Source of the DNA: an uncultured Candidatus Rokubacteria bacterium
Lineage (GTDB): Bacteria > Methylomirabilota > Methylomirabilia > Rokubacteriales > CSP1-6
Direction: 5' to 3'
Length of the DNA stretch: 64,000 nt
Assembly (NCBI GenBank): GCA_963747235.1
Contig: CAVVEU010000024.1
Coordinates: 160,001-224,000 of the forward strand
How positions within the stretch are numbered: position 1 is the stretch's first letter; the number at the start of each line of letters is the position of its first letter. Both the position numbers and the translations under genes were made by a program. The notes under the pieces are model-generated. The model was not told where the DNA came from. It worked only from the letters and a program-made list of their open reading frames with translations, and made no database searches. Shown here one piece after another: positions 1-64,000 of the stretch.

Positions 1-558
1 GGGGCGGGCCGCGGCTACGTGTCGGCCGACCGGCATCCCGCGGGGACCATCCCCGCCGGTGCGATCGCGGTGGACTCGGCCTTCTCGCCGATCCAGCGCG
101 TGGCCTACGGCGTGGAGAACGCGCGGCTCGGCAAGGTCACCGACTACGAGAAGCTGATCCTGGAGATCTGGACCAACGGGGCGGTGTCTCCCGACGACGC
201 GCTGTCGCGGGCGGCCCGGCACCTGCAGTCCCACTTCTCCCACCTGGCGCCCGAAGGGCGCGAGGAGGAGGAGGAAGAGGTGGAGGCGACCGGCGAGGGC
301 TTCCTGCAGGAGAGTCTCTCCAAGCCGCTCGAGGAGCTGCCACTGCCCGCGCGGGCCATCAACGCGCTGAAGAACCACGAGATCCTCATGGTCGCGGACC
401 TGGTGCAGAAGACCGACGAGGATCTCGAATCCGTCAAGAACCTCGGCTCCAAGTCGATCGAGGAGATCAAGACCGCGCTCGCCGCGCTCGGCCTGTCGCT
501 CGGCATGCGCATCGATCCGAATCTGCTGGGCGCGCTCGGCCGCGGAGGGACGAAATGA
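1..558 (+). CDS. rpoA: RNA polymerase alpha subunit, 5'-truncated by window edge
   Basis: Motifs [28 protein letters not shown] and alpha-[13 protein letters not shown]...[12 protein letters not shown]; immediately followed by rplQ. Confidence 0.97.
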
Positions 559-1049
559 GGCACGGCAAGGCGGGCTTCAAGCTCGGGCGGGTCACCGCCC
601 ACCGCTGGGCGCTGTTCCGGAACCTGCTCGTCGCCCTCTTCCGGCACGAGCGCATCATGACCACCGAGGCCAAGGCCAAGGCGATGCGCGGTCTCGCCGA
701 CCACATGGTCACCCTCGCCAAGCGCGACGACCTGCACGCGCGCCGGCAGGTGCTGAGCATGGTGCCGGACGCGGTCGTGGTGAAGAAGCTCTTCGACACC
801 ATCGCGGCCCGCTTCAGCGAGCGGCATGGTGGCTACACGCGCATCATGAAGGCGGGCCTGCGGGCCGGCGATCGCGCGCAGATGGTGGTGCTGGAGCTGG
901 TGGACCGGCCCGAAGAGCCCAAGGAGAAAGGGAAGAAGGACGCCAAGGCCGAGAAGGCGCCCAAGGAAGACAAGAAGGCCGGCAAGGGCGAGGCCTCCGC
1001 GGGCGCGGCCAAGGGCCGGCGCAAGAAGGCGGCGGCTGCGGCGGGGTAG
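555..1049 (+). CDS. rplQ: 50S ribosomal protein L17 with Lys/Ala-rich C-terminal tail
   Basis: [12 protein letters not shown]...[12 protein letters not shown]...GGYTRIMK; ATGA overlap with the rpoA stop. Confidence 0.98.
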
Positions 1050-1092
1050 TGGTTCAGCTTTTTACCGTCTAGTTCTTCAAGCTCTGTTGAAA

Positions 1093-1119
1093 TGCGGGGG
1101 CCCAGACATGGCCCCCGCA
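1093..1119. terminator. Perfect 10-bp stem hairpin between convergent genes (terminator or REP-like)
   Basis: TGCGGGGGCC-CAGACAT-GGCCCCCGCA; no clear U-tract. Confidence 0.6.
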
Positions 1120-1183
1120 CTCCCCCAGTCCGCGGACAACCGTCCACTGCGCCCGCCCGTGTGCGCTCGTGTCTCCGTGATTC

Positions 1184-1858
1184 CTACTTCAGGTGCGTCT
1201 TGAAGAGGTCGAGGGTGCGGCGCCAGGCGTCCTCGGCGGCCGGCTTGTTGTAGACGTCGGCCCGCTCGTCGTTGAAGAAGCCGTGGTCAACCCCTGGGTA
1301 GATGTTGATCTCGACCGTCTTGCCGGCCTTCTTGATGGCGGCCTCCACCTCGCGGGCGGTCTGCGGCGTGACGAAGCCGTCCTTCTCGGCGAACAGCCCG
1401 ACCACCGGACCGTTCAGCTTGCTGTAGTCCGGCTTGACGTTCGGATGGATGCCGTAGAAGTCCACCACCGCTCCCACGTTCGCGTTGGTGCACCCGGCGA
1501 AGAGGGCGAGCTGCCCGCCCATGCAGAAGCCCACCGCGCCCAGCTTGGCGGTCGAGGAGTGGCCGGCCAGATACTTGGCCGCGCCCGAGAGATCCTTCTC
1601 GGCCCGCTCGATGTTGAGCGCCATGAAGAGCTTGCCCGCCGCATCCGGCTCGGTCGCGGTCTGGCCGTGGTAGAGATCGGGGGCCAGCGCCGAGAAGCCG
1701 GCGGCCGCGAAGCGATCGCACACGTTCTTGATGTGGCCCACCAGCCCCCACCACTCCTGGATCACGAGGACGCCCGGGCCCTTGCCGGAGGCGGGTGTGG
1801 CCAGATAGCCCTTCGCGGTGTGCCCGTTGCTGGGAAACTCGACCATCTTGCCGGCCAT
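1184..1858 (-). CDS. Dienelactone hydrolase family protein
   Basis: QEWWGL, nucleophile motif GFCMGG, YPGVDHGFFND. Confidence 0.93.
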   Translation of the reverse strand: MAGKMVEFPSNGHTAKGYLATPASGKGPGVLVIQEWWGLVGHIKNVCDRFAAAGFSALAPDLYHGQTATEPDAAGKLFMALNIERAEKDLSGAAKYLAGHSSTAKLGAVGFCMGGQLALFAGCTNANVGAVVDFYGIHPNVKPDYSKLNGPVVGLFAEKDGFVTPQTAREVEAAIKKAGKTVEINIYPGVDHGFFNDERADVYNKPAAEDAWRRTLDLFKTHLK

Positions 1859-1898
1859 ATTTGTTCTCCTTCTAAGGGTTAAATGTAGATCACTTCGG

Positions 1899-2105
1899 TT
1901 GGCGGTTCGGCTCCTTCGCGCAAGCGCTCATCCGACCTGCTTCGCCTTGCGCCGACTCGCTCGTGTAGACTGCTGATTTGGCGGTTCGGCTCCTTCGCGC
2001 AAGCGCTCATCCGACCTGCTTCGCGTTGCGAGCACCGGGTCGCCCTGACGCCGTGTTTCGCGTCGGCGGCGTCTAGTCTAGCGATTCTGGTGCTTCGCGC
2101 AAGCG
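1899..2105. repeat. Intergenic REP-like direct repeat: two 53-bp copies plus a partial third
   Basis: TTGGCGGTTCGGCTCCTTCGCGCAAGCGCTCATCCGACCTGCTTCGC(C/G)TTGCG at 1899-1951 and 1978-2030 (1 mismatch); core CTTCGCGCAAGCG again at 2093-2105. Confidence 0.9.
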
Positions 2106-4639
<2,534 letters not shown>

Positions 4640-4647
<8 letters not shown>

Positions 4648-5688
4648 GGAAGTGCTCGAAGCCGCCGCGCATCGTGACCGGCGCGCCGTCGGCGTCCACG
4701 AAGACGATCTCGCCCGGGGTCCCCTCGATCCGTCCGATCACGGTGAGCGCGGTGCCGGTCGCCTCGGCGAGGCCCGCGATGAGGTGGTCGGCCGCGGCGG
4801 GGTCGCACGTGAGCAGGAGCTCGTAGTCCTCACCACCGCTCACCGCCCACTCGCGCGCGTCGCCCCCGAGGGCGCGCGCCGCCTCGCGCGCCGCCCCCGA
4901 GACCGGGACCCGGTCGAGTTGCACGCGGGCGCCCACCCCGCTCTCCCGGCAGATGTGCGCGAGATCCGTGGCGAGGCCGTCGGAGCAGTCCATCATGGCG
5001 TGGACGCCGGGCGCCTGGCCCAGCCAGCGTCCCTCCGCGACGCGCGCGCGGGGCCGGAGGTGCGCCCGCGTGATCTCGGCAAGCCGCGCGCCGGCGACGC
5101 CCGCGTCCCGGGCGCGGTCGAGCCCGAGCTCGAGCGCGTGCAGGCCGGCGGCGGAGGCGCCCAGGCTGCCCGTCACCGCCACCGCGTCGCCGGCGCGGGC
5201 GTGCGAGCGAAGCCGCGGCTCGCCCGGATGGGTCCCGAGCAGCGTGACGTTGACCGTCCAGCCGCCCGGAGCGGCCGACGTGTCGCCCCCGACAACGCTC
5301 ACGCCGTGAGGCGCGGCGGCCTCCGCCATGCCCGCGTAGAAGGCGTCCACCGCCTCCACGTCCGTATCCGCGGGGACGGCCAGCGCCACCAGCGCCCAGC
5401 GCGGGATGCCGCCCATGGCCGCGATGTCGGAGAGGTTGACGGCCAGCGCCTTCCAGCCGATATCGGCGGGCGCGGCGGAGATCCGCCGGAAGTGGACGTC
5501 CTCGATCAGCAGGTCGGTGGTGGCGAGCAGCTTGTGGCCGGGCGGCACCGCGAGGACCGCGGCGTCGTCGCCGATGCCGACCTCCACGCCGGGCGCGGCT
5601 CCACTCGCGGCGGCGCTTCTCCGGATGCGACGGATCAGCCCGCGCTCGCCCAGGCCCTCCAGGCTCACCCGTTCGGGTGGCTCCGCGT

Positions 5689-5692
<4 letters not shown>
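4640..5692 (-). CDS. thiL: Thiamine-monophosphate kinase
   Basis: [42 protein letters not shown]. Confidence 0.96.
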
Positions 5693-6269
<577 letters not shown>

Positions 6270-6273
<4 letters not shown>

Positions 6274-7808
6274 GCCGGCTGCTCCTGCGCCGCGATGCGG
6301 AGCGCCAGGATCATGCCGCGCGCCTTCGAGGCCGTTTCGAGCCACTCCGTCTTCGGATCGGAGTCGGCCACGATGCCCGCGCCCACCTGGATGGACGCGC
6401 GGCGCCCATGGCACACCACGGTGCGGATCGTGATGCACGAGTCGAGGTTGCCCGAGTAGGAGATGTAGCCGACCGCGCCCCCGTAGGGACCCCGGCGGGT
6501 CGGCTCGAGCTCCTCGATGATCTCCATGGCGCGGATCTTGGGCGCCCCGGTCAGGGTGCCGGCGGGGAAGCAGGCGGCCAGCACGTCGAAGGCGTCCTTG
6601 CCCGGCTCGAGCCGGCCGCGCACGTGGCTCACCAGGTGCATGACGTGCGAGTAGCGCTCGACCACCATGAACTCCGAGACCTCGACGCTGCCGAGGCGGC
6701 TCACCCGGCCCACGTCGTTGCGGCCGAGATCCACCAGCATCACGTGTTCGGCCCGCTCCTTCGGATCCGCGCGCATCTCGTCCGCCAGCCGGGCGTCCTC
6801 CTCCTCGGTCCGCCCCCGCGGGTGCGTCCCCGCGATCGGCCGCTCTTCGACCCGCTCGTCCTCGAGCCGGACCAGCACCTCCGGGGACGAGCCCACGATG
6901 CTGGTCTTGCCCAGCCGCAGGAAGAAGAGATAGGGTGACGGATTGACCGTGCGGAGCGCGCGATAGACCGTGAACGGGTCGGCCCGCAGCTCGGTGTCGA
7001 GGCGTCGCGACAGCACCACCTGGTACGCGTCGCCGGCGGCGATGAATTCCTTCGCCCGGCGTACGCCGTCCGTGAAAGCGGCCTCGTCCATCGTCGAGGT
7101 GAATCCCTCGTCTCCCAGGGCTACCAGCGGCTCCACCGGGGGCAGGGTCAGCGGGGCAGGGGAGCGGGCCGGGCGCCTCAGGTTGCCGAGGAGCATGCCG
7201 ATCTTCACCGCGGCCGCGTCGTACGCGCGGTCGAGCGCGGCCGGATCGGTCCCGGTGACGTGGGCATTGGCGATCACCAGCAGCCGATGGCGCAGGTTGT
7301 CGAACACCAGCAGGGTGTCGGTGAACATGAAGACCGCGTCGGGCAGCTTCTGATCGTCGGTGGTCAAGGTGGGGAGGCGCTCGACGTGCCGGATCATGTC
7401 GTAGGACAGGAAGCCCACCGCTCCGCCCTGGAAGCGCGGCAGCCCCGGCACCCGAACCGGCTTGAACTGGGCCAGGAGGTCCCGGAGCGCCTTGAAGGGG
7501 TCCGAGCCCGCCAGCAGCTCGATGGTGCCGTCGGCCCGGCGGACGCTGATGCGCTTGCCCTTGGCGGTGAAGACCATCAGGGGGTCCGAGCCGAGGAAGG
7601 AGTAGCGGGCCCACTTCTCTCCGCCCTCGACCGACTCCAGCAGGAAGGCGTACGGGCCGGGGCGGAGCCGGAGGAAGGCGGACAGCGGGGTGTCGAGGTC
7701 GGCGGCCAGCTCGGCAAAGACCGGGATCAGGTTGCCCTGCCCGGCCAGGGCGCGGAACTCCTCGCGCGTGGGAGAGAGCGGGGGGAGACCCGGCCCCACC
7801 GTCGACAT
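6270..7808 (-). CDS. trpE: Anthranilate synthase component I
   Basis: [51 protein letters not shown]; start taken at ATG 7808. Confidence 0.9.
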
Positions 7809-7819
7809 GGATGAGTCGC

Positions 7820-8146
7820 TCAGGCGTTCGCGTCCAGCTTCTTCTTGAGCTGCGCTTTCGGAACCGCGCCGATCACCTGGTCCATCACCTTGCCGCCCTT
7901 GACGAACAGGATCGTCGGGATGGAGCGGATCCCGTAGCGGGCCGCGAGCGCCGGCTGCTCGTCCACGTTCACCTTCGCGAGGGTCACCGAGCCGTTGCCC
8001 TCGCGGACCAGCTCCTCGAGCGTGGGAGCGATGGCGCGGCAGGGCGCACACCACTCGGCCCAGAAGTCCACCATCAGCAGCTCGGTGTGCTTGCCCAGTT
8101 CCGTGTCGAAGCTGGCCTCAGTGAGATGGAGCGTGCTTTCGGCCAT
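7820..8146 (-). CDS. trxA: Thioredoxin
   Basis: [11 protein letters not shown] active site; IRSIPT. Confidence 0.95.
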
Positions 8147-8470
8147 TGATCCAGGGTCTCCTTATGGTCGGGCTGGATGGTGCGGGACAGCGGGTGAGAG
8201 TTCCATAAAAAACGCACCGCCACGCTAGCATACGCCCCCCATCATCGCAAGTTGGCCCCCCGGACTTGGGGACCTGCCCTCTGAAATGTGCAGGAGGGCC
8301 GACGGTTCGGGGCACTCCTTCTGACAGTAGGCGTCACCTACCGGACGTCGGCCCGGTGTCACGGTGGGACGGGGGGCTCCCAAACGGCCCCGGAGGGCCG
8401 GAAAGCCTTGAATCCAGGGCATTGACCCGGACATGCCGATAACCGCCTCCAAGACGGCGGAAAACCTCGG

Positions 8471-8487
8471 TTGGTAGGGGGTTTGCA
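8471..8487 (+). promoter_or_regulatory. Putative sigma54 (-24/-12) promoter of the chemosensory-Mgl-PilB operon
   Basis: TTGGTAGGGGGTTTGCA with exact GG-N10-GC spacing in a 400-bp divergent intergenic region; RBS GAGGAGG precedes GTG 8548. Confidence 0.55.
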
Positions 8488-8547
8488 GTAGATGAACACC
8501 CCGAAAAGCTATGGCCACGTGCACTCGCAGTCGAGGAGGGTCGCTTT

Positions 8548-8910
8548 GTGGGTAAGGTGATGGTGGTCGATGACGCCGTGTCAGAGCTGAAACTGATCGA
8601 GGGCATTCTCAAGGCGGCCGGGCATCAGGTGGTGTCGTACGACCACGGTGAGCTCCTGGAAGATCGGGTCGTCGAGGAGCGGCCGGACCTCCTACTGCTG
8701 GACATCGTGATGCCCAAGCGCAACGGCTACGAGGTGCTGCGGGGGCTGCGGCGCGATCCCCGCACCAAGGACACCCCGGTGGTGTTCGTGAGCTCCAAGA
8801 ATCAGGAGAGCGATCGCCTGTGGGGGCAGCGCCAGGGCGCCGCGGACTATCTGGCCAAGCCGTTCACCGCGGACCAGCTTCTCGGCATGGTGCGCCAGTT
8901 CGTGAAATAG
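8548..8910 (+). CDS. Single-domain response regulator, PilH-like
   Basis: VVDD, LLDIVMP, LAKPF, and PilH-like ESDRLWGQRQGA. Confidence 0.88.
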   Translation: MGKVMVVDDAVSELKLIEGILKAAGHQVVSYDHGELLEDRVVEERPDLLLLDIVMPKRNGYEVLRGLRRDPRTKDTPVVFVSSKNQESDRLWGQRQGAADYLAKPFTADQLLGMVRQFVK

Positions 8911-8915
8911 CGCTG

Positions 8916-9431
8916 ATGACCCAGACTCCCGTGATCCCCGTCCTGCCCGCCGCGCCGGATGCCCCTCCGGCGCCGCGCGCCTGCCTGTTCGCGCTGGCCG
9001 GGGCGCGGCTCGCGGTGGACGTGCGGAGCGCCCGCGAGGTGGTGCTCTTCGACGAGATCACCGCAGTGCCCCGGGCCCCCCGGCACCTGGTGGGCGTGGC
9101 GAACCTCCGGGGCACCGTGATGCCGATCGTGGACGTCCGGGAGCTGCTGGGACTGGCAGAATCGCGTCCCGGGCGTACCTTCCGCACGCTGGTCGTGCGC
9201 GATGGCGCCGTGCAGGCGGCCTGGTCGTGGACACCGTGCTCGGGCTCGAGCCCTTCGAGACCGTGATGCCGGCCGACAGCCCGACCGCCGCGGGGATGTG
9301 GGGACCCCGCCCGTTCATGGCCGGCTGGATCCAGTGGGCCGGGGAGACCCTGCCGCTGCTCGACGTCCCGAAGATCCTCGCCGCGCTTCGCGCTTCGAAC
9401 TCCGACGATCGCGCAGGAGGTATCCGCATGA
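8916..9431 (+). CDS. CheW/PilI-like coupling protein; frameshifted near 9222, 3' end uncertain
   Basis: VPRAPRHLVGVANLRGTVMPIVDV, then VDTVLGL...LPLLDVPKIL in another frame; probable stop TGA 9429-9431. Confidence 0.82.
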
Positions 9432-10678
9432 ATCGGAGAGACTTCCTCGGCGGCGTCCTCTCGACGGGTCTCGCGAGCGCGCTCCTTCCGGGCGCCGCCG
9501 CGCGGGCCCAGGCCGGCGAGATCCGGATCGGCATGAGCGCCGCGTTCCGGGGCGCCGCGGCCGGCCTCGGCAGCGAGCTGTACCGGGGCGCCCATGCCTA
9601 CTACAGCGAGATCAACGCGCGCGGCGGCCTGTTCGGGCGGCAGCTCACGGTGGTCGCGCTCGACGATGGCTACAACCCGGACCCGTGCATCCGCAACACG
9701 ATCCAGCTCCTGGACCGCGAGAAGGTGTTCCTGCTCTCCAACTACGTGGGCACGCCGACCCTCACGCGCGCGCTGCCCGTCATCAAGCAGTACGCGGATC
9801 AGGCCGTGGTTCTGGTGGGCAACTTCACCGGCGCCCAGCCCCAGCGCGAGGCCCCATACGTCGATCAGGTCTTCAACATCCGGGCCTCCTACCGGCAGGA
9901 GATGGCGGCGCTGGTGGAGCGCTTCTGGCAGGCGGGGGCGCGGCGGTTCGGCGTCTACTACCAGATCGACGCCTACGGCCGCAGTGGCACCGACGGGGTG
10001 GCGCGGGCTCTCGCCGCGCGCAACGCCAAGATCGTGGCCGAGGCCACCTACGTGCGCAACGCCAAGTTCGAGGAGGACATGACCATCGCGGTCAATGCGC
10101 TCCGCGAGGGCGGCAGTGAGGTCGTGCTGTGCACCGGGGCCTACCAGGGCTGCGCCGCCTTCGTGCGCTCCGCGCGCGACGCGGGCTGGACCGCGCCGAT
10201 CTCCAATGTCTCGTTCGTGGGATCGGACGCCATGCTCGGATTGCTGGTCAAGCACGGCCGCGCGAAGAACCGCGACTACACGCGCGCCTTGATCAATTCC
10301 CAGGTGGTGCCGAGCTACGACGATACCGTCCTGCCGGGCGTGGTCGAGTACCGGGCCCTCATGGACAAGCACAACCCGCAGGTGCCCGAGGCGCTTCGCG
10401 ACGGCGCGTACACGCCGCAGAAGTACAGCTTCATCAGCCTCGAGGGCTACGTGAACGCGCGGGTGATCGTCGAGGCGCTGCGCCGGGCGGGGGCCAGCGC
10501 GGGGCGGTCGTCCTTCCGCCAGGCGCTGGAATCGCTCCGCGGCCTCGATCTCGGGATCGGCGCGCCGCTCACCTTCACGGCCGAGCGGCACCAGGGGCTG
10601 GACAGCGTCTACTTCACGCGGGTCGAGGGCGATCGCTGGGTGCCGGTCGCTGACTGGGCCGCTGCGGTCAAGGCATGA
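9428..10678 (+). CDS. Tat-exported periplasmic binding protein (LivK/Peripla_BP_6-like)
   Basis: AGGAGG RBS, MNRRDFL twin-Arg signal, DDGYNP, VGTPT, FNIRASYRQE, SLEGYVNA. Confidence 0.88.
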   Translation: MNRRDFLGGVLSTGLASALLPGAAARAQAGEIRIGMSAAFRGAAAGLGSELYRGAHAYYSEINARGGLFGRQLTVVALDDGYNPDPCIRNTIQLLDREKVFLLSNYVGTPTLTRALPVIKQYADQAVVLVGNFTGAQPQREAPYVDQVFNIRASYRQEMAALVERFWQAGARRFGVYYQIDAYGRSGTDGVARALAARNAKIVAEATYVRNAKFEEDMTIAVNALREGGSEVVLCTGAYQGCAAFVRSARDAGWTAPISNVSFVGSDAMLGLLVKHGRAKNRDYTRALINSQVVPSYDDTVLPGVVEYRALMDKHNPQVPEALRDGAYTPQKYSFISLEGYVNARVIVEALRRAGASAGRSSFRQALESLRGLDLGIGAPLTFTAERHQGLDSVYFTRVEGDRWVPVADWAAAVKA

Positions 10679-12544
10679 ACATGGGCATGGACAGTCTGAA
10701 GCGGGGCTGGAGGAAGCACGCGATGCGGAAGCGCGCGGAGGGTCCGGGATCGCTCGTCGAGACCACCGTCCCGGCCTCCCGGGCGCGGTTCGGCCTCCTC
10801 GGCAAGATCACGATCTTCCTCGTGCTGGTCCTGCTGCCGGTGGCGATCGTGAGCTGGGTCATCGCCTACCGGTCGCTGCAGGAGAACCTGAGCCGCGAGT
10901 TCACCGACAAGGGCAGCGCCATCGCCAACAGCCTGTCGAGCTCCGCGGCGGACCTCGTGGTCAATCGCGACGCGTCCACCGTGCAGGCCCAGGTCGACGA
11001 GTTCGCCAAGATCTCCGGCGTGGCCTACGTCATGGTCTACGATCCCCAGCGCGCCCTCATCGCCCACACCTTCGCGCCGGTGGTGCCCAAGGGCATCATC
11101 GAGAAGAACGTGGTGCCGGGGCAGGCGACCCGGCCGCAGGTCCAGGAGCTCACCTATCAGGATCCCCGCAGCGGGGGCGAGCGGGAGATCATCGACATCG
11201 GCGTGCCCATGCTGGGCGGCCGCCTCGGTACCGTGCGGGTGGGCATGGACAAGTCGATCATCATCACCGCGGCGGTCGGAGCCGGCAACTTCCTGCTCCT
11301 GGTGCTGGGCGGGATCGCGGCGGCCGCGGTGCTCGCGGGCGTGGTCTTCGCGCAGCGGATCACGCGGCCGGTCAACGCGCTCATGAGCGTGGCCGAGCGC
11401 GTGGGCCGGGGCGACCTCTCCCAGCTCGTGCCGGTCACCTCGCGCGACGAGATCGGCCAGATGGCGGTCACCTTCAACGAATCCATCGTGCGGCTGCGCT
11501 CGCTCGTCCAGACCGAGACCGACCGCGACGAGGAACGCCGCAAGCGCGAGGAGCTGCAGCAGAACATCATCAAGTTCCTCGACACGGTCGTGGAGATCGG
11601 CAAGGGCGACCTCACCCGACGCGGCGAGGTGAGCTGGGACGTGCTCGGCAACGTGGTGGACGCCATCAACCTGATGGTCGAGGAGATCGCCTCGATCGTC
11701 GGCGACGTGCGGCAGGCCGCCCTCCGCGTGGCCTCGGGCTCGCAGGACACCATCCGGATCACCGGCGAGCTCGCGGAGGCGGCGCAGGCCCAGACCCGCG
11801 ACGCGGTGAGCGTGACCCGCTCGGTGGCGGACGTGACGGTCTCGGTGCGCCAGGTCGCGGACAGCGCCGACCAGAGCGCCAAGGCGGCGCGCCAGGTGCT
11901 CCAGGCCGCGAGCAAGGGCGAGGGCGCGGTGCGCAACAGCCTCGCGAGCATGCAGCAGATCCGGGCCGAGGTGCAGACCATCTCCAAGAAGATCAAGTCC
12001 CTCGGCGACCGCTCGCTCGAGATCTCCAACATCGTGAACACCATCCAGGACATCGCGGCCCAGACGCACCTGCTCGCCCTGAACGCCTCCATCGAGGCGG
12101 CGGGCGCGGGCGAGGCGGGGCTGCGCTTCTCGGTCGTGGCGGACGAGGTCCGGAAGCTGGCCGAGCGGGCCACCCAGGCCACCCGGGACATCGGCACGCT
12201 CATCAAGGGCGTGCAGGTGGAGACCCAGGAGGCGGTGGTGGCGATGGAGGCCGGGACCCGCGAGGTCGAGTCCGGGTACGAGGTGAGCCTCAAGGCGGAG
12301 GAGGCCCTCCAGGAGATCGGGAAGATCTCGCAGACGTCCGCCGAGCTCGCCGCCGAGATCTCCCACGCGTCGCAGACGCAGGTCCGGGGCGCCGAGGCGG
12401 CCGCGGGCGCGGTGCAGGCGATCGCGGGCTCGGCGGTGAAGACCGAGCAGGGCGTGCAGCAGAGCCGGACAGAACGTCGAGCAGCTGGCCCGCCTGGCGG
12501 AAGAGCTGACCGCCAAGCTGTCCCGCTTCAAGCTGGCGAGCTGA
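10675..12544 (+). CDS. Methyl-accepting chemotaxis protein (PilJ-like): 2 TM, periplasmic sensor, 2 HAMP; late frameshift near 12470
   Basis: IAAQTHLLALNASIEAAGAGEAGLRFSVVADEVRKLAE; true end probably ...LSRFKLAS-TGA at 12544; start may be ATG 10723. Confidence 0.93.
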
Positions 12545-12548
12545 CGAC

Positions 12549-15502
12549 ATGGCCGATCGGCGCGAGCGCGAGCTGCTGCTGGGCATCTTCCTGATGGAGG
12601 CCTGGGATACCGCCGGGGCCATCGAGGAAGGGCTCGACCGGCTCACCTCCGCGGAGGCCCCGACCGAGGAGGCCCTCGCGACGCTCGTCGTCTTCGCGCA
12701 TCGCCTGAAGGGCTCGGCCGCGCTCCACGGCTTTCCCGGCGTCTCGGAGCTGGCCGGCGGGACCGAGCGGCTGCTCGAGCGCGCCCCCACCGCGTCGGCC
12801 GAGGAGCGGGCGCGCTCGGCCGTCTTCCTGGACGGCCTCGTCGGTCTCCTGAAGGAAGTCTTCGACGGCATCAGCGCGGTCGGGATGGAGGACTCGGCCC
12901 GCATCGGGGAGTTCAAGTCCCGCTATCCCATGTTCTTCTCCGCCGCGGTCGTCGCGCCCCGTCCGGTCGTCGAGCCGGCTGCCGACACATCGCCCGAGCC
13001 GTCCATGATCGCGCCGGCTCCGCTCCGGTCTCGCCGCTGATCGCCGATCTGCGGCGGTTCTTCGCCGAGGGCGGTGAGGTTCTGGAGTACTTCGTGCCCG
13101 AGGCCGCCGAGCATCTGGAGGCGATGACCACGGCCCTGCTCGCCATCGAGGGCGGCGCGCGCGACGAGGACACCCTCGCGACCGTCTTCCGGGCCGCGCA
13201 CACGCTCAAGGGCGCGGCGTACACGGTCGGCTGCGCGCCGCTCGGCGACGCCACCCACCAGATCGAGGATCTCCTCGACGCGGTGCGCGAGCACCGACTT
13301 CCCGTCACGCCGGCGGTGACCGAGGCGATCTTCGCGGGAACCGCGGCCATCAAGCGGGTGCTCCAGTCCGGGGCCGCGGTCTCCGACGAGGCCGCGCAGG
13401 CGCTGGAGCGCGCGACCCGCGACCTGTGCGTCCTGACGGCGTCGGAGAGCCTGCGCGAGCGCGCGGCCCCGCGGCCCGCGGTCGAGGTTCCCGAGCTGGT
13501 CGCGGCCGAGGCGCCGGAGCCTCGCGCTGCCGGCCTCGGTGGAGCTGCCGGCCTTCGTCCGGCCGGAGTTCCTGGCCCGGCTCGAGGCGCTCCCGCGGCC
13601 GGCCCCCCGCGCGGCGAGCGCGCCGACCGGTCCGAGCATCCGGGTGCCGGTGGAGCGGCTCGACACCCTGATGAACCTGGTGGGCGAGCTGATGATCGCG
13701 CGGAGCCGCCTCGACCGGCGTCTGGCCCAGCTCGACCAGGTGAGCGAGCTGCTCCTCGCCAGCCGCACGCGCCTGGGCCAGGTCGGCCGCGACTTCGAGT
13801 TTCGCCGGCAGGCGCCCACGATGCCTCGCGACGACCGCGCCGAGCGCGACGACGCGGGCGAGCTGCGCGACATCTCGGAGCTCTTCGCCGAGCTCGAGTT
13901 CGATCGCTACGACGACATCAGCATCCTGGCCCGCAGCGTGACCGAGATGTCGGCCGACGTGGCCGAGGTGCAGAGCCAGCACGCGATCCTGCTGCGCAAC
14001 ATCCGGGAGGATACCGTCCAGATCCAGCGCCTGACCGCGGCCCTCCGCAAGGAGATCACGCGCGCGCGCATGGTGCCCATCGGCCGGCTCTTCGCGCGGG
14101 TGGCCCAGCAGGTGCGGGAGGCGGCGCGGGCCACCGGGAAGGCGGTGACCCTCACGGTGCGCGGGGAGTCGGCGGAAGTGGACAACGGAATCATCGAGCA
14201 GATCGCCGACCCGCTGTTGCACCTGATCCAGAACGCGGTCGCTCACGGCATCGAGTCGGCCCCGGAGCGCGAGAGCCGCGGCAAGGCGGCCTCCGGCCAC
14301 GTGACCCTGTCCGCGTCCCAGGAGGGCAGCTTCATCCTGGTGGAGGTGGAGGACGACGGGCGCGGGATCGACACCGAGGTGTTGCGCCGGCACGCGGTGG
14401 AGCGCGGGTTCCTGCCCGCGGCCGAGGCCGCGACGCTGCCCGAGGGTGAGGTCCTGAACCTCATCTTCGTGCCGGGCTTCAGCACCGCCTCCGCGGTGAC
14501 CCAGACCGCCGGCCGCGGGGTCGGCCTCGACGTCGTGCGCACCAATGTGAGCCGGCTCAACGGCGAGATCCACGTCGAGACCGAGGCCGGCCGCATGACG
14601 CGCTTCGTGCTGAAGCTGCCCCTCACGATGGCGATCGCGGACGCGCTGATGGTGCGGTGCGGGTCGGAGACCGTGGCGTTCCCGCTCACCGCGGTGAGCG
14701 CGATGCGCTCGGTCGCGCCCCACGAGATCCAGACCGCGGGCGGGCGGGAGACCGTGCAGCTCGACGACCGGATGATCGACCTCGTCCGCCTCGATCGGGC
14801 CCTGGGCCTCGTCGCGGCTCCGCCGCCCTCGCGCCTGCCGGTGGTGGTAATGCGCGGCGGCGGCAAGCCGTTCGGCGTGGTGGTGGACGAGCTCCTGGGC
14901 AAGGAAGAGATCGTCATCAAGAACCTGGGCGCGCTCGTCGACGGGATGGGCCCGTTCTCGGGCGCCACGATCTCGGGCGAAGGTCGCGTGATCCTGCTCC
15001 TCGATCCGACCCTCCTCCGCGAGGCGGCGGCGCGAAAGCCGGCCGCCCCGGTGCGCGAGCCGGCAGGCGCGTCGCTCGACGACCTCGCCCCACCGTCATG
15101 CTGGTGGACGATTCGGTGAGCATCCGGAAGTTCGTGGGCCAGATGCTGGAAAAGGCCGGCTTCCAGGTCGTCACCGCGATCGATGGCCACGACGCGCTCG
15201 AGCAGCTCCTGGAGCGGACGGTGGACGTGGTCGTCACCGATCTCGAGATGCCGCGCGTGAACGGGTACGCCCTGATCGAGGACCTGAGGCGTCGGCCGGC
15301 GACCCGCGAGGTCCCGGTGATCGTGATGACGACCCGAGCGGGCGACAAGCACGCGAACCTGGCCCATCGCCTGGGCGTGCGCCACTACATCACGAAGCCG
15401 GTGGACGAGCAGAGCTTCGTACGGATCGTCGAGTCGGTCGCGGCGGGAGAGCGGGCGCTCGAAGTGGCCGGCGTCCCGCGCGCCGGGAGCCTGGTGGACT
15501 AG
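12549..15502 (+). CDS. CheA/ChpA-like hybrid kinase (Hpt-Hpt-dimerisation-HATPase-CheW-REC); frameshifts near 13020, 13520 and 15085
   Basis: AHRLKGSA and AHTLKGAA Hpt motifs; LMNLVGEL, HLIQNAVAHGIE, DDGRGID, GRGVGLDVV; C-terminal LVDDS...TDLEMP...ITKP. Confidence 0.92.
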
Positions 15503-15505
15503 GCG

Positions 15506-16399
15506 ATGGCCGACGCCAAGGTGCTCGTGGTGGACGCCAACCAGGACAGCCGGGTCGCGCTGGCCCATGCGCTCGCGGAGGCCGGCTACGAGGCGGCGGT
15601 CGCGACGAGCGGCTCGTTCGCGCTGACCATGCTCGAGTGGGAGCAGCCCGACCTCATCGTGAGCTACGCCAAGGTGCAGGACATGGACGGCTACGAGCTG
15701 TTCACGATGGTGCGGCGCGATCCCGCGACGAAGGACACGCCCTTCCTGCTCCTGGCCGGCCGCGATCGGCCCATCGCGCTGGCCGCCACCGAGGCCGGCG
15801 TGGACATGACGGTCACCGGGGACTTCACCCTGGCCACCGTGATGTCGCGCATCAAGGAGCTGCTCGGCGACGAGCCGCCCGCCGCCCCGGTGCGCCGCCC
15901 GGAGCCGCCCGCGGCCGCCAAGGGGCCCGCCAAGATGCCGGCGCGGCCGCCCGCCGCTCCCGCCGTCGCGGCGCCCGCCGCCAAGAGCGCGCTCGAGCCC
16001 GGGCGCAGCAGCTTCCAGGGCTCGCTCGGGGTGATGGACCTGACCGAGCTCACCCAGGTCATCTCGCTCGGGGTCAAGACCGGCGAGCTCCTGCTGTCGC
16101 TGTCGGGCGGCGAGGGGAGCATCCTCTTCGAGGCGGGCCGGGTCATCCACGCCGAGTTCGCGGGCAAGACCGGGGAGCCCGCCTTCGCGGCGATGGTGGG
16201 CGCCTCCCAGCGGGAAGGCGAGGCGCGCTTCTGCTTCAACCGCGCCGAGCGCGAGACGCTGGCGGGACGGCCGCGCACCATCTCGCGCAGCGTGGAGCAG
16301 CTCCTTCTGAGCGTGGCGCAGGCGATCGACGAGGGAACCCAGGGAGCCGACGGGCGCCGGGAGGCCGCCGCCGCCCGTGGACCGCGGCGGGACGGATAG
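15506..16399 (+). CDS. Atypical receiver domain + Pro-rich linker + DUF4388/PatA-N-like domain
   Basis: REC-like fold lacking canonical residues (VVDAN, DLIVSY, no KP); FQGSLGVMDLTELTQVISLGVKTGELLL...GSILFEAGRVIHAE. Confidence 0.8.
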   Translation: MADAKVLVVDANQDSRVALAHALAEAGYEAAVATSGSFALTMLEWEQPDLIVSYAKVQDMDGYELFTMVRRDPATKDTPFLLLAGRDRPIALAATEAGVDMTVTGDFTLATVMSRIKELLGDEPPAAPVRRPEPPAAAKGPAKMPARPPAAPAVAAPAAKSALEPGRSSFQGSLGVMDLTELTQVISLGVKTGELLLSLSGGEGSILFEAGRVIHAEFAGKTGEPAFAAMVGASQREGEARFCFNRAERETLAGRPRTISRSVEQLLLSVAQAIDEGTQGADGRREAAAARGPRRDG

Positions 16400-16402
16400 A
16401 TC

Positions 16403-17284
16403 ATGCCCAAGGTGCTGGTCGTAGACGACAGTCTCAGCGTTCGGAAAGTCGTGCAGCGGGCGCTGGAGTCGAAGCGCATCGAGGTGCTGTCGGCGGCCTC
16501 GGGAAGCGAGGCGATGGAGCAGATCGCGCGCGAGGCGCCGGACCTCATCGTCTGCGACGTGATCATGCCGGACATGGACGGCTACCAGATCTGCGACTTC
16601 GTGAAGAAGCATCCGACCCTCGGGCACACGCCGGTGCTGCTGATCTCGGGCATCGTCAACAGCACCGTGCTCGAGCGCGCCGCCAAGGTTCGCTCGGATG
16701 ACGTGATGCGGAAGCCCTTCGCGGCCGACGAGCTCCTGCATCGCATCGAGAGCCTGCTGCCCGCCGCGGGGCGCCCCGCGCCGGCCGCTGCGCCCCCGCC
16801 GGTTGCCGGGGCTGCCCCGACCGCGTCGGCCGCGGCTCCGACCCCGGCGCCCGAGCGTCGTGCGCCCCAGCCCGAACGCCCGGCTCCCGTCGCGGAGCCG
16901 GTCGCGGTCGCCGCGCCGGCGCCTGCGCCGGGTCCCGATCTCAAGGCGTTGCTCGCCGGGGTGGCCGAGCTGGCCGGGGTCTCCCTGATCGCGCTGATCG
17001 ACCGCGAGGGGGCCCTGATGGAAGTCGCGGGCGGGCTCCTTCCCGAAGCCGAGCTCGCGGGGGCCCTCGCGGCTTGTCTCGTCGAGTCGACCGACGGGGT
17101 GGGCCGGGCCCTGACCCAGGGGCGTCTCCAGAGCTTGATCCTCGAATACGACGCGGGTGTCGTGCTGCTGAATGCCGTCGGTGCGGGCGCGATGCTCGCG
17201 GTCGTTCTTGGCGATCCGGCGGTGCTCGGCAAGGTGCGGTACCACGTGAAGAAAGCGCTCCCGGACCTGGTCCGGGCGGTGTGA
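16403..17284 (+). CDS. Receiver domain + Pro/Ala linker + roadblock/LC7 (MglB-like) domain
   Basis: Canonical REC (VVDDS, VCDVIMP, MRKPF); C-terminus GVSLIALIDREGALM...LQSLILEYDAGVVLL...LGKVRYHVKK. Confidence 0.85.
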   Translation: MPKVLVVDDSLSVRKVVQRALESKRIEVLSAASGSEAMEQIAREAPDLIVCDVIMPDMDGYQICDFVKKHPTLGHTPVLLISGIVNSTVLERAAKVRSDDVMRKPFAADELLHRIESLLPAAGRPAPAAAPPPVAGAAPTASAAAPTPAPERRAPQPERPAPVAEPVAVAAPAPAPGPDLKALLAGVAELAGVSLIALIDREGALMEVAGGLLPEAELAGALAACLVESTDGVGRALTQGRLQSLILEYDAGVVLLNAVGAGAMLAVVLGDPAVLGKVRYHVKKALPDLVRAV

Positions 17285-17295
17285 GGCCTTCCTCC

Positions 17296-20233
17296 ATGAG
17301 AACGTCCTATCATTCCGTGTCCAGCGCCCAGCGACTCTCGTCGTGGCTGATGGCGGTGCTGGGGCTGGCCGCGTATGTCGGCCTCATCTACGTCCTGACC
17401 CTCGTGCCTCTTCAGTTCGAGGTGCCGCTGCCGAAGTGGGCCGTCGCGAGCATCCCTCCGGTGGCGTACGGCCTGCTGGTCTGGCTATGGGTTCGCCGTC
17501 CATCCGTCGTGCGCTGGCTCGTGGGCACCGCGGTCCTGAGCGGCCTCCACGTCTTGCTGAGCATGTCGCGGGAGCCGCTCAGTGCGCTGCTCGATCCGGC
17601 GCTCGCGGGGCGCGCCCTGCCCTGGATGCTGCCGCCGCCCTTGCCGGAGCTGATCGGCGTGATGCTGCTCCTGGTGCCGCTCCGTGATCTGCTGCACGCG
17701 CCCGTCCGCCTTCCCCGCGAGCGGAGCGCCGTTGCCGCGCGCCCGTCGGCGAGTCTTCGGGCTCGCGCCGCCACGCCCGCGCGCGTGCAGGCCGCGCCCC
17801 CGCTCGAGGGCATGGGATCCCTGAGCGACGCGCTGCTCTCGCGAAACGAGCCGGCTCCCGAGCCGGGCGTGATTCCCGCTCCGATGATGCCGATGGCGCC
17901 GCCCCCGCCCCGCGCCGGTACCGGACGAGGAGCCCCGTCGCCGCCGCGCCGCCGCCGCGAAGCGCCGGCGCGAAGCGCAGCCGGCCCGTGCGCCCGGCCG
18001 ATCGGAAGTGGTGCTGCGGATCGCGCTCGACCGCGTCATGGACCAGTTTCCCCCCGGCACCTTCCTCGCCCCGGAGGATGAGGTCGCGGCGAGCCTGAGC
18101 GACCCCGGCTTCCTGCGGATCTCGGGCGAGCTCGTGGTCACCCAGCTCTCGGAAGGCGTGGCGCGGGTCGCGTGGAACGATATCGCCGACCAGTTCCCGG
18201 CCCACCTGGTGGGATTGAGCAAGGCCGAGATCGCCGAGCACCTGGGAGACGGTCTACGGCTTCCCCTCGATGAGGTCATCAGCCAGTTCCCGCAGGAGCT
18301 GTTCGTCGCGGACACGCCGGAGGTCGAGATCCACGGGCTCCACCGGATCCCGGTCCCGTTCCATCCGATGGAGGAGTCTGCCGCGCCGAGCGAGACGGCC
18401 GCGGTGATCCCGCCGGAGCCGGAGATCACACCGGCACCGGAGATCAGGCCGATGCCGCTGCTGGACGCGCCGACCGCGGCGACGAAGGAGAGCAAACCGG
18501 TGCCGCCCGCGGTGCCGTCGTGGATGGCGCCGCAGCGCGTGGAGCATCTCGATCCGGTCGAGATCGAGGCACCCGCCGCGCCCCAGCCGATCGAGGTGCA
18601 GGAGCATGAGCCGGCCCCGGTCGACCGCTGGGCCGCCGCTCCCGAGAGCGACGAGCCGACGGTGCGCATCTCCTGGAGTCGCGTGGCAGCGGAGCTTCCC
18701 GTGGAGGCGTTCAACGTCCCGCTGGACCAGGTGGCCGAGCGGATGCGTCAGCCCGGCGCGCTGCTGATCCCGCAGTCGCTCGTGCTGCCTCAGCTCGCGG
18801 AGGGCCTGATCCGCGTGGGCTGGGACGTGATCGCGCCGCAGTTCCCCCGTGAGGCAATGGCCGTGTCGGACACGGAGATGGCGGAGCGCCTGCCGAACGG
18901 CCTTCGTCTCCCGCTGGACGAGATCGTCCGGCAGGTTCCACTGGATCTCTTCATGGCCGTCGGCCCGGCCGCCGACGTCCGCGGCCTCGAGTACTTTCCG
19001 GCGCCCTTCCAGCCCCTCGTGTCGGATCCGGCACCCGAGGCGCCGGTCGAAGCGCCCGTTCCCGAGCCCGAGATCGAGACCCCCGGGATCGAGACTGTAG
19101 TCGCCGAGGAGTCGCGGGAGCTCGTGGTCGAGCCTGCGCCCGCTCTCGTCCTGCCCACGGAACCCGAGCCCATCGTGGCCGACGATCCGGTGGTCGACCT
19201 CGTGCCGGATCCGATCGAGGAGCTTCCGGTCGTCCCGATGGTCGAGCCGGACCGTCCTCTCGATCTCGACACGCACGTCGTGCTCGACGAGCCTTCGCGG
19301 GTCGTGACCGCTCCGAGCCCGGCGATCGCGCCGGCCCGCGCGCCGCTGCCCCAGCCCGCATTCTCCTGGCCGAAGCCGTCGCCGGCCCGGGCCGCCGTCA
19401 CGACCTGGGCCGATCCGACGCCGGCCGCGCCGACCCCCGCCGCGCTCGTCCCGGGCCCCGCGGAGGCGGCGGAGGCCAGGCGCATCGTCGCGCTGCTGGC
19501 GCCGATCGCGTCCTTCGACGTGAGCGTCCAAGCGGTCGAGGGCGTCACCGTCTTTGCGATGGCCTCGCCCACGGTGGCGCATGAAACCGCGGTCGCGGTG
19601 GCGGGTCTCGCGCTGCCCCTGTTCACGGATCGCCGTCCGCCGTGGCCGGTGGATCAGATCACGTTGCGCGGGCCGGAGACGGCCGTCGTGCTGACCCCGC
19701 TCGGTGGTCCGGGCGATCGTGGCCCCGTCCTCGCGGCCGCGGCGCCCCGCGGCGGCGCCCTCGCGCTGCTCGAGATCCTCTGCCGGCGCGCCGCGGACGA
19801 CCGCGCCGGGCGCCCCGCGGGCCCGGGCCACGATGTGGTTCCGGCGGTCAGCTCGAGCCTGGCCCCGGCGGCGGTGCCGAGCCGGGCGGCGGCTCTCACG
19901 CGAGGGCTGACCGCGTTCGGCGACGTCACCGCGTCGGTGCTGAGAGACGCGGAAAGCGAAGCGGTTCTCTACTTCTTCCTGCCGGCGGGAGACGACGTGC
20001 CCGCGGTGGGAGCGTTCGCGCAGGACCTCCACGCCGTGATGCGCAAGGCGGCGGGGTCAGGCGCCGTGTTCCGGACCGCGATCCTGCGATCCGGCGACAC
20101 GCTCCTCGTCATCCAGCCCGAGGAAATCGGGCATGGGCGGTCGATCGTCATCGTCGCGGGTGGATCCGTCACCCGGCCCGGCTTGGCCTATCGCCAGGTC
20201 GAGCGCGCGGCGGCGACGCTGATGTCGGCCTGA
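17296..20233 (+). CDS. Large hypothetical membrane protein: ~4 N-terminal TM helices, duplicated ~119-aa domain, Pro/Glu linkers, two degenerate roadblock-like domains; frameshift near 17910
   Basis: ORFs 17074..18081 and 18008..20233 appear to be one gene; the internal repeat and C-terminal pattern are visible in translation. Confidence 0.65.
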
Positions 20234-20242
20234 GGCGACTCG

Positions 20243-20860
20243 ATGTCGATCATCAACTACGCGCAAAAAGAGATCAGCTTCAAGATCGTCTACTACGGCA
20301 CCGGCGTGGCCGGGAAGACCGCCAACCTCCAGTACATCTACCGCGGGCTCCCGGACGTCAACCGCGGCAACATGGTGTCGCTCGCGACGGGAGACGATCG
20401 GACCCTCTTCTTCGACTTCCTGCCGGTCTCCGCGGTGACGGTGCGGAACTTCGTGGCCAAGTTCCAGCTCTACACGGTGCCGGGCCAGATCTACTACAAC
20501 ATGACGCGCAAGCTCGTGCTGCGGGGCGTCGACGGCATCGTCTTCGTCGCGGACTCGCAGTGGGATCGCCTGCCCGAGAACGTGGAGAGCTTCAGAAACC
20601 TCGAAGAGAATCTCAAGGAGTACGGGTACAATCTTGACGAGATCCCGTACGTGATCCAATACAACAAGCGGGATCTGCCCAACGTGGCTCCGGTGGAGTA
20701 CCTCGAATACATGCTGAACCGGAAAAGTCGGCGGGTCCCGTACTTCGAATCGGTCGCCGTCGAGGGCAAGGGCGTGTTCGACACGCTCAACACTGTCTCT
20801 CGCATGGTCCTCGTCGCCGGGTTCGGACAAGAACAGGGGGCGCTCAATGAGTCTAAATGA
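20243..20860 (+). CDS. mglA: MglA-family small Ras-like GTPase
   Basis: KIVYYGTGVAGKT, DRTLFFDFLP, LYTVPGQ, GVDGIVFVADSQ, QYNKRDLP. Confidence 0.95.
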   Translation: MSIINYAQKEISFKIVYYGTGVAGKTANLQYIYRGLPDVNRGNMVSLATGDDRTLFFDFLPVSAVTVRNFVAKFQLYTVPGQIYYNMTRKLVLRGVDGIVFVADSQWDRLPENVESFRNLEENLKEYGYNLDEIPYVIQYNKRDLPNVAPVEYLEYMLNRKSRRVPYFESVAVEGKGVFDTLNTVSRMVLVAGFGQEQGALNESK

Positions 20861-21335
20861 CAACCTGGCCATCCACGAGGAGGACGCGCAGCGGATCAAC
20901 GGCGTCCTCCTGCACTTCCTGGGCGAGTCGGGTGCGATGGAATCGCTCCTGATCGACCGGAGCGGACAGCTCCTGGCGCGCGGCGGCGCCTCGCGGTCGC
21001 TCGACACCGTGTCGCTCTCCGCGCTCGCCGCGGGCGCGTTCAGCTCGACCGCCGCGATGGCGCGGCTGCTCGGCGAGACCGAGTTCACCATGCTGTTCCA
21101 TCAAGGCGTGAAGGAGAGCATCCACGTGGCCGCGGTGGACGAGCACGCGATCCTGCTCGCCATCTTCGACAGCCGGACCACGGTGGGCATGGTGCGTCTC
21201 TTCGCCAAGGAGGCGGGCACCGCGATCGGGGCCATCCTGGCCGAGACCCGGACGCGGCCTCAGCGCACCGGCGTGCTGTCCACGCCGCTGGGCAAGGACG
21301 AGGTGCAGTCCTCGCTGCGGGAGCGTCCGGTCTAG
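20847..21335 (+). CDS. mglB: MglB roadblock protein (MglA GAP)
   Basis: LIDRSGQLLA, DTVSLSALAAGAF, LGETEFTMLFHQG, FDSRTTVGMVRL. Confidence 0.92.
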   Translation: MSLNDNLAIHEEDAQRINGVLLHFLGESGAMESLLIDRSGQLLARGGASRSLDTVSLSALAAGAFSSTAAMARLLGETEFTMLFHQGVKESIHVAAVDEHAILLAIFDSRTTVGMVRLFAKEAGTAIGAILAETRTRPQRTGVLSTPLGKDEVQSSLRERPV

Positions 21336-21354
21336 CTGACGGACACCGACTACC

Positions 21355-23433
21355 ATGGCGCAGACTGACAACAAGACCTCGCTGTCCTCGGAAGAGAAGC
21401 GGTCCCTGGCCGAGTCGGCCCGGCTCTGCGAGATGATCGTGGAGGCCAACCCCTCGGACACCGGCGCGCTCGAGACCCTGAAGGAGATCTACACCAAGCT
21501 AGGTGATCGGGAGAACCTGGCCCGGGTCGTCGCGCGCCTCGCCGGTACGGTGGGGGGGCGGCCGTCCGCGAGCGTGGCCCCGGCCCCGGAGCCCATGACC
21601 GCGGGGACGACGGGTCGCGCGCCGTCGACCGAGGAGATGGAGGCGCTCGCCGCGTCCATCGAGGTCGCGCCGGCCCCGTTGCCCGGCAAGCGGGGCGGCG
21701 CCTCGCCGATCGAGCGGCGCCAGGGCAGCCTGTCGCGCCTCGGGGACCGGCTGGTGGCCGAGAAGCTCATCAGCCCGGACCAGCTCCAGCGCGCGCTCGC
21801 CGAGCAGAAGGGGAGCGCCGACAAGCTCGGGACGATCCTGGTGCGGCTGCAGTTCATCACCGAAGACAGCCTCGTCTCGTTCCTGTCGAAGCAGTACGCG
21901 ATGCCCGCGATCACGGTGGCGCAGGTGGATCCGGATCCGGACGTGCTCAAGCTCGTGCCCGAGCAGATCGCCAAGAAGCACAGCGTGCTCCCGATCAAGC
22001 GGATCGGGAACGTCCTCACCCTGGCGATGGCGGATCCCACCAACGTCTTCGCGCTCGACGACGTCGGCTTCATGACCGGCCTGCAGATCCAGCCGGTGGT
22101 CGCCTCCGAGGCGGCCATCCGGAAGGCCTTCGAGCGGCTCTACGAGACCGGCGCCAGCGTCAACGACATGATGAGCGAGCTGGAGGAGGCCGACACCGAC
22201 GTCGAGGTCGTGGAGGACGGCGAGGCCGCCTTCTCCAAGGCCGACGTTTTCGACCTCAAGGAGTCGGCCGACGAGGCTCCGGTCGTCCGGCTCATCAACA
22301 TGATCCTGACCGACGCCATCCGGCGGGGCGCCTCCGACATCCATCTGGAGCCCTACGAGAAGGTCTTCCGGGTCCGGTTCCGTATCGACGGCGTGCTGCA
22401 CGAGATCATGACGCCGCCCAAGCGCCTCGAGGCCGCCCTGACCTCGCGCGTGAAGATCATGGCCACGATGGACATCGCGGAGCGCCGACTTCCCCAGGAC
22501 GGCCGCATCAAGCTCCGCTACCACCAGCGCGAGATCGACTTCCGCGTCTCGACGCTGCCGACGATCTTCGGCGAGAAGACCGTCATGCGTATCCTGGACA
22601 AGGAAGCGCTCCAGCTCGACCTGGGCGCCCTCGGCTTCGACCCGTGGAGCCTCGAGCAGTTCAGCAAGGCGATCCACAGCCCGTACGGCATGATCCTGAT
22701 CACCGGGCCGACCGGCTCCGGCAAGACCACCACGCTGTACTCGGCCATCCACACCATCAACTCGCCGGACATCAACATCATGACCGCCGAGGATCCGGTC
22801 GAGTACAACCTGAAGGGCGTCAACCAGGTGCAGGTCAACGACGAGATCGGGCGCACCTTCGCGGCCTGTCTGCGAAGCTTCCTGCGGCAGGACCCGGACG
22901 TGATCCTGGTCGGCGAGACCCGAGACCTCGAGACGGCCCAGATCGGCATCCGCGCCGCCCTGACCGGCCACCTCGTGCTCTCCACGCTGCACACCAACGA
23001 CTGCCCGTCGACGCCCGCCCGGCTCCTCGACATGGGCATCCCGCCCTTCCTCGTCTCGTCCTCGCTCCAGCTCATCCTGGCCCAGCGGCTCGGACGCCGG
23101 ATCTGCAAGGACTGCAAGGAGCCCTACGAGGCGAACGAGGAGAGCCTGGTTCCCTACGGGCACGTGTCCCAGGGGCTCGGCGCCGTGAACTTCTACAAGG
23201 GCAAGGGCTGCCAGACGTGCAACTTCACCGGCATGAAGGGACGGGTCGCCATCTACGAGGTGATGCCCATCACCACCGAGCTCCGCGATCTCATGCTGCG
23301 CAACGCGACCACCGCGGAGATCCGCGATACCGCCTGCTCGCAGGGCATGAAGACGCTGCGGCAGAACGCGCTGCAGAAGGTGGTGGACGGCGTGACGACG
23401 GTGGAGGAAGTGCTGCGGGTGACGATGGGCTAG
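21355..23433 (+). CDS. pilB: Type IV pilus assembly ATPase PilB/GspE family with N-terminal TPR-like and MshEN segments
   Basis: Walker A GPTGSGKTT, EDPVEY, LRQDPDVILVGE, STLHTN, CKDC...CQTC; RLGDRLVAEKLISPDQLQRALAEQ. Confidence 0.9.
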   Translation: MAQTDNKTSLSSEEKRSLAESARLCEMIVEANPSDTGALETLKEIYTKLGDRENLARVVARLAGTVGGRPSASVAPAPEPMTAGTTGRAPSTEEMEALAASIEVAPAPLPGKRGGASPIERRQGSLSRLGDRLVAEKLISPDQLQRALAEQKGSADKLGTILVRLQFITEDSLVSFLSKQYAMPAITVAQVDPDPDVLKLVPEQIAKKHSVLPIKRIGNVLTLAMADPTNVFALDDVGFMTGLQIQPVVASEAAIRKAFERLYETGASVNDMMSELEEADTDVEVVEDGEAAFSKADVFDLKESADEAPVVRLINMILTDAIRRGASDIHLEPYEKVFRVRFRIDGVLHEIMTPPKRLEAALTSRVKIMATMDIAERRLPQDGRIKLRYHQREIDFRVSTLPTIFGEKTVMRILDKEALQLDLGALGFDPWSLEQFSKAIHSPYGMILITGPTGSGKTTTLYSAIHTINSPDINIMTAEDPVEYNLKGVNQVQVNDEIGRTFAACLRSFLRQDPDVILVGETRDLETAQIGIRAALTGHLVLSTLHTNDCPSTPARLLDMGIPPFLVSSSLQLILAQRLGRRICKDCKEPYEANEESLVPYGHVSQGLGAVNFYKGKGCQTCNFTGMKGRVAIYEVMPITTELRDLMLRNATTAEIRDTACSQGMKTLRQNALQKVVDGVTTVEEVLRVTMG

Positions 23434-23458
23434 GGAACCGCCCCCGCTCGAGGCGGGG

Positions 23459-23893
23459 TCAGACGGGAGAAACCCGCCAGGTGCCGCGCAGCCGATCCAC
23501 GGCGCGGCCGAGCGCGGTGCGAACCCCCTCGTTGTTCACGTTGCGATCCGCGACGAGCGTCACGTAGCCGACCGGGCTGCCCCCCACGAAGACGGTCCCG
23601 TCGTCCGCCGAGAAGAGCGCGGTGCGGAAGGCGCCCCGTTCCAGCCGGCTCGCTCCCAGCTCCAGCTCACGCCCGAGGGTGGCCGCGAGCGCGGCGAGCG
23701 CCTCCACCGGGAAGCGGGGCGGCAGCTCCGAGGTGATGACGAGGCCGTCCGGCGTCACGATGAGCCCCCCGCGCACGCCATCGAGACGGGTCAGCTCGGA
23801 GAGGGTCTCGCGGAAGGCCTGCGCCCGCGACGGGCGCGGCGCGGGCGGGCCGCCCGGAGGCGTCGAATCGGCGGTGGTCTGCGGGTCGGCCAT
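23459..23893 (-). CDS. Stand-alone roadblock/LC7 protein
   Basis: LDGVRGGLIVTPDGLVITSEL...EALAALAA...NVNNEGVRTAL. Confidence 0.88.
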   Translation of the reverse strand: MADPQTTADSTPPGGPPAPRPSRAQAFRETLSELTRLDGVRGGLIVTPDGLVITSELPPRFPVEALAALAATLGRELELGASRLERGAFRTALFSADDGTVFVGGSPVGYVTLVADRNVNNEGVRTALGRAVDRLRGTWRVSPV

Positions 23894-23897
23894 CGGC

Positions 23898-24680
23898 TCA
23901 GGCCTTGATGTTCAGATCCGTCCACAGACGGCCGACCTGCACCAGCCCCGCTCCCACCTCGACCTCGCGCGCGAGCGCGACGCCCAGGATCACGCCGCCG
24001 TCGCTGCGAAGGAAGGTCGTCTCCGCGGCGCCCTCGATCACGCCCCGTCGCATCGCGCCGAGCCCGGCGCGGGCGAGCGTGGCGGAGGCGATGCGGTAGA
24101 CCTGCGTCATGTGCAGCCTGAGGTGCTTCTGGCGCTCCTCGCTCCCCTGGGCGAACACGAGCGTGCCGTCGGCCCGCGTCAGCACGAGGTCGTGAGCGCC
24201 CGGAGGCAGCCGCAGCCGCTCGGTGGAGATCGTCCCGATGGCGGTCGAGGCTCCCGGCGCGGGGGCGGTCCAGGTGGCCACCATCTCCTGCAGCGCCTTC
24301 GCTTCCGGGAAGTCCGGGAAGTACTGGATCGCCCGGTCGAGGAATGGCCGGCACCCCTCGATGTCGCCCTCTTCCAGCGCGATGCGCGCCAGGCCGAACA
24401 GGGCGCGCGGGTGGTAGGGATCGAGCCCGAGCACGCGCCGGAACGATGCCTTGGCCGCGGGCATCTCGCGAAACACGACGTGCAGGTAGGCGTCCAGCAG
24501 GTGCCCGACCGCGATGTTGGGCGAGACGCGCAACCCCTCGGTGATCAGCTCGGCGGCGTCCTCGTAGCGCCCTTCGTGGCGGTACTGGTCGGCCAGGCGG
24601 AAGAGAGAGGAGGCCGAGCGTGGCTTGACGAGCCCGGTGATGCCGCTCCAGGTGCGCTCGAGGAACGTCGCTAGGCCCAC
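23898..24680 (-). CDS. TPR repeats + C-terminal roadblock-like domain
   Basis: LADQYRHEGRYEDA...SPN, VLGLDPYHPRALFGLA (TPR); DLVLTRADGTLV...LGAMRRGVIEG...VEVGAGL. Confidence 0.75.
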   Translation of the reverse strand: MGLATFLERTWSGITGLVKPRSASSLFRLADQYRHEGRYEDAAELITEGLRVSPNIAVGHLLDAYLHVVFREMPAAKASFRRVLGLDPYHPRALFGLARIALEEGDIEGCRPFLDRAIQYFPDFPEAKALQEMVATWTAPAPGASTAIGTISTERLRLPPGAHDLVLTRADGTLVFAQGSEERQKHLRLHMTQVYRIASATLARAGLGAMRRGVIEGAAETTFLRSDGGVILGVALAREVEVGAGLVQVGRLWTDLNIKA

Positions 24681-24895
24681 TCGCCGACCCCCCTCGTCAA
24701 GGGCTGCCCAGCCAGGAGATCAATCACTTCCGTTCATCATAGCATGCGGGCCCGGAGGGGGGCCCAAACTCGGGCGCCGGGCCGGACTCGAGCACGTACC
24801 CGCGATGGGCTGAGGGCCAGCGCCAGGGACGGCCCCTCGGGCGGCCGCGGAATAGGGCCCGGACGCGAATTGCGGTCGTGAGAACCTGATCGGGT

Positions 24896-26794
24896 ATGGC
24901 CGACGCCTCCGGATCGCCCGGCCCACCGCCGGCCGTGTCGAGCCGGCTCGCGGTGACCGCGCTCGTGGCCCTCGTCGCCGCGGCCGCCTATGCCGCGACG
25001 CTCGGATACGATCTTGTCTGGGACGACACGCTCCTCATCCAGCAAAGCTGGCGCCTGCATCACTGGCACGCGCTGCCGTCGCTGCTCACCTCGCACTTCT
25101 GGTCCGAGGTCGGGGAAGCGAGCCACTACTATCGGCCGCTCGTCACCTTGACCTTCTTCCTGGACGTGCAGAGCTGGGGACTCCACCCGCTCGGCTTTCA
25201 CCTCACGAACGTCCTCGCGCACGTGGCCGTGACGCTAGCGGTGCTTGCCGTCGCGCGCCGGGCCCTGGACGCCGAGCCGGCCGCCGCGATCTGCGCGCTG
25301 GTGTTCGCGCTGCACCCGCTGCACACGGAGTCCGTCAGCTTCGTCTCGGGCCGGACCGACGTCCTCGCGACCCTCTTCTTCCTGCTCGCCCTGCTCGCGT
25401 ACGACCGGGGCCGCGCGCGCGGGGGGTGGGGACCGATCGCCTGGGCGCTCGTCGCCTACCTGCTCGCGCTGCTCGCCAAGGAAGTGGCGATCACGTTGCC
25501 CGTCGTGCTGATCCTCTGGGACCGGCTCGTGCGGGGAGATCTCCGGGACCGTGGGGCCGCATGGCGAGCCGCGCCCCGCTATGCCGCGTTCGGCGCGGCG
25601 ACCGCGCTCTATCTCGGTCTGCGGCTGTTCGCGCTGGGCGGCCTCGAGTCCAGCGGGGACGCGTGGGGTCCCGTCCTCACCCGGGCCCTGACGACGCTCA
25701 GGATCGTGGCGTCCTACACCTGGATCACGATCGTGCCGTATCCCACCAGCCCCTACTACGCGATCGTCCCGGAGACGATGCCGCCCGGCCTGGCGTGGTG
25801 GCTGGCGGTGGGCGGCCTGGCCGCAGCGCTCGGCGCGACCGGGTGGGCGGTTCGCCGCGCGCCCGCCGCCGGATTCGGCGCGCTCTGGTTCTGGATCACG
25901 CTCGCGCCGTCCATCGCGGTGAACCTGCTGCCCCTGCCGAGCGCGATCATGGCGGAGCGTTTCCTCTACCTCCCTACGGTGGGCTTCTCCCTCGTTCTGG
26001 GCGGGGGCGCGGCCCGTCTGCTTGGCCCGGTGGTGTGGGGGCGCACGACTCAGATCCGGCCCGTGCCCTCGCTCGGCCTCGCGGCGGTCCTGCTCGTCTA
26101 CGGGGTTCTCACGCTCTGGCGCAACGAGGACTGGCGTGACGAGTATCGGCTCTACTCGCGGATGGTCGAGACCTCGCCGGACGCCGCGATGCCCCATCTC
26201 AACCTGGCGTTCACTCAGCTCGCGCGGGGCGAGGTCGAGCCGGCCAACCAGCACCTGCGCGAGGCCGTGCGCCTCGCGCCCGGGAGCCCGAGGGCCAACG
26301 CCGGGCTCGGACTCACCGAGACCATCCTCGGCGACCGCGAGGCGGGCCTCCGACACGGGCTCGAGGCGCGCGCGCTCGCGCCGGGCAACGCGGACGTGCT
26401 GGCGTCGCTGGGCGCGCTGTACCTCCAGCGCGGCGAGCCGGCGCTGGGGTTGCCCGAGCTCACCGAATCGCTCCGCATCAAGCCCAACCAGGTCCACGCG
26501 GCGCTGAACCGCGCCCTCGCGCTCGCGTGGCTCGGTCAGTCGGAGCCGGCGGAGGCGCAGCTCGAGCGCGCGCTCGCGCTCGTTCGGCTGATGAGCCCGG
26601 ATCTGCCGCTCGCGGACCGAATCACCGCGGAGGTCACGGCGGGTCGAGACCCCGCGCGCGCGCGGGCGGCCTGGGAGCGCTACGTCGCGCGGTTGCAGGC
26701 GGCGGGCCGGCTCGATCCCGCTCTCGCCGCCGAGCTCGATCGCGCCGCGCAGCGGCTCGGCAAGATCTCCGTGCCCGACCCCGCTCGTCGCTGA
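24896..26794 (+). CDS. TMTC-like GT-C membrane glycosyltransferase with C-terminal TPRs
   Basis: VWDD, YYRPLVT, FHLTNVLAH, LHPLHTESVSFVSGRTD, AERFLYLP, TPR tail. Confidence 0.85.
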   Translation: MADASGSPGPPPAVSSRLAVTALVALVAAAAYAATLGYDLVWDDTLLIQQSWRLHHWHALPSLLTSHFWSEVGEASHYYRPLVTLTFFLDVQSWGLHPLGFHLTNVLAHVAVTLAVLAVARRALDAEPAAAICALVFALHPLHTESVSFVSGRTDVLATLFFLLALLAYDRGRARGGWGPIAWALVAYLLALLAKEVAITLPVVLILWDRLVRGDLRDRGAAWRAAPRYAAFGAATALYLGLRLFALGGLESSGDAWGPVLTRALTTLRIVASYTWITIVPYPTSPYYAIVPETMPPGLAWWLAVGGLAAALGATGWAVRRAPAAGFGALWFWITLAPSIAVNLLPLPSAIMAERFLYLPTVGFSLVLGGGAARLLGPVVWGRTTQIRPVPSLGLAAVLLVYGVLTLWRNEDWRDEYRLYSRMVETSPDAAMPHLNLAFTQLARGEVEPANQHLREAVRLAPGSPRANAGLGLTETILGDREAGLRHGLEARALAPGNADVLASLGALYLQRGEPALGLPELTESLRIKPNQVHAALNRALALAWLGQSEPAEAQLERALALVRLMSPDLPLADRITAEVTAGRDPARARAAWERYVARLQAAGRLDPALAAELDRAAQRLGKISVPDPARR

Positions 26795-26796
26795 CC

Positions 26797-28417
26797 TCAG
26801 CCGGCCGCGATCCCTCGCTCCGAAGGCAGGACGTATCCTTGCTGCAGATCGCGCGCGCGCAGGGCCGGGTCGCGCTCCGCGGGATCGCCGTAGCCGCCGC
26901 CGCCCGGCAGCAGGAGCTCCACCAGGTCGCCGGGGCGTAGCGTCTGCTCGGCCTTGGGATTGGCGGGCGCGCGCCCGTTGATCAGCACCTGCCCGGGCAG
27001 GCCGGGTCGGCCGCCGAAGAACCCCTGCGCCGGGATCCGCGTGCGATCGCACAGGACGGAGCAGGTGGCCGGCTCGTCGGAGCGCACCCGGAACGCGATC
27101 ACCTGGCCGAGCCCGCCGCGCTGGCGGCCGTCGCCGCCCGAGCCGCCGCGAAGGGCCTTGCGCTCGATCAGCAGCGGCGCGAGCGATTCGATGACCTCGA
27201 CCGGGGTCCCGAGCACGCCCGACGGGAACGCGGTGGCGGACAGCCCGTCCTGCTGGGGACGCGCCCCGGTGCCGCCCGAGCTGAAGAAGGTGTAGACCCA
27301 CGGGCGTGCGGTCGGCGTTCTTGCCGGTGAGCTGGAGCCCCCAGATGTTCGCGGAGCCCTCGGCCATCACCCGGTCCGGCAGGGCTTCCTTCAGGGCGCC
27401 CGCCACCGCGTGGGGCAGGAAGTGGCCGACGATGTGCCGGGCCGCCACCGGGGCGGGGGGCCGCACGTTCAGGATGGAGCCCTCGGGCGCGGTGATGCGG
27501 AGCACCCGGAAGGCACCCTCGTTGTTGGGGACGTCGGGGCTCACGATGACCTTCACCCCGTAGGTCGTGTAGGCCTCGGTGTAGTTCATCACCACGTTGA
27601 TGCCGCGCCGGCTGGCGGGGGAGGAGCCGGTGAAGTCGACGAGAAGATCGTCCCCCTTGATCTCACAGCGCACCGCGATCGTGATCGGCTCGTCGAAGCC
27701 GTCCGAGGTGATGGAGTACCGGTACTCGCCGGGCCGCAGCGCGGCGATCGCCTGGCGCATGGCCCGCTCGGTGCGGGAGATGATCTCGTCGGCCAGCGGC
27801 TCCAGCCGCTCGAGGCCGAATTCCTCCATGAACTCGAGCAGGCGCTCGCCCCCGACGGTGCCGCCCGCCACCTGCGCGTGGAAGTCGCCCATCACGAGGT
27901 CGGGGACGCGGGTGTTGGCCCGGATGATCGCGGCGAGCGACTCGTTGAGCCGGCCGCCTTCGTAGAGCTTCATGATCGGGATGAAGAGACCTTCCTCGTA
28001 GACCTCACGCGCCTCGGCGGAGAGCACGTGGCCGCCGATGTCGGCGCTGTGGCAGGTGGAGGCGAAGAAGGCGATGCAGTCCGACCCGCGGAAGACCGGA
28101 TTGCAGACCGTGACGTCGTTGAGATGCCCCGAAGTCTTCCAGGGATCGTTGGTGATGAGCACGTCGCCGGGCCGGAGCGTCTCGAGCGGGTACGCGGCGA
28201 GGAAGTGCTTCATGGCCAGGGCCATCGAGTTGATGTGCCCGGGCGTGCCGGTGACGGCCTGGGCGATCATGTAGCCGCGCCGGTCGAAGACGCCCGCGGA
28301 GAGATCGCCCGCCTCGCGCACGATCGAGGTGAACGAGGTGCGCATGAGCGCGGCAGCCTGCTCGTTGACCACCCCGATCAGCCGGTTCCAGCAGATGTCG
28401 AGCGTGATCGGATCCAT
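26797..28417 (-). CDS. Hydantoinase B/5-oxoprolinase subunit; frameshift near 27300
   Basis: RTSFTSIVREAGDLSAG, TNDPWKTSGHLND, HSADIGG, PGGGGYGDP. Confidence 0.9.
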
Positions 28418-30329
28418 CACCGCGCCTCCGTGGCCGCCGGCTCGGCGATCAGCGTCCGGTGCTCGTCCACCGTGATCGCCGCGCCCGGGCCGATGACGGT
28501 GGTGGACTCGCGCTCCTCGACGATGGCCGGCCCGGCGAGGCGCACGCCCGGGCCGAGCGCGTAGCGGTCGTACACCGGCGTCTCGACGTACGCACGTGCC
28601 TCGGGGAAGTAGGCCTCGCGGTGTTTCTTCGGAGCCGGCGCGGCGGCCACGCCGAGCGCCATTCCGCCGGAGATCGTGAGATCCGGCCGTGGGCCGGAGA
28701 CGACGGCACGCCAGTTGAGCGCCTCCAGCGGCACGCCCTGGGGGGTACGGCTGTAGAGCAGGCGATAGGCGGCCTCGAACGAGGCGGTGATCGCGTCCAG
28801 GCTGCCCGGGCCGAGCGGGCCGGCCGGGATCTCCACGTCCACCTCGTGGCCCTGGCCCAGGTAGCGCATCTCGGCGGTGCGGCGCACGGTGACGTCCCGG
28901 TCGGCCACCCCGGCGCGGCGCACGATGCGCGCGGCCCTCCGTCTCCATCTCGTCGAAGAGGCGGTTGATCTGTGCCCAGTCCGCCGCGGCCATGCGCTGC
29001 GGCGCGGTGCGCACGAAGTCGAACGCGAGCGGCGCGGCCAGCAGCCCGTAGGCCGAGAGCGCGCCCGCCCCGAACGGCACGAGCACGCGCGGCACGCGGA
29101 GGATGCGCCCGACCTGCCAGGCGTGCACCGGCCCCGCGCCGCCGAAGGCGAAGAGAGGGTAGCCGCGCAGGTCCTTGCCGCGCTCGATGCCGTGCACGCG
29201 CGCGGCGCCCGCCATGTTCTCGTTGACCACCCGATGGATCCCCCAGGCCGCGTCGGTGAGCTCGAGTCCCATCGGGCGCGCGACGCGCTCCTCGATGGCG
29301 CGGCGGGCCGCGTCGACGTCGAGGCGCATGCGGCCACCCAGGAAGAAGTCGGCATCGAGATAGCCCAGGAGCAGGTCGGCATCGGTGACGGTGGGCTCGC
29401 GGCCGCCCAGGCCGTAGCACGCCGGGCCCGGATCCGCTCCCGCGCTGTCGGGGCCCACCTTGAGCAGCCCCATGCGGTCCACCCGGGCCACGGAGCCGCC
29501 GCCCGCCCCGATCTCGATCAGCTCCACCACCGGCACGCGGATCGGCAGGCCGGAGCCCTTCTTGAACCGATCCGCGCGCGCGACCTCGAACTCGCGCGCG
29601 AGCAGCGGCTCGCCGCGGTCGATGACGCAGGCCTTGGCGGTGGTGCCGCCCATGTCGAAGGACAGCACGCGGTCCATGCCGACCTGGCGGGCCATGCGCG
29701 CCGCCGCGAGGGCGCCCGCCGCGGGGCCCGATTCCACGAGCCGGATCGGCACGCGCTTGGCGGTCTCGGGGGTCGCGATGCCGCCGGCCGACATCATGAC
29801 GTAGAGCCGTCCCGGGATGCCGAGTCCCTGGAGCTTGCGCTCGAGATCGTCCAGGTAGCGCGACATCAGCGGCATCACGTACACGTTGGCGGTGGTCGTG
29901 GAGGTGCGCTCGTACTCGCGGATCTCGGGCACCACGTCGGAGGAGCAGGAGACCGGCACGCCGGGGGCGAGCTCCGCGCAGAGCCGGGCGAGCGCCCGCT
30001 CGTGCGCCGGGTTCCGGTAGGCGTGCAGCAGGCAGATCGCGATCGCCTCCACGCCCAGGGCGCCGAGCTCGGCCACCGCGGCGCGCGCCTGAGTCTCGTC
30101 GAGCGGGCGGAGAATGGATCCGTCGGCCTGCACGCGCTCGGACACCTCCACGCGGAGCTGGCGCGGCACGAGCGGCACCGGCGGGTCGATGAAGAGGTCG
30201 TACATGTCGTAGCGGCCTTCCCGCCCGATCTCGACCGCGTCCCGATCCGAGAGGGCGCACGAGCGCACCGGCGGGATGAAGGTCCAGATGTCGTGAGCAG
30301 CCCCACCCGCCGCGGCCCTTGCGCTCGAG
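28417..30329 (-). pseudogene. Hydantoinase A/5-oxoprolinase subunit lacking its N-terminus (garbled junction, likely assembly artefact); frameshift near 28935
   Basis: REYERTSTT, ESGPAAGA, FDMGGTTAK, EIGAGGGS, SAGADPGP, AFGGAGP; begins abruptly at LERKG/VGLLTT. Confidence 0.8.
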
Positions 30330-31223
30330 CGGATTCACCCGCGAAGGTAGCTCGTAGATGGGGCCGAGGTTGAGCGGCGCCACCGTCTTCCAGACGTGGA
30401 ACCACACGTTGTACGCGACCATGCCGACCCGGGCGGCCGGGTCCACCGGGTTCAGGTACCCAGCGCTCCGCTGGACCAGGTACGCCGCCGCGCCGGCGGC
30501 GACCGCGAGCAGCGCGAACGGGATCTTCTCGCGCCAGGCCGGCCGGGCCTCGGCGCTCCACCAGTCCCGCACCCGAGGGCCGAGGCGGCCCAGCGGGTAG
30601 ATGTCGAGGATGACCAGGACCAGCGGCAGGCCCATCACGATGGACTTGGAGGCCAGCGCCAGTGGGGCCGCGCCCAGCGAGATCCAGCGCCAGCCCCGGG
30701 CCACGGTGGGCGCGCGCTCATGGGCTTTCAGGTACGCGAGGATCGTGAGGAGGAAGAACAGGCCCGACGTGAGGTCGCGCCGCTCGGTGATCCACGCGAC
30801 GGACTCCACGCGCAGCGGGTGCACCGCGAAGAAGAGCGCGGCCACGGTCGCCCCGAGGCTGGCGATGTCGGGAGAGGCCGCGGGCATCGCGAGCCCCAGC
30901 AGGCGCCGCGAGACGAGATAGAAGAGCGCGGCGCTCGCCGCGTGCAGCCCCAGATTCGTGAGGTGGTACCCGAACGGGTTCATGCCCCACAGCGCGAAGT
31001 CGGCGCCGAGCGTCAGCCAGGTCACCGGGATCCAGTGGCCCATGACGTTCGCGGTCAGCATCCAGCGGAGCTGCGGCCCGCCGAGCCCGCGGTAGTACGG
31101 ATTCTCCAGGAAATTGATGGGGTCGTCCCAGTCCAGGAAGCCGGCGCGGAGGACGGGGGCGAAGACCACGGCGGTCACGAGGGCGAGAGCGAACGGCGCT
31201 GCCCGCCAGGCGGGACGCAACAT
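30324..31223 (-). pseudogene. TMTC-like GT-C protein, 3'-truncated at the junction with hydantoinase A
   Basis: DWDDPINF, YHLTNLGLH, VHPLRVESVAWITERRD; homology stops after PIYELPSRVNPLE. Confidence 0.8.
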
Positions 31224-31291
31224 CAGGATCAGTCTAACCGACCCGAAAAAGCATCGACCCCAAAAATCGACCGGGCGACAATGGGGTCGCG

Positions 31292-33154
31292 ATGCGGAGG
31301 CTCCCCGCCGTCCTTCTCCCGGTCGGCATCTTCCTGGTGACGTGTGCGGCCTTCTGGCCCGCGCTCCAGGGCGGATTCACCTGGGACGACGACATCAATC
31401 TGGTGGCGAATCTCAGATACCGGGGATTCGACGCGAGCCAGATCGGGTGGATGTTCACGAACACCCTGATGGGCCACTACATGCCGTTCACGTGGCTGAC
31501 GTTCGCCCTCGACCACACCCTCGGCCGGATGGATCCGTGGGGGTATCACCTGGCCAGCCTGCTGCTGCACGCGGTGAACGCGGTTCTCGTCTACTGGGTC
31601 GCCGGCCGGCTGCTGGCCGCCGCGCGGGAGACCAGCGTGGACAGCAGAGTGGGCGCCGCGCTGGCCGCGCTGCTCTTCGCGCTCCATCCTCAGCGGGCCG
31701 AATCCGTCGCGTGGATCTCCGACCGCGCCACCCTGCTGTGCGCGGTGTTCTACCTCCTCGCGGTCCTGGCCTACCTGCGCGCGGTCGGCGCGCCCGACGA
31801 CCGTCGCCGCATGGGCTGGGGCGTCGCCTCCCTCGTGGCCTTCGCGGCGGCGCTCCTGTCCAAGGGGACGGCCATGAGCCTGCCGCTCACGCTGCTCATC
31901 CTCGACGCCGATCCGCTCCGGCGATGGCGTGTGGAGTGGCGCCGGGTGCTCGTGGAGAAGCTGCCCTACTGCGCGCTCGCGCTCGCGGGCGCGGGGGTGG
32001 CCGCGTGGGCCCGCAGCCAGGGGGCCGAGTTCAGCGACTATGGCGGCTACGGCATCGCGGCCCGCATCGGACTGATCGCCTACAGCGTCTGCTTCTATCC
32101 GCTGAAGCTCGTGTGGCCGGCCGATCTGTCCCCGCTCTACGAGGTGCCCGCCCAGGTGAGCCTCGTGGATGCGCGGTTCCTGATCCCGCTGCTTGCCCTG
32201 CTCGCGGTGACCGGCGTCCTGCTCGCGCTCCGGCGCCGCGCGCCGGGCGCGCTGGCCGCGTGGGCGCACGCGGCCGCCTTCGTCGCGCCGGTCAGCGGAG
32301 TCGTGCACTCGGGCATCCAGATGGTCGCGGACCGCTACAGCTATCTCGCCCAGGTCGGATTCCTCGTCCTGGCCGGCTACGGGCTCGTGCGCCTGCTCGA
32401 GCTCCACCGGGCGGGCCGGGTGCGGCGCGCCGCCATGGCGCTGGCGGGCGGCGGGATCGTGCTGATGCTCGGCGCGCTCGCGGCGTTGACGTGGAGCCAG
32501 AGCCACGTGTGGCGAGATCCCGAGACGCTCTGGCGATGGGCGGTGGAGGTCGATCCGCTCTGCTCCCGCTGCCATAACAACCTGGGCGTGGCCCTCATGC
32601 ACCATCGTCCGGACCCGCAAGGCCTGGGCGAGGCGGAGGAGCATCTCCGCCGGGCGGTGGCGCTCCGGCCCACGTACGCCCTGAGCCACCTCAACCTCGG
32701 CTCGGTCGCGCTGCTCCGCGGCCGTTACGTCGAGGCGGAGGGCGCCTTGCGGAGCTACGTGGCGCGGCAGCCGGATGCTCCGGACGGCGCCGAGCGGCTC
32801 GCCGTGCTCTATCTCGTTCAGGGACGATCCGACGAGGCGCTCCCGCTCCTGCGCCGGGCCCGCGGCATCCCCCGGTCCGACGGCGCTCGGGCCGACCTCG
32901 CCACCGCGGTGGAGCTGATCCGCGATGGGGAGACCCTGCGCTTCCTCGGCCAGGCCTTGCTCGAACAGGGCCGCGCGGCCGACGCGATCGTCCCGCTCGC
33001 GCGCGCGGTGCAGCTTCATCCCTCGGCGCCCCGCTTCCGCTTCTGGCTCGCGCACGCGTACCGTGGGGCGGGACAGACGGCGCTGGCCGAGGGCGAGTTC
33101 GCGGCGCTACGCCGGCTGGATCCGAAGGCGGCCGCGCCGACCGTGGTCCACTAG
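31292..33154 (+). CDS. TMTC-like GT-C glycosyltransferase with TPRs
   Basis: TWDDDINL, GHYMPFTW, LHPQRAESVAWISDR, ADRYSYL, TPR tail. Confidence 0.85.
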   Translation: MRRLPAVLLPVGIFLVTCAAFWPALQGGFTWDDDINLVANLRYRGFDASQIGWMFTNTLMGHYMPFTWLTFALDHTLGRMDPWGYHLASLLLHAVNAVLVYWVAGRLLAAARETSVDSRVGAALAALLFALHPQRAESVAWISDRATLLCAVFYLLAVLAYLRAVGAPDDRRRMGWGVASLVAFAAALLSKGTAMSLPLTLLILDADPLRRWRVEWRRVLVEKLPYCALALAGAGVAAWARSQGAEFSDYGGYGIAARIGLIAYSVCFYPLKLVWPADLSPLYEVPAQVSLVDARFLIPLLALLAVTGVLLALRRRAPGALAAWAHAAAFVAPVSGVVHSGIQMVADRYSYLAQVGFLVLAGYGLVRLLELHRAGRVRRAAMALAGGGIVLMLGALAALTWSQSHVWRDPETLWRWAVEVDPLCSRCHNNLGVALMHHRPDPQGLGEAEEHLRRAVALRPTYALSHLNLGSVALLRGRYVEAEGALRSYVARQPDAPDGAERLAVLYLVQGRSDEALPLLRRARGIPRSDGARADLATAVELIRDGETLRFLGQALLEQGRAADAIVPLARAVQLHPSAPRFRFWLAHAYRGAGQTALAEGEFAALRRLDPKAAAPTVVH

Positions 33155-33180
33155 GCCGATCCCGCCGACCGCGCGGGGCT

Positions 33181-33621
33181 TCAGCCGGTCACGTGCTGCC
33201 GGAACGCGTCGAGCGCGGCGGTGCCGACCGCCGTGTCCTGCTCACCGGTGCCCCCGCTGATGCCGATGCCGCCGACCACGTCGCCGTCCACCTCGATGGG
33301 GAAGCCGCCCACGAAGACCGCGAAGCGGCCGGGATGCATGGCGTGGATGCCGAAGGCCTCGTTGCCGGGCAGGGCGGGTCCGGCCGGCGGCTGATTGAAC
33401 GTGTGCGTCGCGCGCCGGTGCCCGGCGGCGGTGAAGGCCTTGGCGATCGCGATCTCCACGCCGGTGATGCGCGCGCCGGTCATGCGGTGGAGCGCGATCG
33501 GGTGGCCGCCGTCGTCGCAGACGCAGATCGTCTCGGTGACGCCGATCTCGCGCGCCTTCGCCTCGGCGGCGGCCAGCAGCACGAGCGCGTCCTCCAGGGT
33601 GAGCCGCTTGACCGTGATCAC
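33181..33621 (-). CDS. GlcG/HbpS (DUF336) heme-binding family protein
   Basis: IAIAKAFTAA, GGFPIEVDGDVVGGIGISGG; GTG start overlaps the Rieske stop. Confidence 0.88.
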   Translation of the reverse strand: MITVKRLTLEDALVLLAAAEAKAREIGVTETICVCDDGGHPIALHRMTGARITGVEIAIAKAFTAAGHRRATHTFNQPPAGPALPGNEAFGIHAMHPGRFAVFVGGFPIEVDGDVVGGIGISGGTGEQDTAVGTAALDAFRQHVTG

Positions 33622-33929
33622 GGCAGCTCCACGAAGATCGCGCCCTCGTCCACGCGCACCGGATAGACCGGCACGCTCGCGCCCCGGCCCGGGAAGAGGC
33701 ACTGGCCGGTGCGCACGTCGTACATCCAGCCGTGCCACGGGCAGGCCAGCCGGCTCCCGTTGAGCTTGCCCTGGCTCAGCGGGCCGCCGCGATGGGAGCA
33801 GACGTCGCCGCACGCGTAGACCGCGTCGCCGATCCGGGCGAGCACGATCCGGGTGCCGTCGAGCTCCACGAGCTTGAGCTGCCCGGCCGGCACCTCGTCC
33901 AGCGAGGCGACGTGCCGGGGCCCGCTCAC
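33618..33929 (-). CDS. Rieske [2Fe-2S] ferredoxin
   Basis: CSHRGG...CPWHGW motifs in a ~103-aa ORF. Confidence 0.92.
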   Translation of the reverse strand: MSGPRHVASLDEVPAGQLKLVELDGTRIVLARIGDAVYACGDVCSHRGGPLSQGKLNGSRLACPWHGWMYDVRTGQCLFPGRGASVPVYPVRVDEGAIFVELP

Positions 33930-34609
33930 GCGTCTTCCTTGAGGACGAAGGCGCGATGGAGCCCGGTCATGTACTGCCAGCGCATCTCGGTCGCCTCGCG
34001 CACGGCCTCCGCGGCGTCGCGCTGCTTCTCGGGGGTCGTGCTGTGGCGCTCCACGATCTGGTAGCCCCGCTCGCCGTGGATCTCGTCGGCCTCGATGTGG
34101 ATCGCGAAGAACTCCACCTCGTGGTCGGTGAAGCCGTAGTGGGTCTTGAGCGGCGGCAGGTTGCGCTTGTAGATGCCCGGCACCTGCGACTCGAGCCCCA
34201 CCAGCAGCCCGGCCGCCGCCACGTGGAAGGGCTTGCGCGCCGTCTCGTAGCACCACGCGGTCAGGCCGCGGGTGCTCGGGAGCTGCCGCGTGCTCTCGAC
34301 CTCGGTCCGGCTCACCCCGCACGCCTCGCCGAAGCGGATGAGGAGATCGACGTGTTTCGTGCCGGACTCCTCCTCGATGATGTTCTCGAGCAGGAAGTCA
34401 CAGGCGTCCGGATCCGGGCAGCCCCCGTACACCAGCGCGCACCAGCGCGAGAACTGCGAGACGTACTGGTAGTGCTGGCACACCCACTGGCCGAGCTGGG
34501 CCCGGGTCAGCTCGCCGTTGACCCACTTCTCGGTGAACGGATTCATCCGGCTGTGCCGGGCGTTGACCGCCTGCTCGAGCTGGGTGCGGAACGGGCTCAT
34601 GGTCGTCAT
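33926..34609 (-). CDS. Heme-oxygenase-like diiron oxidase (CADD/PqqC/TenA fold)
   Basis: [31 protein letters not shown] metal-ligand motifs. Confidence 0.85.
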
Positions 34610-34635
34610 GGCGTGCCTCCGTGCGTGAGATCGCG

Positions 34636-35138
34636 CTACGTGCGCGGATCGGTCTGGCCAGCAGGGCCTGCGTCTGCGCGTCCCGGTACTTCCGGAGCGC
34701 GGCGCGGATGTGGGGATGCTTGTTGGCCAGGATGGCGGCGGCGAGCAGCCCCGCGTTGGTGGCCCCCGCGTTGCCGATCGCCAGCGTGCCGACCGGGATG
34801 CCCGCCGGCATCTGCACGGTGGACAGCAGCGAGTCCATCCCGTTGAGCGCCTTGGACTGGATCGGCACGCCGAGGACCGGCAGCAGGGTCCGCGCCGCGC
34901 TCACTCCGGCCAGATGGGCGGCTCCGCCGGCTCCCGCGATGATGACCTCGAGGCCGCGCTCCTCGGCGCCGCTCACGTACTCGTCCACGAGCGCGGGCGT
35001 GCGGTGGGCGGACATCACGTTGACCTCGTAGGGGATGCCGAGGGCGTCGAGGGCCTTGGCCGCGTTCAGCATGGTGTCCCAGTCGGACTTCGAGCCCATG
35101 AGGATGCCGACGAGCGGCGCGGCGGAGCCGGGTGCCAT
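34636..35138 (-). CDS. purE: N5-CAIR mutase; frameshift near 34655
   Basis: [38 protein letters not shown]. Confidence 0.95.
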
Positions 35139-35206
35139 GGCGGCCCATTCTAGCAAGGCCTCAGGGCGTCGAACAGCGGCCCGCTGGCGGGCCGCCACGG
35201 GCCCCC

Positions 35207-35223
35207 TTGGCATGGCCGATGCA
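35207..35223 (+). promoter_or_regulatory. Putative sigma54 promoter of the sugar-biosynthesis cluster
   Basis: TTGGCATGGCCGATGCA with GG-N10-GC spacing and a near-consensus TGGCA; followed by an AT-rich tract at about 35285-35325. Confidence 0.6.
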
Positions 35224-35424
35224 AGTTATGCGTGCTTACCGACGTCCGTCGAGGATCAGCTCCAGTACGACCGGCAGCCAAGAGTTCTTATAACCATATG
35301 AATAACAAGTACTAAATACTCCATAGCGCATCGCGTCGGCGTCGCCCATCGGCCCCCGAGCAGGTAGCCGGTTGGTGACCAAGAGCGTCGTCGCCGAGAC
35401 GCTCCTCGTAGCTAGGTGGGGGCG

Positions 35425-36386
35425 ATGACGGCCGCTTCGCGAGTGGACCTGCTACGCAGCATGCTCCGCATCCGCCGCGTCGAGGAGACGCTCGCGGATC
35501 TCTACCCGTCGCAGGAGATGCGGACGCCGACGCACTTCTCGATCGGCCAGGAGGCGGTCGCGGTCGGCGTGTGCGCCGCGCTCCGCCGCGACGACATCGT
35601 CTACAGCGGCCACCGCTGTCACGCCCACTACCTGGCCAAGGGGGGCGACCTCGCCGGCATGGTGGCCGAGCTCTACGGACGCGAGACGGGTTGCGCGCGA
35701 GGACGTGGCGGCTCCGTCCATCTCAACGATCCCGACGCCGGGATCATCGCGTCCTCCGCGATCCTCGGCCAGACCATGGCGGTCGCGGTGGGAACCGCGC
35801 TCGCCTTCGCGATGGACGGCCGGGATCAGGTCGCGGTCAGCTTCTTCGGCGACGGGACCGTGGAGGAGGGCATCTTCCACGAGACACTGAACTTCGCGGT
35901 GATGCGGCGCGCCCCGGTGCTCTTCGTGTGCGAGAACAACGGCTTCTCGACCCACACACGGCTCGAGGTTCGCCAGCCGGTGACGGTGCCGATCCACGCG
36001 CGGGCCGCCTCGTACGGCATGCCCGCGCGCCTGGTGGACGGCAACGACGTCTTCGCGGTCTACGCCGCGGCCCGCGAAGCGGTCGCGCATCCCGGCGCGG
36101 CGCCGGGCCGTTCTTCCTCGAGTGCACCACCTACCGGTGGCGCGAGCACGTCGGCCCGCTGTGGGACTACGACAAGGGATATCGGACGAAGGCCGAGGTC
36201 GATGCGTGGATCGCCCGCTGCCCCATCCGACACGCGTCCGAGCGGCTCTTGGGCGACGGGGTGTGCACGCCGGACGAGATCGCAGGCGATGAAGCGGGCA
36301 AGCCAGGACGAGGTGGACGCGGCGGTCGTCGCGGCGCGCGCGCTCCTTCCCCGACGGTCGAGGACCTGACCACCGGCACCTACTGA
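35425..36386 (+). CDS. ThDP-dependent dehydrogenase E1 alpha-like subunit (frameshifted)
   Basis: HFSIGQEA, HRCHAH, GRGGSVH, GDG...ENN ThDP motif, TYRWREHVG. Confidence 0.88.
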
Positions 36387-36393
36387 GGACGCC

Positions 36394-37431
36394 ATGAGAG
36401 CGACTCGACCTACGTGGGAGGCCATCAGCGAAGCGACCGTCCAGTGCATGGAAGCGGACCCGGCATCTTCGTGACCGGGATCGGCGTCGACGACTTCAAG
36501 GGGATCTTCGGCACGACCGCGGAGGCCTACCGTCGGTTCGGCCCCGCGCGCGTCTTCGACATCCCGAACGGCGAGAACGCGATGACCGGCATCGCCATCG
36601 GCGCTGCGGCGGTCGGCAAGCGTCCGGTCGTCGTGCATCCGCGCAACGACTTCATGTTCCTGTGCATGGACCAGCTCTTCAACCTGGCCGCCAAGTGGCG
36701 GTACATGTTCGGCAACCGGGGCGGCGTGCCGGTGGTGTTCCGCGGCATCGTGGGCCGCGGATGGGGGCAGGGCGCGACGCATTCCCAGAGCCTGCAGGCG
36801 GTGTTCGCGCACTTCCCGGGACTCTACGTGGCCTTCCCGCGTCCCCCGCCGACGCGAAGGGCTTGCTGGTCAGCGCGCTCCAGGGCACCGGCCCGGTGGT
36901 GCTGCTCGAGAATCGCGCGCTCTACGAGCTCGAGGGCGAGGTGCCGGAGGAACCCGTGGCGGTGCCGTTCGGGAAGGGCAAGGTCGTGCGGCCCGGGACC
37001 GACGTCACGATCGTCGGCGTCTCGCTCATGGCCTACGAGGCGGTGCGGGCTGCCGAGATCCTGGCCGAGCAGGGCGTCGACGCCGAGGTGATCGATCTGC
37101 GCAGCGTCGCGGCCGCTCGACGAGGAGATGATCCTGCGATCGCTTCGGAAGACGGGGCGCCTGGTGGTGGCCGACACGAGCTGGGCTCTCTGCGGCGTCT
37201 CCGCCGAGGTCGCCGCGATCGCGGCCGAGAAGGGTTGGGACCATCTCAAGGCGCCGGTGCGTCGTGTCACGCCGCCCGATTGCCCGGCGCCGGTCTCGCA
37301 CCCGCTCGAAGACGCGTTCCATCCCAACCCGCTGACCATCGCGCAGGCGTGCCTCGACGTGCTGAGGACGGGGACGCCGATCGGGACGCGGCGTCACCGA
37401 CGTCCAGGCCACCTTCGCCGGACCATACTGA
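36394..37431 (+). CDS. ThDP-dependent E1 beta/transketolase C-like subunit (several frameshifts)
   Basis: RVFDIPNGENA, GWGQGATHSQS, DAEVIDLRS, LRKTGRLVV, spread over several frames. Confidence 0.85.
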
Positions 37432-37433
37432 GC

Positions 37434-38160
37434 TGACGCACCGCCGTCGCGTCAGCGTGTTCGTGCCTGCGTACAACGAGGCGGAGAATCTCGAGCGCGC
37501 GGTCGCGACATCGTCTGGGCCGCGGAGCAGGTGCTCGCGAGTACGAGATCCTGATCGTCGACGACGGCAGCCGCGACGCGACGGGACAGCTCGCCGACCG
37601 CCTCGCCGAGGAGAACGCTCGGATCCGGGCCGTCCACCAGCCTCGGAATCTGGGCATCGCGGCGGCCTACGAGCGCGCGCTCGACGAGGCGAAGCTCGAC
37701 TACTTCAGCTTCCTCGCCGCGCGACGGGGAGATCGCTCGCGACTCCATCCGCGACATCTTCGCGGCCGTCGGGCCGGCTGACATCGTGGCGCCCGTACCA
37801 CCAGAACCCGCGGGCGCGCCAGCTCCACCGCCGCTTGCTGACCTGGACGTCGACCCGCTCGTCAACGTGCTCTTCGGCCTTCGCATGCAATACTACCAGG
37901 GCCCCTGCATCTATCCGATCGCGCTCGCGCGCAGTCCTGCCGAAGACCGCGGGCGGCTTCTACTTCCTCACCGAGATGCTCGTCCACGCGCTACACGCCG
38001 GCTATAGCTACGTCGAGGTCGGGCCTCACCCACCTGGACCGCTCCCACGGCCGATCCAAGGCCGTGTCCGCCCGGAATATCCTGAAGGCGCTGCGGGCGA
38101 TCGCGCAGCCGTGGTGGTCGATCCACGTGCGGCACGGGCTCCGTCGCGCGGAGGTCCTGA
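37434..38160 (+). CDS. GT2 glycosyltransferase, polyprenol-phosphate (DPM1-like) type; frameshifted, start uncertain
   Basis: VSVFVPAYNEAENL, ILIVDDGSRDATG, GFYFLTEMLVHA fragments. Confidence 0.75.
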
Positions 38161-38161
38161 C

Positions 38162-39178
38162 ATGGCGAGGACATCGTCCGACGGTGCTCGTCACTGGCGG
38201 CGGTGGCTACGTCGGAGCCGTGCTGGTCCCGAAGCTCCTGGCCGCCGGTTATCGGGTTCGGGTCGTCGATCTCTTTCTCTTCGGCGCCGACGTGCTGCCC
38301 GAGGACCCGGCCCTCGAGCTCGGTGAAGGCGGACATCCGGGACCGGGCGCTCCTCGAACGCCAGATGCGGGGGTCGATGCCGTCATCCACCTCGCGTGCA
38401 TCTCGAACGACCCGAGCTTCGAGCTCAATCCGACGCTCAGCCGGTCGATCAACTACGACTGCTTCGAGCCCCTCGTCGACGTCGCCCGGCGCGCCGGAGT
38501 CGCGCCGCTTCATCTACGCGTCCACATCGAGCGTGTACGGCGTCAGCGACGCCCCCGACGTGACCGAGGACCATCCGCTCGTGCCGCTGACCGACTACAA
38601 CAAGTACAAGGGCATGTGCGAGCCGATCCTGCTCCGGTATCAGGCGCCCGACTTCACGACGGTCATCATCCGGCCGGCCACGGTCTGCGGGTACTCGCCG
38701 CGGCTCCGGCTCGATCTGACGGTCAACATCCTCACCAACCTCGCGGTCAACAAGCGGCGCATCACGATCTTCGGCGGGCGCCAGAAGCGCCCCAACATCC
38801 ACATCGAGGACATCACGATCTCTACGTCGAGCTGCTCGACATGCCGGACGAGCATGATCGCGGGGCAGACCTTCAACGCCGCCTACCAGAACCACACGGT
38901 CGCCGAGCTCGGCGAGATGGTGCGAGACGATCGTGAGCGCGGGAGATGCCCGAGCTGGGCCCGATCGCGGCTCGAGACGGCGCCGAGCAACGACACTGCG
39001 CTCGTATCACGTCTCGTCCGAGAAGATCAAGCGCGAGCTCGGCTGGTCGCCCGAGCGCACCATCGAGGACGCGGTCGATCGACCTGTGTCGCGCCTTCCG
39101 GGCCGGGCGGATCCCGACCCGCTCGACGACATCCGCTACTACAACGTCAAGACGATTCAGGCGTCGGGCCTGGCCTGA
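38162..39178 (+). CDS. NAD-dependent epimerase/dehydratase (extended SDR), frameshifted
   Basis: VTGGGGYVG, HLACISNDP, STSSVYG, YNKYK, RPATVCGYSPRLRLDL. Confidence 0.88.
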
Positions 39179-39181
39179 GCG

Positions 39182-40180
39182 ATGCCGCGCGCCGTCGTCA
39201 CCGGCGGAGCGGGCTTCATCGGCAGCCACATGGTCGATCTGCTGGTCGACCGAGGGCTATTCAGGTCGTCGTGATCGACAACCTGGTCACCGGGCCGACG
39301 CGAGAATCTCGCGCAGCACGCGGCGCGATCCGCGCGTCGAGCTTCGCACCGTGGACATGTGCGCGCTGGCGCCGGACGACGCCGCTGTTCCGCGACGCCG
39401 ACTATGTGTTCCACTTCGGCGGCATCGGCGACATCGTGCCGTCGATCGAGCGGCCGCTCGACTACATGCGGGCCAACGTCGACGGCACGCTCGCGGTGCT
39501 CGAGGCCGCGCGGCGCGCCGGGCGTGCGCAAGTTCGTCTACGCGGCCTCGTCGTCGTGCTACGGGCTCGCCACCGAGCTGCCGACCACGGAGGAGGCCGC
39601 CGATCCGGCCCGAGTATCCGTACGCGCTCAGCAAGTACCTCGGCGAGAGCGCGGCGCTGCACTGGGCCCAGGTGTACCGGCTGCCCGTGATCTCGATCCG
39701 CATGTTCAACGTCTACGGTCCACGCGTGCGCACCACCGGCGCCTACGGCGCGGTGTTCGGCGTGTTCCTCGCGCAGAAGCTCCACGGCAAGCCGTTCACC
39801 GTCGTCGGAGACGGCACCCAGCCGCGGGACTTCGTGTTCGTGACCGACGTGGCGCGGGCGTTCCTGCTGGCCGCGGAGTCCGCCGAGACGGCGAGGTCTT
39901 CAACCTCGGGCGCGGGCGACCCGCAGACCGTCAACCGGCTCGTGGAGCTGATCGGCGGCGACGTGGTGCACCTGCCGAAGCGCCCGGGCGAGCCGGACTG
40001 CACGTGGGCCGACATCGGCAAGATCCAGCGGCGCGCTCGGCTGGGAGCCCGAGGTGTCGTTCGAGCAGGGCGTCGCGGCGATGCTCGGCCAGATCGAGGA
40101 CTGGCGGGCGGCGCCGCTGTGGACGCCCGAGAACGATCGAGGCGGCGACCCACACGTGGTTCGAGCACCTGGCGCGATGA
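39182..40180 (+). CDS. NAD-dependent epimerase/dehydratase (extended SDR), frameshifted
   Basis: VTGGAGFIG, ASSSCYG, YALSK, FNVYGPR, RDFVFVTDVA. Confidence 0.88.
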
Positions 40181-41736
40181 AGGCCGACTACCGGCAGAAG
40201 ATGAAGACGCTCGAGGAGCTGGCGCGCGGCCATCGGCCCGCGGCCCCGCGCACGAAGACGCGTCATCATGTGCCACGGGATGTTCGACATCGTCCATCCG
40301 GGACATCTGCGGCACCTGATGTACGCCAAGGAGAAGGCGGACTCCTGATCGCGAGCCTCACCGCCGACGAGCACGTCACCAAGGCGGCCTTCCGGCCGTA
40401 CGTGCCCGCAGGAGCTGCGCGCGGCCAACCTCGCCGCGCTCGAGATGGTCGACTACGTGATCATCGACCCGAACCCGACGCCGATCGCAGCACATCAAGT
40501 ACCTGCAGCCCGACTACTTCGCCAAGGGCTACGAGTACTTCTCCGAGGGCGTGCCCGCCAAGACGCAGGAGGAGATCGACACGCTGGAAAGCTACGGCGG
40601 CGAGATCGTGTTCACGCCCGGCGACGTCGTCTACTCCTCGTCGCGCGCTGATCGAGGCGGCCCCGCCGAAGCTCGGCGTCGAGAAGCTGCTGGCCCTGAT
40701 GGAGTCGGAGGGCTTCGGGTTCGATCGATCTTCGCGAGACGCTCTCCGGCAGATGCGACGGGTCTGCGGGTGCACGTGGTCGGCGACACGATCGTGGACA
40801 CCTATAGCTACTGCTCGCTGCTCGGGCGCCACCGCGAAGTCGCCGACCTTCAGCGTCAAGCACGAGCGGACCGAGGTGTTCGCGGGCGGCGCCGCGGTGG
40901 TAGCCAAGCACGTGAAGGCGGCGGGCGCCGACGTCTCCTTCTCGACCGTCCTCGGCAACGACGCGGCCAAGGACTTCGTGCTGAAGGATCTGGACGAGGC
41001 CGGGGTCGTGGTGCACGCCTTCGTCGATCGGACCCGGCCGACCACCCAGAAGGAGCGGTTCATCGCGGACGGCTACAAGATGCTCCAGGTCGACCGGGTC
41101 GACAACCGGCGCGGTCTCGGAGCAAGGCGCTGCGCGTTCCTCAGCGACTCGATGGCGGACAGCCGCGCGGACGTGGTGATCTTCAGCGACTTCCGCCACG
41201 GCATCTTCAACCGCCAAGACGCATCCGCGATCCTGCGCGAGCGCGTGCCCGGCCGGCGCGCTCAAGGTGGCGGACAGCCAGGTGTCGAACCGCTGGGGCA
41301 ATATCCTGGACTTCACCGACTTCGATCTGCTGACGCCGAACGAGCGCGAGGCGCGGTTCGCGCTCGGCGATCAGGATTCGGTGGTGCGGCCGCTCGCGCT
41401 CGCAGCTCTTCCGGCGCGCCCGGCTGCAAGCACTGATCCTGAAGCTCGGCGAGCGCGGGCGTCCTCGGCTACCGCACGCCCGGGCCCGATGCCGCGCGAG
41501 TTCTTCACGGTCGACAGCCTCGTCGAACGCCTGGAGGACCCGATCGGCGCCGGCGACGCGCTCCTCGCGCTACGCGTCGCTCTCGCTGGCCGCCACCCGG
41601 CAACATCGTCATCGCCTCGATCCTGGGCTCGGTCGCGGCCGCCCTCGCCTGCGAGCGTCAGGGCAACGTGCCGATCGCCCCGGACGAGGTGGACGAGAAG
41701 ATCAACCTGATCGAAAAGCGGGCGCACTTCGAATGA
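40177..41736 (+). CDS. Bifunctional nucleotidyltransferase + PfkB sugar kinase (HldE-like, reversed domain order), frameshifted
   Basis: N-terminal GMFDIVHPGH (HxGH) and YFAKGYEY; C-terminal VVGDTIVD, RPTTQKERF, TPNEREA, DPIGAGDA. Confidence 0.8.
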
Positions 41737-42650
41737 GATACGTGGTCGTCGGCCTCGGCAACATCGGCGGCAAGCGCAAGCGCGGTGCTGGGTGACCGGT
41801 GTGTGGCGACCGTCGACCCGTTCAATCCCGCCGCCGACTTCCGCCACCCGACGACTGCCCCGACAACGCGCTACGATGCGGCGGTGCTGGCCGTGCCGAA
41901 CGACGTGAAGCTCCGACTGATGGAGTTCTTCCTCGACGCGCGGCAAGCACGTGCTGGTCGAGAAGCCGCTGATCCTGGACCGCCGAGACGGCCGCGCACC
42001 TGAACGGGTGAGCCGGGCCCCGGCGCCGATCTGGTATACGTCGTACAACTTTCGGTTCGAGCCCAACGTGGTGGCCCTCAAGCGGCACCTGCGAGGCGGG
42101 CACGATCGGACGCCTCTACCGGGTGCGGATGTTCTACGGCAACGGCACGGCCGGGAACATCGCCGGTACGTGGCGGGACAGCCGGCTCGGAGTCCTCGAG
42201 GACATGGCCCGCCACCTGATCGACCTGACCGGCTTCGTGTTCGGCCGCTTCGGTGCCGAGTTTCGCGTGTGGGAGCGTCGCGGCCACGAGCTCAAGGGCT
42301 TCGACCACTGCATCCTCGCCACATCCGATCGTAGCATCGACCATCGAGTGCAGCTTCCTGTCCTGGAAGAATCGGTGGCGGATCGAGGTGCTCGGCGAGG
42401 AGGGCGCACTCGAGATGAACGGGCTCACGAAGTGGGGCAAGAGCGAGCTTCTGATCCTCCGCCGGCGCCGGCCCAGCGGCGTGCCGGACGAAAGCCGGGA
42501 GGTGGCGCACGGCCCGGATCCCACCTGGGCCGCCGACATCCGGCACTTCGAGGAGATGGTCGCGACCGGGGTGACGTCGTGCGAGAACGACCTGTGGCTG
42601 TCGCGCACGGTGCAGCGGCGGCCGCCGGCCGCCCCGAGGGCGGCTCGTGA
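41733..42650 (+). CDS. Gfo/Idh/MocA family oxidoreductase, frameshifted
   Basis: VVGLGNIG, HVLVEKP, YNFRFEP, GVLEDMARHLIDL. Confidence 0.8.
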
Positions 42651-43943
42651 GCGACCGCCCGACCGGCTTCCTCGGGCCTCTCCCACCTCGGGATCATCTC
42701 GAGCGTCGGCTGGGCCTCGCTCGGATCGCGGTGGTCGCGGTCGACCTCGATCGTGGGCCGGTCGAGTGGCTCCGCCGGGGCGCGCTGCCGGTGCACGAGC
42801 CCGCGCTCCCGGAGCTCTTCGCGGCGCATCGAGAGCGGATGAGCTTCTCGAGCGATCCCGCCGCGCTGGCCGAGTGCGACCTCGTCATCGTCTCGCGGGA
42901 CATCCCCACGGACGCAGACAACGGGAGCGACGTCTCGGTCGTCGACCGTCTGATCGAAGCCGCCGTCCCGCACCTCCGGCCCGGATCCACCCTGGTCCTG
43001 ATGAGCCAGGTTTCTCCCGGATCCACGCGCGCTCTCGCCGCGCGGATCGATCTCGCCGGCCGGGGGCCGGGATCGCGTGTACTACTGGGTCGAGACGCTC
43101 ATCTTCGGCAACGCGGTGCAGCGGTTCCTCCATCCGGAGCGGATCATCGTGGGCTCCGCCGATCCGTCCCGGCCGCTTCCCGCCGCGCTCGACGAGGGGC
43201 TCCGTCGCTTCGACTGCCCGATCCTGCCGATGGGCTACGAGAGCGCGGAGCTCACCAAGACCGCGATCAACCTCTACCTGTTCGGGGCGGTGACCTACGC
43301 CAACACGCTCTCCGATCTCTGCGAAGCGGTCGGGGCGGACTGGTCCGAGATGGTGCCCGCCCTTCGTCTGGATCGCCGCATCGGACCCGCCGCCTACATC
43401 CGCCCGGGCCTCGGCATGGCGGGAGGGAACCTCGAGCGCGACCTCGTCACGCTTCGTGGGCTCGGGCAGCGCCACGGCGTCGACGTCGCCTACGTCGAGA
43501 CGCTGCTCGCCCACAATACTCGTCGCTATCGCTGGGTCCAGCGCCAGCTCCAGCGATCGCGGTGCTCGATCGCGATGCCCGGGCGGTGGTCGCGGTGTGG
43601 GGCCTCGCCTACAAGAAGAACACGCGGTCGACCAAGAACTCGGTGGCCCTGCGGGTGATCGACGACCTCGGGGCCGCGCCGAGGTGCGCGCGTACGACCC
43701 GCTGGTCAAGGCGCAGACGGCGGACGTGGCGCGCCACCCTGGTGGAAAGCGCGACACCGCCCTCGACGGCGCCGACTGCCTGCTGATCCTCACCGACTGG
43801 GACGAGTTCGCCACGCCGCCTGGGGGCGGGTTCCGAGCGATGCGCCGGCCAGTGGTCATCGATTGCGTCGGGGTGATGGACGCGCCGTCGCCGACTTGCC
43901 GGGCGTCGAGTACGTGGCGATGGGCCGTCCGGGGCGCCGATGA
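42647..43943 (+). CDS. UDP-glucose/GDP-mannose dehydrogenase-like protein lacking the catalytic Cys, frameshifted
   Basis: EPALPEL, PERIIVG, SAELTKTAIN, LRLDRRIG, GLAYKKNT, ILTDWDEF; PGLGMAGGNLERD replaces GGxC. Confidence 0.8.
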
Positions 43944-44475
43944 GCCGCCGCGCGGCCTTCCTCGATCGCGACGGCGTGCTGGTCGAGACGTTCGTGCGCG
44001 ACGGCCGCGCGCACGCCGCGGTCACCCTCGCGGAGTTCCGGATCTCCCCGGAGGCGCCCGCGCAGGTCGCACGGCTCAAGGCGGCCGGGTCTGCGGCCGA
44101 TCGTCTTCACCAACCAGCCCGAGGTCGCACGCGGCACACTCACCCCGGAGACGCTCGACCCCATGCACGCTCCTCTGCGCGCGGCCGTCGACGTCGACGA
44201 CATCCTCGTGTGCGTGCACGCCGATGGCGACGACTGCGCGTGCCACAAGCCCCGGCCCGGCATGCTCGAGGCGGCGGCGCGGAACTGGACGCTCGACCTG
44301 CCCGCCTCGTTCGTGGTCGGCGACCGGTGGCGGGACATCGACGCGGGGCGAGCCGTCGGCTGCTACACGGTGCTCATCGACCGCCCTTACAGCGAGTGCG
44401 CGTCGCGGACGCCCGCGTCGCCGATCTGGCCGACGCGGTCGACGTGGTGCTCGCCCGAATAGAGGATCCCAATGA
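43940..44475 (+). CDS. GmhB-like HAD sugar-bisphosphate phosphatase, frameshifted
   Basis: FLDRDGVL, TNQP, CACHKPRPGML, VGDRWRDIDAG. Confidence 0.85.
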
Positions 44476-45070
44476 ACTTCGTCGCCAAGTACCTCGCCGA
44501 GGCCTCGCAGGTGGCGGCGCGGATCGATCACGCAGCGGTCACGCGCCTGGTCGATCTCTCGCGGAGGCGCGCGACGGCGGCGGCCGGCTGTTCGTCCTCG
44601 GCGTCGGCGGCAGCGCCGGCAACGCCTCCCACGCGGTCAACGACTTCCGGAAGATCGCGGGCTTCGAGGCCTACACGCCCACCGACAACGTCTCCGAGCT
44701 GACCGCCCGCATCAACGACGACGGCTGGGACACCTCGTTCGCCAACTGGCTCAGGGGGAGCCGGCTCGGCCCCCGGGACTGCGTGCTCGTCTTCTCGGTC
44801 GGCGGCGGCGACGCGGAGCGCAAGGTGAGCATCAACCTCGTGCGGGCGCTGGAGTACGCCAAGACGGTGGGGGCCCGCATCGGCGGCATCGTCGGCCGCG
44901 ACGGCGGCTTCACCGCCACGGTCGCCGACGCGTGCGTGATCATCCCCACCGTGAACCCGGAGCGGGTCACCGCGCACACCGAGGCGTTCCAGGCGGTGGT
45001 CTGGCACCTGCTCGTCTCCCACCCCCGCCTCCAGGCCGCGCCGATGCGCTGGGAGAGCCTGACCCGATGA
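44472..45070 (+). CDS. GmhA-like SIS-domain phosphosugar isomerase, frameshifted
   Basis: GVGGSAGNASHAVNDF, TARINDDGW, HTEAFQAVVWHLL. Confidence 0.85.
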
Positions 45071-45944
45071 GCGGGATGCCGGCGCGGGTCGTGATCCTGG
45101 GCGCCAGCGGCTTCCTCGGCCGGGCGCTCCACGCCCGGCTCGCGGGCGACGGCGTCGAGGTGGTCGCGCATTCGTCACGGACGCTGGACCTCACGCGGGC
45201 GGATGCCCTGGCCGTCCTCGACGGGGTGGTGGGCCCGGCACCGCGCTCGTGTTCGCGTCCGCCTTGACCCCGGACCGGGGCCAGACCCCCGCCACTCTTC
45301 TTGCCAACACCACGATGGCCGCGAACCTGGCCGCCTATCTCGAGGGGCGTCGCCTCGCCCGCCTCGTCTACGTGGGCTCGGACGCGGCCTACGGCTTCGG
45401 CGAGCCGCCGGTCACCGAGGACACGCCGGTCTCGCCCGCCGGCTACTACGCGATCGGCAAGTACGTGGGGGAGCGGGTGATGGAGAGCGCGGCCCGCGCG
45501 GGCGGCTTTCCGCTGCTGACGCTCCGGGTGACCGGCGTCTACGGCCCCGGCGATCCGCACGCCTCCTACGGGCCCAATGCCTTCGCGCGCTCCCTGGCGC
45601 GTGACCGGACCGTCCGGATCTTCGGGGCGGGGGAGGAAGAGCGCGACCACGTCTACGTCGACGACGCGGCCCGGGTGATCGCGGGCCTGCTCCGGAGCGG
45701 CGCCGACGGCGTCTACAACGTGGCCACCGGGCAGAGCCAGTCGTTCGCGGACGTGGTGAAGACGATTCGCGACCTCGTGCCCTACGAGGTCACGGTGACG
45801 AGCGTGGCGCGGACGGGGCCGATCACGCATCGCCGGTTCGACACCGGCCGCCTGGCCCGCGCGCTGCCCGGCCTGCGCTTCACGCCGATCCGGGACGGCC
45901 TCCGGGCCACCCTCGTCGCCTTTGGAGCGATCGCGAATGGCTGA
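45067..45944 (+). CDS. NAD-dependent epimerase/reductase (SDR), frameshifted
   Basis: ILGASGFLG, SDAAYG, YAIGK, RDHVYVDD. Confidence 0.85.
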
Positions 45945-46589
45945 GGTCGATCTCCTCGACCGCTATCCGCGCGCCACGCGCGACATCGCGGCCCGCGCCG
46001 CCGCGGCCCCGGCCCAGCGCGAGGTGGCGACGCGATTCGCTCGCGAGTACTTCGACGGCGAGCGCGGCCAGGGCTACGGCGGCTACCGCTACGACGGCCG
46101 CTGGGTGCCGATCGCCGAGCGCATGCGCGACCACTACCGGCTGCGGGCCGGCGACCGCGTGCTCGACGTCGGGTGCGCCAAGGGCTTCCTGCTCCACGAC
46201 CTGCGCCGCCTGTCGGGGGGCTGCGCGTCGCGGGCCTCGACATCTCGGCCTACGCGCTGGGCCAGGCGAAGGACGACGTGCGGCCGTTCCTCGCACGCGG
46301 CACGGCGGAGCGGCTGCCGTTCGCGGACAAGGCGTTCGACCTGGTGGTGTCGATCAACACCCTGCACAACCTCGACCGCGCGGACTGCATCCGCGCGCTC
46401 GGCGAGATCGAGCGGGTGAGCCGCCGCCACCGCTACGTCCAGGTCGACTCGTGGCTCGACGAGACGCAGCGCGAGAAGTTCGAGCGCTGGCAGCTGACCG
46501 CGCTCACCTATTCGGATCCGGAGGGCTGGCGGCGCCTGTTCCGCGAGGCCGGCTACACCGGCGACTACTACTGGACCGTGACGGAATGA
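45937..46589 (+). CDS. Class I SAM-dependent methyltransferase, frameshifted
   Basis: YFDG..GYGGYRYDGRW, VLDVGCAKGF, LPFADKAFDLVVSINTLH. Confidence 0.85.
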
Positions 46590-46614
46590 CGGAGCGGGCC
46601 CGGAGGGAGACATC

Positions 46615-47287
46615 ATGAAGATCTTCGTCGATTCGGCGAACCTGGTGGAGATCGAGGAGGCGCTGGAGCGCGGGTTTCCCGCCGGCATCACCACGAACCC
46701 GTCGATCCTGGCCAAGGAAGAGAAGGCGGACTTCCGAGATCACATCAAGAAGATCATCGAGCTCGTGCAGCGATACGGCTACGACATCCCGCTGAGCGTC
46801 GAGGTCTTCTCGACCCAGCCGGAGGAGATGATCGACCAGGCCGAGGACTTCGTGCGCGAGTTCGGCCACTACCCGAACCTGAACGTCAAGGTGCCGGTCG
46901 GCTGGGACGAGCTGCGCCGTGATCAGCGAGCTCGCCGGCGCGGGCATCCGGGTCAACTGCACCTGCTGCATGACGTATAGCCAGGCGGTCATGGCGGCGG
47001 CGGCGGGCGCCAACTACGTGAGCCTCTTCTACGGTCGCATCCGCGACGTGGGCTACGACGCGGCCTCGGTGGTCCGCTCGGTTCGCGAGACCTTCCGCGA
47101 GCGCGCGGTGCCCTGCGAGATCATCGTGGGCAGCATCCGGCACATCGCGGACATCAGCGAGGCCTTCCAGGCCGGCACCGACATCGTCACGGTGCCCCCG
47201 AAGTTCTTCCGGCCGATGGTCGGCCACCCCAAGACCGACGAAGCGGTGCAGCAGTTCGTGACCGACTTCCAGAAGTGGATGCAGTAG
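46615..47287 (+). CDS. Small (TalC/FSA-family) transaldolase; frameshift near 46915
   Basis: GITTNPS, SVEV, Schiff-base NVKVP, VNCT, SLFYGR, GSIR, HPKTDEAV. Confidence 0.88.
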
Positions 47288-47826
47288 ATGAAAGGGCTGG
47301 TCCTCTCCGCGGCGGCCCTGGTGCTCCTGGTGCTCGGGAGCGCGGTCGCGCTCCGCTTCTACCGCGGGAACAAGGAGTTCCGGGTGTTCCTCGGCGCGTT
47401 CGCCGCCGCGGTGGTGCTGTACACCGGGACGTTCTGGCTGCTCCCGCCCGATCTGGGTTTCCTGCCCGCGGGCTGGCGGGAGACGGTCGCGTGGGTGGAC
47501 TTCGGGAACGGCCTCCTGCTCCTGGTCCTGATGTTCCACGGCTACTGGTGCTTCTCCTACTTCGCCTGTCTGAGCCCGTCCATGAGCGTGATGGTGTCGC
47601 TCCGGCTCCGGGGCCGCGAGGGCATGTCGCGCGCCGAGGTCCTCGGCGATTCAGGGCAGCGATCAGCCGGTCAACCTCATCTTCCAGCGCCGGCTGCCCG
47701 AAGCTCCTGCAGGGCGGCTACGTGCGGGAGGAGGCAGGCGCGTACCGGATCCTCGCGCCGGGTGAGCGGGTCGCCGCGCTGGGATCCTTCCTCGAGCGCC
47801 TGATCAACGCCCAGGTGGGCACTTAG
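47288..47826 (+). CDS. Hypothetical 3-TM membrane protein, paralog A (frameshifted)
   Basis: Hydrophobic segments, PPDLGFLP motif, C-terminal RRLPKLLQGGYVREEAGAYRILAPG. Confidence 0.6.
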
Positions 47827-47836
47827 GGCCGCCGCG

Positions 47837-48361
47837 GTGCTGAAGGGTCTCGTGCTCTGCGGACTGCTCATCACGACGTGGCTGATCGTGCAGGCCGCGG
47901 TGTTCCATCTCGTGGCGCCCCGGAAGGCGTTCGCCTCGATGCTGGCGGCCTTCGCTCCCATGGTGCCGCTCTACCTCGTGCTCTATCTCATGACCCCGGC
48001 CGATCTGGGATTCCTCTCGCCCGCGTTCGTGGGCGCGGACTGGCGGCTCGGGCTCGTGAACGGGCTCGTGCTCCAGATGTTCCTGTTCCTCACCGCCGGC
48101 TTGTTCTATTCCCACGCGGACCGCTCGATCACCGTCCGGCTGCTGATCGAGCTGGCCCGCGCGCCCCATCAGCGCCTCACGCTCGCCCAGATGCAGGCGG
48201 TGTGCGGGGTGGAGGTGCTCATGGCCGATCGCCTGGAGATCATGCTGGCCAATCGCTTCCTGAGGGCCCAGGGCGACCGCTTCGTGCTCACCCCGAAGGG
48301 CTGGATCGGGGGCAGCATCGGGCTGGCGGCCCGCAAGATCCTCCGCATGAAGGCCCTCTAG
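47837..48361 (+). CDS. Hypothetical 3-TM membrane protein, paralog B
   Basis: PADLGFLSP, NGLVL, SITVRLLIEL, DRLEIMLANRFLRAQGDRFVLTPKG. Confidence 0.65.
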   Translation: MLKGLVLCGLLITTWLIVQAAVFHLVAPRKAFASMLAAFAPMVPLYLVLYLMTPADLGFLSPAFVGADWRLGLVNGLVLQMFLFLTAGLFYSHADRSITVRLLIELARAPHQRLTLAQMQAVCGVEVLMADRLEIMLANRFLRAQGDRFVLTPKGWIGGSIGLAARKILRMKAL

Positions 48362-48453
48362 GACACCCAGACCATGGAAACGACTACAGCGGGGGAAACG
48401 ACAAAGTAGGGGAACCGACCGAAGCGGGCCGGAGCGGAGCGGGTCTCGAGGAC

Positions 48454-49452
48454 ATGACGGTAGGCGCGCCCCGGTCCGCCCGGGAAGCGCTCCAATCGGG
48501 CGCGATCAGTCTCGAGGCGCTCCGAGCCGTCCACCGGATGCGCGACGGCCGCAGCGCGCTGGACGTGCTCGGCGCGCTGGCGTCGTTCGTGGCGGTGCCG
48601 GTGGTCTTCGGGCTCTATCCCCGCTGGTGGACCGCCGCGCTCCTGGCGCTCTGGGCGATCCGCAACTTCAACTGCGCGGCGCAGCTCGTCCACGAGAGCG
48701 ACCACGGCACCCTGTTCCACGACCCGCGCCTGAACCAGGGATTCGGCAACCTCTTCGCGTACCTCCTCGGCTACACGCGCGGGGGGCACCGGACCGCGCA
48801 CATGGATCATCACCTCTACCTGAACACCGATCGCGACCCGGACATCATCTTCAGCCAGCCGGAGGCGTCGGCGGCCGCGATCCTGAAGGGCCTGCTCGGC
48901 GATCTCGTCTTCGTCTCCGCGATCAAGCGCCTGCTCCAGTACTCGCAGTCCGACCGCGCCACGTACTCCGTCTCCCCGTGGCGGCGCCTCACGCCGGCCT
49001 ACTTCGTCCGCATGGCCGCCACGATGGTCCCGGTGGCCATCACGCAGCTCGTGCTCCTGGCGCTCTTCACGATGGCGGGCGGGCCCTGGGCCTACCTGCT
49101 CCTGCACGTCCTGCCGATCATGACGCTCTATCCGCTCCAGATCCGGGTCCGCTCGATCGCCGAGCACGGCTTCGAGGCGGGCTACCATCCGGAGTCGCCG
49201 CAGGAGGCGTGGGTGACGCGGACGAGCCGGTTGAACCTGGTCGAGCGATGGATCATCGCGCCCTTCGGCCAGTATCTCCACTATGAGCACCACGTGTTTC
49301 CCAGCATTCCCAACTACAACCTGCCCGAGGTGCATCGTCTCCTCGTGGCCGCGGGGATCCCGGTGCCCACCAATCGGAGCTATTTCGGCTTCCTGTTCCA
49401 GAAGATCCGGGCCGAATGGCGGAGCGGGTCGGCCGGCCGCGAGCGGGCATGA
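48454..49452 (+). CDS. Membrane fatty-acid-desaturase-family diiron enzyme
   Basis: Three His boxes: HESDH, HMDHH, HYEHH; also RSIAEH and FPSIPNYNLP. Confidence 0.88.
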   Translation: MTVGAPRSAREALQSGAISLEALRAVHRMRDGRSALDVLGALASFVAVPVVFGLYPRWWTAALLALWAIRNFNCAAQLVHESDHGTLFHDPRLNQGFGNLFAYLLGYTRGGHRTAHMDHHLYLNTDRDPDIIFSQPEASAAAILKGLLGDLVFVSAIKRLLQYSQSDRATYSVSPWRRLTPAYFVRMAATMVPVAITQLVLLALFTMAGGPWAYLLLHVLPIMTLYPLQIRVRSIAEHGFEAGYHPESPQEAWVTRTSRLNLVERWIIAPFGQYLHYEHHVFPSIPNYNLPEVHRLLVAAGIPVPTNRSYFGFLFQKIRAEWRSGSAGRERA

Positions 49453-50381
49453 ACGCCTCCGTGCGCGACGCGGAGCTGACCGGGGCGGTGTGCGATCTTT
49501 GCCGATCGGACCGGCACGCGGTACCGGTGCTGGAGGCGGGTGACTACGAGTATGGCGTCCCCGGTCGCTTCACGCTCTCCCACTGTACCGCGTGCGACCT
49601 GTACTACCAGACGCCGCGACCGGCCCGCGAGGTGATCCCGAGCTACTACCCGCCGACCTACGCGGTCTACGGGGACGATCCGGTGGTGGGATGGTTGTTC
49701 CGCATCACCTACTGGCTGGACGCGCGGCGGGTGGCGCGCCTCATCGGGCCTCGCGGCCGGGTTCTCGACGTGGGCTGCGGCGCGGGCGGCGCCCTGAACG
49801 CCCTCGCCGGGGTGGGTGAGTGGGACGTCTGCGGTCTCGAGCTCGACGCGGAGGCGGCCCGTCAGGCGGTCCGGCGCGGGTTCAACGTGCGGCAGGGCGA
49901 CCTGGTCGACACCGACTTCCCCCCCGAGTCGTTCGACCTCATTCGCATGGGCCACGTGATCGAGCACGTCCGCGATCCGATCGCGACCCTGCGGCGCGCC
50001 TGGGAGCTTCTCCGGCCGGGAGGCATTCTCTTCGGAGAGACGCCGAACATCGACTGCTGGGATTTCCGGCTCTTCGGGCGCTACTGGGGCGCGCTGCACT
50101 TCCCCCGCCACATCGCGCTCTTCAGCCCCGAAACCATCCGGGCCGCCTGCGAGCAGACCGGATTCGTGGGAACGCGCATCGTCCCCCGGCTGCGCACGGT
50201 GGGGTGGAGCGCGGGCATCCAGAACTGGCTCGCGGACCGGGCGGGGCTCCGGGTTCCGTCGAACGGCCGCGTCCGCTGGTATCCGGCGCTGATCGCACCC
50301 TTCTTGCCGGTCACCATCTTCCAGGCGCTGGTGAGCCGCACCGCCACGATGGCGTTCGTCGCCCGCCGTCCCGAGGCCTAG
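49449..50381 (+). CDS. Class I SAM methyltransferase with N-terminal Zn finger
   Basis: CDLC...CTAC, VLDVGCGAG, HVIEHVRDP, ETPN. Confidence 0.88.
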   Translation: MNASVRDAELTGAVCDLCRSDRHAVPVLEAGDYEYGVPGRFTLSHCTACDLYYQTPRPAREVIPSYYPPTYAVYGDDPVVGWLFRITYWLDARRVARLIGPRGRVLDVGCGAGGALNALAGVGEWDVCGLELDAEAARQAVRRGFNVRQGDLVDTDFPPESFDLIRMGHVIEHVRDPIATLRRAWELLRPGGILFGETPNIDCWDFRLFGRYWGALHFPRHIALFSPETIRAACEQTGFVGTRIVPRLRTVGWSAGIQNWLADRAGLRVPSNGRVRWYPALIAPFLPVTIFQALVSRTATMAFVARRPEA

Positions 50382-50387
50382 CCCGTC

Positions 50388-51066
50388 ATGGCGCTCCGCT
50401 ACGCGACCGAGCTCGGCGCCTTCGACCGGATCGAACGATCTGGCCTTCCAGGTGCGGCGCCGGATCTTCGAGCGATTCATGCGCGAGTGCGCGCCCGGCC
50501 CCGACGCGCGCGTGGCCGACTTCGGCGTGTCCGGTCATCGCGACCATCCGGTGCACTACTTCTTCGAGAGCCTGTACCCGTACCGGCAGCAGGTCACCGC
50601 GATCGGACGGGCGGCGGAGGAGGCGGGCTGGTTCGAGGAAGCCTTTCCCGGCCTGCGCTTCCTGGAGGCGGATCTCCGGGAGATCCCGCTACCCGACGGG
50701 TACTTCGACTACGGGATCTGCAACGCGGTGGTCGAGCATGGGGGAACGCGCGAGCAGCAGCGGGCTCTCGTCGCGGAGGTCTGTCGCGTGAGCCGGTGCG
50801 TGCTCTTCACCACGCCCAACAAGCGGTTTCCGCTCGAGCTGCACACCTGGCTGCCGCTGCTCCACTGGCTGCCGGATGCGGCGTACCGGGCCAGCCTGCG
50901 CCGCCTCGGTCTCGACTACTTCGCGGAGATCGAGAACCTGAACCTGCTCGACCCGGAAGCGTTCCTGTCGCTTTTCCCGAGATCCCGTCAGAATCGCCTG
51001 CTGAAGTCCGGTCTCCCGCTCCTGCGCTCGAATCTCGTCTGCCTTTCCCGCGCCGGCGGACGCTAG
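50388..51066 (+). CDS. Class I SAM methyltransferase (frameshift near the 5' end)
   Basis: VADFGVSG, IPLPDGYFD, NAVVEH, TTPNKRFPLELHT. Confidence 0.8.
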
Positions 51067-51082
51067 CGCCCGGTCCGCTCGG

Positions 51083-52818
51083 TCACGGCACGACGCGCTT
51101 GAGCACCAGGCGCGCCCCGTCCATCCCCATCTCGTAGGGCACTCGGTCCGGCAGGGCCTGCATGAGCGCTCGGTTCCGGTCCGCGTCGAGGAAGTTGACG
51201 AAGAGGACCCGGTCGCTGAAATCGGGGCGATTGTTCCGGCGGTAGTAGGCCCAGGTGTAGGGCGGCACCGCGGTTCCCGGCAGGCTGTGGACGAAGACGA
51301 TGGCCCGCTCCGGCACCTCGAGCTCCACCAGGTCGTAGGGGGCGTTCACCAGATCGGCGCTGGCCCGCAGGGAGCCGGCGTAGACCGGCAGAAGGTGATC
51401 ACCGCACAGAGGGTCGCGACCAGCGGAAGCGAGGCCACGAACGCGGGCATGCGCGCGGGGGCTCCCGCGCGGCGGCTCAGCTCGATCAGCCGCACGAAGC
51501 CGCTGGCGGACAGGAGCACCAGCGGCGCGGCGAGCTCGGCGTAGTGCGCCGGGCCCGTGCTGCTGATGCTGGCCGCCGAGATGCCGGCGTAGAGGAGGAG
51601 CACCCCCGCGCAGCTCGCGAACAGGCGAAGCCCGCCGGGGAGGCGATGGAAGAAGGCCGCGAGCACCAGCGACACCGGCCATCCGAAGAGCCAGAAGTTG
51701 AAGCGGGCGAGCGTGTGGCCGAGCTCGTGGATCGACGGGAGCGGCGCCGGAGCCTTGACCGCCTGCCCGACGAGCCCCCAGTTGCGAAGGCGGCTGAAGG
51801 TCTGGTAGCCGCTCTCGAACGCGGAGCCGGAGAGCGCGTGCTGGTAGTCGAGGAGGAGGAGCCCCGCCCCGATCACCACCAGAGCGGAGGCGCCGGCTCC
51901 CAGGAGCGCTCGCGGAGAGCGCGTCGCCCACAGACGCATCGCGAGCCAGATCAGCCAGGGCGCCGCGAAGACCGGCGCGGAGAAGGGCCGGGTCAGGGTC
52001 GCCCAGCCCAGGGCGGCGCCCGCGAGGAGCCACCAGCGGAGCGCGCGCGGATCCTCGTGGGCGCGCAGCGCGGCGTAGACGAACGCCATGAGCAGCACCG
52101 CGACCGTCGAATGGGCGAGCAGCGTGGCGGACGAGAACACGAAGTACGGGGAGATCAGGAGCATCGGCAGGGCCAGTAGCGCGGTCCGCTGGCCGAAGAG
52201 GCGTCGCGCGATGGCGAACGCGAGCAGCACCGTCACGGTGGCCGATACCGTGGTCACCCAGTGGAGCAGTCCGAGCCATTCCCCGATCGCGAGTGCGGCG
52301 GGGTGCCCGGGGAAGTAGATCCCGTACATCTTCCCGCCGTTGATGATGAGGAACTGGTTCTCGAAGAACGCGCGGAGCGCGTCGGGCGGGGCCGGCACCA
52401 GGATCTTCCCGGACGCGAACATCTGGGCCATGAAGAGGTAGGCGTTCTCGTCATCGCTGATCGCCGCGTCCTTCAGGACCATGAGGCGGGTCAGCGTGGT
52501 GAGGAGGAACGTGCCCGAGCACGCGCCGAAGACGAGGGCGCGAACCTCGCGGGGGTTCAGGGAATCGAGGCGCTCGATGGCATCCAGGATCCGCGGGCCG
52601 GCCGCGTCGCGGACCGCGAACGTGAGGAGCACGATGGCGGGGATGCCGAAGAGGAGATAGTGCAGGAGAAAGGCCAGCTCCCCGGGGAACCATCCGTGCC
52701 GGCCATACCAGATCTGGTAGTTCGCGAAGTTGAGACCGGCGATCCAGATCTCGGCGATACAGAGGAGGCCGGTCAGGCCGAGGAGCAGGCTCTTCACCCG
52801 CGGGGTCACGGAGCTCAC
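51083..52818 (-). CDS. ArnT/PMT-like GT-C membrane glycosyltransferase; frameshift near 51385
   Basis: SDDENAYLFMAQMFASG, YFPGHPA, multiple TM helices, LTRPF. Confidence 0.75.
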
Positions 52819-54035
52819 GAGGGGCCGCCCGAGCCCAGGTAGGACGAGACGAATCCCGCGGCGGCCGGAGCGCCGAGCGAGCCGAAGCGATCGAGCCGAA
52901 ACGGTGTCGGGCTCACCGGCGAGGGGGTGCCCGTGACGAGGGCGGCCATCATCTCGCCGACCGCCGGGGACAGCTTGAAGCCGTGGCCGGACATGCCCGC
53001 CGCGATCCAGAAGCCGCGCACCGGAGACTCGTCGAGAATCGGCATCCAGTCCGGCGTGATGTCGAAGGCTCCCGCGTAGCCGCGGCTGAACCGCGCGTCG
53101 GCCAGCGCGGGGATGGCCCGGGCGGTGCGGGCCAGGACGTCCGCGGCCTCGTCGAAGCCGGCCTCGCTGCCGAGGAGCTCCGGGTCCATCGGGTGCTGGG
53201 TCTCGTCGTCGGTGAGCGACCCGGTCAACGTGAGGTTGCCGGTCTCGGGCCGCACGTAGCTGCCGCCGGCCAGGTCCAGGTAGACGGTGTGCGCGGGGCC
53301 GAACCCGGCATTCCGCGCCAGCGTGAAGACCGGATGGCGCCCGATCACGATGGGCAGGTCCACGCCGGCCATCCGCGCGACCCGCGGCGACCAGAGGCCC
53401 GCCGCGTTGATGACGACCGGCGCGTCGATCCGCTCACCGGTCGCGGTGTCCACCCCGACGACCCGGTCGGCCCGGCGGCGAATCGCGATCACCTCGACGC
53501 CCTGCTCGATCACGGCGCCGCGGCGGCGTGCCGCGGCGGCGAAGCCCGCGGTCACCGCGCTGGGATCCCCGTACCCGGAGCCCGGCTCCCACAGCACCGC
53601 GCCGAGCCCCGAGGTGTCGATGCGAGGCTCGATGCGCGCCAGGTCGGCCGGCTCCACGATCTCGGCCTGGATCCCGATGCCCTTCTGCAGCGCCAGCGTC
53701 CGCTCGAGCGTCGGCCGCATGGCTGGAGAGACCCCGATGAGCGCGCCGGTGCGGACGAAGCCCGCCTCGCCGCCCACCGCCTCGCCGAAGCGCTCGAAGA
53801 CCGCCAGGGAGCGGAGCACCATCTGGCTCGTCTCGCGGGTCGGATAGAGCTGCCGGATGATGCCGACGGACCGGCCCGTCCCGCCGGAGCCCAGGAACTT
53901 CCGCTCGAGGACGAGGACGCGCCGCAGGCCCGCTCCCGCGAGCTGGAACGCGATCGAGACGCCTGTCACGCCGCCGCCGATGATGACGGCATCGGCCGTC
54001 CGGGCGCTTCCGCTCAAGACCTCACCACGGCACAA
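52815..54035 (-). CDS. FAD-dependent amine oxidase (DAO/sarcosine oxidase beta family)
   Basis: IIGGGVTG, TGRSVG, DITPDWMPIL, GMSGHGFKLSP. Confidence 0.9.
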   Translation of the reverse strand: MCRGEVLSGSARTADAVIIGGGVTGVSIAFQLAGAGLRRVLVLERKFLGSGGTGRSVGIIRQLYPTRETSQMVLRSLAVFERFGEAVGGEAGFVRTGALIGVSPAMRPTLERTLALQKGIGIQAEIVEPADLARIEPRIDTSGLGAVLWEPGSGYGDPSAVTAGFAAAARRRGAVIEQGVEVIAIRRRADRVVGVDTATGERIDAPVVINAAGLWSPRVARMAGVDLPIVIGRHPVFTLARNAGFGPAHTVYLDLAGGSYVRPETGNLTLTGSLTDDETQHPMDPELLGSEAGFDEAADVLARTARAIPALADARFSRGYAGAFDITPDWMPILDESPVRGFWIAAGMSGHGFKLSPAVGEMMAALVTGTPSPVSPTPFRLDRFGSLGAPAAAGFVSSYLGSGGPS

Positions 54036-54087
54036 GTATCCACGAGCCCCCGTTTCGGGTGGAAGGAAATGGGCCAGCGCGCGGGGC

Positions 54088-56037
54088 CTACCGGCGAGGC
54101 CCCGCGCGCGATCCGGCGGCCGCTTGGAGAACAGCTCCCGCCGCGGCCGGATCCAGCGTTCTGAGCACGTCGATCTGCGCTTGCGCTTCGAGAGGCTTGC
54201 CGGCGAGCAGGTAGGCTCGGGCCAGCCAGAATCGTTCAGGCGCGCCCGTTGGCCGGAGCGCCACGGCGCGCTCGAGCGGCGGGACGGCCTCGACGGCCTT
54301 TCCGTCCTCTATCAGGGCCTGGCCGAGGTTCCGCCAGAAGGTGGCCTCCGCGGGCAGGAGTCCGGTCGCTTCTCGGAACAGGCCGACCGCTTCCGCGGCC
54401 TTGCCCTCCTGGGCCAGTTCTATCCCCGCATTGTCGAGAGCAAACGCGAGGTTGCCCCGCGCGCTGCCGAGCTGCGGGGAGAGGACGATGGCCTGGCGCA
54501 GCAGCGGAATGGCCTCGGCGTACCGCCGTTGCCGGGCATAGAGCGCTCCCAGGTTCGCGGTGGCCTCGCGGTACTTGGGCGTCAGCCGGAGGGCCTCACG
54601 GAACTCGCCCTCGGCTTCGCCGAGCCGGCCCCGATCCACGAAGAAAGCCCCGAGGCTATTGTGCGCCGTCGGCCGCTCCGGCCGCAGCGCGACGGCGCGG
54701 GTCAGCTCGGCTTCCGCCTCTCGATGAAAGCCCGCCGTCTGCAGGACGCTCCCGAGTTTCTGGCGGCACAGCGCGCACGCGGGATCGGCCGTGACGGCCG
54801 AGCGCCAGAGGCTTTCGGAATCACGCCAGATCCGGCTCTGAACCCAGGTGCCCGCGCCGAGTCCGGCCAGGGCGAGCACCATCGCCGTGGCCGTGGCTCC
54901 GAGCATCCAGCGGCTCACTCGCCCGCGCTCCCGTTGCCGGAGGAGCCACGTCACCGCTGTTCCCGCGAGCACGGCGAACCCGAGACCAGATAGATAACTG
55001 TAGCGGTCGTGCGCGAGCTGGTGGCCGGCGTGCGCGATGCCGCTCACCGGCGCCAGCACGATCATGGAGTGAAGCCAGGCGGCGAGCGCGCCGGGGACCC
55101 GGCGGCGCGCGAGCAGCAGGGTGGCGGTGACCGCGAGCACGCCAACGGTCGGCCAGAGGAACTGGGCATCGAAGAGATGGATGCGGGCGGGAAGCTCGTA
55201 GAGCGGCGAGAGTCGCTCGGGCCAGATGAGCTTCCACGGATAGAACCAGAAGCTATAGCCGGTCATGGCCACCCGAGCCTCGAGCCCGTAGGCGTCGTAG
55301 CTCGTCCAGCCCGCCCCACGGGTGACCGCCCAGCTCGCTACCCCCGCTCCGACGGCGGCGAGCCCGAAGTGCCCCAGCTTCTCCCTGACGAGGGTCGGCC
55401 AGCCGAGGCCCTGGCGGCGGAGTGGGTAGACGTCGAGCACGAGCAGGGTCACCGGGAGCGTCATCGCGATGGCTTTCGACCCGAGGGCCGCCGCGAAGGC
55501 CGCGAGCGATGCCACGAGCCATCGGCCGGTGAGGGCGTGCTCCCGTGTGGCCCCCCGAAGGTAGGCGAGCACCGCCAGGAGATAGAAGAAGCCACAGAGC
55601 AGGTCTCGCCGCTCCGTGATCCACGCGACCGACTCCACGCGAAGGGGGTGGAGCGCCCACAGAAGGGCCGTGGCGGCAGCCCCCAGGGAGACGGCCAGGC
55701 CGCCTTCCGCCAGGAGTCGGCGGGCGACGAAGAAGACGAGCGTGGTGTTCGCCGCGTGGAGAAGGAGATTGCCCAGGTGATATCCCCACGGCTCCATGCC
55801 GCCGAGCGCATGGTTGAGCCCGAAGGTCAGCCACGTGAGCGGGATGTAGTGCCCCATCCACGTCGCGGTGAACATCCACTGCAGCTCACGTAGGCCCAGG
55901 CCGCGATATTCCGTGTTCCACAGGAAGTTCCGGTCGTCGTCCCAGTCCAGGAACCCTCCGTCGAGGGCCGGAAGGAACGCGACAAACGCAAGGACGCCGA
56001 CGAGAACCGGGAGCAGCGCCCGCCGCAGGCGGCTCAT
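54088..56037 (-). CDS. TMTC-like GT-C glycosyltransferase with TPRs
   Basis: DWDDDRNF, GHYIPLTW, LHPLRVESVAWITERRD, HDRYSYL, TPR tail. Confidence 0.85.
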   Translation of the reverse strand: MSRLRRALLPVLVGVLAFVAFLPALDGGFLDWDDDRNFLWNTEYRGLGLRELQWMFTATWMGHYIPLTWLTFGLNHALGGMEPWGYHLGNLLLHAANTTLVFFVARRLLAEGGLAVSLGAAATALLWALHPLRVESVAWITERRDLLCGFFYLLAVLAYLRGATREHALTGRWLVASLAAFAAALGSKAIAMTLPVTLLVLDVYPLRRQGLGWPTLVREKLGHFGLAAVGAGVASWAVTRGAGWTSYDAYGLEARVAMTGYSFWFYPWKLIWPERLSPLYELPARIHLFDAQFLWPTVGVLAVTATLLLARRRVPGALAAWLHSMIVLAPVSGIAHAGHQLAHDRYSYLSGLGFAVLAGTAVTWLLRQRERGRVSRWMLGATATAMVLALAGLGAGTWVQSRIWRDSESLWRSAVTADPACALCRQKLGSVLQTAGFHREAEAELTRAVALRPERPTAHNSLGAFFVDRGRLGEAEGEFREALRLTPKYREATANLGALYARQRRYAEAIPLLRQAIVLSPQLGSARGNLAFALDNAGIELAQEGKAAEAVGLFREATGLLPAEATFWRNLGQALIEDGKAVEAVPPLERAVALRPTGAPERFWLARAYLLAGKPLEAQAQIDVLRTLDPAAAGAVLQAAAGSRAGPRR

Positions 56038-58085
56038 CGGCTGAGCTCCGCCGCGTGCGCGGGCGCCAGCGTGCGCAGCGTGGCGGCCTCGCGGTCGGCC
56101 TCCGGCAGTCGTCCGGCGAGCCGGTAGGCGCGCGCCAGCCAGAGGCGCTCCGCTCCACGCTGGGGGGCCAGCGCGACGGCCCGCTCGAGGACCGGAATGG
56201 CCTCGACCCCTTTGCCTCGCTCGACGAGGGCCTGGCCCAGCCCACGAAGGAGATCGGGATCCTCGCCCGCGAGGGGCGCCGCTTCCTGCCAGAGGCGCGC
56301 GGCCTCGTCGAGCCGGTCCTCCCGCGCGAGCTCGATGGCCCGGCTCCTCAGGGCTCGGCCGAGGTCGGCCCTGACCCCGGCCCGTCCGCCATCGAGCGCA
56401 AGCGCGCGACGGAGGGGGCCGACCGCCTCCTCGAAGCGGCCCTGCCTCGTGTAGAGGACGCCCAGGTTGGCGGGGCCATCCACGAGTCGGGGCGACAGCC
56501 GTGCCGCCTCCTGGAACTCGGTCTCGGCCTCGCGGTCGCGCCCCTGGCTGGCCAGCGCCACTCCCAGCGCGTTGCGGGACGCCGCACGGTCGGGCTGGAG
56601 CGTCGCGGCGCGCCGGAAGTGCTCCTCCGCCTCACGATAGCGACCTTGAGCGAGCATGATCGTGCCCATGTTCTCGTGCGGGCCCGGGCGATCGGGCCGG
56701 AGCGCGATCGCCCGCTGTACCTGCGTCTCGCCCTCCGCGAAGCGACCTGGGCGCGCCACCACCCGCCCGAGATTGCTCGCGCAGAGCGAGCAGGTCGGAT
56801 CGAGCTCGACGGCCCGCCGCCAGAGCGTCTCGGAGTCCTGCCAGGCCACCGTCTGCGCTCGGGCGCCCGCTCCGAGGGCGACCACGACCAGCGCGGCCGC
56901 GGTCCACGCGAGGGGGCGCACCCAGTGGCGCGCCGCCCGGCCGGCGGCGTGCAAGATCCAGACGAGGCCGGCGCCGGCCAGGACCGACAATCCAAGCCCC
57001 GCGAGATAGCTGTAGCGGTCGGCGGTGAGCTGATAGCCCGAGTGGACGACGCCGCTGATCGGCACCAGCACGATGACCGACTGGGCCCAGGCGGCGAGCC
57101 CCGCGGGCCACCGCCGCCGCAGGAGCACGAGCGTGGCGGTGAGAACGGTCACGGCCAGCAGCGGCCCGAGGAACCGTGCCTGGCCGAGATCGACGCGCTG
57201 GGGCAGCTCGTACATCGGCGACAGGCCGGCCGGCCAGACCGATTTCCACCAGGAGAACCACAGGGTGTACGCCGCCAATGCCAGGCGGGCGCCGGTCCCG
57301 TACTGCGTGTAGGCCGTGATGTTGCCGCTCTCCTGCCGAGCGACGAATGCCACGACGCCGGCCGCGCCGGCAAGAAGCGCGTAGGGCAGCTTCTCCCGGG
57401 CGAGGATCCACCAGCCAAGCGTGAGCCGGCGGAGCGGATACACGTCCAGCAGCAGCAGGGTGAGGGGCAGCGTCATCGCGATGGTCTTCGACGAGAGGGC
57501 GGCCGCGAAGGCGCCCAGGGAAAGCGCCCAGCACCGACGCTCGATCCCGGCTCCGCCAGCCACGCCCCGGAGGTACGCCAGGACCGCGAGGAGATAGAAG
57601 AGCCCGCATAGCACGTCCCGCCGGGCGCTGGCCCACGCGACGGCCTCGGCGCGCAACGGATGCAGGCCCCAGACGAGTGCCGCGATGGTGGCGCCGGCCG
57701 CGATCGTCGCGCTGGTGGTCGCGGCGGTCGCCCCGACCGTGAGCAGCCGGCGCGCGACGAGCCAGAGCAGCGCGACGCTGGCCGAGTGTAGGAGGAGGTT
57801 GCCGAGGTGATAGCCCCACGGGTCGAGGCCGCCCGTGACGTAGTTGAGGCTCCAGGTCATCCAGGTGAGCGGGCTCCAGTGACCGAGGAACGTGGTGGTG
57901 AGCATCCACCGCAGCTGGGCCCAGCCGAGCCCGCGATAGGCGGTGTTGGTGAGGAAGCTCGTCTCGTCGTCCCAGTTGACGAAGGTGGCCTCGATCGTCG
58001 GGAGGAAGGTGAGGAAGGCGAGGGCCGCCGCCAGGCCTGGCAGCCATCTCTCGAACCGCTGCGTCTCGTCGCCCGTCGGGGTCAT
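56034..58085 (-). CDS. TMTC-like GT-C glycosyltransferase with TPRs
   Basis: NWDDETSF, GHWSPLTW, LHPLRAEAVAWASARRD, ADRYSYL, TPR tail. Confidence 0.85.
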   Translation of the reverse strand: MTPTGDETQRFERWLPGLAAALAFLTFLPTIEATFVNWDDETSFLTNTAYRGLGWAQLRWMLTTTFLGHWSPLTWMTWSLNYVTGGLDPWGYHLGNLLLHSASVALLWLVARRLLTVGATAATTSATIAAGATIAALVWGLHPLRAEAVAWASARRDVLCGLFYLLAVLAYLRGVAGGAGIERRCWALSLGAFAAALSSKTIAMTLPLTLLLLDVYPLRRLTLGWWILAREKLPYALLAGAAGVVAFVARQESGNITAYTQYGTGARLALAAYTLWFSWWKSVWPAGLSPMYELPQRVDLGQARFLGPLLAVTVLTATLVLLRRRWPAGLAAWAQSVIVLVPISGVVHSGYQLTADRYSYLAGLGLSVLAGAGLVWILHAAGRAARHWVRPLAWTAAALVVVALGAGARAQTVAWQDSETLWRRAVELDPTCSLCASNLGRVVARPGRFAEGETQVQRAIALRPDRPGPHENMGTIMLAQGRYREAEEHFRRAATLQPDRAASRNALGVALASQGRDREAETEFQEAARLSPRLVDGPANLGVLYTRQGRFEEAVGPLRRALALDGGRAGVRADLGRALRSRAIELAREDRLDEAARLWQEAAPLAGEDPDLLRGLGQALVERGKGVEAIPVLERAVALAPQRGAERLWLARAYRLAGRLPEADREAATLRTLAPAHAAELSR

Positions 58086-58199
58086 GGTCGTAAAGGCCAG
58101 AGAAGTCGGCCACTTCCAGTATAGGGGCTGGGGTATTTTTCCGGCCGCGTCTCCGGCGTGGGAGAGGTGTACCGCGGTGCGGTAAGAAGCGGGGCTGGG

Positions 58200-59175
58200 T
58201 CAGAGCGACACCTCGGCGCCCAGTCCCGCCGCCACGGCCCGGTCATAGGCCAGGCGTGCGGTCACCGCGTCCTCGGGCGCGAATCCCACCGACTTGAACA
58301 GGGTGATCTCCTGGGGCGAAGTCCGGCCCCGCCGGGTGCCGGCCACCAGCTCGGCCAGGTCCGCCCGCACGTGGCGCCGGGTGATGGCGCGGGCCTTGAT
58401 CGGGATGAGCAGATCCCCGGCCTCTTCCCAGGCGCCTTCATACGTGTCCACCACGACCCGCGATCTCTGGACGGTCAGCGTATCGACTTCGCGCGTGGCG
58501 GGCCGGAACGTGCCGACGCCGTCCACGTGGGTGCCGGGCGCGAGGTCGCGGCCCGAGAAGACGGGCCGCGAGGCGGTGGTGGCGCAGGTGATCACGTCGG
58601 CCCCGGTCACCGCCGCCTTCCGGCTGCTCGCGACGCGCACCTCGATGCCCAGCTCGCCACGCATCTTCTGGGCGAACGCGGCGGCCCGCCGCGGGTCGCG
58701 GCCCACCACCCGGACCTCGACCAGGGGCAGGACCTGGCTCAGGCAGAGAAGCTGGAAGCGCGCCTGCACGCCCGCGCCGAAGCAGGCCGCCACGCGCGAG
58801 TCGGGCCGGGCCAGGTAGCGGGCGGCCACCGCGGACGTCGCGCCCGTGCGGATGGCGGTGAGGAAGCCGGCTTCCATCAGGGCCAGCGGGGCGCCGGTCT
58901 CCGGATCGGTGAGCAGGTAGGTGGCGTGGATGGTGGGCAGCCCCCGACGCCGATTGCGCTCCACCACCGTCACCAGCTTGGTGCCGAGGGCGCCCAGGCG
59001 GGGCAGGGCCGAGACCATGGCCAGGAACACCCCGTGCCGGCCCATCGGCAGGACTGTGCGCGGGAAGAGCCACGACTCGCCCGGCGGCGGACTCGCGGAA
59101 GGCGCGCTCCACGGCCGCGATCACGTCGGCGGGCGGCAGGAGCGCCTCCAGCACCTCGCGGCCGAGGATCCGCAT
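58200..59175 (-). CDS. Ornithine cyclodeaminase/mu-crystallin family protein; frameshift near 59065
   Basis: GTKLVTV, LTAIRTGATSAVA, FGAGVQA, ITCATTA, LFKSVG. Confidence 0.9.
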
Positions 59176-59630
59176 CACGCGGACTTGCGCTTGATCATCC
59201 GTTTCACGGCCGCTTCCAGGACCACCTCGCCGCGCTGGTTGGTGACCTCGTGGCGGTAGGTCACGATGCCGCGATCGGCCTTCTTGGTCTCGCGCTTGTC
59301 CGTGATCGTGACGCTGACGTGCAGCGTGTCGCCCTCCAGCACCGGCGCCACGATGCGGATCTCGCTGCCGAGGTACGACATGCCGGTGCCGTGGATGAGC
59401 CCGGTCTGCATGATGAGGCCTTCCGAGAGGCAGAAGGTCATCGCGCCCGGCGCGGCGCGGCCCTTGAAGACCGACTCCTTGGCGACGAATTCCATGTCCA
59501 TGAAGAGGGGCTCGTTGAAGCCGCACAGGTTGACGAAGGCGCAGATGTCGGCCTCCGACACGGTGCGGCCGAGCGTCCGGTACACGGCGCCCACCGCGTG
59601 CTCCTCGTAGGTCAGTCCCGCGCTTTTCAC
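59175..59630 (-). CDS. MaoC-like (hotdog-fold) dehydratase
   Basis: GRTVSEADI, APVLEGDTL, GIVTYRHEVTNQRGEVV. Confidence 0.85.
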   Translation of the reverse strand: MKSAGLTYEEHAVGAVYRTLGRTVSEADICAFVNLCGFNEPLFMDMEFVAKESVFKGRAAPGAMTFCLSEGLIMQTGLIHGTGMSYLGSEIRIVAPVLEGDTLHVSVTITDKRETKKADRGIVTYRHEVTNQRGEVVLEAAVKRMIKRKSA

Positions 59631-59671
59631 GCTCGCGCTCCTCTTCGTTCTTGGCTCGTCGTTCCTGGCGC

Positions 59672-60368
<697 letters not shown>

Positions 60369-60376
<8 letters not shown>

Positions 60377-61175
60377 GGCGCTCGCCACTCGCCGCGCTCG
60401 CGCCGGGGGTCCACCGCCGGCGGCCGAGATACGCCTCGATCACGCGGGGATCCCGCTGGACATCAGAGGGCCGGCCCTCCGCGATCTTCTCCCCGTAGTC
60501 GAGCACCGTGACGCGATCCGAGACCTCCATCACCACCCGCATGTTGTGCTCGATCAGGAGCAGGGTGAGCTTGCGCTCCTCGACCAGCCGGCGCAGCAGC
60601 GCCATGAGGCCGCGGGCCTCGCCCTGGGTCATGCCCGCGGTCGGCTCGTCGAGCAGCAGCAGCGCCGGATCGGAGGCGAGGGCGCGCGCCAGCTCGAGGC
60701 GCCGCTGGTCGCCGTAGGGCAGGTTGCGCGCGAGCTCGTTGGCCTTGTCCCGGAGACCGGCCACCTCGAGGAGCTCGGCGCCGTGCTCCCACTGCCGCCG
60801 CTCCTGGTCCCGCCAGCGCTGGTTCCGGGTGATCACGTCCCAGAAGCTCAGCGGGACCCGGCTGTGCATGCCCACCAGCACGTTCTCGATGGCGGTCATC
60901 CGGGGGAACAGGCGGATGTTCTGGAAGGTGCGGCAGATGCCGAGCGCGGTGATCTCGTCGGGGCGCCGGCCGAGGACGGGGGCGCCCCGGAAGGTCACGA
61001 CGCCTTCCTCCGGCACGTAGATCCCGGTGAACACGTTGAAGAACGTGGTCTTGCCCGCCCCGTTGGGCCCGATGATCGAGGCGATGTGGCCTTCCTCGAG
61101 CGTGAAGTCGACCGTGTTGAGCGCGGTCAACCCGCCGAAGCGCTTGCTCACGGCCCGGGCCTCGAGCAGCGGCAT
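60369..61175 (-). CDS. livG: Branched-chain amino acid ABC transporter ATPase
   Basis: GPNGAGKTT, RTFQNIRLF, LPYGDQRRLE, IEHNM. Confidence 0.93.
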
Positions 61176-62435
61176 CAGGGCTTCTCGGTGAGCTCCCGGT
61201 GTCGGCGCTTCGCGGGCAGGATGCCCTGGGGGCGGAAGATCATCATGAGCACGAGGATGAGGCCGAAGACCATCCGCTCGTACTTGGCCGGCTCGAGCTG
61301 GGTGGGCAGGTTGACGAGATCGTAGCCGAAGATGACGGTCCCCGCGTTCCGCAGCTCGTTGAGCCAGAGCGACAGGCCCTTGAGCACCTGCAGGTTCAGG
61401 ATGGTCACCACCGCGGCGCCCAGGATCGCGCCGGGAATCGAGCCCATGCCGCCGAGGATGATCATGGCGAGCACGCCGATGGACTCCATGAACGTGAAGG
61501 ACTCGGGGTTGATGAAGATCTGCTTGGCCGAGAAGAGCACCCCGACGGTCCCCGCGAAGGAGGCGCCGCAGGCGAAGGCGAGCAGCTTCATGCGCACGAG
61601 GGGGACGCCCATCGCCTGCGCCGCGGTCTGGTCCTCGCGGATCGCTTCCCACGCCCGGCCGATGTGCGAGTCCTCCAGGCGCCGGTTCGCGAGCACGGTG
61701 GCGCCCACGATGACGCAGCACGAGCGCGTACAGGTAGAGCGGGTAGATGACGTTGGGGTTGGGATCGATGCCGATCGCCTCGAGCGGCGCGGCGAAGAAG
61801 ATGGGCGGCCGCCCGATGGGGGTGATGCCCTTGGGCCCGTTGGTGAGGTTGATCGGCTTGTCGAGATTGTTGGCGAGCACGCGGATCACCTCGCCGAAGC
61901 CGAGCGTCACCAGGGCCAGGTAGTCGCCGTGAAGGCGCAGCACCGGCAGGCCGAGCAGGATGCCCGCGCCGGCGGCCACCGCCACCCCGACGAAGAGGAA
62001 CACGAAGAACCACCACGGGTTCAGCGGGAAATAGTCGCCCCCGAAGATCAGGTTGGCCTGCGGCGAGCCGAAGATCGCCCAGGAATAGGCCCCCACCGCG
62101 AAGAAGGCCACGTAGCCCAGGTCGAGCAGGCCCGCCAGCCCGACCACGATGTTGAGGCCGAGCGCGAGCGCCACGAAGATGCCGACCTGGATCGCGATCT
62201 CCATGTAGTACGCGTTGACCGTCCCGATCCACGGCATCAACACGCCCAGGGTGATGACGGTGAGCGCGCCCTTGACGAGGGCGGGCATGCGGGCCAGGTA
62301 GAGGAGCAGCATCGTGCTCTGGAAGAGCAGGAAGACCGAGACCGCGCGGGGACTGTAGAGCACGCCCCAGGTCGTGGCCGCGAGCAGGGCGGTGACCAGG
62401 ATGCTCGCGGGGAGGGGGCGGTTGAGCAGGTTCAC
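61175..62435 (-). CDS. livM: Branched-chain amino acid ABC transporter permease; frameshift near 61715
   Basis: GLNIVVGLAGLLDLGYVAF, LRLHGDYLALVTLGFGE, GRAWEAIRED. Confidence 0.9.
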
Positions 62436-63404
62436 GCCCGCTCCCGGACGACTCTCGCCGAGGAGGCCCTTGGGACGGAAGATGAGAATCAGGATCAGGA
62501 TCGAGAACGCGAAGATGTCCTTGTACTCCGCGCCGAAGGCGCCGCCGGTGAGGAGCGACAGGTAGGACGCCGCGAAGGCCTCGAGCAGGCCGAGGACGAG
62601 ACCGCCCAGCATGGCGCCGGGAATATTGCCGATGCCGCCCAGCACCGCGGCGGTGAAGGCCTTGAGTCCCGGGATGAAGCCGGTGTAGGGATTGATCAGG
62701 CTGTACTGCACGCCGAAGAGCACCCCGGCGCCCCCGCCCATGGCCCCGCCGATCAGGAAGGTCAGCGAGATGATCCGGTTCACGTTGATGCCCATCAGCG
62801 AGGCGGCGGCCTGGTCCTCGGCCACCGCGCGGATCGCCTTGCCGACCTTGGTGCGGTTGACGAGGGTGTGCAGGCTCCAGAGCATGATCAGGGCGGCCAC
62901 GATCACCACGAGCGACTTGACGGAGACGTCGATCGTCTCGGTCAGCTCGAAGCGGTGATTGAGCACGTCCATGGTCGGGTACACGAGGTTGAAGGAGTTG
63001 CGCCAGAGCGACTCGAAGAGCCGGATCGCGTCCTGGAGGAAGAAGGAGACGCCGATCGCCGAGATCAGGGGGATGAGCCGCGGCGCGCTCCGCAGGGGCC
63101 GGTAGGCGGTCCGCTCGATCACCACCGCGACCGCGCCGCTCACCGCCATGCCCGCGACCAGCACCAGGAACAGCACGAGGACCCACGGCAGCACGTCGAG
63201 CCAGCCCGCCGACTTGAACGACAGGAGTATTTCCACGCCCACGAAGGCCCCGATGATGAAGATCTCGGAGTGGGCGAAGTTGATGAACTCGAGCACGCCG
63301 TAGACCATGGTGTAGCCGAGCGCGATCAGGGCGTACATGAAGCCCAGGGTGAGACCGTCCAGGAGGACCTGCGGGAAGATGCCGATCAGGAGGTCAAAGT
63401 CCAT
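62432..63404 (-). CDS. livH: Branched-chain amino acid ABC transporter permease; frameshift near 62455
   Basis: YALIALGYTMVYG, INFAH, KAFTAAVLGGIG. Confidence 0.92.
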
Positions 63405-63433
63405 CGGCAGTCAGCGGGAAGGCGGGGAGCAGT

Positions 63434-63466
63434 GGGAGGGGCGCCCGGTCTTCGGGCGCCCCTCCC
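63434..63466. other. 14-bp perfect hairpin between livK and livH (mRNA stabiliser or partial terminator)
   Basis: GGGAGGGGCGCCCG-GTCTT-CGGGCGCCCCTCCC. Confidence 0.7.
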
Positions 63467-63479
63467 GCGGAGGGCCGCG

Positions 63480-64000
63480 TTACTTCTTGACCGCGGGCGG
63501 CGCGATCGTGAGCTGCTTGACGATCTTGTTGTCACCCCACTTCTCGGGGTTGTCGCTCACGACCGTCAGGATGAAGTACTGGGCCTTCAGGCGGTCGCCC
63601 TTGCTGTCGAAGGCGATCTCGCCGGTGATCCCGGAGAGCTTGACCTTGCGGACCGCGGCCGAGACATCCTCGCGGGTCATCTTCTTGCCGCTCTTGGCGA
63701 CGTCCTCCAGCGCCTTGATGGCGATCGTGGTCGCGTCGTAGGCCTCGGCCGCGTAGGGCTCGGGGTTCTTGCTGAACTTCTTCTTGAAGTCGTCCACGAA
63801 CGCCTTGGCCTTCGGCAGCGCGGAGGCGGGGCCCGCCGCGGAGGTGTAGTGCATGCCCACCACGGCCTTGCCCGCGATCTTGGTCAGGTCCGAGGAGTCC
63901 ATGCCGTCCGGGCCCATGAACTTGGACTTGATGCCCTTCTCGCGCGCCTGCTTGAAGAACGGCGCCCCCTGGTCGTAGATGCCGCCGAAGTAGATGACGT
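63480..64000 (-). CDS. livK: Branched-chain amino acid ABC substrate-binding protein, 5'-truncated by window edge
   Basis: IYFGG, FMGPDG, YAAEAYDA, GITGEIAFDSKGD; upstream of livH. Confidence 0.88.
   Translation of the reverse strand, partial: VIYFGGIYDQGAPFFKQAREKGIKSKFMGPDGMDSSDLTKIAGKAVVGMHYTSAAGPASALPKAKAFVDDFKKKFSKNPEPYAAEAYDATTIAIKALEDVAKSGKKMTREDVSAAVRKVKLSGITGEIAFDSKGDRLKAQYFILTVVSDNPEKWGDNKIVKQLTIAPPAVKK

Follow-up and report, generated by a model that had tools for sequence, protein, structure and literature searches.

The locus lies in a window of 64,000 nucleotides (the whole stretch of DNA that was analysed) from a Candidatus Methylomirabilota/Rokubacteria MAG of an uncultured soil organism, which is 88% complete and distributed over 42 contigs. 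Positions 8548-24680 contain 13 genes, 11 on the plus strand followed by two on the minus strand, whose domain content was established by Pfam, AF2, Foldseek and VIA-align:

8548..8910, plus strand: single-domain response regulator, CheY/PilH-like REC (Pfam Response_reg, 85.7 bits)
8916..9431, plus strand: cheW (Pfam CheW on the N-terminal half; read in three frames)
9428..10678, plus strand: periplasmic solute-binding protein (PBP), Leu/Ile/Val-binding type (Pfam Peripla_BP_6, 154.8 bits)
10675..12544, plus strand: membrane chemoreceptor, MCP (Pfam MCPsignal, 118.5 bits; HAMP, 56.9 bits)
12549..15502, plus strand: cheA, Hpt-Hpt-H-kinase_dim-HATPase_c-CheW-REC (Pfam on four frame pieces)
15506..16399, plus strand: pseudo-receiver followed by PATAN (DUF4388) (Pfam Response_reg, 47.7 bits; DUF4388, 47.4 bits)
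16403..17284, plus strand: REC-Robl, phosphorylatable receiver plus Robl_LC7 (Pfam Response_reg, 88 bits; Robl_LC7, 32.9 bits)
17296..20233, plus strand: large membrane protein (no Pfam match; internal repeat, AF2, VIA-align)
20243..20860, plus strand: mglA, MglA-like GTPase (Pfam Arf/Ras)
20847..21335, plus strand: mglB, Roadblock/LC7 protein (Pfam Robl_LC7, 51.5 bits)
21355..23433, plus strand: pilB, type IVa pilus extension ATPase (TIGR02538, 749.8 bits, cut-off 675.65; Pfam T2SSE, MshEN)
23459..23893, minus strand: stand-alone Roadblock/LC7 protein, convergent on pilB (Pfam Robl_LC7, 31.9 bits)
23898..24680, minus strand: TPR protein with eight helices and then a C-terminal Roadblock fold (Pfam TPR families; AF2)

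Intergenic gaps of 3-19 nt alternate with overlaps throughout the array (ATGA overlaps and a 14-nt overlap between mglA and mglB). An earlier note on this DNA had described a run of genes with short spacers or overlaps, on which a TPR-Roadblock and a Roadblock gene converge; all 13 genes lie where it had placed them, its domain calls were borne out and the convergent pair (23459-24680) is on the minus strand, facing pilB. It had not seen, however, that the reading frames of four genes (cheW, cheA, the large gene and that of the MCP) are broken in the window.

The small REC, found at 27 of the 31 family loci, has an acidic pocket, phospho-Asp, Ser and Lys that are all readable in its translation. 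The stop codon of cheW (9429-9431) overlaps the ATG of the PBP gene; compared with three relatives, cheW in the window lacks one nucleotide near 9220 and has an extra one near 9398, and in the relatives' loci L017-L020 it is one ORF of about 175 aa. The solute-binding protein carries a twin-arginine signal (RRDFL motif) and is likely to be the ligand-binding partner of the MCP receptor; its gene is present at 26/31 family loci (missing in L014, L019 and L056). The receptor contains hydrophobic segments at aa 36-54 and aa 193-211 (hydropathy) and a periplasmic domain with a weak match to sCache_3_2 (26.2 bits, under the family cut-off), and its frame is broken by a 1-nt insertion near 12470, the true stop being at 12542-12544. 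The cheA product, the sole H-kinase_dim match and hence the only CheA of the genome, changes frame in the window at about 13017-13028, 13519 and 15066-15084 (GC3 frame plot and comparison with relatives) and is a single ORF in L013-L016 (984-1000 aa). By its domain architecture and the order of its genes, the pathway would be of the type-IV-pilus style.

The protein encoded after CheA had been called a pseudo-receiver, in agreement with the replacement of its phospho-acceptor Asp by Ser, Thr or Cys in 26 of 26 orthologues. In REC-Robl, residues D8, D9, D52, S82 and K104 are invariant (20/20 sequences), a Pro/Ala-rich linker of variable length separates the two domains, and the C-terminal domain aligns with an MglB profile (hhalign Prob 89.5, E 2e-6). 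The large protein is composed of a hydrophobic N-terminus, Pro-rich linkers, an internal repeat (E 5e-34) of two copies of a domain of about 100 aa without Pfam match, and a C-terminal tandem of two Roadblock-like domains. These last were recognised in the AF2 model with VIA-align against Roadblock/MglB/MglC-family chains (residues 653-773, Z 6.7; residues 515-637, Z 4.8), the Z range of the pair, 4.4-6.7, being "middling" by the tool's own grading, and Foldseek with the whole model returned nothing at E <= 0.001. Its gene is frame-broken near 17880-17911 in the window and is one ORF (about 990-1090 aa) in relatives.

The catalytic residues of MglA are intact (invariant columns in 18/18 sequences), and the protein is 97-100% identical within the genus. 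The best NCBIfam match of the mglB product is MglB, at 80.4 bits, under the model cut-off of 200. PilB passes the type IVa PilB equivalog cut-off (TIGR02538) and contains, at aa 128-180, an MshE-type c-di-GMP-binding motif (NF053729, 69.6 bits, cut-off 38) that is typical of surface-commitment control, preceded by an N-terminal extension (aa 1-127) without any Pfam family match. The AF2 model of the TPR protein (pLDDT 83.7) includes a b-b-a-b-b-b-a unit at residues 164-255, and its top Foldseek match is the Roadblock chain 7f8m_A (E 6.7e-6, TMt 0.71), with 3kye_C and MglB 6izw_C also matched; this gene and that of the stand-alone Roadblock protein are always linked, yet their position and strand vary between genera. 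The earlier count of about six Roadblock domains is thereby reproduced, with three found by Pfam, one in the TPR protein (AF2/Foldseek) and two in the large protein (AF2/VIA-align). A type IVa pilus cluster (pilT-pilC-pilM-secretin) that has no PilB of its own lies on the same contig, 55-70 kb from the operon. PilT-like ATPases are present in the genome, so retraction, and hence twitching, is possible, and neither FlhA nor CheB nor CheR was found in the 88% complete MAG.

At least 13 genera of one family share the gene order REC-CheW-PBP-MCP-CheA-pseudoREC/PATAN-REC/Roadblock-TM/tandem-Roadblock-MglA-MglB, which is also found at 8/8 loci of the genus; its conservation within this family is far above chance level. 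Among the 31 family loci, the large protein is encoded in 31, MglB in 30, REC-PATAN in 29, CheA and REC-Robl in 28 each and PilB in 21, the latter being absent from the fetched stretch in nine. By hand comparison of match tables, a CheA orthologue is present in 72 of the 77 family genomes bearing the operon-type MglA, and a further 17 family genomes, many of them fragmented, have a CheA orthologue and no MglA match. At least two family members have lost mglA (loci L166 and L167): on unbroken contigs, mglA is gone and mglB kept in G112, and both are gone in G137. G201 (L049, L168) encodes MglA, MglB, PilB and the repeat-domain protein, and the roughly 20 kb of contig upstream of its mglA are free of Che genes. 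In a sister family, seven loci carry the Che/REC-Robl/tandem-Roadblock core without MglA, MglB or PilB (MglA is found in 0 of its 21 genomes), as does one locus of another family, and this core therefore has some MglA-independent output. The term "hard-wired", used in the earlier note, is too strong in view of the sister-family core. Only in the MglA-bearing family is PATAN joined to the pseudo-receiver and the repeat domain inserted into the TM/tandem-Roadblock protein; the MglA-less operon of the sister family lacks both of these domain-level fusions. The circuit is modular, and most likely two modules have merged down to the level of domain fusions.

The MglA of this family groups with a Verrucomicrobiota type, away from the other, canonical MglA of the phylum (SH-aLRT 99). 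The closest MglA proteins outside the phylum (58-66% identity) are encoded in clusters of Verrucomicrobiota, Zixibacteria and Ignavibacteria, of which no description was found in the literature, and in which mglA precedes mglB and PilB adjoins, as here, with a Roadblock gene or a repeat-domain protein just upstream of mglA. PilB is present at 16 of 75 non-Methylomirabilota MglA loci, and a CheA, CheW or REC-Roadblock gene within 10 kb of MglA at none of them.

Parts of this locus resemble known systems. In the Pil-Chp pathway of Pseudomonas aeruginosa and the cyanobacterial Tax/Pix systems, the genes run REC, CheW, MCP and then a multi-Hpt CheA that carries a receiver at its C-terminus (ChpA is such a multi-Hpt protein), and Pil-Chp also includes homologues of CheR and CheB and signals through cAMP. 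That order matches the one found here and the output is likewise aimed at the pilus extension motor, but neither Pil-Chp nor Tax/Pix makes use of MglA/MglB or of Roadblock proteins. In the PatA-type regulators of cyanobacteria PATAN comes before REC, and the receiver is functional in those that are chemosensory, whereas here REC precedes PATAN and 26/26 orthologues have a dead receiver. A PATAN regulator of cyanobacteria that binds the N-terminal domain of PilB1 and PilC, as described in the available part of 10.1101/2021.06.11.447907, provides a likeness to the PATAN protein of this locus. Actinobacterial conservons (CvnA-D) use a membrane sensor kinase instead of CheA with MCP and CheW, and contain neither a receiver domain nor a pilus ATPase; in the accessible sections of PMC4316618 the intrinsic Arg finger is missing from the conservon-type MglA group, and Pfam detected no CvnC-like protein at this locus.

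The Frz-MglA system of Myxococcus xanthus shares with this locus, according to the portions available of PMC10329633, PMC4316618 and PMC4546325, a CheA-CheY-type kinase upstream of the MglA/MglB switch, several Roadblock proteins (MglB and MglC there), a response regulator whose linker is rich in Pro (RomR there) and pseudo-receiver proteins (FrzS and AglZ) that act with MglA. Frz acts on a roadblock complex made up of RomR, MglC and MglB (PMC10329633). A TPR protein is also common to both, SgmX working there with MglA on pili (PMC7519303, in the part available). The Myxococcus genes are dispersed, with mglA not close to its partner genes (PMC4316618, same portion), whereas a single operon is found here, with the receiver fused directly to Roadblock, PATAN fused to the pseudo-receiver, a membrane-bound receptor with a periplasmic binding protein, no CheB/CheR found, mglA preceding mglB and an MglA clade different from the canonical one. 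In the literature searches this architecture was not found in any paper or characterised system, PMC4316618 and PMC3441718 included as far as their available text extends, in line with the earlier note. The locus joins parts of known kinds (Frz-MglA, Pil-Chp and PATAN-PilB) in a single operon.

In the mechanism proposed here, the Tat-exported solute-binding protein would load its ligand and dock on the membrane MCP, which, with CheW, would control the Hpt-Hpt-CheA-REC kinase. As neither CheB nor CheR was found, the role of phosphate sink or adaptation element could fall to the small REC and to the receiver carried by CheA, and the phosphorylatable REC-Roadblock protein would be the output of CheA. 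Roadblock domains are known MglA partners and Roadblock is the fold of MglB and MglC, and therefore phosphorylation of the receiver would change the pairing of REC-Robl with MglB, the membrane tandem-Roadblock protein or the TPR-Roadblock/Roadblock pair. This altered pairing would decide how GAP and GEF activities on MglA are balanced locally, and MglA-GTP, together with the pseudo-receiver-PATAN protein, may recruit or activate PilB at one cell site, determining where and when pili extend (directional twitching or polarity switching). From sequence evidence, we give a probability of about 0.55 to the locus being a real operon in which a Pil-type chemosensory pathway has merged with the MglA/MglB switch and PilB and controls pilus placement. 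The combined-logic circuit of the earlier note is retained for the identity of its components and their conserved order, whereas the signal flow from CheA through MglA to PilB is what we infer.

An unlikely reading is that two independent modules stand side by side with no signal between them, Che/Roadblock on one side and, on the other, an MglA-MglB-PilB pilus-polarity module (including PATAN, the repeat domain and the TPR-Robl/Robl pair) that landed downstream. The sister-family core without MglA, the core retained without mglA in G112 and G137, the Che-less cluster of G201, the CheA-free clusters of Verrucomicrobiota, Zixibacteria and Ignavibacteria (PilB at 16/75, the CheA core at 0/75) and the grouping of the family MglA with the Verrucomicrobiota type all speak for this reading. 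However, the merging at the domain level (pseudo-receiver and PATAN in one protein, repeat domain in the TM/tandem-Roadblock protein), the tight spacing along the entire array, the order retained over at least 13 genera and the CheA orthologue in 72/77 MglA-bearing genomes argue against it, and Roadblock domains are established MglA partners in the available part of PMC10329633.

It appears quite improbable that the merged circuit is wired as proposed but serves, instead of motility, some other polar or pilus-dependent process, for example adhesion or the entry into biofilms, the uptake of DNA, contact of a predation-like kind or polarity in the cell cycle. The c-di-GMP-binding MshE-type motif of PilB, the operon copies without PilB and the uncultured state of the organism are consistent with this idea, but PilT-like ATPases make retraction and twitching possible, and where MglA is known to work with type IV pili, in the available sections of PMC4316618, it does so in motility and invasion. 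Very improbable, finally, is a decay of the locus in the source organism, in which the indels would be genuine and four genes (cheW, cheA, the large gene and that of the MCP) would be pseudogenes. The roughly seven frame changes of 1-nt type over 9 kb, confined within the locus to the che part and the large gene, would fit such a decay, but beyond each break the true frame resumes with high GC3, conserved residues and no stops, and relatives with 78-94% nucleotide identity to the window have intact ORFs. The breaks are likely assembly indels, because they are absent from three relatives and a transaldolase gene, with a housekeeping function, is split likewise elsewhere in the window (46615-47284); in addition, the source is a 42-contig MAG, and other MAGs show scattered breaks at different positions (L013, L017).

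The window has a G+C content of about 70%, so that open frames alone are little informative; frames were picked by third-position G+C (GC3) and the genes were named with Pfam and NCBIfam models. In this Candidatus Methylomirabilota/Rokubacteria genome the array is composed of the following genes:

Gene 1, starting at 8548, plus strand: single-domain receiver (REC)
Gene 2, plus strand: CheW
Gene 3, plus strand: Peripla_BP_6 solute-binding protein (PBP) with a twin-arginine signal
Gene 4, plus strand: membrane MCP with two hydrophobic segments, HAMP, a signalling domain and a weak sCache_3_2 match
Gene 5, plus strand: CheA with two Hpt, a dimerisation domain, HATPase_c, CheW and a C-terminal receiver
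Gene 6, 15506-16399, plus strand: receiver and DUF4388/PATAN protein (PATAN protein)
Gene 7, 16403-17284, plus strand: receiver and Robl_LC7 protein (REC-Robl)
Gene 8, 17296-20233, plus strand: large protein with zero Pfam matches
Gene 9, plus strand: MglA-like GTPase
Gene 10, plus strand: MglB-like Roadblock protein
Gene 11, plus strand: PilB
Genes 12-13, minus strand, convergent on pilB: Roadblock protein (Robl) and TPR protein (TPR-Robl)

Gaps within the array are of 3-19 nt or are replaced by overlaps (the cheW and PBP genes share an ATGA, the PBP and MCP genes overlap by 4 nt and mglA and mglB by 14 nt), and the coordinates that an earlier note, made from the sequence alone, had assigned to it proved exact. 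A scan of 7800-25200 was uninformative, with no promoter-like sites and one terminator-like site (3.6 expected by chance).

In the window, the reading frames of cheA, cheW, the large gene and the MCP gene shift within conserved sequence. When aligned with three relatives, this copy shows one nucleotide lost near 9220, one gained near each of 9398, 12470 and 13519, and net frame shifts around 13017-13028, 15066-15084 and 17880-17911. Such breaks could come from real pseudogenisation or from errors of assembly. The versions of the relatives are intact (a single ORF of 984-1000 aa for CheA, and products of about 175 aa for cheW and about 990-1090 aa for the large gene) and, past each break, the true frame keeps high GC3 and the conserved residues. 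A transaldolase/fructose-6-phosphate aldolase gene (46615-47284, plus strand) is split alike, with positions 1-121 and 121-273 of Pfam TAL_FSA in two frames, and such damage to a housekeeping gene indicates indel errors across the assembly. Because of this, and of the nature of the source genome (a MAG of 42 contigs, 88% complete), the breaks are very probably assembly indels, and decay of these genes is judged unlikely.

The same array was found in all eight loci of the genus that were fetched, by nucleotide alignments and ORF maps. Thirteen query proteins were also searched by tblastn in the surroundings of MglA genes from the phylum (46 loci), and the 31 loci from the window's own family (at least 13 genera, MglA identity 68-100%) were tallied. 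The large protein is present in all 31, MglB in 30, the MCP and the REC-PATAN protein in 29 each, CheA and REC-Robl in 28 each, REC and CheW in 27 each, the PBP in 26, Robl and TPR-Robl in 25 each and PilB in 21, several of the absences in this tally being contig ends. The nine family loci with no PilB in the fetched stretch belong to four genera. The TPR-Robl/Robl pair is never apart, and it lies downstream and convergent, upstream and divergent or downstream and co-directional, depending on the genus. Among 158 family genomes, 77 contain the operon-type MglA and 103 a CheA match; when the two tallies were compared by hand, the CheA orthologue was identified in 72 of the 77 MglA-bearing genomes, and 17 genomes had the orthologue and no MglA match. 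These tallies include two unpublished genomes (G229 and G064), and the MglA tally a third one (G074), on which only the counts rest.

CheA proteins with more than one Hpt and a C-terminal receiver mark the type-IV-pilus (Tfp) class. The window CheA has this arrangement (two Hpt, H-kinase_dim, HATPase_c, CheW and Response_reg by Pfam), matches only generic CheA models in NCBIfam, with scores under their cut-offs, and contains the single H-kinase_dim match of the source genome. The che genes are also linked to type IV pili, pilB lying within the array in 21 of the 31 family loci. Architecture and gene order thus suggest a Tfp-type CheA. FlhA was not found in the source genome (88% complete), and neither CheB nor a CheR over the cut-off was found there. 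The locus was also considered as a Frz (ACF-class) system. The Frz system of Myxococcus uses a cytoplasmic FrzCD-type receptor with FrzF and FrzG as its CheR/CheB partners (partly after PMC3441718). Here the receptor, with two hydrophobic segments and HAMP, is membrane-bound and neither CheB nor a CheR over the cut-off was found in the 88% complete genome, and this assignment was rejected.

The GTPase has the residues expected of MglA: all 18 aligned sequences share G19, G21, G24, K25, T26, R53, Q82 and N141-D144 (NKRD), which provide the P-loop, the intrinsic arginine, the catalytic glutamine and NKxD, and mglB adjoins (the roles of these residues, including the intrinsic arginine finger, are taken from PMC4316618). 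With the canonical MglA found in other families of the phylum, this GTPase shares 51-57% identity. The mglB product matches Robl_LC7 (51.5 bits, Pfam cut-off 23) but scores 80.4 bits with the NCBIfam MglB equivalog NF052242 (cut-off 200); its position and fold family are those of an MglB-like protein, but it is no equivalog of NF052242. PilB exceeds the cut-off of TIGR02538, the type IVa pilus PilB equivalog (749.8 against 675.65 bits). Its residues 128-180 (21736-21894) carry an MshE-type c-di-GMP-binding motif (NF053729, 69.6 bits, cut-off 38), through which c-di-GMP may act as a further input to the motor; for the 127 residues N-terminal to it, Pfam gave nothing at E <= 1. The same contig has, outside the window at contig positions 238358-254099 (about 55-70 kb downstream of pilB), a type IVa pilus cluster that encodes a secretin, PilM, PilC and a PilT-like ATPase. 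Since this cluster has no PilB-type ATPase, and the only PilB-type match on the contig is that of the operon, the latter is likely to be the extension motor of this pilus machine.

The PATAN protein was identified by PF14332 (47.4 bits, cut-off 25). PatA-type regulators have an N-terminal PATAN domain followed by a phosphorylatable receiver, whereas here the receiver comes first and all 26 orthologues carry S, T or C at the position of its acceptor Asp, which makes it a pseudo-receiver. In REC-Robl, D8, D9, D52, S82 and K104 are invariant in 20 of 20 sequences, and the receiver is joined to the Roadblock domain by a Pro/Ala-rich linker of very variable length. RomR is marked by a receiver, a Pro-rich linker and a conserved RomR-C tail; the C-terminus of REC-Robl is a Roadblock domain. 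This C-terminal domain matches the MglB profile in hhalign (Prob 89.5, E 2e-6) and, in a search of five genomes from other phyla, matched only their MglB genes. A predicted complex of MglA with two copies of it scored 0.01 (mark 0.32), which is neutral as evidence.

Among the small family profiles compared by hhalign, that of REC-Robl was the sole match to the MglB profile; those of TPR-Robl, Robl and the large protein were unmatched, and structure models were therefore needed for TPR-Robl and the large protein. The TPR protein model (pLDDT 83.7) contains eight TPR helices and a b-b-a-b-b-b-a domain; its best Foldseek match is an archaeal Roadblock protein (7f8m_A, E 6.7e-6), with MglB (6izw_C) also listed. 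The large protein was modelled from nt 17912 on (773 residues; pLDDT about 90 in the folded parts, with long disordered Pro-rich linkers). It carries two copies of a repeat domain of about 100 aa (18002-18301 and 18647-18961; internal repeat E 5e-34) with no Pfam match at E <= 1, which is present in the MglA-bearing family and was undetected in the sister-family homologue. These are followed by two tandem a-b-b-a-b-b-b-a domains (residues 516-631 and 650-772), an order that fits Roadblock. In VIA-align both domains have Roadblock-family chains in the top rows, but the scores are middling, for the first domain Z 4.8 with 3cpt and 4.4 with MglC (7cy1), and for the second Z 6.7 with MP1-p14 and Asgard Roadblock and 6.1 with MglB (3t1r). 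The hhalign comparison with the Robl profile gave E 0.017, and Foldseek of the whole 773-residue model against the PDB gave nothing at E <= 0.001. Pfam detects three Roadblock domains in the source genome, all within the operon locus; together with the modelled domain of the TPR protein and the two candidates in the large protein at middling Z, the predicted number is six, which agrees with the approximately six of the earlier note.

Part of this system also exists without its GTPase. In the sister family (same order), CheA orthologues with 50-64% identity were found in 12 of 21 genomes, and MglA of any type in none of the 21 at E <= 1e-20. Seven loci of this family (L158-L164) and one from another family (L165) have the order REC-CheW-(PBP)-MCP-CheA-pseudo-receiver-REC-Robl-TM/tandem-Roadblock and then end, without MglA, MglB or PilB; in L161 the tandem-Roadblock gene is directly followed by a DAO/GCV_T enzyme gene. 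The sister-family pseudo-receiver lacks PATAN and also the Asp, and the similarity of the large protein is confined to its Roadblock end. L158 has two more genes at about 7992-9800, between cheA and the pseudo-receiver gene, one for another receiver and one for another CheW-like protein. Exceptions occur within the window's family too: in genome G112 (L166) mglA is missing between the large gene and mglB, which is kept; in G137 (L167) both mglA and mglB are missing; and in G201 (L049, L168) genes for the repeat-domain protein, MglA, MglB and PilB are present, and the approximately 20 kb of contig upstream of mglA contain no che genes. In other families of this phylum, MglA is of the canonical type, mglB precedes mglA and che neighbours are absent (14 loci). 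Because MglA-less variants exist, the che core must also have an MglA-independent partner. The earlier note had proposed a hard-wired circuit from ligand to kinase, GTPase and pilus motor; its parts do lie in one array, but the MglA-less variants are the main evidence against a simple linear circuit.

Outside the phylum, MglA was compared in an alignment scan with one genome per GTDB species. Among the best 80 of at least 597 stretches, five are from Methylomirabilota, duplicates of loci already covered, all with che genes. Within 10 kb, the other 75 loci among these best 80 of at least 597 show neither a CheA core nor CheW (receiver-domain matches and one weak MCP were the only hits); PilB is present in 16 of them, the order mglA-mglB in 33 and mglB-mglA in 27. 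Loci with no che genes include those of Verrucomicrobiota (L083, L084, L087-L089, L092, L097), where PilB is followed by a protein weakly similar to the large-protein repeat region, MglA and MglB, and those of Zixibacteria, Ignavibacteria and unclassified bacteria (L090, L095, L098, L104, L108, L135, L152), with the order Robl-MglA-MglB-PilB and then a second ATPase match. In a quick IQ-TREE tree of 121 MglA rows (midpoint rooting for drawing only), the family MglA forms a clade (SH-aLRT 99) beside Verrucomicrobiota proteins, split (SH-aLRT 99) from a canonical clade that includes the other Methylomirabilota families. The simplest reading, tentative as to the direction of events, would be that a Che/REC-Roadblock module at the level of the order came first, and that a cross-phylum MglA-MglB-PilB module with PATAN, repeat-domain and Roadblock genes merged with it in the family ancestor, the merger extending to two domain fusions.

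Apart from the points taken from papers, the mechanism that we infer is as follows. As the gene for the PBP is flanked by those for CheW and the MCP, a ligand would presumably be sensed through the binding protein, which would act on the MCP, and the extra receivers would probably serve as phosphate sinks, since CheB and CheR were not found. REC-Robl is the only phosphorylatable protein of the array with an output domain, and this domain shares the MglB/MglC fold; its phosphorylation through MCP, CheW and CheA could be the output step. Phosphorylated REC-Robl would then act on a Roadblock platform (MglB, the tandem-Roadblock protein and TPR-Robl/Robl) and so on the GTP state of MglA, which, with the pseudoREC-PATAN protein, would set the placement or activity of PilB. 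This chain is proposed because of the gene content and of precedents in Myxococcus and Synechocystis. In Myxococcus, RomR (receiver and Pro-rich linker), MglC and MglB are described as forming a Roadblock complex, which determines GAP activity and is the target of Frz (PMC10329633); REC-Robl resembles RomR and MglC in a single chain. Pseudo-receiver proteins of Myxococcus, FrzS and AglZ, are partners of MglA (PMC4316618 and PMC4546325). In Synechocystis, PATAN domains are reported to bind the N-terminal domain of PilB1 and PilC (10.1101/2021.06.11.447907), and MglA/MglB genes are known to adjoin PATAN genes (same source and PMC4316618).

As a more speculative reading, to which we give a probability of roughly 0.3, we tentatively propose that receiver-Roadblock fusions are an undescribed class of chemosensory output, in which phosphorylation by CheA would directly remodel a Roadblock platform formed by REC-Robl and the tandem-Roadblock protein anchored in the membrane. 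Where MglA is present, the platform would be a phospho-switched GAP/GEF co-regulator of MglA aiming PilB, and in the MglA-less sister family it would act on another partner. If this is true, the locus would be a one-operon counterpart of the Frz-to-MglA link, with RomR plus MglC in one protein, and Roadblock domains would be general chemosensory effectors, beyond GTPase regulation. Full-text literature searches found no description of a receiver-Roadblock chemosensory output and, as the earlier note had supposed, no paper with a che-mglA-mglB-pilB operon, which the supplementary table of MglA neighbourhoods of PMC4316618 could nevertheless hold. According to that source, MglA groups 1, 4 and 5 have variable neighbourhoods with occasional PATAN genes, and mglA lies away from its partner genes in Myxococcus and Bdellovibrio.

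The Myxococcus route from the chemosensory kinase to the MglA switch is still being worked out, its parts being many and scattered, and the Rokubacteria locus, with the whole chain in one operon, provides a short list of candidate contacts for work with purified proteins despite the uncultured host: CheA with REC-Robl, the Roadblock proteins with MglA and MglB, and PATAN and MglA with PilB. Naturally occurring variants can serve as comparisons: cores from the family that lacks MglA, operons lacking mglA, and MglA-MglB-PilB clusters lacking Che. Rokubacteria are widespread in soil and known only from genomes; the locus suggests that they probably rely on type IV pili under sensory control, for movement or attachment, and lack flagella. 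Part of the stretch is contained in 21 sequencing runs, from metagenomes of soil, sediment and permafrost, with a share that never exceeds 0.43 and is 0.08-0.19 in RNA runs; no claim on habitat or expression is drawn from these. Just downstream of the array, two large TPR-containing proteins are encoded at 24896-26794 and 31292-33151 (both plus strand), the latter also matching PMT_2 (dolichyl-phosphate-mannose-type glycosyltransferase).

Follow-up and report, generated by a model that had tools for sequence, protein, structure and literature searches.

A receiver-Roadblock response regulator in a rokubacterial pilus-type chemosensory operon: a probable adaptor with a predicted docking site on its neighbouring membrane protein

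How the outputs of the Frz chemosensory system exert their effect on the MglA/MglB polarity module of Myxococcus is, according to the passages of PMC10329633 that treat this step, still unknown. A single co-oriented run of genes in a soil MAG of the Methylomirabilota (Rokubacteria), hence not in Myxococcus, combines a Frz-like kinase, a receiver-Roadblock fusion, a membrane protein with a probable Roadblock-like pair, MglA, MglB and a pilus motor ATPase, and with these parts in one gene run, a compact set of soluble domains is at hand for in vitro study. The question raised by this locus is what the fusion does there. A sequence-only reading of the window (the whole stretch of 64,000 nucleotides that was analysed) had regarded the Roadblock domain as MglB-like and the protein as a candidate phosphorylation-controlled MglA regulator that could connect CheA phosphorylation directly with the GTPase switch. 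Spelled out, this would mean that a Roadblock homodimer or a heterodimer with MglB binds MglA and acts as a phospho-switched GAP, anti-GAP or exchange factor, linking CheA to the GTPase in one step. The host organism is uncultured and its genome is 88% complete; the mechanism suggested below is one that we infer in its entirety. In the literature, "Rokubacteria" and "MglA" were found nowhere treated together.

The open reading frame of the fusion starts with ATG and encodes a product of 293 aa. Its GC content at the third codon position (0.88) fits the expectation for a real gene in the surrounding DNA of about 70% GC, while overlapping open reading frames in other frames lack this pattern. 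As all 120 homologue clusters listed (85-100% identity, 283-301 aa) possess both Pfam domains, the receiver-Roadblock architecture is not due to chance, and the gene product is a real signalling protein in which a phosphorylatable receiver is tethered to a Roadblock domain. The receiver was assigned by Pfam Response_reg with an E-value of 6.3e-25 (88 bits, cut-off 30.2), and a PDB sequence search characterised it as a generic canonical receiver. Its active site comprises D8, D9, the phospho-acceptor D52, S82, K104 and P105, in full agreement with the intact receiver read earlier from the letters; across 33 aligned receiver-Roadblock proteins D8, D52, K104 and P105 do not vary, and at least 90% of them retain S82. 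The linker proposed between the two domains was likewise found to be rich in Pro and Ala, and its length differs strongly between the 33 aligned homologues.

For the C-terminal part, both profile and structure prediction confirmed the Roadblock assignment. Pfam Robl_LC7 matches with an E-value of 5.6e-8 (32.9 bits, cut-off 23), and the AF2 model of the last 124 aa (pLDDT 94.7, pTM 0.86) shows the order alpha-beta-beta-alpha-beta-beta-beta-alpha with the third helix included. Foldseek returned TM-scores of 0.80-0.84 to Asgard Roadblock3 and to the MglB proteins of M. xanthus and T. thermophilus, and VIA-align returned 9jue_F (Z 18.5, rmsd 1.7, 117 aligned), 3kye_C (Z 18.1) and the MglB chain 6h5b_C (Z 17.6, rmsd 2.5, 119 aligned). 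Within a picked subset of 38 distant relatives from the homologue search, 26 match Robl_LC7 at an E-value of at most 0.01 and 20 lie above the cut-off. The description of this domain as MglB-like holds for the fold (Z 16.7-17.6 to MglB) and fails for the sequence, as the score to solved MglB chains amounts to 20-24 bits, compared with 90 bits for the neighbouring MglB. Among the best 25 of 94 NCBIfam matches of the fusion no MglB model (NF052242) is present.

The cluster (Table 1) runs in the order CheY-like receiver, CheW, binding protein, MCP, FrzE-like CheA-REC, REC-PATAN, REC-Roadblock, membrane protein, MglA, MglB and PilB. The fusion gene begins 3 nt past the REC-PATAN gene and stops 12 nt short of the gene for the membrane protein; among the response regulators of this type IV pilus-type chemosensory operon it comes last. 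This cluster accounts for the sole CheA dimerisation domain and the sole DUF4388 match (the REC-PATAN gene) found in the 88%-complete genome and for all three of its Robl_LC7 matches. MglA and MglB follow, co-oriented, about 3 kb and 3.6 kb downstream of the fusion, whereby MglB scores 80 bits against the NCBIfam MglB model and thus below its cut-off of 200. PilB was identified by TIGR02538 with 749.8 bits (cut-off 675.65), and two PilT-family ATPases above cut-off are encoded elsewhere in the genome. The third stand-alone Roadblock protein has Asgard Roadblocks as its sole solved sequence matches; the idea that it might be an MglC equivalent was considered. The other receivers of the cluster (CheY-like, CheA-REC and REC-PATAN) could be its main outputs, which counts against the fusion in this role.

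Table 1. Coordinates of the genes and domains of the cluster, counted from the first letter of the window
Feature	Position	Strand	Basis
Stand-alone CheY-like receiver (first gene)	8548..8910	+	Pfam Response_reg, E 3e-24
CheW-like gene	8820..9266	+	Pfam CheW, E 3.6e-17; own-genome scan
Periplasmic binding protein (Peripla_BP_6)	9227..10678	+	Pfam, E 6e-45; kept in 9/10 related loci
Methyl-accepting chemotaxis protein (sCache, HAMP, MCPsignal)	10675..12594	+	Pfam
FrzE-like hybrid kinase CheA-REC (Hpt, Hpt, dimerisation, ATPase, CheW-like, REC)	12549..15502	+	Pfam on pieces
Receiver-PATAN (DUF4388) response regulator	15506..16399	+	Pfam Response_reg, E 2e-12; DUF4388, E 2.4e-12
Receiver-Roadblock response regulator (P0001)	16403..17284	+	ORF/translation, GC3, both Pfam domains, full-length homologues
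Receiver (REC) domain, residues 4-116	16412..16750	+	Pfam PF00072
Pro/Ala-rich linker, residues ~117-182	16751..16948	+	Translation by inspection; gapped, unconserved alignment columns
Roadblock/LC7 domain (Pfam residues 183-268, folded unit 170-293)	16949..17281	+	PF03259, AF2, Foldseek, VIA
Membrane protein (N-terminal hydrophobic segments, two ~100-aa repeats, probable C-terminal Roadblock-like pair)	17296..20233	+	
Probable Roadblock-like pair within the membrane protein, where the fusion's Roadblock is predicted to dock	19415..20230	+	AF2, VIA, complex model
MglA orthologue (small Ras-like GTPase)	20243..20860	+	phmmer, E 1.6e-71 T. thermophilus MglA, 5e-68 M. xanthus MglA
MglB orthologue (Roadblock GAP type, C-terminal tail)	20847..21335	+	Robl_LC7 51.5 bits; E 7e-25 M. 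xanthus MglB
PilB type IV pilus extension ATPase (N-terminal MshEN c-di-GMP motif)	21355..23433	+	TIGR02538; NF053729; Pfam T2SSE, MshEN
Third stand-alone Roadblock protein	23459..23893	-	Robl_LC7 31.9 bits; own-genome scan
TPR protein beside the third Roadblock gene	23898..24680	-	Pfam TPR families; kept in 5/10 related loci

Frame changes within the window affect the CheA, CheW and membrane-protein genes. CheA-REC is spread over four frames, with changes near 12966-13023, 13519 and 15065-15084, where relatives possess one open reading frame of about 970-1076 aa; the CheW match spans just profile positions 3-80 of 138 in the frame read, with a frame change near 9215-9266; and the membrane-protein gene has one frame change near 17909, where congeners have a single open reading frame of 970-986 aa. 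Those in the CheA and membrane-protein genes may result from assembly error or from real decay. Among public sequencing runs compared with positions 12900-18100 of the window, none contained at least half of the sampled words, the best value (0.39) coming from soil metagenomes.

Comparison of ten full-length related loci revealed that in each the fusion comes after an MCP and CheA and is itself succeeded by the membrane-protein gene. The one locus without a visible binding-protein gene lies on a contig beginning within the MCP, REC-PATAN is present in eight loci, MglB in six and the third Roadblock gene in five. Across 251 genomes of the phylum a Roadblock domain of this type was identified in 99, at 42-98% identity over 98 genomes and always as a single copy. 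The fusion and the C-terminus of the membrane protein occur together in 85 genomes, the fusion alone in 14, the partner alone in four and neither in 148, and in at least one of the 14 (G242) a diverged homologue of the membrane protein adjoins the fusion. The downstream membrane protein is hence the tightest companion of the fusion across the phylum. For MglA (called at an E-value of 1e-30) the corresponding counts are 74 genomes with both, 25 with the fusion only, 49 with MglA only and 103 with neither.

It is this distribution against which the postulated MglA binding has to be weighed. True MglA and MglB genes lie downstream, in 59 of the 74 genomes having both genes fusion and MglA share one contig at a distance of 2.3-4.2 kb, genera of the family that holds the host (f1) tend to possess both or neither, and the canonical Roadblock fold is as near to MglB as to any other Roadblock, all of which would be expected for a regulator that binds MglA. 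However, 11 of the 21 genomes of family f2 possess the receiver-Roadblock gene and none of the 21 possesses MglA, five f2 genomes of 94-99% completeness show neither MglB nor MglA even at an E-value of 0.01, and the MglA-bearing families f7, f8 and f10 (19/21, 14/15 and 5/6 genomes) are mostly devoid of the fusion (2/21, 0/15 and 0/6). The link between the fusion and MglA is therefore not obligate, and the low sequence score to solved MglB further argues against MglA binding. MglB contacts MglA through a hydrophobic alpha2 patch whose small residues are A68 and A72 in T. thermophilus and A64 and G68 in M. xanthus (PMC3199381). At the positions of A68/A72 the fusion carries E228 and G232 and the MglB of the window S and A, in an alignment which is weak (24 bits); in Thermus an Arg at this site weakens MglA binding tenfold. 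As E228, although the most frequent residue at its position, is present in only 18 of 35 members of the fusion family, the argument from these interface positions is soft. A C-terminal tail of the MglB type was not found in the fusion upon comparison with MglB. A GAP role of the MglB type was thus not borne out, as a true MglB is encoded beside the fusion and its closest constant companion is the membrane protein, and we consider direct regulation of MglA by the fusion unlikely. The fusion probably works as an adaptor and not as a GAP. The idea of a phosphorylation-controlled MglA regulator finds partial support, namely in so far as the chemosensory output is linked to MglA/MglB within one family.

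Outside the phylum one full-length locus was matched, so that the cross-phylum context amounts to a single 12-kb contig, labelled Thermoanaerobaculia. It keeps CheA-REC, CheW, a PATAN protein and the receiver-Roadblock gene; no MglA was found nearby on this contig, nor a gene for the membrane partner beside the fusion. Some taxon labels of this data set appear to be erroneous: contigs sharing 77-86% identity with the Rokubacteria protein carry the names Nitrosotalea, Limnocylindria or Deferrimicrobiaceae.

The membrane protein that accompanies the fusion has no Pfam or NCBIfam match, and its homologues are all named "hypothetical protein". A search of the ESM Atlas with residues 1-330 yielded unnamed clusters with a best score of 0.88 and nothing on the two repeats of about 100 aa. 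Its C-terminus (272 aa) was modelled by AF2 from nine sequences (pLDDT 82.7, pTM 0.82) as two alpha-beta-beta-alpha-beta-beta-beta-alpha units. When compared by VIA-align with 48,161 chains, the second unit gave Z 8.8 (2zl1_B, rmsd 2.9, 110 aligned), 8.7 (9jue_D) and 8.1 (MglB 3t1r_A), and the first unit Z 5.3-6.0 to Roadblock proteins. Foldseek found no real match to the tandem model (best E-value 3e-3, TM 0.12), and a profile-profile comparison of the membrane-protein family with Roadblock domains gave a probability of 0.2%, hence no homology support at the sequence level. Judged from the models, the C-terminus probably consists of two Roadblock-like domains.

Prediction of a complex between the Roadblock domain of the fusion and this tandem C-terminus reached ipSAE values of 0.75, 0.75 and 0.76, the best of three controls being 0.00. 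Of 157 solved complexes 116 pass the ipSAE mark, as do 2 of 215 mismatched pairs, a calibration which is rough since custom alignments were used. At least 82% of the contacts agree between the runs, the partner pLDDT is at least 83, and the model contains one copy of a domain that is normally dimeric. As Roadblock-on-Roadblock complexes have already been solved (Ragulator, MglB dimers), the score may stem from likeness to known structures. On the partner side the predicted interface includes the invariant residues G114, A117, E120, G256 and R260 (numbering of the 272-aa piece) and is more conserved than elsewhere (mean 0.81 vs 0.64), while on the side of the fusion conservation is barely higher at the interface than in the rest (0.51 vs 0.47). 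Here, a hairpin motif stands out with D31 and R32 (D200 and R201 of the whole protein) in 27 of 35 relatives and G34 (G203) in 34 of 35, the surface of which lies outside the usual Roadblock dimer interface according to the complex model. Taken as modelled, the fusion probably docks on a membrane protein with hidden Roadblock-like domains and does not act as a second MglB.

The predicted interface pairs the alpha2 side of the fusion with the alpha3 side of another Roadblock pair, which would likewise be expected if the fusion combined RomR and MglC in one chain, i.e., if its Roadblock domain, by binding the MglB dimer or else the third Roadblock protein, recruited it to a cell pole, the membrane protein having no role. 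The receiver and the Pro/Ala linker recall RomR, and the genes of both proposed partners are kept in part of the related loci. Yet the similarity to MglC (7ct3) is lower (Z 11.7, rmsd 2.6, 101 aligned) than that to MglB and generic Roadblocks (Z 16.7-18.5), no sequence match to MglC was obtained at E-values up to 10, the fusion remains where MglB is absent, and the membrane protein is the tighter phyletic partner; such an adaptor on MglB is accordingly judged to be quite improbable. A further explanation reduces the Roadblock domain to a mere dimerisation or localisation handle and the protein to a phosphate sink or an accessory CheY with no dedicated downstream partner. Roadblock domains are, as the fold matches recall, classic dimerisation modules, the cluster contains three other receivers, the long flexible linker speaks against rigid allosteric coupling, and the locus labelled Thermoanaerobaculia has the fusion with neither MglA nor the membrane partner at hand. 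Given the conservation of the Roadblock domain as a single copy throughout the phylum, the conserved hairpin motif outside the usual dimer interface and the close co-occurrence with the membrane protein, this explanation is very unlikely to apply.

The reading preferred here, to which we assign a probability of about 0.5, regards the fusion as an output regulator of a pilus-type chemosensory pathway, whose Roadblock domain docks on the tandem pair to form a platform that relays to MglA, MglB and PilB in f1. The suggested mechanism assumes that the FrzE-like CheA-REC kinase phosphorylates D52 of the receiver. The Roadblock domain would serve as a docking and not as a GTPase-activating module, as the models suggest, with contacts predicted from the beta1-beta2 hairpin and the N-terminal half of helix alpha2 to that face of the tandem Roadblock-like pair on which helix alpha3 lies. 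The result would be a platform of stacked Roadblock layers comparable to MglC on MglB or to the Ragulator, and phosphorylation of the receiver, acting via the long flexible Pro/Ala tether, may alter the occupancy, oligomeric state or partners of this platform. In f1 it would reside beside MglA, MglB, PilB and the third Roadblock protein, and both the MglA/MglB polarity switch and the pilus extension motor would receive chemosensory input through it. The same core would work on something else in the sister family, which lacks MglA and MglB. A more far-reaching version can be put forward tentatively: the fusion and the membrane protein might form a bacterial Ragulator-like platform of stacked Roadblocks, its assembly being switched by chemosensory phosphorylation, and this core, persisting in a sister family lacking MglA and MglB, would predate the coupling to these proteins and would in f1 provide the physical link from the Frz-like kinase to MglA/MglB and PilB. 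As a further consequence of the models, hypothetical proteins of about 950-1080 aa without a Pfam match probably end in two Roadblock-like domains, and if this holds true, bacterial Roadblock scaffolds reach beyond MglB and MglC.

The receiver-Roadblock architecture itself is already catalogued but unstudied. Wuichet and Sogaard-Andersen 2014 reported, in the sections of PMC4316618 concerned with such proteins, five sequences which begin with a receiver and resemble MglB in their C-terminal region, stated that Pfam lists receiver-Roadblock fusions and noted MglA/MglB genes near PATAN proteins. These fusions share the Response_reg and Robl_LC7 architecture of the present protein, whereas the same sections give no function, partner or operon context for them and contain neither the Rokubacteria supercluster nor the tandem-Roadblock membrane protein. 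Compared with MglB (3T12/1J3W, 6H5B/6HJM), the fusion has the Roadblock fold in common (Z 16.7-17.6, rmsd 1.9-2.8) as well as, in f1, the MglA neighbourhood. It differs from MglB by low sequence similarity (21-24% identity, 20-24 bits), by its N-terminal receiver and linker, by the missing C-terminal tail and by E/G at the alpha2 patch, and it occurs in genomes without MglA and, here, beside a true MglB. The best solved sequence match of the fusion is CvnB5 of an actinobacterial conservon (3LEQ, E 4.3e-6); CvnB functions alongside a histidine kinase and a GTPase of the MglA type and is, unlike the fusion, a stand-alone protein without a receiver. NitrOD3 of thaumarchaeal response regulators is another receiver-linked domain related to Roadblock/LC7, which is archaeal and, in the part of PMC5847659 introducing it, defined by HHpred only. 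Neither CvnB nor NitrOD3 is known to be part of a Che or pilus operon, unlike the fusion.

Closest in arrangement are the RomR/MglC/MglB complex of M. xanthus and the Ragulator. RomR, as portrayed in the relevant passages of PMC10329633, resembles the fusion in its receiver and Pro-rich linker and possesses an acidic alpha-helical C-terminal region where the fusion has a Roadblock domain, while MglC is described as a Roadblock adaptor which stacks on MglB much as the fusion is predicted to stack on a Roadblock pair. Both systems are placed downstream of a Frz-like kinase, whereby RomR and MglC are two polypeptides and the fusion is one; the fold of MglC is less alike, and the predicted partner of the fusion is the membrane protein and not MglB. 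In the Ragulator/Rag Roadblock stacks (LAMTOR2/3, 5Y39, 6EHR) membrane-anchored Roadblock layers regulate a small GTPase, an arrangement which is proposed for the present system. LAMTOR2 is among the best structural matches of the fusion (Z 16.4-16.6), and 2zl1_B is that of its putative partner, although profile-profile comparison revealed no sequence relationship between the membrane-protein family and Roadblock domains. In contrast to the Ragulator, the system described here is bacterial, controlled by a two-component receiver and anchored by a polytopic membrane protein, which would carry both of its probable Roadblock-like units within one chain.

The receiver-Roadblock gene lies in a window of about 70% GC in which long spurious open frames are plentiful, and its third-position GC of 0.88 is a coding signature; it is collinear end to end with its relatives. 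Its 293-residue product matched Response_reg of Pfam at residues 4-116 (E 6.3e-25, 88 bits) and Robl_LC7 at residues 183-268 (E 5.6e-8, 32.9 bits, cut-off 23). The receiver is intact, as the sequence-only reading had held, with D8, D9, D52, S82, K104 and P105 all present; across 33 aligned receiver-Roadblock proteins, with identities down to 32%, D8, D52, K104 and P105 never vary. The Pro/Ala-rich linker described there was likewise recovered, its length differing widely between homologues. Next to the PF03259 profile, structure prediction bore out the Roadblock domain: with 35 aligned sequences as input, the C-terminal 124 residues were predicted to fold as alpha-beta-beta-alpha-beta-beta-beta-alpha (pLDDT 94.7, pTM 0.86), and Foldseek placed this model at TM 0.80-0.84 to Asgard Roadblock3, M. 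xanthus MglB and T. thermophilus MglB. VIA-align gave Z of 18.5 for 9jue_F, 18.1 for 3kye_C, 17.6 for the MglB chain 6h5b_C and 16.6 for LAMTOR2, but merely 11.7 for MglC. The description as MglB-like hence holds for the fold but not for the sequence, as solved MglB chains reached 20-24 bits and the best solved sequence match was CvnB5 (E 4.3e-6).

All 120 close homologue clusters listed carry both domains, the named ones coming from Methylomirabilota/Rokubacteria MAGs, and most of the 10 full-length loci retrieved from the species-genome collection bear the label Methylomirabilota or Rokubacteria, a few labels looking wrong; a myxobacterial host was therefore ruled out. Three of these loci (L001, L004 and L009, labelled Limnocylindria, Nitrosotalea sp. 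and Deferrimicrobiaceae) show full synteny and share 77-86% identity with the Rokubacteria protein; probably these MAG contigs were binned or labelled wrongly. Within the gene cluster (see table), the identities of MglA, MglB and PilB are firm on sequence grounds.

Coordinates of the cluster and of further features in the window
Feature	Position	Strand	Remark
CheY-like receiver	8548-8910	+	
CheW	8820-9266	+	
Periplasmic binding protein	9227-10678	+	
MCP	10675-12594	+	
Hybrid kinase	12549-15502	+	two Hpt, dimerisation, ATPase, CheW-like and REC domains
Receiver-PATAN (DUF4388) protein	15506-16399	+	receiver N-terminal, PATAN C-terminal
Receiver-Roadblock protein	16403-17284	+	
Membrane protein	17296-20233	+	without family match
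Two ~100-aa repeats, unnamed domain	18008-18990	+	residues 1-330 of ORF 18008-20233
MglA	20243-20860	+	E 1.6e-71 vs Thermus MglA
MglB	20847-21335	+	E 7e-25 vs M. xanthus MglB
PilB with MshEN c-di-GMP motif	21355-23433	+	TIGR02538, 749.8 bits, above cut-off
Third Roadblock protein	23459-23893	-	
TPR protein	23898-24680	-	
Hydantoinase A and B domains	25235-30268	-	1677-aa open frame

Scans of the host genome (88% complete) located all three Robl_LC7 matches, the sole CheA dimerisation domain and the sole DUF4388 match found to this cluster, and two PilT-family ATPases above cut-off elsewhere. The MshEN-type motif is N-terminal in PilB (NF053729, 69.6 bits), and judged from it the pilus motor of the cluster may also read c-di-GMP. 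Cyanobacterial PatA-type proteins have the domain order opposite to that of the receiver-PATAN protein. The third Roadblock and TPR genes form a convergent pair right after pilB, kept in 5/10 related loci, the Roadblock being nearest in sequence to those of Asgard archaea.

Compared with congeners, the gene for CheA-REC is spread over four frames and the membrane-protein gene over two. In relatives the kinase is a single ORF of about 970-1076 aa with the receiver at its end, i.e., FrzE-like, and the membrane protein is a single ORF of 970-986 aa with 3-4 N-terminal hydrophobic segments in all three congeneric loci translated. Net frame changes were placed near 12966-13023, 13519, 15065-15084 and 17909, all those located falling within Pro/Ala-rich linkers, and the CheW match (region 8820-9400) covers its profile only as far as position 80 of 138, ending shortly before the next ORF. 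Both assembly indels and real decay are possible causes. In the hydantoinase frame, the match to the B domain extends to position 373 of the 519 in the profile, possibly through a further frame change in the assembly.

Comparison of the 10 related loci revealed MCP and CheA upstream and a membrane-protein homologue downstream of the fusion in every case; the binding protein was seen in nine, the contig of the tenth (L006) starting within the MCP. A full REC-PATAN gene is present in eight loci, and MglA and MglB accompany it in 6/6 whose contig extends far enough, five of these also having full-length PilB, the third Roadblock and the TPR gene. L006 and L007 possess a plain receiver instead, and MglA, MglB and PilB are absent within the flank; PATAN thus tracks the MglA/PilB addition. 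A 12-kb contig labelled Thermoanaerobaculia encodes a receiver-Roadblock relative (65% identical to protein P0192, itself 34% identical to the target) together with CheA-REC, CheW and a PATAN protein; neither MglA nor the membrane protein is encoded close by.

Across 251 genomes of the phylum (among them three flagged unpublished: G217, which enters all counts, and G044 and G034, which enter those for MglA alone), counts are descriptive and free of statistics, as related genomes are not independent. The target's Roadblock domain was matched in 99 genomes, once in each and in 95 within a frame open for 243 aa or more, MglA in 123 and the C-terminal 272 residues of the membrane protein in 89. 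Fusion and MglA co-occur in 74 genomes (fusion only 25, MglA only 49, neither 103), being on one contig and 2.3-4.2 kb apart in 59 of the 74, and fusion and membrane protein co-occur in 85 (fusion only 14, membrane protein only 4, neither 148); at least one genome counted as fusion only, G242, has a diverged membrane-protein homologue adjoining the fusion. In family f1, which holds the present genome, the fusion was found in 84/158 and MglA in 77/158 genomes, in the sister family f2 in 11/21 and 0/21, in f7 in 2/21 and 19/21, in f8 in 0/15 and 14/15 and in f10 in 0/6 and 5/6. In five f2 genomes (94-99% complete) MglA was not found at E 0.01, and the fusion itself is the sole Robl_LC7 match above cut-off. 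Based on synteny, co-occurrence and these family counts, with f2 having the fusion without MglA, the conserved core comprises the Che operon together with the receiver-Roadblock gene, the membrane protein and a small receiver that may or may not carry PATAN; extra genes for MglA, MglB, PilB, the TPR protein and the third Roadblock are seen beside it in f1.

The membrane protein matched no Pfam or NCBIfam model; of its 168 homologues found with an E limit of 1e-5, none of the 120 listed has a Pfam domain, and every source name given is 'hypothetical protein'. Folded from nine aligned sequences, its last 272 residues were modelled as two tandem alpha-beta-beta-alpha-beta-beta-beta-alpha units (pLDDT 82.7, pTM 0.82). 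Among 48,161 chains compared by VIA-align, the second unit reached Z of 8.8 with MP1-p14, 8.7 with Asgard Roadblock3 and 8.1 with T. thermophilus MglB, and the first, more weakly, 6.0 with CvnB 3leq and 5.3 with MglC; Foldseek on the tandem model returned no real match and profile-profile comparison no support for a Roadblock relationship. The model suggests a hidden Roadblock protein with a tandem Roadblock-like C-terminus. The two ~100-aa repeats, in each of which a conserved run ends in a Q-F-P motif, sit between membrane anchor and Roadblock-like pair, gave no lead in Pfam, NCBIfam or Atlas and are missing from the shorter homologues (633-656 aa) of the MglA-less family.

Passages in Wuichet and Sogaard-Andersen 2014 (PMC4316618) record Response_reg and Robl_LC7 fusions and note MglA/MglB genes near PATAN proteins, and Galperin et al. 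2018 (PMC5847659) describe, in the part consulted, an output domain akin to Roadblock in response regulators of Thaumarchaeota. In the literature searched, the 2014 paper was the sole one naming both Response_reg and Robl_LC7, none named both Rokubacteria and MglA, and an experimental study of a receiver-Roadblock fusion was not among the papers listed for roadblock and response-regulator terms. JGI names these proteins 'CheY-like chemotaxis protein/predicted regulator of Ras-like GTPase activity'; the target is a real, conserved, already catalogued yet unstudied response regulator, and what is added here is the predicted hidden tandem Roadblock-like partner, the predicted interface with it and the distinct phyletic distributions of the core and the MglA/MglB addition.

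MglB is described (Miertzschke et al., PMC3199381, in the passage seen) to bind MglA via a hydrophobic alpha2 patch, A68R/A72R cutting binding tenfold. Weakly aligned by HMMER and MAFFT, the two positions read S/A in the MglB of the window, R/L in the third Roadblock and E228/G232 in the target, from which MglB's C-terminal tail is also missing. It is thus probably not a second MglB, the patch argument being soft because of the weak alignment and because E is the commonest residue in just 18/35 relatives. The suggested phosphorylation-controlled MglA regulator, a direct link from CheA to the GTPase, is partly supported, in that the protein is a probable chemosensory output which in f1 lies beside MglA, MglB and PilB; its linkage to MglA is lineage-specific, and the evidence favours docking, or an adaptor function, on a Roadblock platform anchored in the membrane rather than a direct action of the GAP kind.

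Complex prediction of the target's Roadblock domain with the last 272 residues of the membrane protein scored 0.75, 0.75 and 0.76, the best of three controls scoring 0.00; the score mark, met by 116/157 solved complexes and 2/215 mismatched pairs, is a rough guide here, the alignments being self-made. The runs share at least 82% of contacts with a partner pLDDT of at least 83, which supports docking on the Roadblock-like pair; as Roadblock-on-Roadblock complexes are already solved, the score may owe to likeness to known structures. The predicted interface involves the target's beta1-beta2 hairpin (domain residues 30-39; D31 and R32 in 27/35 sequences, G34 in 34/35) and the first half of alpha2 (48-59), opposing the beta5-alpha3 junctions of both partner units (112-121, 253-260). 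It takes in 5 of the partner's 21 invariant residues, mean conservation being 0.81 at the interface versus 0.64 elsewhere in the partner and 0.51 versus 0.47 in the target. In the predicted geometry one Roadblock rests with its alpha2 side against the alpha3 side of a Roadblock pair, an arrangement reminiscent of the MglC-MglB model and of the Ragulator-Rag layers, both as described in passages of PMC10329633.

Follow-up and report, generated by a model that had tools for sequence, protein, structure and literature searches.

A membrane-anchored protein with a duplicated domain and two Roadblock-like units encoded beside mglA in a Rokubacteria gene cluster

The window, i.e. the whole stretch of 64,000 nucleotides analysed here, contains one gene of particular interest, named gene X, which lies between a chemosensory gene cluster and the genes for MglA, MglB and a PilB-type type IV pilus ATPase. 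Its product, protein X, consists of four hydrophobic N-terminal segments, a duplicated domain without family match and two C-terminal units with fold-level similarity to Roadblock proteins. The gene is intact in relatives, its position within the cluster is conserved among them, and the presence of the duplicated domain is coupled to that of MglA within one family. We consider X a new variant of the Roadblock-based GTPase/polarity modules. There is about an even chance that X, as the product of an intact gene, serves as a four-helix inner-membrane scaffold of the chemosensory/MglA-MglB/PilB module and offers a Roadblock pseudo-dimer as a docking platform.

Gene X and its neighbourhood

The genes for the RR-PATAN fusion, the RR-Roadblock fusion, X, MglA, MglB and PilB are closely joined, no gap or overlap between them exceeding 20 nt (Table 1). 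The stop codon of RR-Roadblock is located 12 nt ahead of the start of X, and the stop codon of X is followed after 10 nt by the start of mglA. The order cheA, response regulator, RR-PATAN, RR-Roadblock, X, mglA, mglB and, in part, pilB is kept across the genera of one Methylomirabilota family; the compared genomes are relatives, and conserved synteny among them is not independent evidence. In 19 of 20 loci from other genera the gene just before X encodes RR-Roadblock, and in 19 the gene just after it is mglA, as described for this genome in the sequence-only reading; MglA identities across the 20 loci range between 69 and 89%. Homologs of pilB (56-84% identical) follow mglB in 11 of these 20 loci, and same-genus loci that reach far enough also keep RR-Roadblock, X, mglA, mglB and pilB. 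The neighbouring MglB scored 80 bits with the NCBIfam MglB model NF052242, under the cut-off of 200 bits. The locus search of genome contigs covered close relatives (16 loci), its patterns being too specific for distant members.

Table 1 Features of gene X and its neighbourhood (positions in the window)
Feature	Position	Strand	Basis
MCP	10675-12594	+	Pfam; chemosensory genes 10675..15502
Hpt ORF	12549-13040	+	Pfam
CheA core	13539-15119	+	Pfam
Single-domain response regulator	15116-15502	+	Pfam
Response regulator-PATAN (DUF4388) fusion (RR-PATAN)	15506..16399	+	Pfam
Response regulator-Roadblock/LC7 fusion (RR-Roadblock)	16403..17284	+	Pfam Response_reg E 6e-25, Robl_LC7 E 5.6e-8
Gene X	17296..20233	+	ORFs; full-length homologs; would give 978 aa with one C fewer at 17908-11
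N-terminal anchor, four hydrophobic segments	17344..17682	+	Kyte-Doolittle scan
C4 run with one extra base (frameshift)	17908..17911	+	Sequence; P0004 junction; bridging contigs
Repeat domain copy 1, 127 aa, three strand/helix motif units	17999..18379	+	Self-alignment; motif; AlphaFold2
Shorter inter-repeat linker	18380-18649	+	Composition
Repeat domain copy 2	18650..19030	+	Self-alignment; closer than copy 1 to the single copy of other genera
Pro/Ala/Glu-rich linker	19031..19456	+	Composition by 50-aa blocks, proline up to 0.28
Roadblock-like unit 1	19457..19804	+	AlphaFold2 model; VIA; hhalign
Roadblock-like unit 2	19859..20224	+	AlphaFold2 model; VIA
MglA	20243..20860	+	Pfam Arf and Ras matches; translation shows R53, T78, Q82
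MglB, Roadblock protein	20847..21335	+	Pfam Robl_LC7 E 8.5e-14
PilB-type type IV pilus ATPase	21355..23433	+	Translation; named by reading of the sequence and T2SSE/MshEN matches on relatives
Further Roadblock protein	23459-23893	-	Pfam; genome-wide Robl_LC7 search; convergent pair 23459..24680
TPR protein	23898-24680	-	Pfam; other member of the convergent pair

As assembled, gene X is split over two reading frames. Frame 1 is open at 16702-18081, of which 17296-18081 belongs to gene X (start codon ATG at 17296), and frame 2 is open at 17888-20233; judged by the homologs P0004 and P0005, the break falls at the junction between MAPPPP and APVPDEE. Protein P0004 (978 aa, 95% identical to X) reads through this junction. 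The frame is uninterrupted in all 15 same-genus genomes with a match, and the frames of relatives are open over 859-1399 aa with zero internal stops. In total, 224 homologs emerged from 8000 scored candidates, and a length of 950-1050 aa predominates among the best 120. The base at 17908 is absent in all four other public soil metagenome runs compared, each represented by a single bridging contig from a related population, not necessarily that of the source reads. Homopolymers within length-variable proline tracts are typical sites of assembly errors. Since the run at 17908 lies inside a proline tract whose length varies among the relatives, an assembly error is suspected. A real frameshift in this organism, leaving either a pseudogene or two products (a membrane protein of 261 aa and a soluble protein of 741 aa starting with GTG at 18008), is highly improbable: the extra C is present in the assembly as given, the GTG opens exactly at the first repeat and the contigs lacking the base stem from related populations, but the two frames overlap by 194 nt (74 nt with the GTG start), and the uninterrupted same-genus genomes, the four runs and the position within the homopolymer all speak against it. 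Gene X is hence a single intact gene in nature, not two separate genes, and its split here is a one-base homopolymer difference. The sequence-only reading had proposed one gene of about 980 codons broken near 17910, which the single-protein relatives and the contigs bear out.

No family was found for X in NCBIfam, nor in Pfam at E ≤ 1 for its 781-aa frame. A look-up of the literature, with subscription journals outside its scope, yielded no description of the protein. The protein of unknown function in the 'Group 3' MglA systems was considered as a member of the X family and excluded; in the part of the source seen, it is described as a receiver-like and winged-helix protein of beta- and gamma-Proteobacteria (PMC4316618).

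Anchor, linkers and duplicated domain

In the intact homolog P0004, a Kyte-Doolittle scan located hydrophobic segments at about aa 17-37, 48-66, 70-90 and 111-129, matching the four or so transmembrane (TM) helices anticipated earlier for the N-terminus. Because Arg-rich stretches of X are situated before TM1, between TM2 and TM3 and after TM4, the positive-inside rule suggests an N-in/C-in topology of the anchor. A profile of the N-terminal region built here also matched relatives from the sister family (E 1e-7 to 1e-8). The longer linker, preceding the C-terminal units, differs in length and sequence among homologs and is probably disordered, judging from its composition.

Comparison of positions 17990-18400 with 18641-19051 gave 57 identities in 132 aligned residues (43%) with zero gaps and an E-value of 4e-36. 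Both copies are kept in 11 same-genus loci, where orthologous copies are 68-92% and paralogous copies 38-47% identical. The single-copy orthologs of other genera share 35-53% identity with copy 2 and 28-44% with copy 1, and copy 2 is accordingly, and by a tree, the closer of the two to them. Each repeat domain of about 125 aa comprises three units with the motif R-h-x-[LW]-x-x-[IV]-x-x-x-h-P. The pattern R[ILV]x[LW]xx[ILV]xxx[FLV]P is present six times in X, three times per copy at matching positions, and nowhere else in the 64-kb window in any of the six frames; when the residues of X were shuffled, 0.0055 matches appeared on average, a generous comparison as the motif had been defined after viewing the sequences. 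The gapless duplication and its internal sub-repeat, both recognized from the sequence at the outset, are thus genuine.

An AlphaFold2 model of copy 1 reached a pLDDT of 82.4 and a pTM of 0.70; the alignments behind this model and that of the C-terminal module are shallow, with 24 and 12 rows. The repeat domain had been assigned to no family, and this still stands: no match was obtained in Pfam, NCBIfam or the PDB sequences, nor a fold match in the PDB (best Z 2.3). In Foldseek the best PDB match of the repeat model had an E-value of 3.4, with none at E ≤ 0.001, and hmmsearch with the repeat and C-terminal profiles against PDB sequences returned rows at chance level (E 0.45 and 1.5). The repeat profile did not match PATAN, the N-terminal region of PilB, the receiver domain, MglB, RR-Roadblock or either C-terminal unit (all E ≥ 0.24). 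In the ESM Atlas, copy 2 retrieved unnamed clusters with a best score of 0.80, below the level counted as more than a lead. The domain defines a family with at least 230 representative proteins at E ≤ 0.001 and 173 at E ≤ 1e-10, each with one to seven copies. Among the 33 members tested, no Pfam family was found. The C-terminal module is present in 101 of the best 150 family proteins with the first HMM, and more weakly in several more with a broader one. The repeat domain is a family defined here and has no public name; X belongs to it by virtue of a repeat located N-terminal to Roadblock-like units. With a confident model, no PDB fold match and at least 230 unannotated clusters, the domain lends itself to structure determination and to a new family entry.

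The C-terminal Roadblock-like pair and known systems

The AlphaFold2 model of positions 19445-20230 (pLDDT 84.4, pTM 0.84) comprises two units at residues 5-120 and 139-260, near the places where two roadblock-patterned units had been noted before. Unit 1 was predicted with the elements H5-18, E25-31, E34-40, H46-61, E71-75, E79-85, E95-101 and H106-120, unit 2 with H146-154, E162-168, E173-179, H185-205, E211-216, E219-229, E232-241 and H245-260. In both, the predicted order alpha1-beta1-beta2-alpha2-beta3-beta4-beta5-alpha3 is that of the Roadblock/LC7 fold, described in the part of the source seen as a five-stranded antiparallel sheet between alpha2 and alpha1 (plus alpha3), with the order a1-b1-b2-a2-b3-b4-b5(-a3) (PMC3199381). 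In a VIA comparison with 48,161 chains, the ten best rows for unit 2 were all Roadblock proteins (MP1-p14, Asgard Roadblocks and MglB; Z 5.2-6.9 over 95-114 residues), led by 2zl1_B (MP1-p14; Z 6.9, rmsd 2.7, 106 aligned residues) and including 7yh1_D (Z 6.8), M. xanthus MglB 6hjm_A (Z 6.2, rmsd 3.1, 112 of 128 residues) and 3t1r_A (Z 6.1), followed by beta-lactamase and profilin rows at Z 4.9-5.1, whereas unit 1 matched MglC 7cy1_A at Z 4.3 (rmsd 3.4, 105 of 120 residues), no better than the IclR/GAF-like effector domains (Z 4.3-4.4); all Z values of both units are below 8, a range that may reflect a common arrangement only.

At the sequence level, hhalign related unit 1 to unit 2 when deeper local alignments were used (probability 62%, E 7.4e-5, 102 columns); with 12-row alignments the result was not significant, and a BLASTP comparison between the two C-terminal halves had a best E-value of 4.9. 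Neither unit reached Pfam Robl_LC7 (PF03259) at E ≤ 1, and X did not match the NCBIfam MglB family model. The hhalign comparisons of the units with MglB and RR-Roadblock were not significant (at best E 0.0067 and probability 5.7%, for unit 2 with RR-Roadblock; unit 1 with E 0.29-0.41), compared with a probability of 90% for MglB with RR-Roadblock as control. Foldseek of the C-terminal model against the PDB gave no match at E ≤ 0.001, the rows being HPPD with TM ≤ 0.17 and rmsd 16-21. The roadblock type proposed for the C-terminus is thus a similarity at the level of the predicted fold, clearer in VIA for unit 2 than for unit 1, and not at the level of sequence. The pTM of 0.84 agrees with the two units being packed against each other in a fixed way; it does not indicate which interface is used, such as the alpha2/beta3 contact by which Roadblock dimers form one extended sheet. 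A single-chain pseudo-dimer of two divergent Roadblock-like units is the best explanation of the modelled C-terminus. In a distant metagenome relative (L054:604-2790), two repeat domains (iE 1e-8 and 2e-9 with our own HMM) precede a C-terminal Robl_LC7 domain of 25.3 bits (cut-off 23); this single sequence has one Roadblock unit rather than two and no predicted anchor.

Among known systems, MglB of Thermus thermophilus and M. xanthus, the Roadblock/LC7 GAP of MglA, shares with the modelled X units the order of secondary structure elements including the third helix; X is likewise encoded beside mglA and its unit 2 superposes on both MglB chains named above. In contrast to the homodimeric MglB, X combines two unlike units in one membrane-anchored chain with extra domains and has no detectable sequence similarity to MglB, and a true MglB gene follows two genes further on. 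In structure, unit 2 comes closest to the Ragulator pair LAMTOR2/LAMTOR3 (MP1-p14), which scaffolds Rag GTPases, and both systems share the logic of two unlike Roadblock units at a membrane beside a small GTPase. Ragulator is tethered to the membrane through LAMTOR1. This eukaryotic complex of two chains is anchored by a lipidated partner, X by its own helices, and beyond the fold no evidence of homology was found between the two. The M. xanthus Roadblock paralog MglC, the best Roadblock match of unit 1, bridges RomR and MglB in a RomR/MglC/MglB complex according to the part of the source seen (PMC10329633). Similar to the role proposed for X, it is a Roadblock-fold platform without GAP function that acts in a polarity module through Roadblock-Roadblock contacts, yet it is a small soluble homodimer, and its Z of 4.3 is low and shared with unrelated folds. 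The M. xanthus proteins SgmX, FrzS and SopA, presented in the excerpt seen as MglA effectors that recruit the extension ATPase PilB at a pole (PMC11580455), may be functional analogs, as the genes for X and its relatives neighbour pilB. X is unrelated to these proteins in sequence and fold and has no TPR, in contrast to the TPR protein SgmX.

Distribution and candidate role

In family f1 (158 genomes, tabulated by hand), 70 genomes, one of them an unpublished genome (G229), possess both the repeat domain and MglA, 14 the repeat domain only, 7 MglA only and 67 neither. In six of the seven MglA-only genomes, mglA lies no more than about 1.3 kb from the start of a contig. The co-occurrence of the repeat domain with mglA is thus strong inside one family. 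In families f7 and f8 of the same phylum, a more distant MglA is present in 19 of 21 and 14 of 15 genomes, and the repeat-domain protein in none of the 21 and 15; X is therefore not a general partner of MglA. A genome of genus 12 (G112, 88% complete) carries mglB directly after X, and no mglA was found in it.

Outside the family, the sample consists of two genomes and four metagenome contigs. No match to MglA was obtained in either of the sister-family genomes, G029 (94% complete) and G027 (97% complete); in a genome-wide Robl_LC7 search their sole Pfam Roadblock match was RR-Roadblock, and no MglB was found. Both encode an X-like protein with anchor and double Roadblock, differing in the lack of the repeat domain only. 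Its gene is located within a cheB-cheW-RR-RR-Roadblock cluster, with RR-Roadblock directly upstream in both loci. Because these genomes keep the pair though no mglA was found and the repeat is lacking, the double Roadblock has its conserved companion in RR-Roadblock with the che cluster, and the repeat domain is the part that tracks mglA and pilB. Beyond this phylum, three metagenome relatives (L051-L053) with two to three repeats lie upstream of MshEN-PilB, mglA not being detected in these loci; in L051, PilB is followed by PilC, a PilS-like kinase and a sigma-54 regulator. In the fourth, L054, the repeat/Roadblock gene is located between pilB and mglA-mglB.

We propose that X is a four-helix inner-membrane protein whose long remaining part would face the cytoplasm, with one or more copies of the repeat domain held on flexible proline-rich tethers. 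By analogy with the Roadblock dimers of MglB, MglC and Ragulator, the double Roadblock would act as a protein-docking platform. The Roadblock domain of the upstream response regulator, as the most conserved neighbour, is its foremost candidate partner, with MglB and MglA as further candidates, and the repeat domain would go with the mglA-mglB-pilB side of the module.

The same architecture could instead mean that the double Roadblock mimics the MglB dimer and binds MglA directly, X then being a membrane receptor or a GAP/GEF-type regulator and a counterpart of Ragulator. In its 2:1 complex with MglA, MglB works as a Roadblock dimer, according to the part of the source seen (PMC3199381), the best matches of unit 2 include MP1-p14 and both solved MglB proteins, and mglA is the next gene in nearly all loci from other genera. 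We nonetheless consider this unlikely: G029 and G027 keep anchor and double Roadblock though MglA was not found, a canonical MglB is already encoded right behind mglA, and the sequence similarity to MglB is not significant. The phyletic data of these two genomes argue against an obligate link to MglA. A predicted complex of the double-Roadblock module with MglA scored 0.00 against a mark of 0.32, which has no bearing either way on binding. Of the earlier proposal of a membrane or polar scaffold presenting a roadblock pseudo-dimer to MglA, the scaffold hence remains plausible, and the presentation to MglA is not supported as such, given the genomes without an MglA match. These genomes, with their X-like gene in a chemosensory cluster, and the multi-repeat loci upstream of MshEN-PilB would also agree with an X that is an accessory of the chemosensory pathway or the pilus machine only, e.g. 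a polar or membrane landmark for PilB or RR-Roadblock, in which case the adjacency to mglA would stem from the way the operon is organised rather than from contact with the GTPase. This, too, is improbable in our view, given the tight coupling of repeat domain and MglA across the f1 genera and the distant L054, which again unites repeats, a Roadblock domain, mglA and mglB. The scaffold with a docking platform thus remains our preferred reading. Extended further, X might be a single-polypeptide analog of Ragulator that senses the phosphorylation state of the response regulator by Roadblock-Roadblock docking, while the new-fold domain captures MglA-GTP or PilB, so that chemosensory input sets the place and time of type IV pilus extension and one to seven copies tune the number of clients; this is speculative and quite improbable as a whole.

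To our knowledge, MglA/MglB switches have been worked out almost wholly in Myxococcus and Thermus, and the Roadblock partners known there are all small, soluble dimers. The X family points to another arrangement, in which the Roadblock platform is fused in one chain and fixed to the membrane, with the genes of a chemosensory pathway on one flank in the operon and those of MglA, MglB and PilB on the opposite flank. Should the scaffold role hold true, X would be a concrete candidate for the connection of Che-type signals to a small GTPase and a pilus motor in a large uncultured soil phylum, and a prokaryotic parallel to the membrane-tethered Roadblock scaffolds of eukaryotic GTPases.

Gene X and its neighbourhood

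The region of X (17296-20233) is covered by two + strand open frames that overlap. Searching about 5.8 billion proteins and scoring 8000 candidates gave 224 homologues; of the 120 best listed, most are 950-1050 aa long, and the taxon names given to homologues and related contigs point mainly to Candidatus Methylomirabilota or Rokubacteria. The homologue P0004 (978 aa, 95% identical) begins with MRTSYHSVSS... as frame 1 does, ends like frame 2 and is continuous (...MAPPPPAPVPDEEPRRRR...) where the window (ATG GCG CCG CCC CCG CCC C GCG CCG GTA) changes frame. The C-run at 17908-17911 thus carries one surplus base. Of 18 same-genus genomes searched, 15 have a match, and in every one of these the frame is uninterrupted (859-1399 aa); one letter is missing at 17908 in the single bridging Logan contig of each of four soil-metagenome runs (four studies, aligned over window 17500-18300). 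Because they also depart from the window sequence at a further 4-10 positions, the contigs represent close strains, rather than demonstrably the source sample. The frameshift placed near 17910 by the sequence-only reading is thus borne out by the read-through in P0004, the 15 intact frames and the four runs. The extra C in this host genome (5.57 Mb, 42 contigs, 88% complete) is most likely due to an assembly error; that X is truly split or a pseudogene in the source organism is very improbable.

The layout of X was taken from P0004, whose length equals that of the window gene minus the extra base. A Kyte-Doolittle scan picks out four segments as hydrophobic (about aa 17-37, 48-66, 70-90 and 111-129). 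Arginines cluster ahead of segment 1, between segments 2 and 3, and densely past segment 4, so that by the positive-inside rule both termini, and hence the remaining protein, are predicted to be cytoplasmic. A basic, proline-rich stretch lies between this anchor and the first repeat copy; the repeat copies are followed by a Pro/Ala/Glu-rich linker of 140 aa and the final 262 residues. At E <= 1, Pfam and NCBIfam yielded no family for either frame save three sub-threshold matches, all on the hydrophobic N-terminus.

Upstream of X, Pfam identifies on the + strand, in this sequence, a periplasmic binding protein, an MCP, an Hpt-domain ORF, a CheA core, a response regulator and two response regulators fused to a PATAN (RR-PATAN) or Roadblock/LC7 domain (RR-Roadblock). 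From RR-PATAN through pilB, genes overlap or are separated by gaps of at most 20 nt. Together with the Roadblock/LC7 protein that converges on pilB, the locus would hold five Roadblock folds (RR-Roadblock, two in X, MglB and this protein). PATAN and Roadblock genes near mglA were recorded earlier, in a part of PMC4316618 that mentions no X-like membrane protein.

Coordinates of X, its repeat copies, its neighbours and two sister-family genes (window positions unless a contig is named)
Feature	Position	Strand	Remarks
Hpt-domain ORF	12549-13040	+	Pfam
CheA core	13539-15119	+	dimerisation, ATPase, CheW domains
RR-PATAN	15506-16399	+	Pfam
RR-Roadblock	16403-17284	+	Pfam; X next
X frame 1	17296-18081	+	ATG to stop
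X frame 2	17888-20233	+	open
Repeat copy 1	17999-18379	+	~125-aa domain
Repeat copy 2	18650-19030	+	~125-aa domain
MglA	20243-20860	+	R53, T78, Q82 present; after X
MglB	20847-21335	+	Pfam
PilB	21355-23433	+	
Fourth Roadblock/LC7 protein	23459-23893	-	Pfam E 1e-7; convergent to pilB
TPR protein	23898-24680	-	Pfam; convergent to pilB
X-like gene L013 (G029:C200)	3636-5519	-	sister family
X-like gene L014 (G027:C110)	3549-5351	+	sister family

The Hpt ORF and the CheA core share a reading frame, with a stop and about 500 nt between them, and may represent one CheA broken in two, an in-frame error or an Hpt protein that is truly separate. On the - strand, recognisable sequence is limited to the final ~150 of 519 Hydantoinase_B positions (26800-27366) and a C-terminal piece of Hydantoinase A (28420-29517); the stretches upstream of both gave no match, and the pieces have the look of decayed genes or of a damaged stretch.

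The repeat domain and its family

The two repeat copies of X align without gaps (57/132 identities, E 4e-36). The motif R-[ILV]-x-[LW]-x-x-[ILV]-x-x-x-[FLV]-P occurs three times per copy at matching relative positions, giving six matches in X and none elsewhere across the six frames of the window. An AlphaFold2 model built from 24 copies of 12 genomes (mean pLDDT 82.4, pTM 0.70) is confident over residues 1-100 (block means 83-95) and renders each motif as a short strand leading into a helix. A Foldseek search of the PDB gave no match at E <= 0.001 (best E 3.4), and an exhaustive VIA search of 48,161 chains gave just two at Z >= 2, the best, 2.3, falling well short of the Z 7-8 that is usual even when a model has no clear relative. 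The repeat profile found nothing among PDB sequences, nor in local profile comparison with PATAN, receiver, PilB N-terminus and Roadblock domains, and none of 33 members tested carries any Pfam family. The repeat, which the sequence-only reading could not assign, thus matches no Pfam family, PDB sequence or PDB fold either.

Against 1.84 billion representative proteins the profile retrieved 230 at E <= 0.001, 173 of them at <= 1e-10. HMMs built in this analysis sorted the best 150 of the 230: the C-terminal module was detected behind one repeat in 91 proteins and behind two in 10, and was undetected in proteins with one (23, many fragments), two (9), three (13), four (3) and seven repeats (1). 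Most full-length members have about four hydrophobic segments at the N-terminus, and a broader HMM gave weak matches to unit 2, the second half of the module, at the C-termini of several multi-copy proteins (e.g. P0140, iE 1e-6 and 0.008). The general design that follows from these features is anchor, (repeat)n and Roadblock-like end, the two-copy X being one variant. In a tree of 38 copies, copy 2 of the window groups among single copies from other genera, and a separate, recent duplication in another genus has support 98/98; copy number has therefore altered more than once.

At one locus (L044, G201:C48, 9488-11589), two repeat domains are followed by only about 490 nt to mglA; a double-Roadblock module is undetectable and the 9 kb upstream hold no RR-Roadblock, so this member looks truncated or rearranged. 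Five contigs (L016, L017, L020, L023, L030) are 74-92% identical to the window repeat domain and bear bin names of unrelated lineages (Acidoferrum, Limnocylindria, Deferrimicrobiaceae, Nitrosotalea, Dormiibacterota); these bins are probably mislabelled or contaminated.

The C-terminal double Roadblock-like module

A model of the module from 12 sequences (pLDDT 84.4, pTM 0.84) consists of two units, each helix-strand-strand-helix-strand-strand-strand-helix. This predicted order is identical to that described for MglB in the structural account consulted in PMC3199381, where a five-stranded sheet lies between alpha2 and alpha1/alpha3, the dimer forms via alpha2 and beta3, and MglB binds MglA 2:1. 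Foldseek of the module against the PDB returned meaningless rows alone. With exhaustive VIA, Roadblock proteins take all ten top places for unit 2, among them MP1-p14 (2zl1_B, Z 6.9, rmsd 2.7, 106 aligned), two Asgard Roadblocks (7yh1_D, Z 6.8; 9jue_D, Z 6.7), MglB from M. xanthus (6hjm_A, Z 6.2, rmsd 3.1, 112 aligned) and T. thermophilus (3t1r_A, Z 6.1) and a Streptomyces Roadblock (3kye_A, Z 6.1). For unit 1 the top Roadblock match, MglC (7cy1_A, Z 4.3, rmsd 3.4, 105 aligned), ties with IclR effector domains. Since only nine chains reach Z 5 or above in the module search and none Z 8, the Roadblock-like assignment of the predicted units has fold-level support, short of proof.

In deeper local alignments, unit 1 matches unit 2 with a probability of 62% (E 7.4e-5, 102 columns), and unit 2 matches the RR-Roadblock domain in register with 5.7% (E 0.0067), the control of MglB against RR-Roadblock giving 90%. 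The description of the units as degenerate roadblocks agrees with this low value and the lack of a Pfam match. A distant metagenomic relative (L054:604-2790; 728 aa) serves as a bridge that favours the Roadblock assignment: it has two repeat domains, a helix-hairpin-helix HHH_3 and a canonical C-terminal Robl_LC7 above the Pfam cut-off, with no membrane anchor predicted; its gene sits between pilB and mglA-mglB (604-3951, GC 61%).

Association with mglA and proposed role

The repeat profile is positive in 86 of 251 phylum genomes and in 84 of the 158 from the window's own family; eleven of the other twelve families have none and the twelfth has 1/20. In 20 other-genus loci (19 family loci plus the one outside match), RR-Roadblock lies directly upstream of X in 19 and mglA directly downstream in 19, then mglB in 18 of those; pilB follows in 11/20. 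Window-type MglA occurs in 77/158 family genomes. Its co-occurrence with the repeat, raised in the sequence-only reading, is seen by profile among these 158 kin genomes: cross-tabulated by hand, 70 have both (including G229, an unpublished genome), 14 the repeat only, 7 MglA only and 67 neither. Much of the discordance reflects fragmentation, as mglA is about 1.3 kb or less from the contig start in 6/7 MglA-only cases and 3/14 repeat-only contigs stop inside or right after X. The compared genomes being kin, the family data show a stable operon, not repeated independent association.

With mglA directly downstream, X had been read as a platform for direct docking of MglA, which relatives elsewhere argue against and which we consider unlikely. 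Two sister-family genomes (94% and 97% complete) yield no MglA match and no MglB, RR-Roadblock being their only Pfam Roadblock match; yet beside it, in a cheB-cheW-RR-RR-Roadblock row, both encode an X-like protein with the same 4-helix anchor (E 1e-7 to 1e-8, N-terminal HMM built here) and a proline-rich linker plus double Roadblock (E 1e-87 to 1e-97), the repeat domain being absent. The anchor and double Roadblock thus travel with RR-Roadblock, whereas the repeat domain is the part that occurs next to mglA, mglB and pilB. It agrees with this that three metagenome relatives with several repeats (L051-L053) are encoded upstream of MshEN-PilB in loci containing no mglA; in L051, PilC, a PilS-like kinase and a sigma-54 regulator come after PilB. 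In the family genome G112 (88% complete, mglA not found), mglB directly follows X with no mglA between (L050, G112:C140, 9883-11504). Its repeat is weak and shortened, matching profile positions 2-101 only; G114, G115, G116 and G118 of the same genus likewise have a weak repeat match and no MglA match, and the group may be a subclade that lost mglA. Other families in the phylum have a more distant MglA and no repeat-domain protein. A role for X as accessory of the Che pathway or pilus only is as unlikely as direct docking of MglA.

Three repeat domains each and a conserved gene row are found in L051 (77-16000) and L053 (2427-16642): radical SAM, DUF2344, AAA_22 plus peptidoglycan-binding protein, X, and an MshEN-domain protein with PilB, a TPR protein preceding the latter in L053 only.

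We give about an even chance to X being a two-sided membrane scaffold, all of whose partners we infer. The Roadblock platform of MglB binds a GTPase, and MP1-p14 is likewise a docking platform. The single-chain Roadblock pair of X would be a docking platform as in these proteins and in MglC, for which Roadblock-to-Roadblock bridging is described in the part of PMC10329633 consulted. Among candidate partners of this pair, the best conserved is the Roadblock domain carried by the response regulator encoded upstream. No description of an X protein was found in the non-subscription literature searched. Roadblock platforms around MglA are a known kind; new are the fusion of these parts into one anchored chain, its position between the Che pathway and mglA-mglB-pilB, and a repeat domain matching no named family. 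Docking of RR-Roadblock would carry chemosensory phosphorylation to the membrane, and the tethered repeat domain(s) would contact the side made up of MglA, MglB and PilB. Soluble adaptors such as SgmX link MglA to PilB in Myxococcus, as stated in the portion of PMC11580455 consulted, and X may hold a comparable place here.

Follow-up and report, generated by a model that had tools for sequence, protein, structure and literature searches.

A frameshifted copy of a cross-phylum gene cassette, possibly for an activated higher-carbon surface sugar, in a Rokubacteria genome

The 64,000-nucleotide stretch of DNA analysed here (the window) comes from a Methylomirabilota (Rokubacteria) MAG of a soil bacterium and carries, at 35.4-47.3 kb on the + strand, 13 genes that belong to a set common to many bacterial phyla and so far unstudied, the product of which is probably a C7/C8, methylated and possibly branched surface sugar. 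Our main reading, to which we give a probability of about 45%, is that the window holds an error-ridden copy of a cross-phylum cassette for an activated higher-carbon sugar of a surface glycan, with an octose backbone favoured. It is very probable that the cassette as such is a dedicated, non-housekeeping pathway to an activated sugar with seven or more carbons.

Gene content and nearest relatives

A Pfam search covered all 94 stop-to-stop segments on the + strand from 33 to 52 kb that reach a length of 50 aa. Every domain family falls in one strand-consistent block, running from E1_dh through Transket_pyr/Transketolase_C, Glycos_transf_2, Epimerase, Epimerase and PfkB to GFO_IDH_MocA_C3, three UDPG_MGDP_dh domains, HAD and SIS_2, and ending with Epimerase/RmlD, Methyltransf_11 and TAL_FSA. 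The transaldolase (TAL), GmhA-like isomerase, GmhB-like phosphatase, three SDRs and methyltransferase of a first-pass annotation of this DNA were all recovered in this way; its list was complete except for one gene, the GT2 at 37372-38160. The gene boundaries below, including that of E1 alpha, were taken from DNA alignment mapping, and the indels counted are private frameshifting ones.

35372..36386, + strand: E1 alpha (ThDP-dependent, PDH/acetoin-DH E1 type); PF00676, 2.3e-48; 5 indels
36395..37431, + strand: E1 beta; Transket_pyr and Transketolase_C over three frames; 6 indels
37372..38160, + strand: GT2 glycosyltransferase, nearest to polyprenyl-phosphate sugar synthases; PF00535; 9 indels
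38162..39178, + strand: SDR1, extended SDR of the epimerase/dehydratase family; PF01370; 12 indels
39179..40180, + strand: SDR2, NDP-sugar 4-epimerase type; PDB GalE 4zrm, 1e-52; 11 indels
40004..41736, + strand: nucleotidyltransferase (NTase)-kinase fusion, resembling HldE with its domains in the opposite order; 22 indels
41733..42650, + strand: Gfo/Idh/MocA oxidoreductase; PF22725 and PF01408 in the orthologue; 7 indels
42594..43943, + strand: UDP-glucose-dehydrogenase-family protein without the catalytic Cys; three UDPG_MGDP_dh domains; 10 indels
43940..44475, + strand: HAD-IIIA phosphatase, GmhB-like; Pfam HAD families; 3 indels
44396..45070, + strand: SIS-domain isomerase, remote GmhA relative; SIS_2, 36 bits in the orthologue; 3 indels
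44932..45944, + strand: SDR3, keto-reductase type (RmlD/GDP-fucose synthase like); 1 indel
45937..46589, + strand: class I SAM methyltransferase; Methyltransf_11 and Methyltransf_25; 1 indel
46615..47287, + strand: dedicated short TAL; TAL_FSA over two frames; 1 indel
47288-47826 and 47837-48361, + strand: a pair of small membrane proteins, paralogous to each other, whose synteny with the cluster is limited to the genus
31238-33151 and 51349-53433: PMT_2-family GT-C proteins with TPR repeats, flanking the cluster on both sides

None of the specific NCBIfam equivalog cut-offs was reached for PDH E1, HldE, GmhB, HldD or FSA/TAL. The E1 alpha orthologue scores 295 bits against TIGR03182 (cut-off 393.85) and the E1 beta orthologue 295 bits against NF006667 (cut-off 321); E1 alpha carries a GDG...NN motif at 35848. 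As previously annotated, the pair stands without E2 or E3: neither appears among the + strand Pfam segments, and none of 80 minus-strand segments (35.2-49.6 kb) matches any family, so that the cluster lacks E2, E3 and an aminotransferase. SDR1 finds weak NCBIfam matches (GalE 94 bits, HpnA 74 bits), SDR2 (YALSK at 39621) has WbpP and WbgU as its next PDB matches after GalE, and SDR3 scores 62 bits with both rmlD and Fcl, its PDB matches including GDP-L-fucose synthase and GDP-6-deoxy-D-mannose reductase. The HAD protein has a DRDG motif at 43961, and its orthologue exceeds the TIGR01662 cut-off (83.6 versus 44.6 bits). The SIS protein has a GVGGS motif at 44600 and top PDB matches that are all GmhA, at 1.6e-9 and weaker. 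The membrane protein pair has no Pfam or NCBIfam match, the Atlas clusters closest to it hold hypothetical proteins with no name, and among the loci compared it is present only in those of Rokubacteria.

The fusion annotated earlier as kinase/nucleotidyltransferase is present, with its halves in the other order. Its HxGH motif (40283) lies upstream of the PfkB GAGD motif (41546), opposite to HldE. In the orthologue, CTP_transf_like spans residues 88-198 and PfkB residues 252-549, with PDB matches to cytidylyltransferase 5x9q, which we take to be HldC, over residues 58-184 and to HldA 4e84 over 248-545; judged from sequence, both halves belong to the ADP-heptose type (HldA/HldC). The mapped start at 40004 is the earliest possible one, and the true start probably lies near 40175. 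The adjacent Gfo and UDP-glucose-dehydrogenase-like pair was also found, but the dehydrogenase, which exceeds the TIGR03026 cut-off (219 versus 189.8 bits), has Asn where the catalytic Cys stands: GGsCfpKD of solved UGDH aligns with aGGnleRD (GGNLERD at 43413 in the window), and Asn recurs in all 26 cross-phylum loci with a readable motif. PDB matches of the Gfo protein are generic (inositol dehydrogenase 2.7e-10, WbpB 7.8e-6, sugar 3-ketoreductase 7.9e-6).

The cassette across phyla and its transaldolases

The cassette core consists of SIS-HAD-TAL, two SDRs, the reversed-order HldE-like NTase-kinase, Gfo, the Cys-less UDP-glucose-dehydrogenase-like protein, an SDR reductase and the methyltransferase, the last at 50-69% identity across phyla. 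The E1 pair and GT2 often, not always, lie within it, and the E1 pair is not constant. The cassette was found in Chloroflexota, Proteobacteria, Gemmatimonadota, Planctomycetota and others, including the cultured Labrys okinawensis. With the Cys-less dehydrogenase as anchor, the same gene order is seen in 27 loci (Methylomirabilota, Chloroflexota, Alpha-, Beta-, Gamma- and Deltaproteobacteria, Gemmatimonadota). TAL is present in 19 of these; six of the remaining eight are cut by a contig end, and the full-flank cassettes L096 and L116 have no TAL within reach. In L102, L107 and L108 the SIS gene is absent beside TAL. Among 44 full-flank loci anchored on a second cassette-TAL lineage, SIS is found in 38, HAD in 36, the fusion in 29 and the dehydrogenase in 32.

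The residues from which the gene had been called a transaldolase, Glu in SVEV and Phe in SLFYGR, are readable in the window (PLSVEVFS at 46792, NLNVKVP at 46876, SLFYGR at 47021), and alignment to the solved TALs 3r8r, 1vpx and 3s0c gives the Glu/Lys/Phe catalytic set; the private indel is a 1-bp insertion at 46915. The genome holds three TAL genes, a high-scoring one on contig C40 and two within sugar clusters. In a 198-row tree, window-type TAL lies within a 59-row clade (SH-aLRT 98), and the C40 TAL, with every TAL row from a set of other loci, falls in a separate 98-row clade (SH-aLRT 96). By this tree the cluster TAL is outside the housekeeping TAL clade.

Contigs C20 and C11 carry GT9 genes and an HldE-type kinase stronger than that of the cluster, the kinase standing beside GT9 on C20; the genome's LPS-core heptose genes (HldE-like, GT9) are likely on C20, and the housekeeping TAL is on a third contig (C40). 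The place of the kinase and GT9 genes, the TAL tree and the missed equivalog cut-offs agree with the earlier claim that this is no ordinary LPS-core heptose pathway, and we read the cassette as distinct from the LPS-core ADP-heptose pathway.

Sugar backbone and predicted route

Each step of the route is assigned from family membership. TAL would take a C3 unit off fructose-6-P or sedoheptulose-7-P and join it to an aldose phosphate, and the GmhA-like SIS protein would convert the resulting ketose phosphate to an aldose phosphate. Phosphorylation at C1 would fall to the PfkB half of the fusion, removal of the terminal phosphate to the HAD enzyme and nucleotide attachment to the cytidylyltransferase-like half, the nucleotide probably being AMP by HldC kinship. 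Tailoring could involve SDR2 (4-epimerase type), a two-electron oxidation by Gfo and the Cys-less dehydrogenase, perhaps towards dehydration, keto reduction by SDR3, the methyltransferase and, in loci that have E1 alpha/beta, transfer by this pair of a pyruvate-derived C2 unit onto a keto intermediate; GT2 may then transfer the product to polyprenyl phosphate. The favoured acceptor is ribose-5-P, which would yield an octose, as with LmbR, over erythrose-4-P, which would yield a heptose.

A modified heptose (C7) is possible, if doubtful. TAL would then merely raise or balance sedoheptulose-7-P, and the product would be an ADP-heptose derivative, epimerised, oxidised or deoxygenated, methylated and sometimes C2-branched. 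Consistent with this are the nearest solved relatives (GmhA, HldA and the presumed HldC), the closest NCBIfam models (HldE domains I and II, GmhB, heptose 6-epimerase) and the two full-flank cassettes without TAL; in addition, cassette TALs belong to two different lineages in the 198-row tree, which could equally mean an exchangeable supply enzyme. However, equivalog scores are all far under their cut-offs (144 versus 521 bits for the fusion with NF008454 HldE, 106.5 versus 178 for the HAD orthologue with NF006506 GmhB, and 125 versus 274.6 with HldD), the genome already has a TAL for housekeeping and, at another place, an HldE/GT9 locus, and the cassette retains TAL in 19/27 loci and SIS beside TAL in 38/44. 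Since sedoheptulose-7-P normally comes from transketolase, it is not obvious why a heptose pathway would need a transaldolase of its own. The ADP-L-glycero-beta-D-manno-heptose pathway (GmhA, HldE or HldA+HldC, GmhB, HldD) shares its isomerase, kinase, NTase and phosphatase families with the cassette, but here the fusion order is opposite, a transaldolase is built in and GT9 is not nearby.

For the octose backbone, LmbR is a precedent for an octulose-forming transaldolase. LmbL and LmbZ are UDP-glucose-dehydrogenase-like and Gfo-like, respectively. The parallel with the lincosamide GDP-octose/GDP-lincosamide pathway (S. lincolnensis, S. caelestis; its later members include LmbZ/CcbZ and LmbS/CcbS) drawn in the first-pass annotation holds for the roles of LmbR/N/P/K/O/M/L/Z as listed in Table 2 of PMC4351081 and in PMC12945683, namely transaldolase, isomerase, kinase, phosphatase, nucleotidyltransferase, epimerase and the pair of a dehydrogenase and an NAD(P) oxidoreductase, a likeness of listed roles and protein families. 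The two differ at activation, where LmbO is listed as a guanylyltransferase (PMC4351081) and the kinase and NTase here are fused and, by nearest relatives, of the ADP-heptose type. The cluster here also has no aminotransferase, has E1 alpha/beta, a methyltransferase and GT2 as extras, and sits in a Gram-negative-type soil bacterium in a surface-glycan context.

The annotation's view of E1 pairs as C2-branching enzymes of keto-sugars is borne out in passages of PMC4753412 and PMC12247030, where transfer of a pyruvate C2 unit to keto-sugars is documented or proposed for two-subunit aKADH2 ThDP enzymes (AviB1/AviB2, Pau11/Pau12, the aldgamycin enzyme, KbDH-alpha/beta); for LPS sugars, PMC12247030 names YerE-like enzymes, which consist of a single chain, as those that introduce the branch. 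The pair here shares the lack of E2/E3, the GDG...NN motif and a nucleotide-sugar cluster, a likeness of family, motif and gene context. The known examples act in actinomycete antibiotic pathways on deoxyhexoses, whereas here the setting is a surface-glycan cassette whose activation genes are of the heptose type.

Inspection of the GT2 points to the polyprenyl-phosphate sugar route, in which a DPM synthase/ArnC GT2 precedes a GT-C enzyme (ArnT/PMT). Its top PDB match is Pyrococcus dolichol-P-mannose synthase (5mlz, 1.4e-10, residues 25-244), with ArnC next, although the ArnC equivalog gives only 31.6 bits versus a cut-off of 529. PMT_2 GT-C neighbours flank the cluster; because they are kept within the genus only, this link may be mere synteny.

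Status of the window copy and destination of the sugar

Each of the 13 genes has 1 to 22 private frameshifting indels and therefore no intact ORF in this assembly, so the window copy could in principle be dead. The 93 such indels are chiefly insertions of 1 bp and lie mostly at 36-44 kb; the count is only 2-8 in each of four orthologous loci, and contigs of four public short-read metagenomes lack the inserted bases, which makes assembly or consensus errors the most likely cause. Orthologues at 83-87% identity have long intact ORFs for the cluster genes.

We consider it improbable that the frameshifts are real and the copy a decayed pseudogene cluster, made redundant by a paralogous cluster that lies 270 kb away on this contig and is intact in the same assembly. 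That intact neighbour fits decay, as do the concentration of frame changes (13-14 per 4 kb at 36-44 kb versus 2-5 over the same length beyond 36-48 kb) and a third-position share of private substitutions somewhat below that of the nearest orthologue, L002 (134/251 versus 102/165). Yet the substitutions still favour third codon positions, and the indels are unlike natural decay: 84 of 97 private indels are single-base changes, chiefly insertions, no large deletion occurs and synteny holds over the full length. On contig C20, too, genes are split over frames, and locus L012, from a related long-read Rokubacteria MAG, looks similarly fragmented.

Decoration of a secondary metabolite (an antibiotic-like glycoside) instead of a cell-surface glycan is highly improbable. 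All characterised E1-type branching pairs serve such products, Lmb is an antibiotic pathway (PMC4351081, PMC12945683) and PMC12247030 places two-subunit aKADH2 ThDP enzymes mainly in specialised natural products, but genes for a PKS, an NRPS, an aglycone or resistance are absent from the window, the cassette is widely spread over phyla, and its neighbours elsewhere speak for the surface. In other phyla it adjoins rmlBADC, a pair of ABC-2 transporter genes and additional GT2 genes, a setting typical of O-antigen-like loci, and an Acidobacteria relative adjoins Bac_transf and a Polysacc_synt flippase.

Gene content and reading frames of the cluster

The source genome comprises 5.57 Mb on 42 contigs and is 88% complete, with ~70% G+C. 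A Pfam search of all 94 plus-strand segments delimited by stop codons, from 33 to 52 kb of the window, recovered, as a single block, every family named in the first-pass annotation, together with a GT2 gene that its list had omitted. The order on the plus strand is E1 alpha, E1 beta, GT2, two SDRs (SDR1 and SDR2), a PfkB piece, Gfo/Idh/MocA, three UDP-glucose-dehydrogenase domains, HAD, SIS, a third SDR (SDR3), a methyltransferase (MT) and a transaldolase (TAL). Since none of the 80 minus-strand segments of the cluster region matches any Pfam family, and given the Pfam content of the plus strand, the cluster lies on one strand and has no E2, E3 or aminotransferase match on either, which upholds the earlier description of an E1 alpha/beta pair unaccompanied by E2/E3. 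Diagnostic motifs are legible in the window sequence itself, including SVEV, NVKVP and SLFYGR of the TAL; in an alignment to solved transaldolases these fall on the catalytic Glu, Lys and Phe, bearing out the Glu and Phe originally read from SVEV and SLFYGR.

In GC3 frame plots, the stretch from 36 to 44 kb of the window switches reading frame at intervals of a few hundred bases, with 13-14 frame changes per 4 kb there versus 2-5 outside 36-48 kb. No GC3-consistent ORF was called at window 26800-31200, although very long ORFs overlap there on both strands; a large low-complexity gene and a further error-rich stretch are the candidate readings. Of the 20 other genomes of the genus searched, 10 have a syntenic copy of the cluster at 83-87% identity, and these loci contain long intact ORFs. 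A five-way MAFFT alignment of the window with four orthologues identifies 97 indels private to the window, 93 frameshifting and 84 single-base (mostly insertions); the orthologues have 2-8 frameshifting indels each in the same alignment. All 13 genes are affected, from one indel (TAL, MT, SDR3) up to 22 in the gene for the NTase-kinase fusion. At window 36000-44000 the density reaches ~1 indel per 100 bases; most are 1-bp insertions, and CG-rich or GATC contexts are frequent. This burst is restricted to ~8 kb, and the remainder of the window is well framed.

We consider it very probable that these indels are local consensus error rather than decay, with low coverage, strain mixing or base modification as possible causes. 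As a short-read check, we used contigs from four public metagenomes, which represent relatives (the top run shares 0.06 of sampled words, range 0.05-0.06). These contigs are one base shorter at 37109, 38997, 40134, 40224, 40252/40254, 40646, 41109, 41136 and 42338, and each omission coincides, within one base, with a private insertion flagged by the alignment. Third-codon-position bias is also kept among private substitutions in the window (134 of 251, nine genes), as compared with 102 of 165 in the nearest orthologue. Genes on another contig of this genome, C20, are likewise broken across frames, so indel errors are not limited to the window. Real decay of the window copy finds its chief support in an intact paralogous cluster on the same contig. 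In practical terms, the region should be polished before any gene call is trusted; here, gene boundaries in the window were placed through DNA alignment with the orthologues, and protein annotation was done on the intact orthologues as reference.

Activation enzymes and transaldolase compared with housekeeping counterparts

The intact orthologues of the cluster proteins other than the SIS protein were compared with NCBIfam models. In contrast to the canonical ADP-heptose pathway, the cluster proteins do not attain the curated equivalog scores: no specific cut-off was reached for HldE (NF008454, 143.8 vs 521), rfaE domain I (127 vs 345), rfaE domain II (88 vs 181.5), GmhB (NF006506, 106.5 vs 178) or HldD (TIGR02197, 125 vs 274.6), and the only models passed are generic ones, for NDP-sugar dehydrogenases and HAD-IIIA. 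The orthologue of the fusion is a 568-aa protein with a cytidylyltransferase-like NTase at residues 88-198 and a PfkB kinase at 252-549, and in the window HxGH (40283) likewise lies upstream of GAGD (41546). This order is opposite to that of HldE, where the kinase is N-terminal and the adenylyltransferase C-terminal. The nearest PDB entries for the two halves are 5x9q ("putative cytidylyltransferase"), which we take to be B. pseudomallei HldC, and the HldA heptose-7-P kinase 4e84. PDB matches to the SIS protein are all GmhA, at a weak 1.6e-9. Unlike canonical LPS-core genes, the cluster is not linked to GT9, matches to which are confined to contigs C20 and C11; on C20, a stronger HldE-type kinase adjoins GT9 heptosyltransferases. 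This C20 stretch (28984-38608) is the likely LPS-core locus, and it too has frame-split genes.

The genome carries three transaldolase genes, one high-scoring (contig C40) and two within sugar clusters. A TAL tree of 198 rows was built with IQ-TREE (quick mode, SH-aLRT support), with a midpoint root that serves for drawing only. Rows left out beforehand were seven near-identical ones from Rokubacteria, the 48 of 150 library representatives whose length fell outside 205-250 aa, and hits that contained stops or aligned over fewer than 170 residues. The input included TALs from a search with a 6-row alignment, in which 78 of 80 loci were lone housekeeping-type TALs. One 98-row clade (support 96) unites the C40 TAL with all TAL rows that the remaining loci of that search contributed, the window-type TAL falls in a separate 59-row clade (support 98), and cassette TALs from other phyla make up a third, long-branched lineage (support 100). 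The first-pass annotation had named grouping with housekeeping LPS-core genes as one outcome that would count against it; for the TAL, the tree places the window type outside the C40 clade. Together with the missed equivalog scores and the location of HldE and GT9 on C20, this position supports the original proposal that the cluster does not represent housekeeping LPS-core heptose genes.

An Acidobacteria MAG (JAFDVQ010000003.1, 7182-13276 of the compared locus) carries a TAL with 55% identity to that of the window, within a different cassette, which has an RpiB-cytidylyltransferase fusion and a PfkB kinase in place of the GmhA-like SIS protein and adjoins Bac_transf, SDR and cupin genes. Judged from its genes, this is a putative GmhA-free variant of a TAL-primed activation cassette.

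Distribution of the cassette and related clusters

Anchoring on the UDP-glucose-dehydrogenase-like protein, in which Asn replaces Cys, yielded 27 loci with the constant order SDR1-SDR2-fusion-Gfo-dehydrogenase-SDR3-MT in Methylomirabilota, Chloroflexota, Alpha-, Beta-, Gamma- and Deltaproteobacteria and Gemmatimonadota. Gfo adjoins the dehydrogenase in all 27, SIS-HAD-TAL mostly lies directly upstream, and E1 alpha/beta is near about half. TAL is present in 19; six of the eight TAL-less loci are at contig ends and two (L096, L116) are not. A search for a second TAL lineage returned at least 568 confirmed matches. Among the best 80 of these, 44 loci had full 8-kb flanks, containing SIS in 38, HAD in 36, the fusion in 29 and the dehydrogenase in 32. 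E1 alpha/beta occurs in 4 TAL-anchored loci, a low count that is uninformative because the pair would mostly fall past the 8-kb flank. Carriers among the best 80 include Pirellulaceae, Chthoniobacter, Bipolaricaulota, Elusimicrobia and the cultured Labrys okinawensis DSM 18385, which has the complete cassette; no actinomycete lincosamide-type locus appears among these 80. In Proteobacteria, an ABC-2 transporter pair or rmlBADC lies beside the cassette. Literature searches on the cassette, the reversed fusion and Labrys glycans returned nothing relevant; subscription journals lay outside their scope, and a published characterisation is possible.

The intact paralogous mega-cluster lies ~270 kb downstream on the same contig (464001-496000) and repeats GT2, E1 alpha/beta, two SDRs, the NTase-kinase, Gfo, the Cys-less dehydrogenase, SIS, HAD and TAL at ~70% DNA identity. 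Beyond this repeated set it has a second module, as well as genes of MptE-like, B12-binding and PglD-like type. Only the paralogous cluster has DegT genes (two), with none in the window cluster. A plasmid search with the fusion protein gave only two matches, at 31-32% identity, from a related TAL-less cassette.

Modules with E1 pairs related to the cluster
Mega-cluster, within 464001-496000 of the window's contig: second module, with NTase-kinase, SIS, SDR, two DegT, E1 alpha/beta, an unknown gene, radical SAM/SPASM, GT2, CBS-NTP_transferase and a Cys-bearing UGDH
Azospirillum oryzae KACC 14407 (cultured), plasmid NZ_CP054615.1, 207458-226819: TAL-less relative of that second module, in the order SDR, SDR, 511-aa "PfkB family" fusion, SIS, SDR, E1 alpha, E1 beta, two DegT, hypothetical, radical SAM, NUDIX

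Because the Azospirillum module also pairs them, E1 alpha/beta and reversed-HldE genes recur in more than one cassette type.

Tailoring enzymes and a candidate octose route

Inspection of the UDP-glucose-dehydrogenase-like protein reveals that "aGGnleRD" aligns to "GGsCfpKD" of solved enzymes, with Asn for Cys and Arg for Lys. This motif is found at 43413 in the window, in seven orthologous loci and in the paralogue, and Asn replaces Cys in 26 of 26 cross-phylum loci with a readable motif. UDP-glucose and GDP-mannose 6-dehydrogenases, which are four-electron, uronic-acid-forming enzymes, have the GGxCxxKD Cys, the nucleophile for the second oxidation in UDP-glucose dehydrogenases; in contrast, the cluster protein, with Asn aligned at this position, lacks that nucleophile. 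Complex prediction for the dehydrogenase with Gfo scored 0.00, which weighs neither for nor against their pairing. PDB matches identify SDR2 as 4-epimerase type and SDR3 as keto-reductase type, and those of the Gfo protein are generic. The GT2 protein is nearest dolichol-P-mannose synthase, with ArnC second.

The E1 alpha and E1 beta proteins, with a ThDP motif and no E2/E3 inside a nucleotide-sugar cluster, fit the sugar-branching pairs of the aKADH2 family as described in PMC12247030. For AviB1/B2 and Pau11/12, the proposed reaction extends a keto intermediate by a C2 unit taken from pyruvate (PMC4753412), and C2 transfer by KbDH-alpha/beta is demonstrated in vitro (PMC12247030). JanthE was rejected as a parallel, being a single-chain YerE-like enzyme and not of the E1 alpha/beta type.

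In the lincosamide octose pathway (Lmb/Ccb), LmbL is UDP-glucose-dehydrogenase-like and LmbZ Gfo-like. PMC4351081 (Table 2) and PMC12945683 assign roles to LmbR/N/P/K/O and LmbM/L/Z, with LmbL a dehydrogenase, LmbZ an oxidoreductase and LmbO classed as a guanylyltransferase in PMC4351081. The pathway's own transaldolase, LmbR, which forms the ketose phosphate, may have a counterpart in the dedicated non-housekeeping TAL with Glu/Lys/Phe, and the LmbL + LmbZ/CcbZ pair acting on NDP-octose may have one in the adjacent Gfo and Cys-less dehydrogenase, both likened by role. The LmbN isomerase domain and LmbK phosphatase have counterparts at family level only (SIS_2 GmhA-like and HAD-IIIA GmhB-like). 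Whereas separate LmbP kinase and LmbO lead to a GDP-sugar, the cluster has one CTP_transf_like + PfkB fusion, and no NTP_transferase (PF00483) domain was found by Pfam on either strand. Lmb/Ccb also includes a PLP aminotransferase (LmbS/CcbS), a domain that the cluster lacks.

Reading function from family membership at every step, we propose that TAL would form a ketose phosphate and the SIS protein isomerise it, that the kinase half would add a C1 phosphate and the HAD enzyme strip the terminal phosphate, and that the NTase half would activate the sugar, probably with AMP. Tailoring would involve the epimerase, the Gfo/dehydrogenase pair, the reductase and the methyltransferase, and the E1 pair, by analogy with AviB1/B2, Pau11/12 and KbDH-alpha/beta, might use pyruvate as the source of a C2 unit that it adds to a keto intermediate. 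GT2 may then pass the sugar to polyprenyl phosphate, a weak link because synteny of the flanking GT-C/TPR genes is limited to the genus.

An octose backbone is favoured, with a probability of roughly 45%, because the enzyme roles parallel those of Lmb and because a dedicated transaldolase has no obvious use in a heptose pathway, which the pentose phosphate pathway supplies. A heptose derivative is somewhat less probable; in its favour, the activation enzymes descend from heptose enzymes, and L096 and L116 are TAL-less. Other possibilities are together less probable still. Returning to the octose, we tentatively suggest, as a more doubtful proposal, that the multi-phylum cassette supplies surface glycans with an ADP-activated octose, or with an O-methylated sugar of 9-10 carbons that is C2-extended or C2-branched. 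It would rely on its own TAL, as in lincomycin biosynthesis, on a reversed HldE, on the E1 alpha/beta ThDP pair and, to oxidise or dehydrate the side chain, on the Cys-less dehydrogenase and its Gfo partner. If so, the E1 pair would be the first such branching enzyme beyond antibiotic pathways. To our knowledge, octoses and longer branched sugars occur in just a few antibiotics and in rare O-antigens; were the product of this class, the class would prove common on soil and water bacterial surfaces across many phyla, and a function would be gained for the reversed HldE, for the dehydrogenase with Gfo, and for an aKADH2 pair in primary glycan synthesis. The question is directly testable, since cultured Labrys okinawensis has the complete cassette.

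TAL is followed by a pair of small membrane proteins, paralogues from a conserved but unnamed family (window 47288-48361); an Atlas search with the 174-aa member returned unnamed clusters only. A fatty-acid desaturase and two methyltransferases come next (48627-49449, 49287-51063), and the desaturase and first methyltransferase also lie beside the cassette in a distant Methylomirabilota MAG (39% and 62% identity), company that may hint at a lipid-linked product. Elsewhere, window 8906-24719 encodes chemosensory proteins of Frz-like type, namely an MCP, Hpt, CheA-CheW and response regulators that bear DUF4388 and Roadblock domains. The same region has an MglA/MglB-like combination of a small Ras/Arf-like GTPase and its Roadblock/LC7 partners, together with a PilB-type ATPase. 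On domain content, the whole is a predicted polarity module for gliding or twitching in a Rokubacterium.
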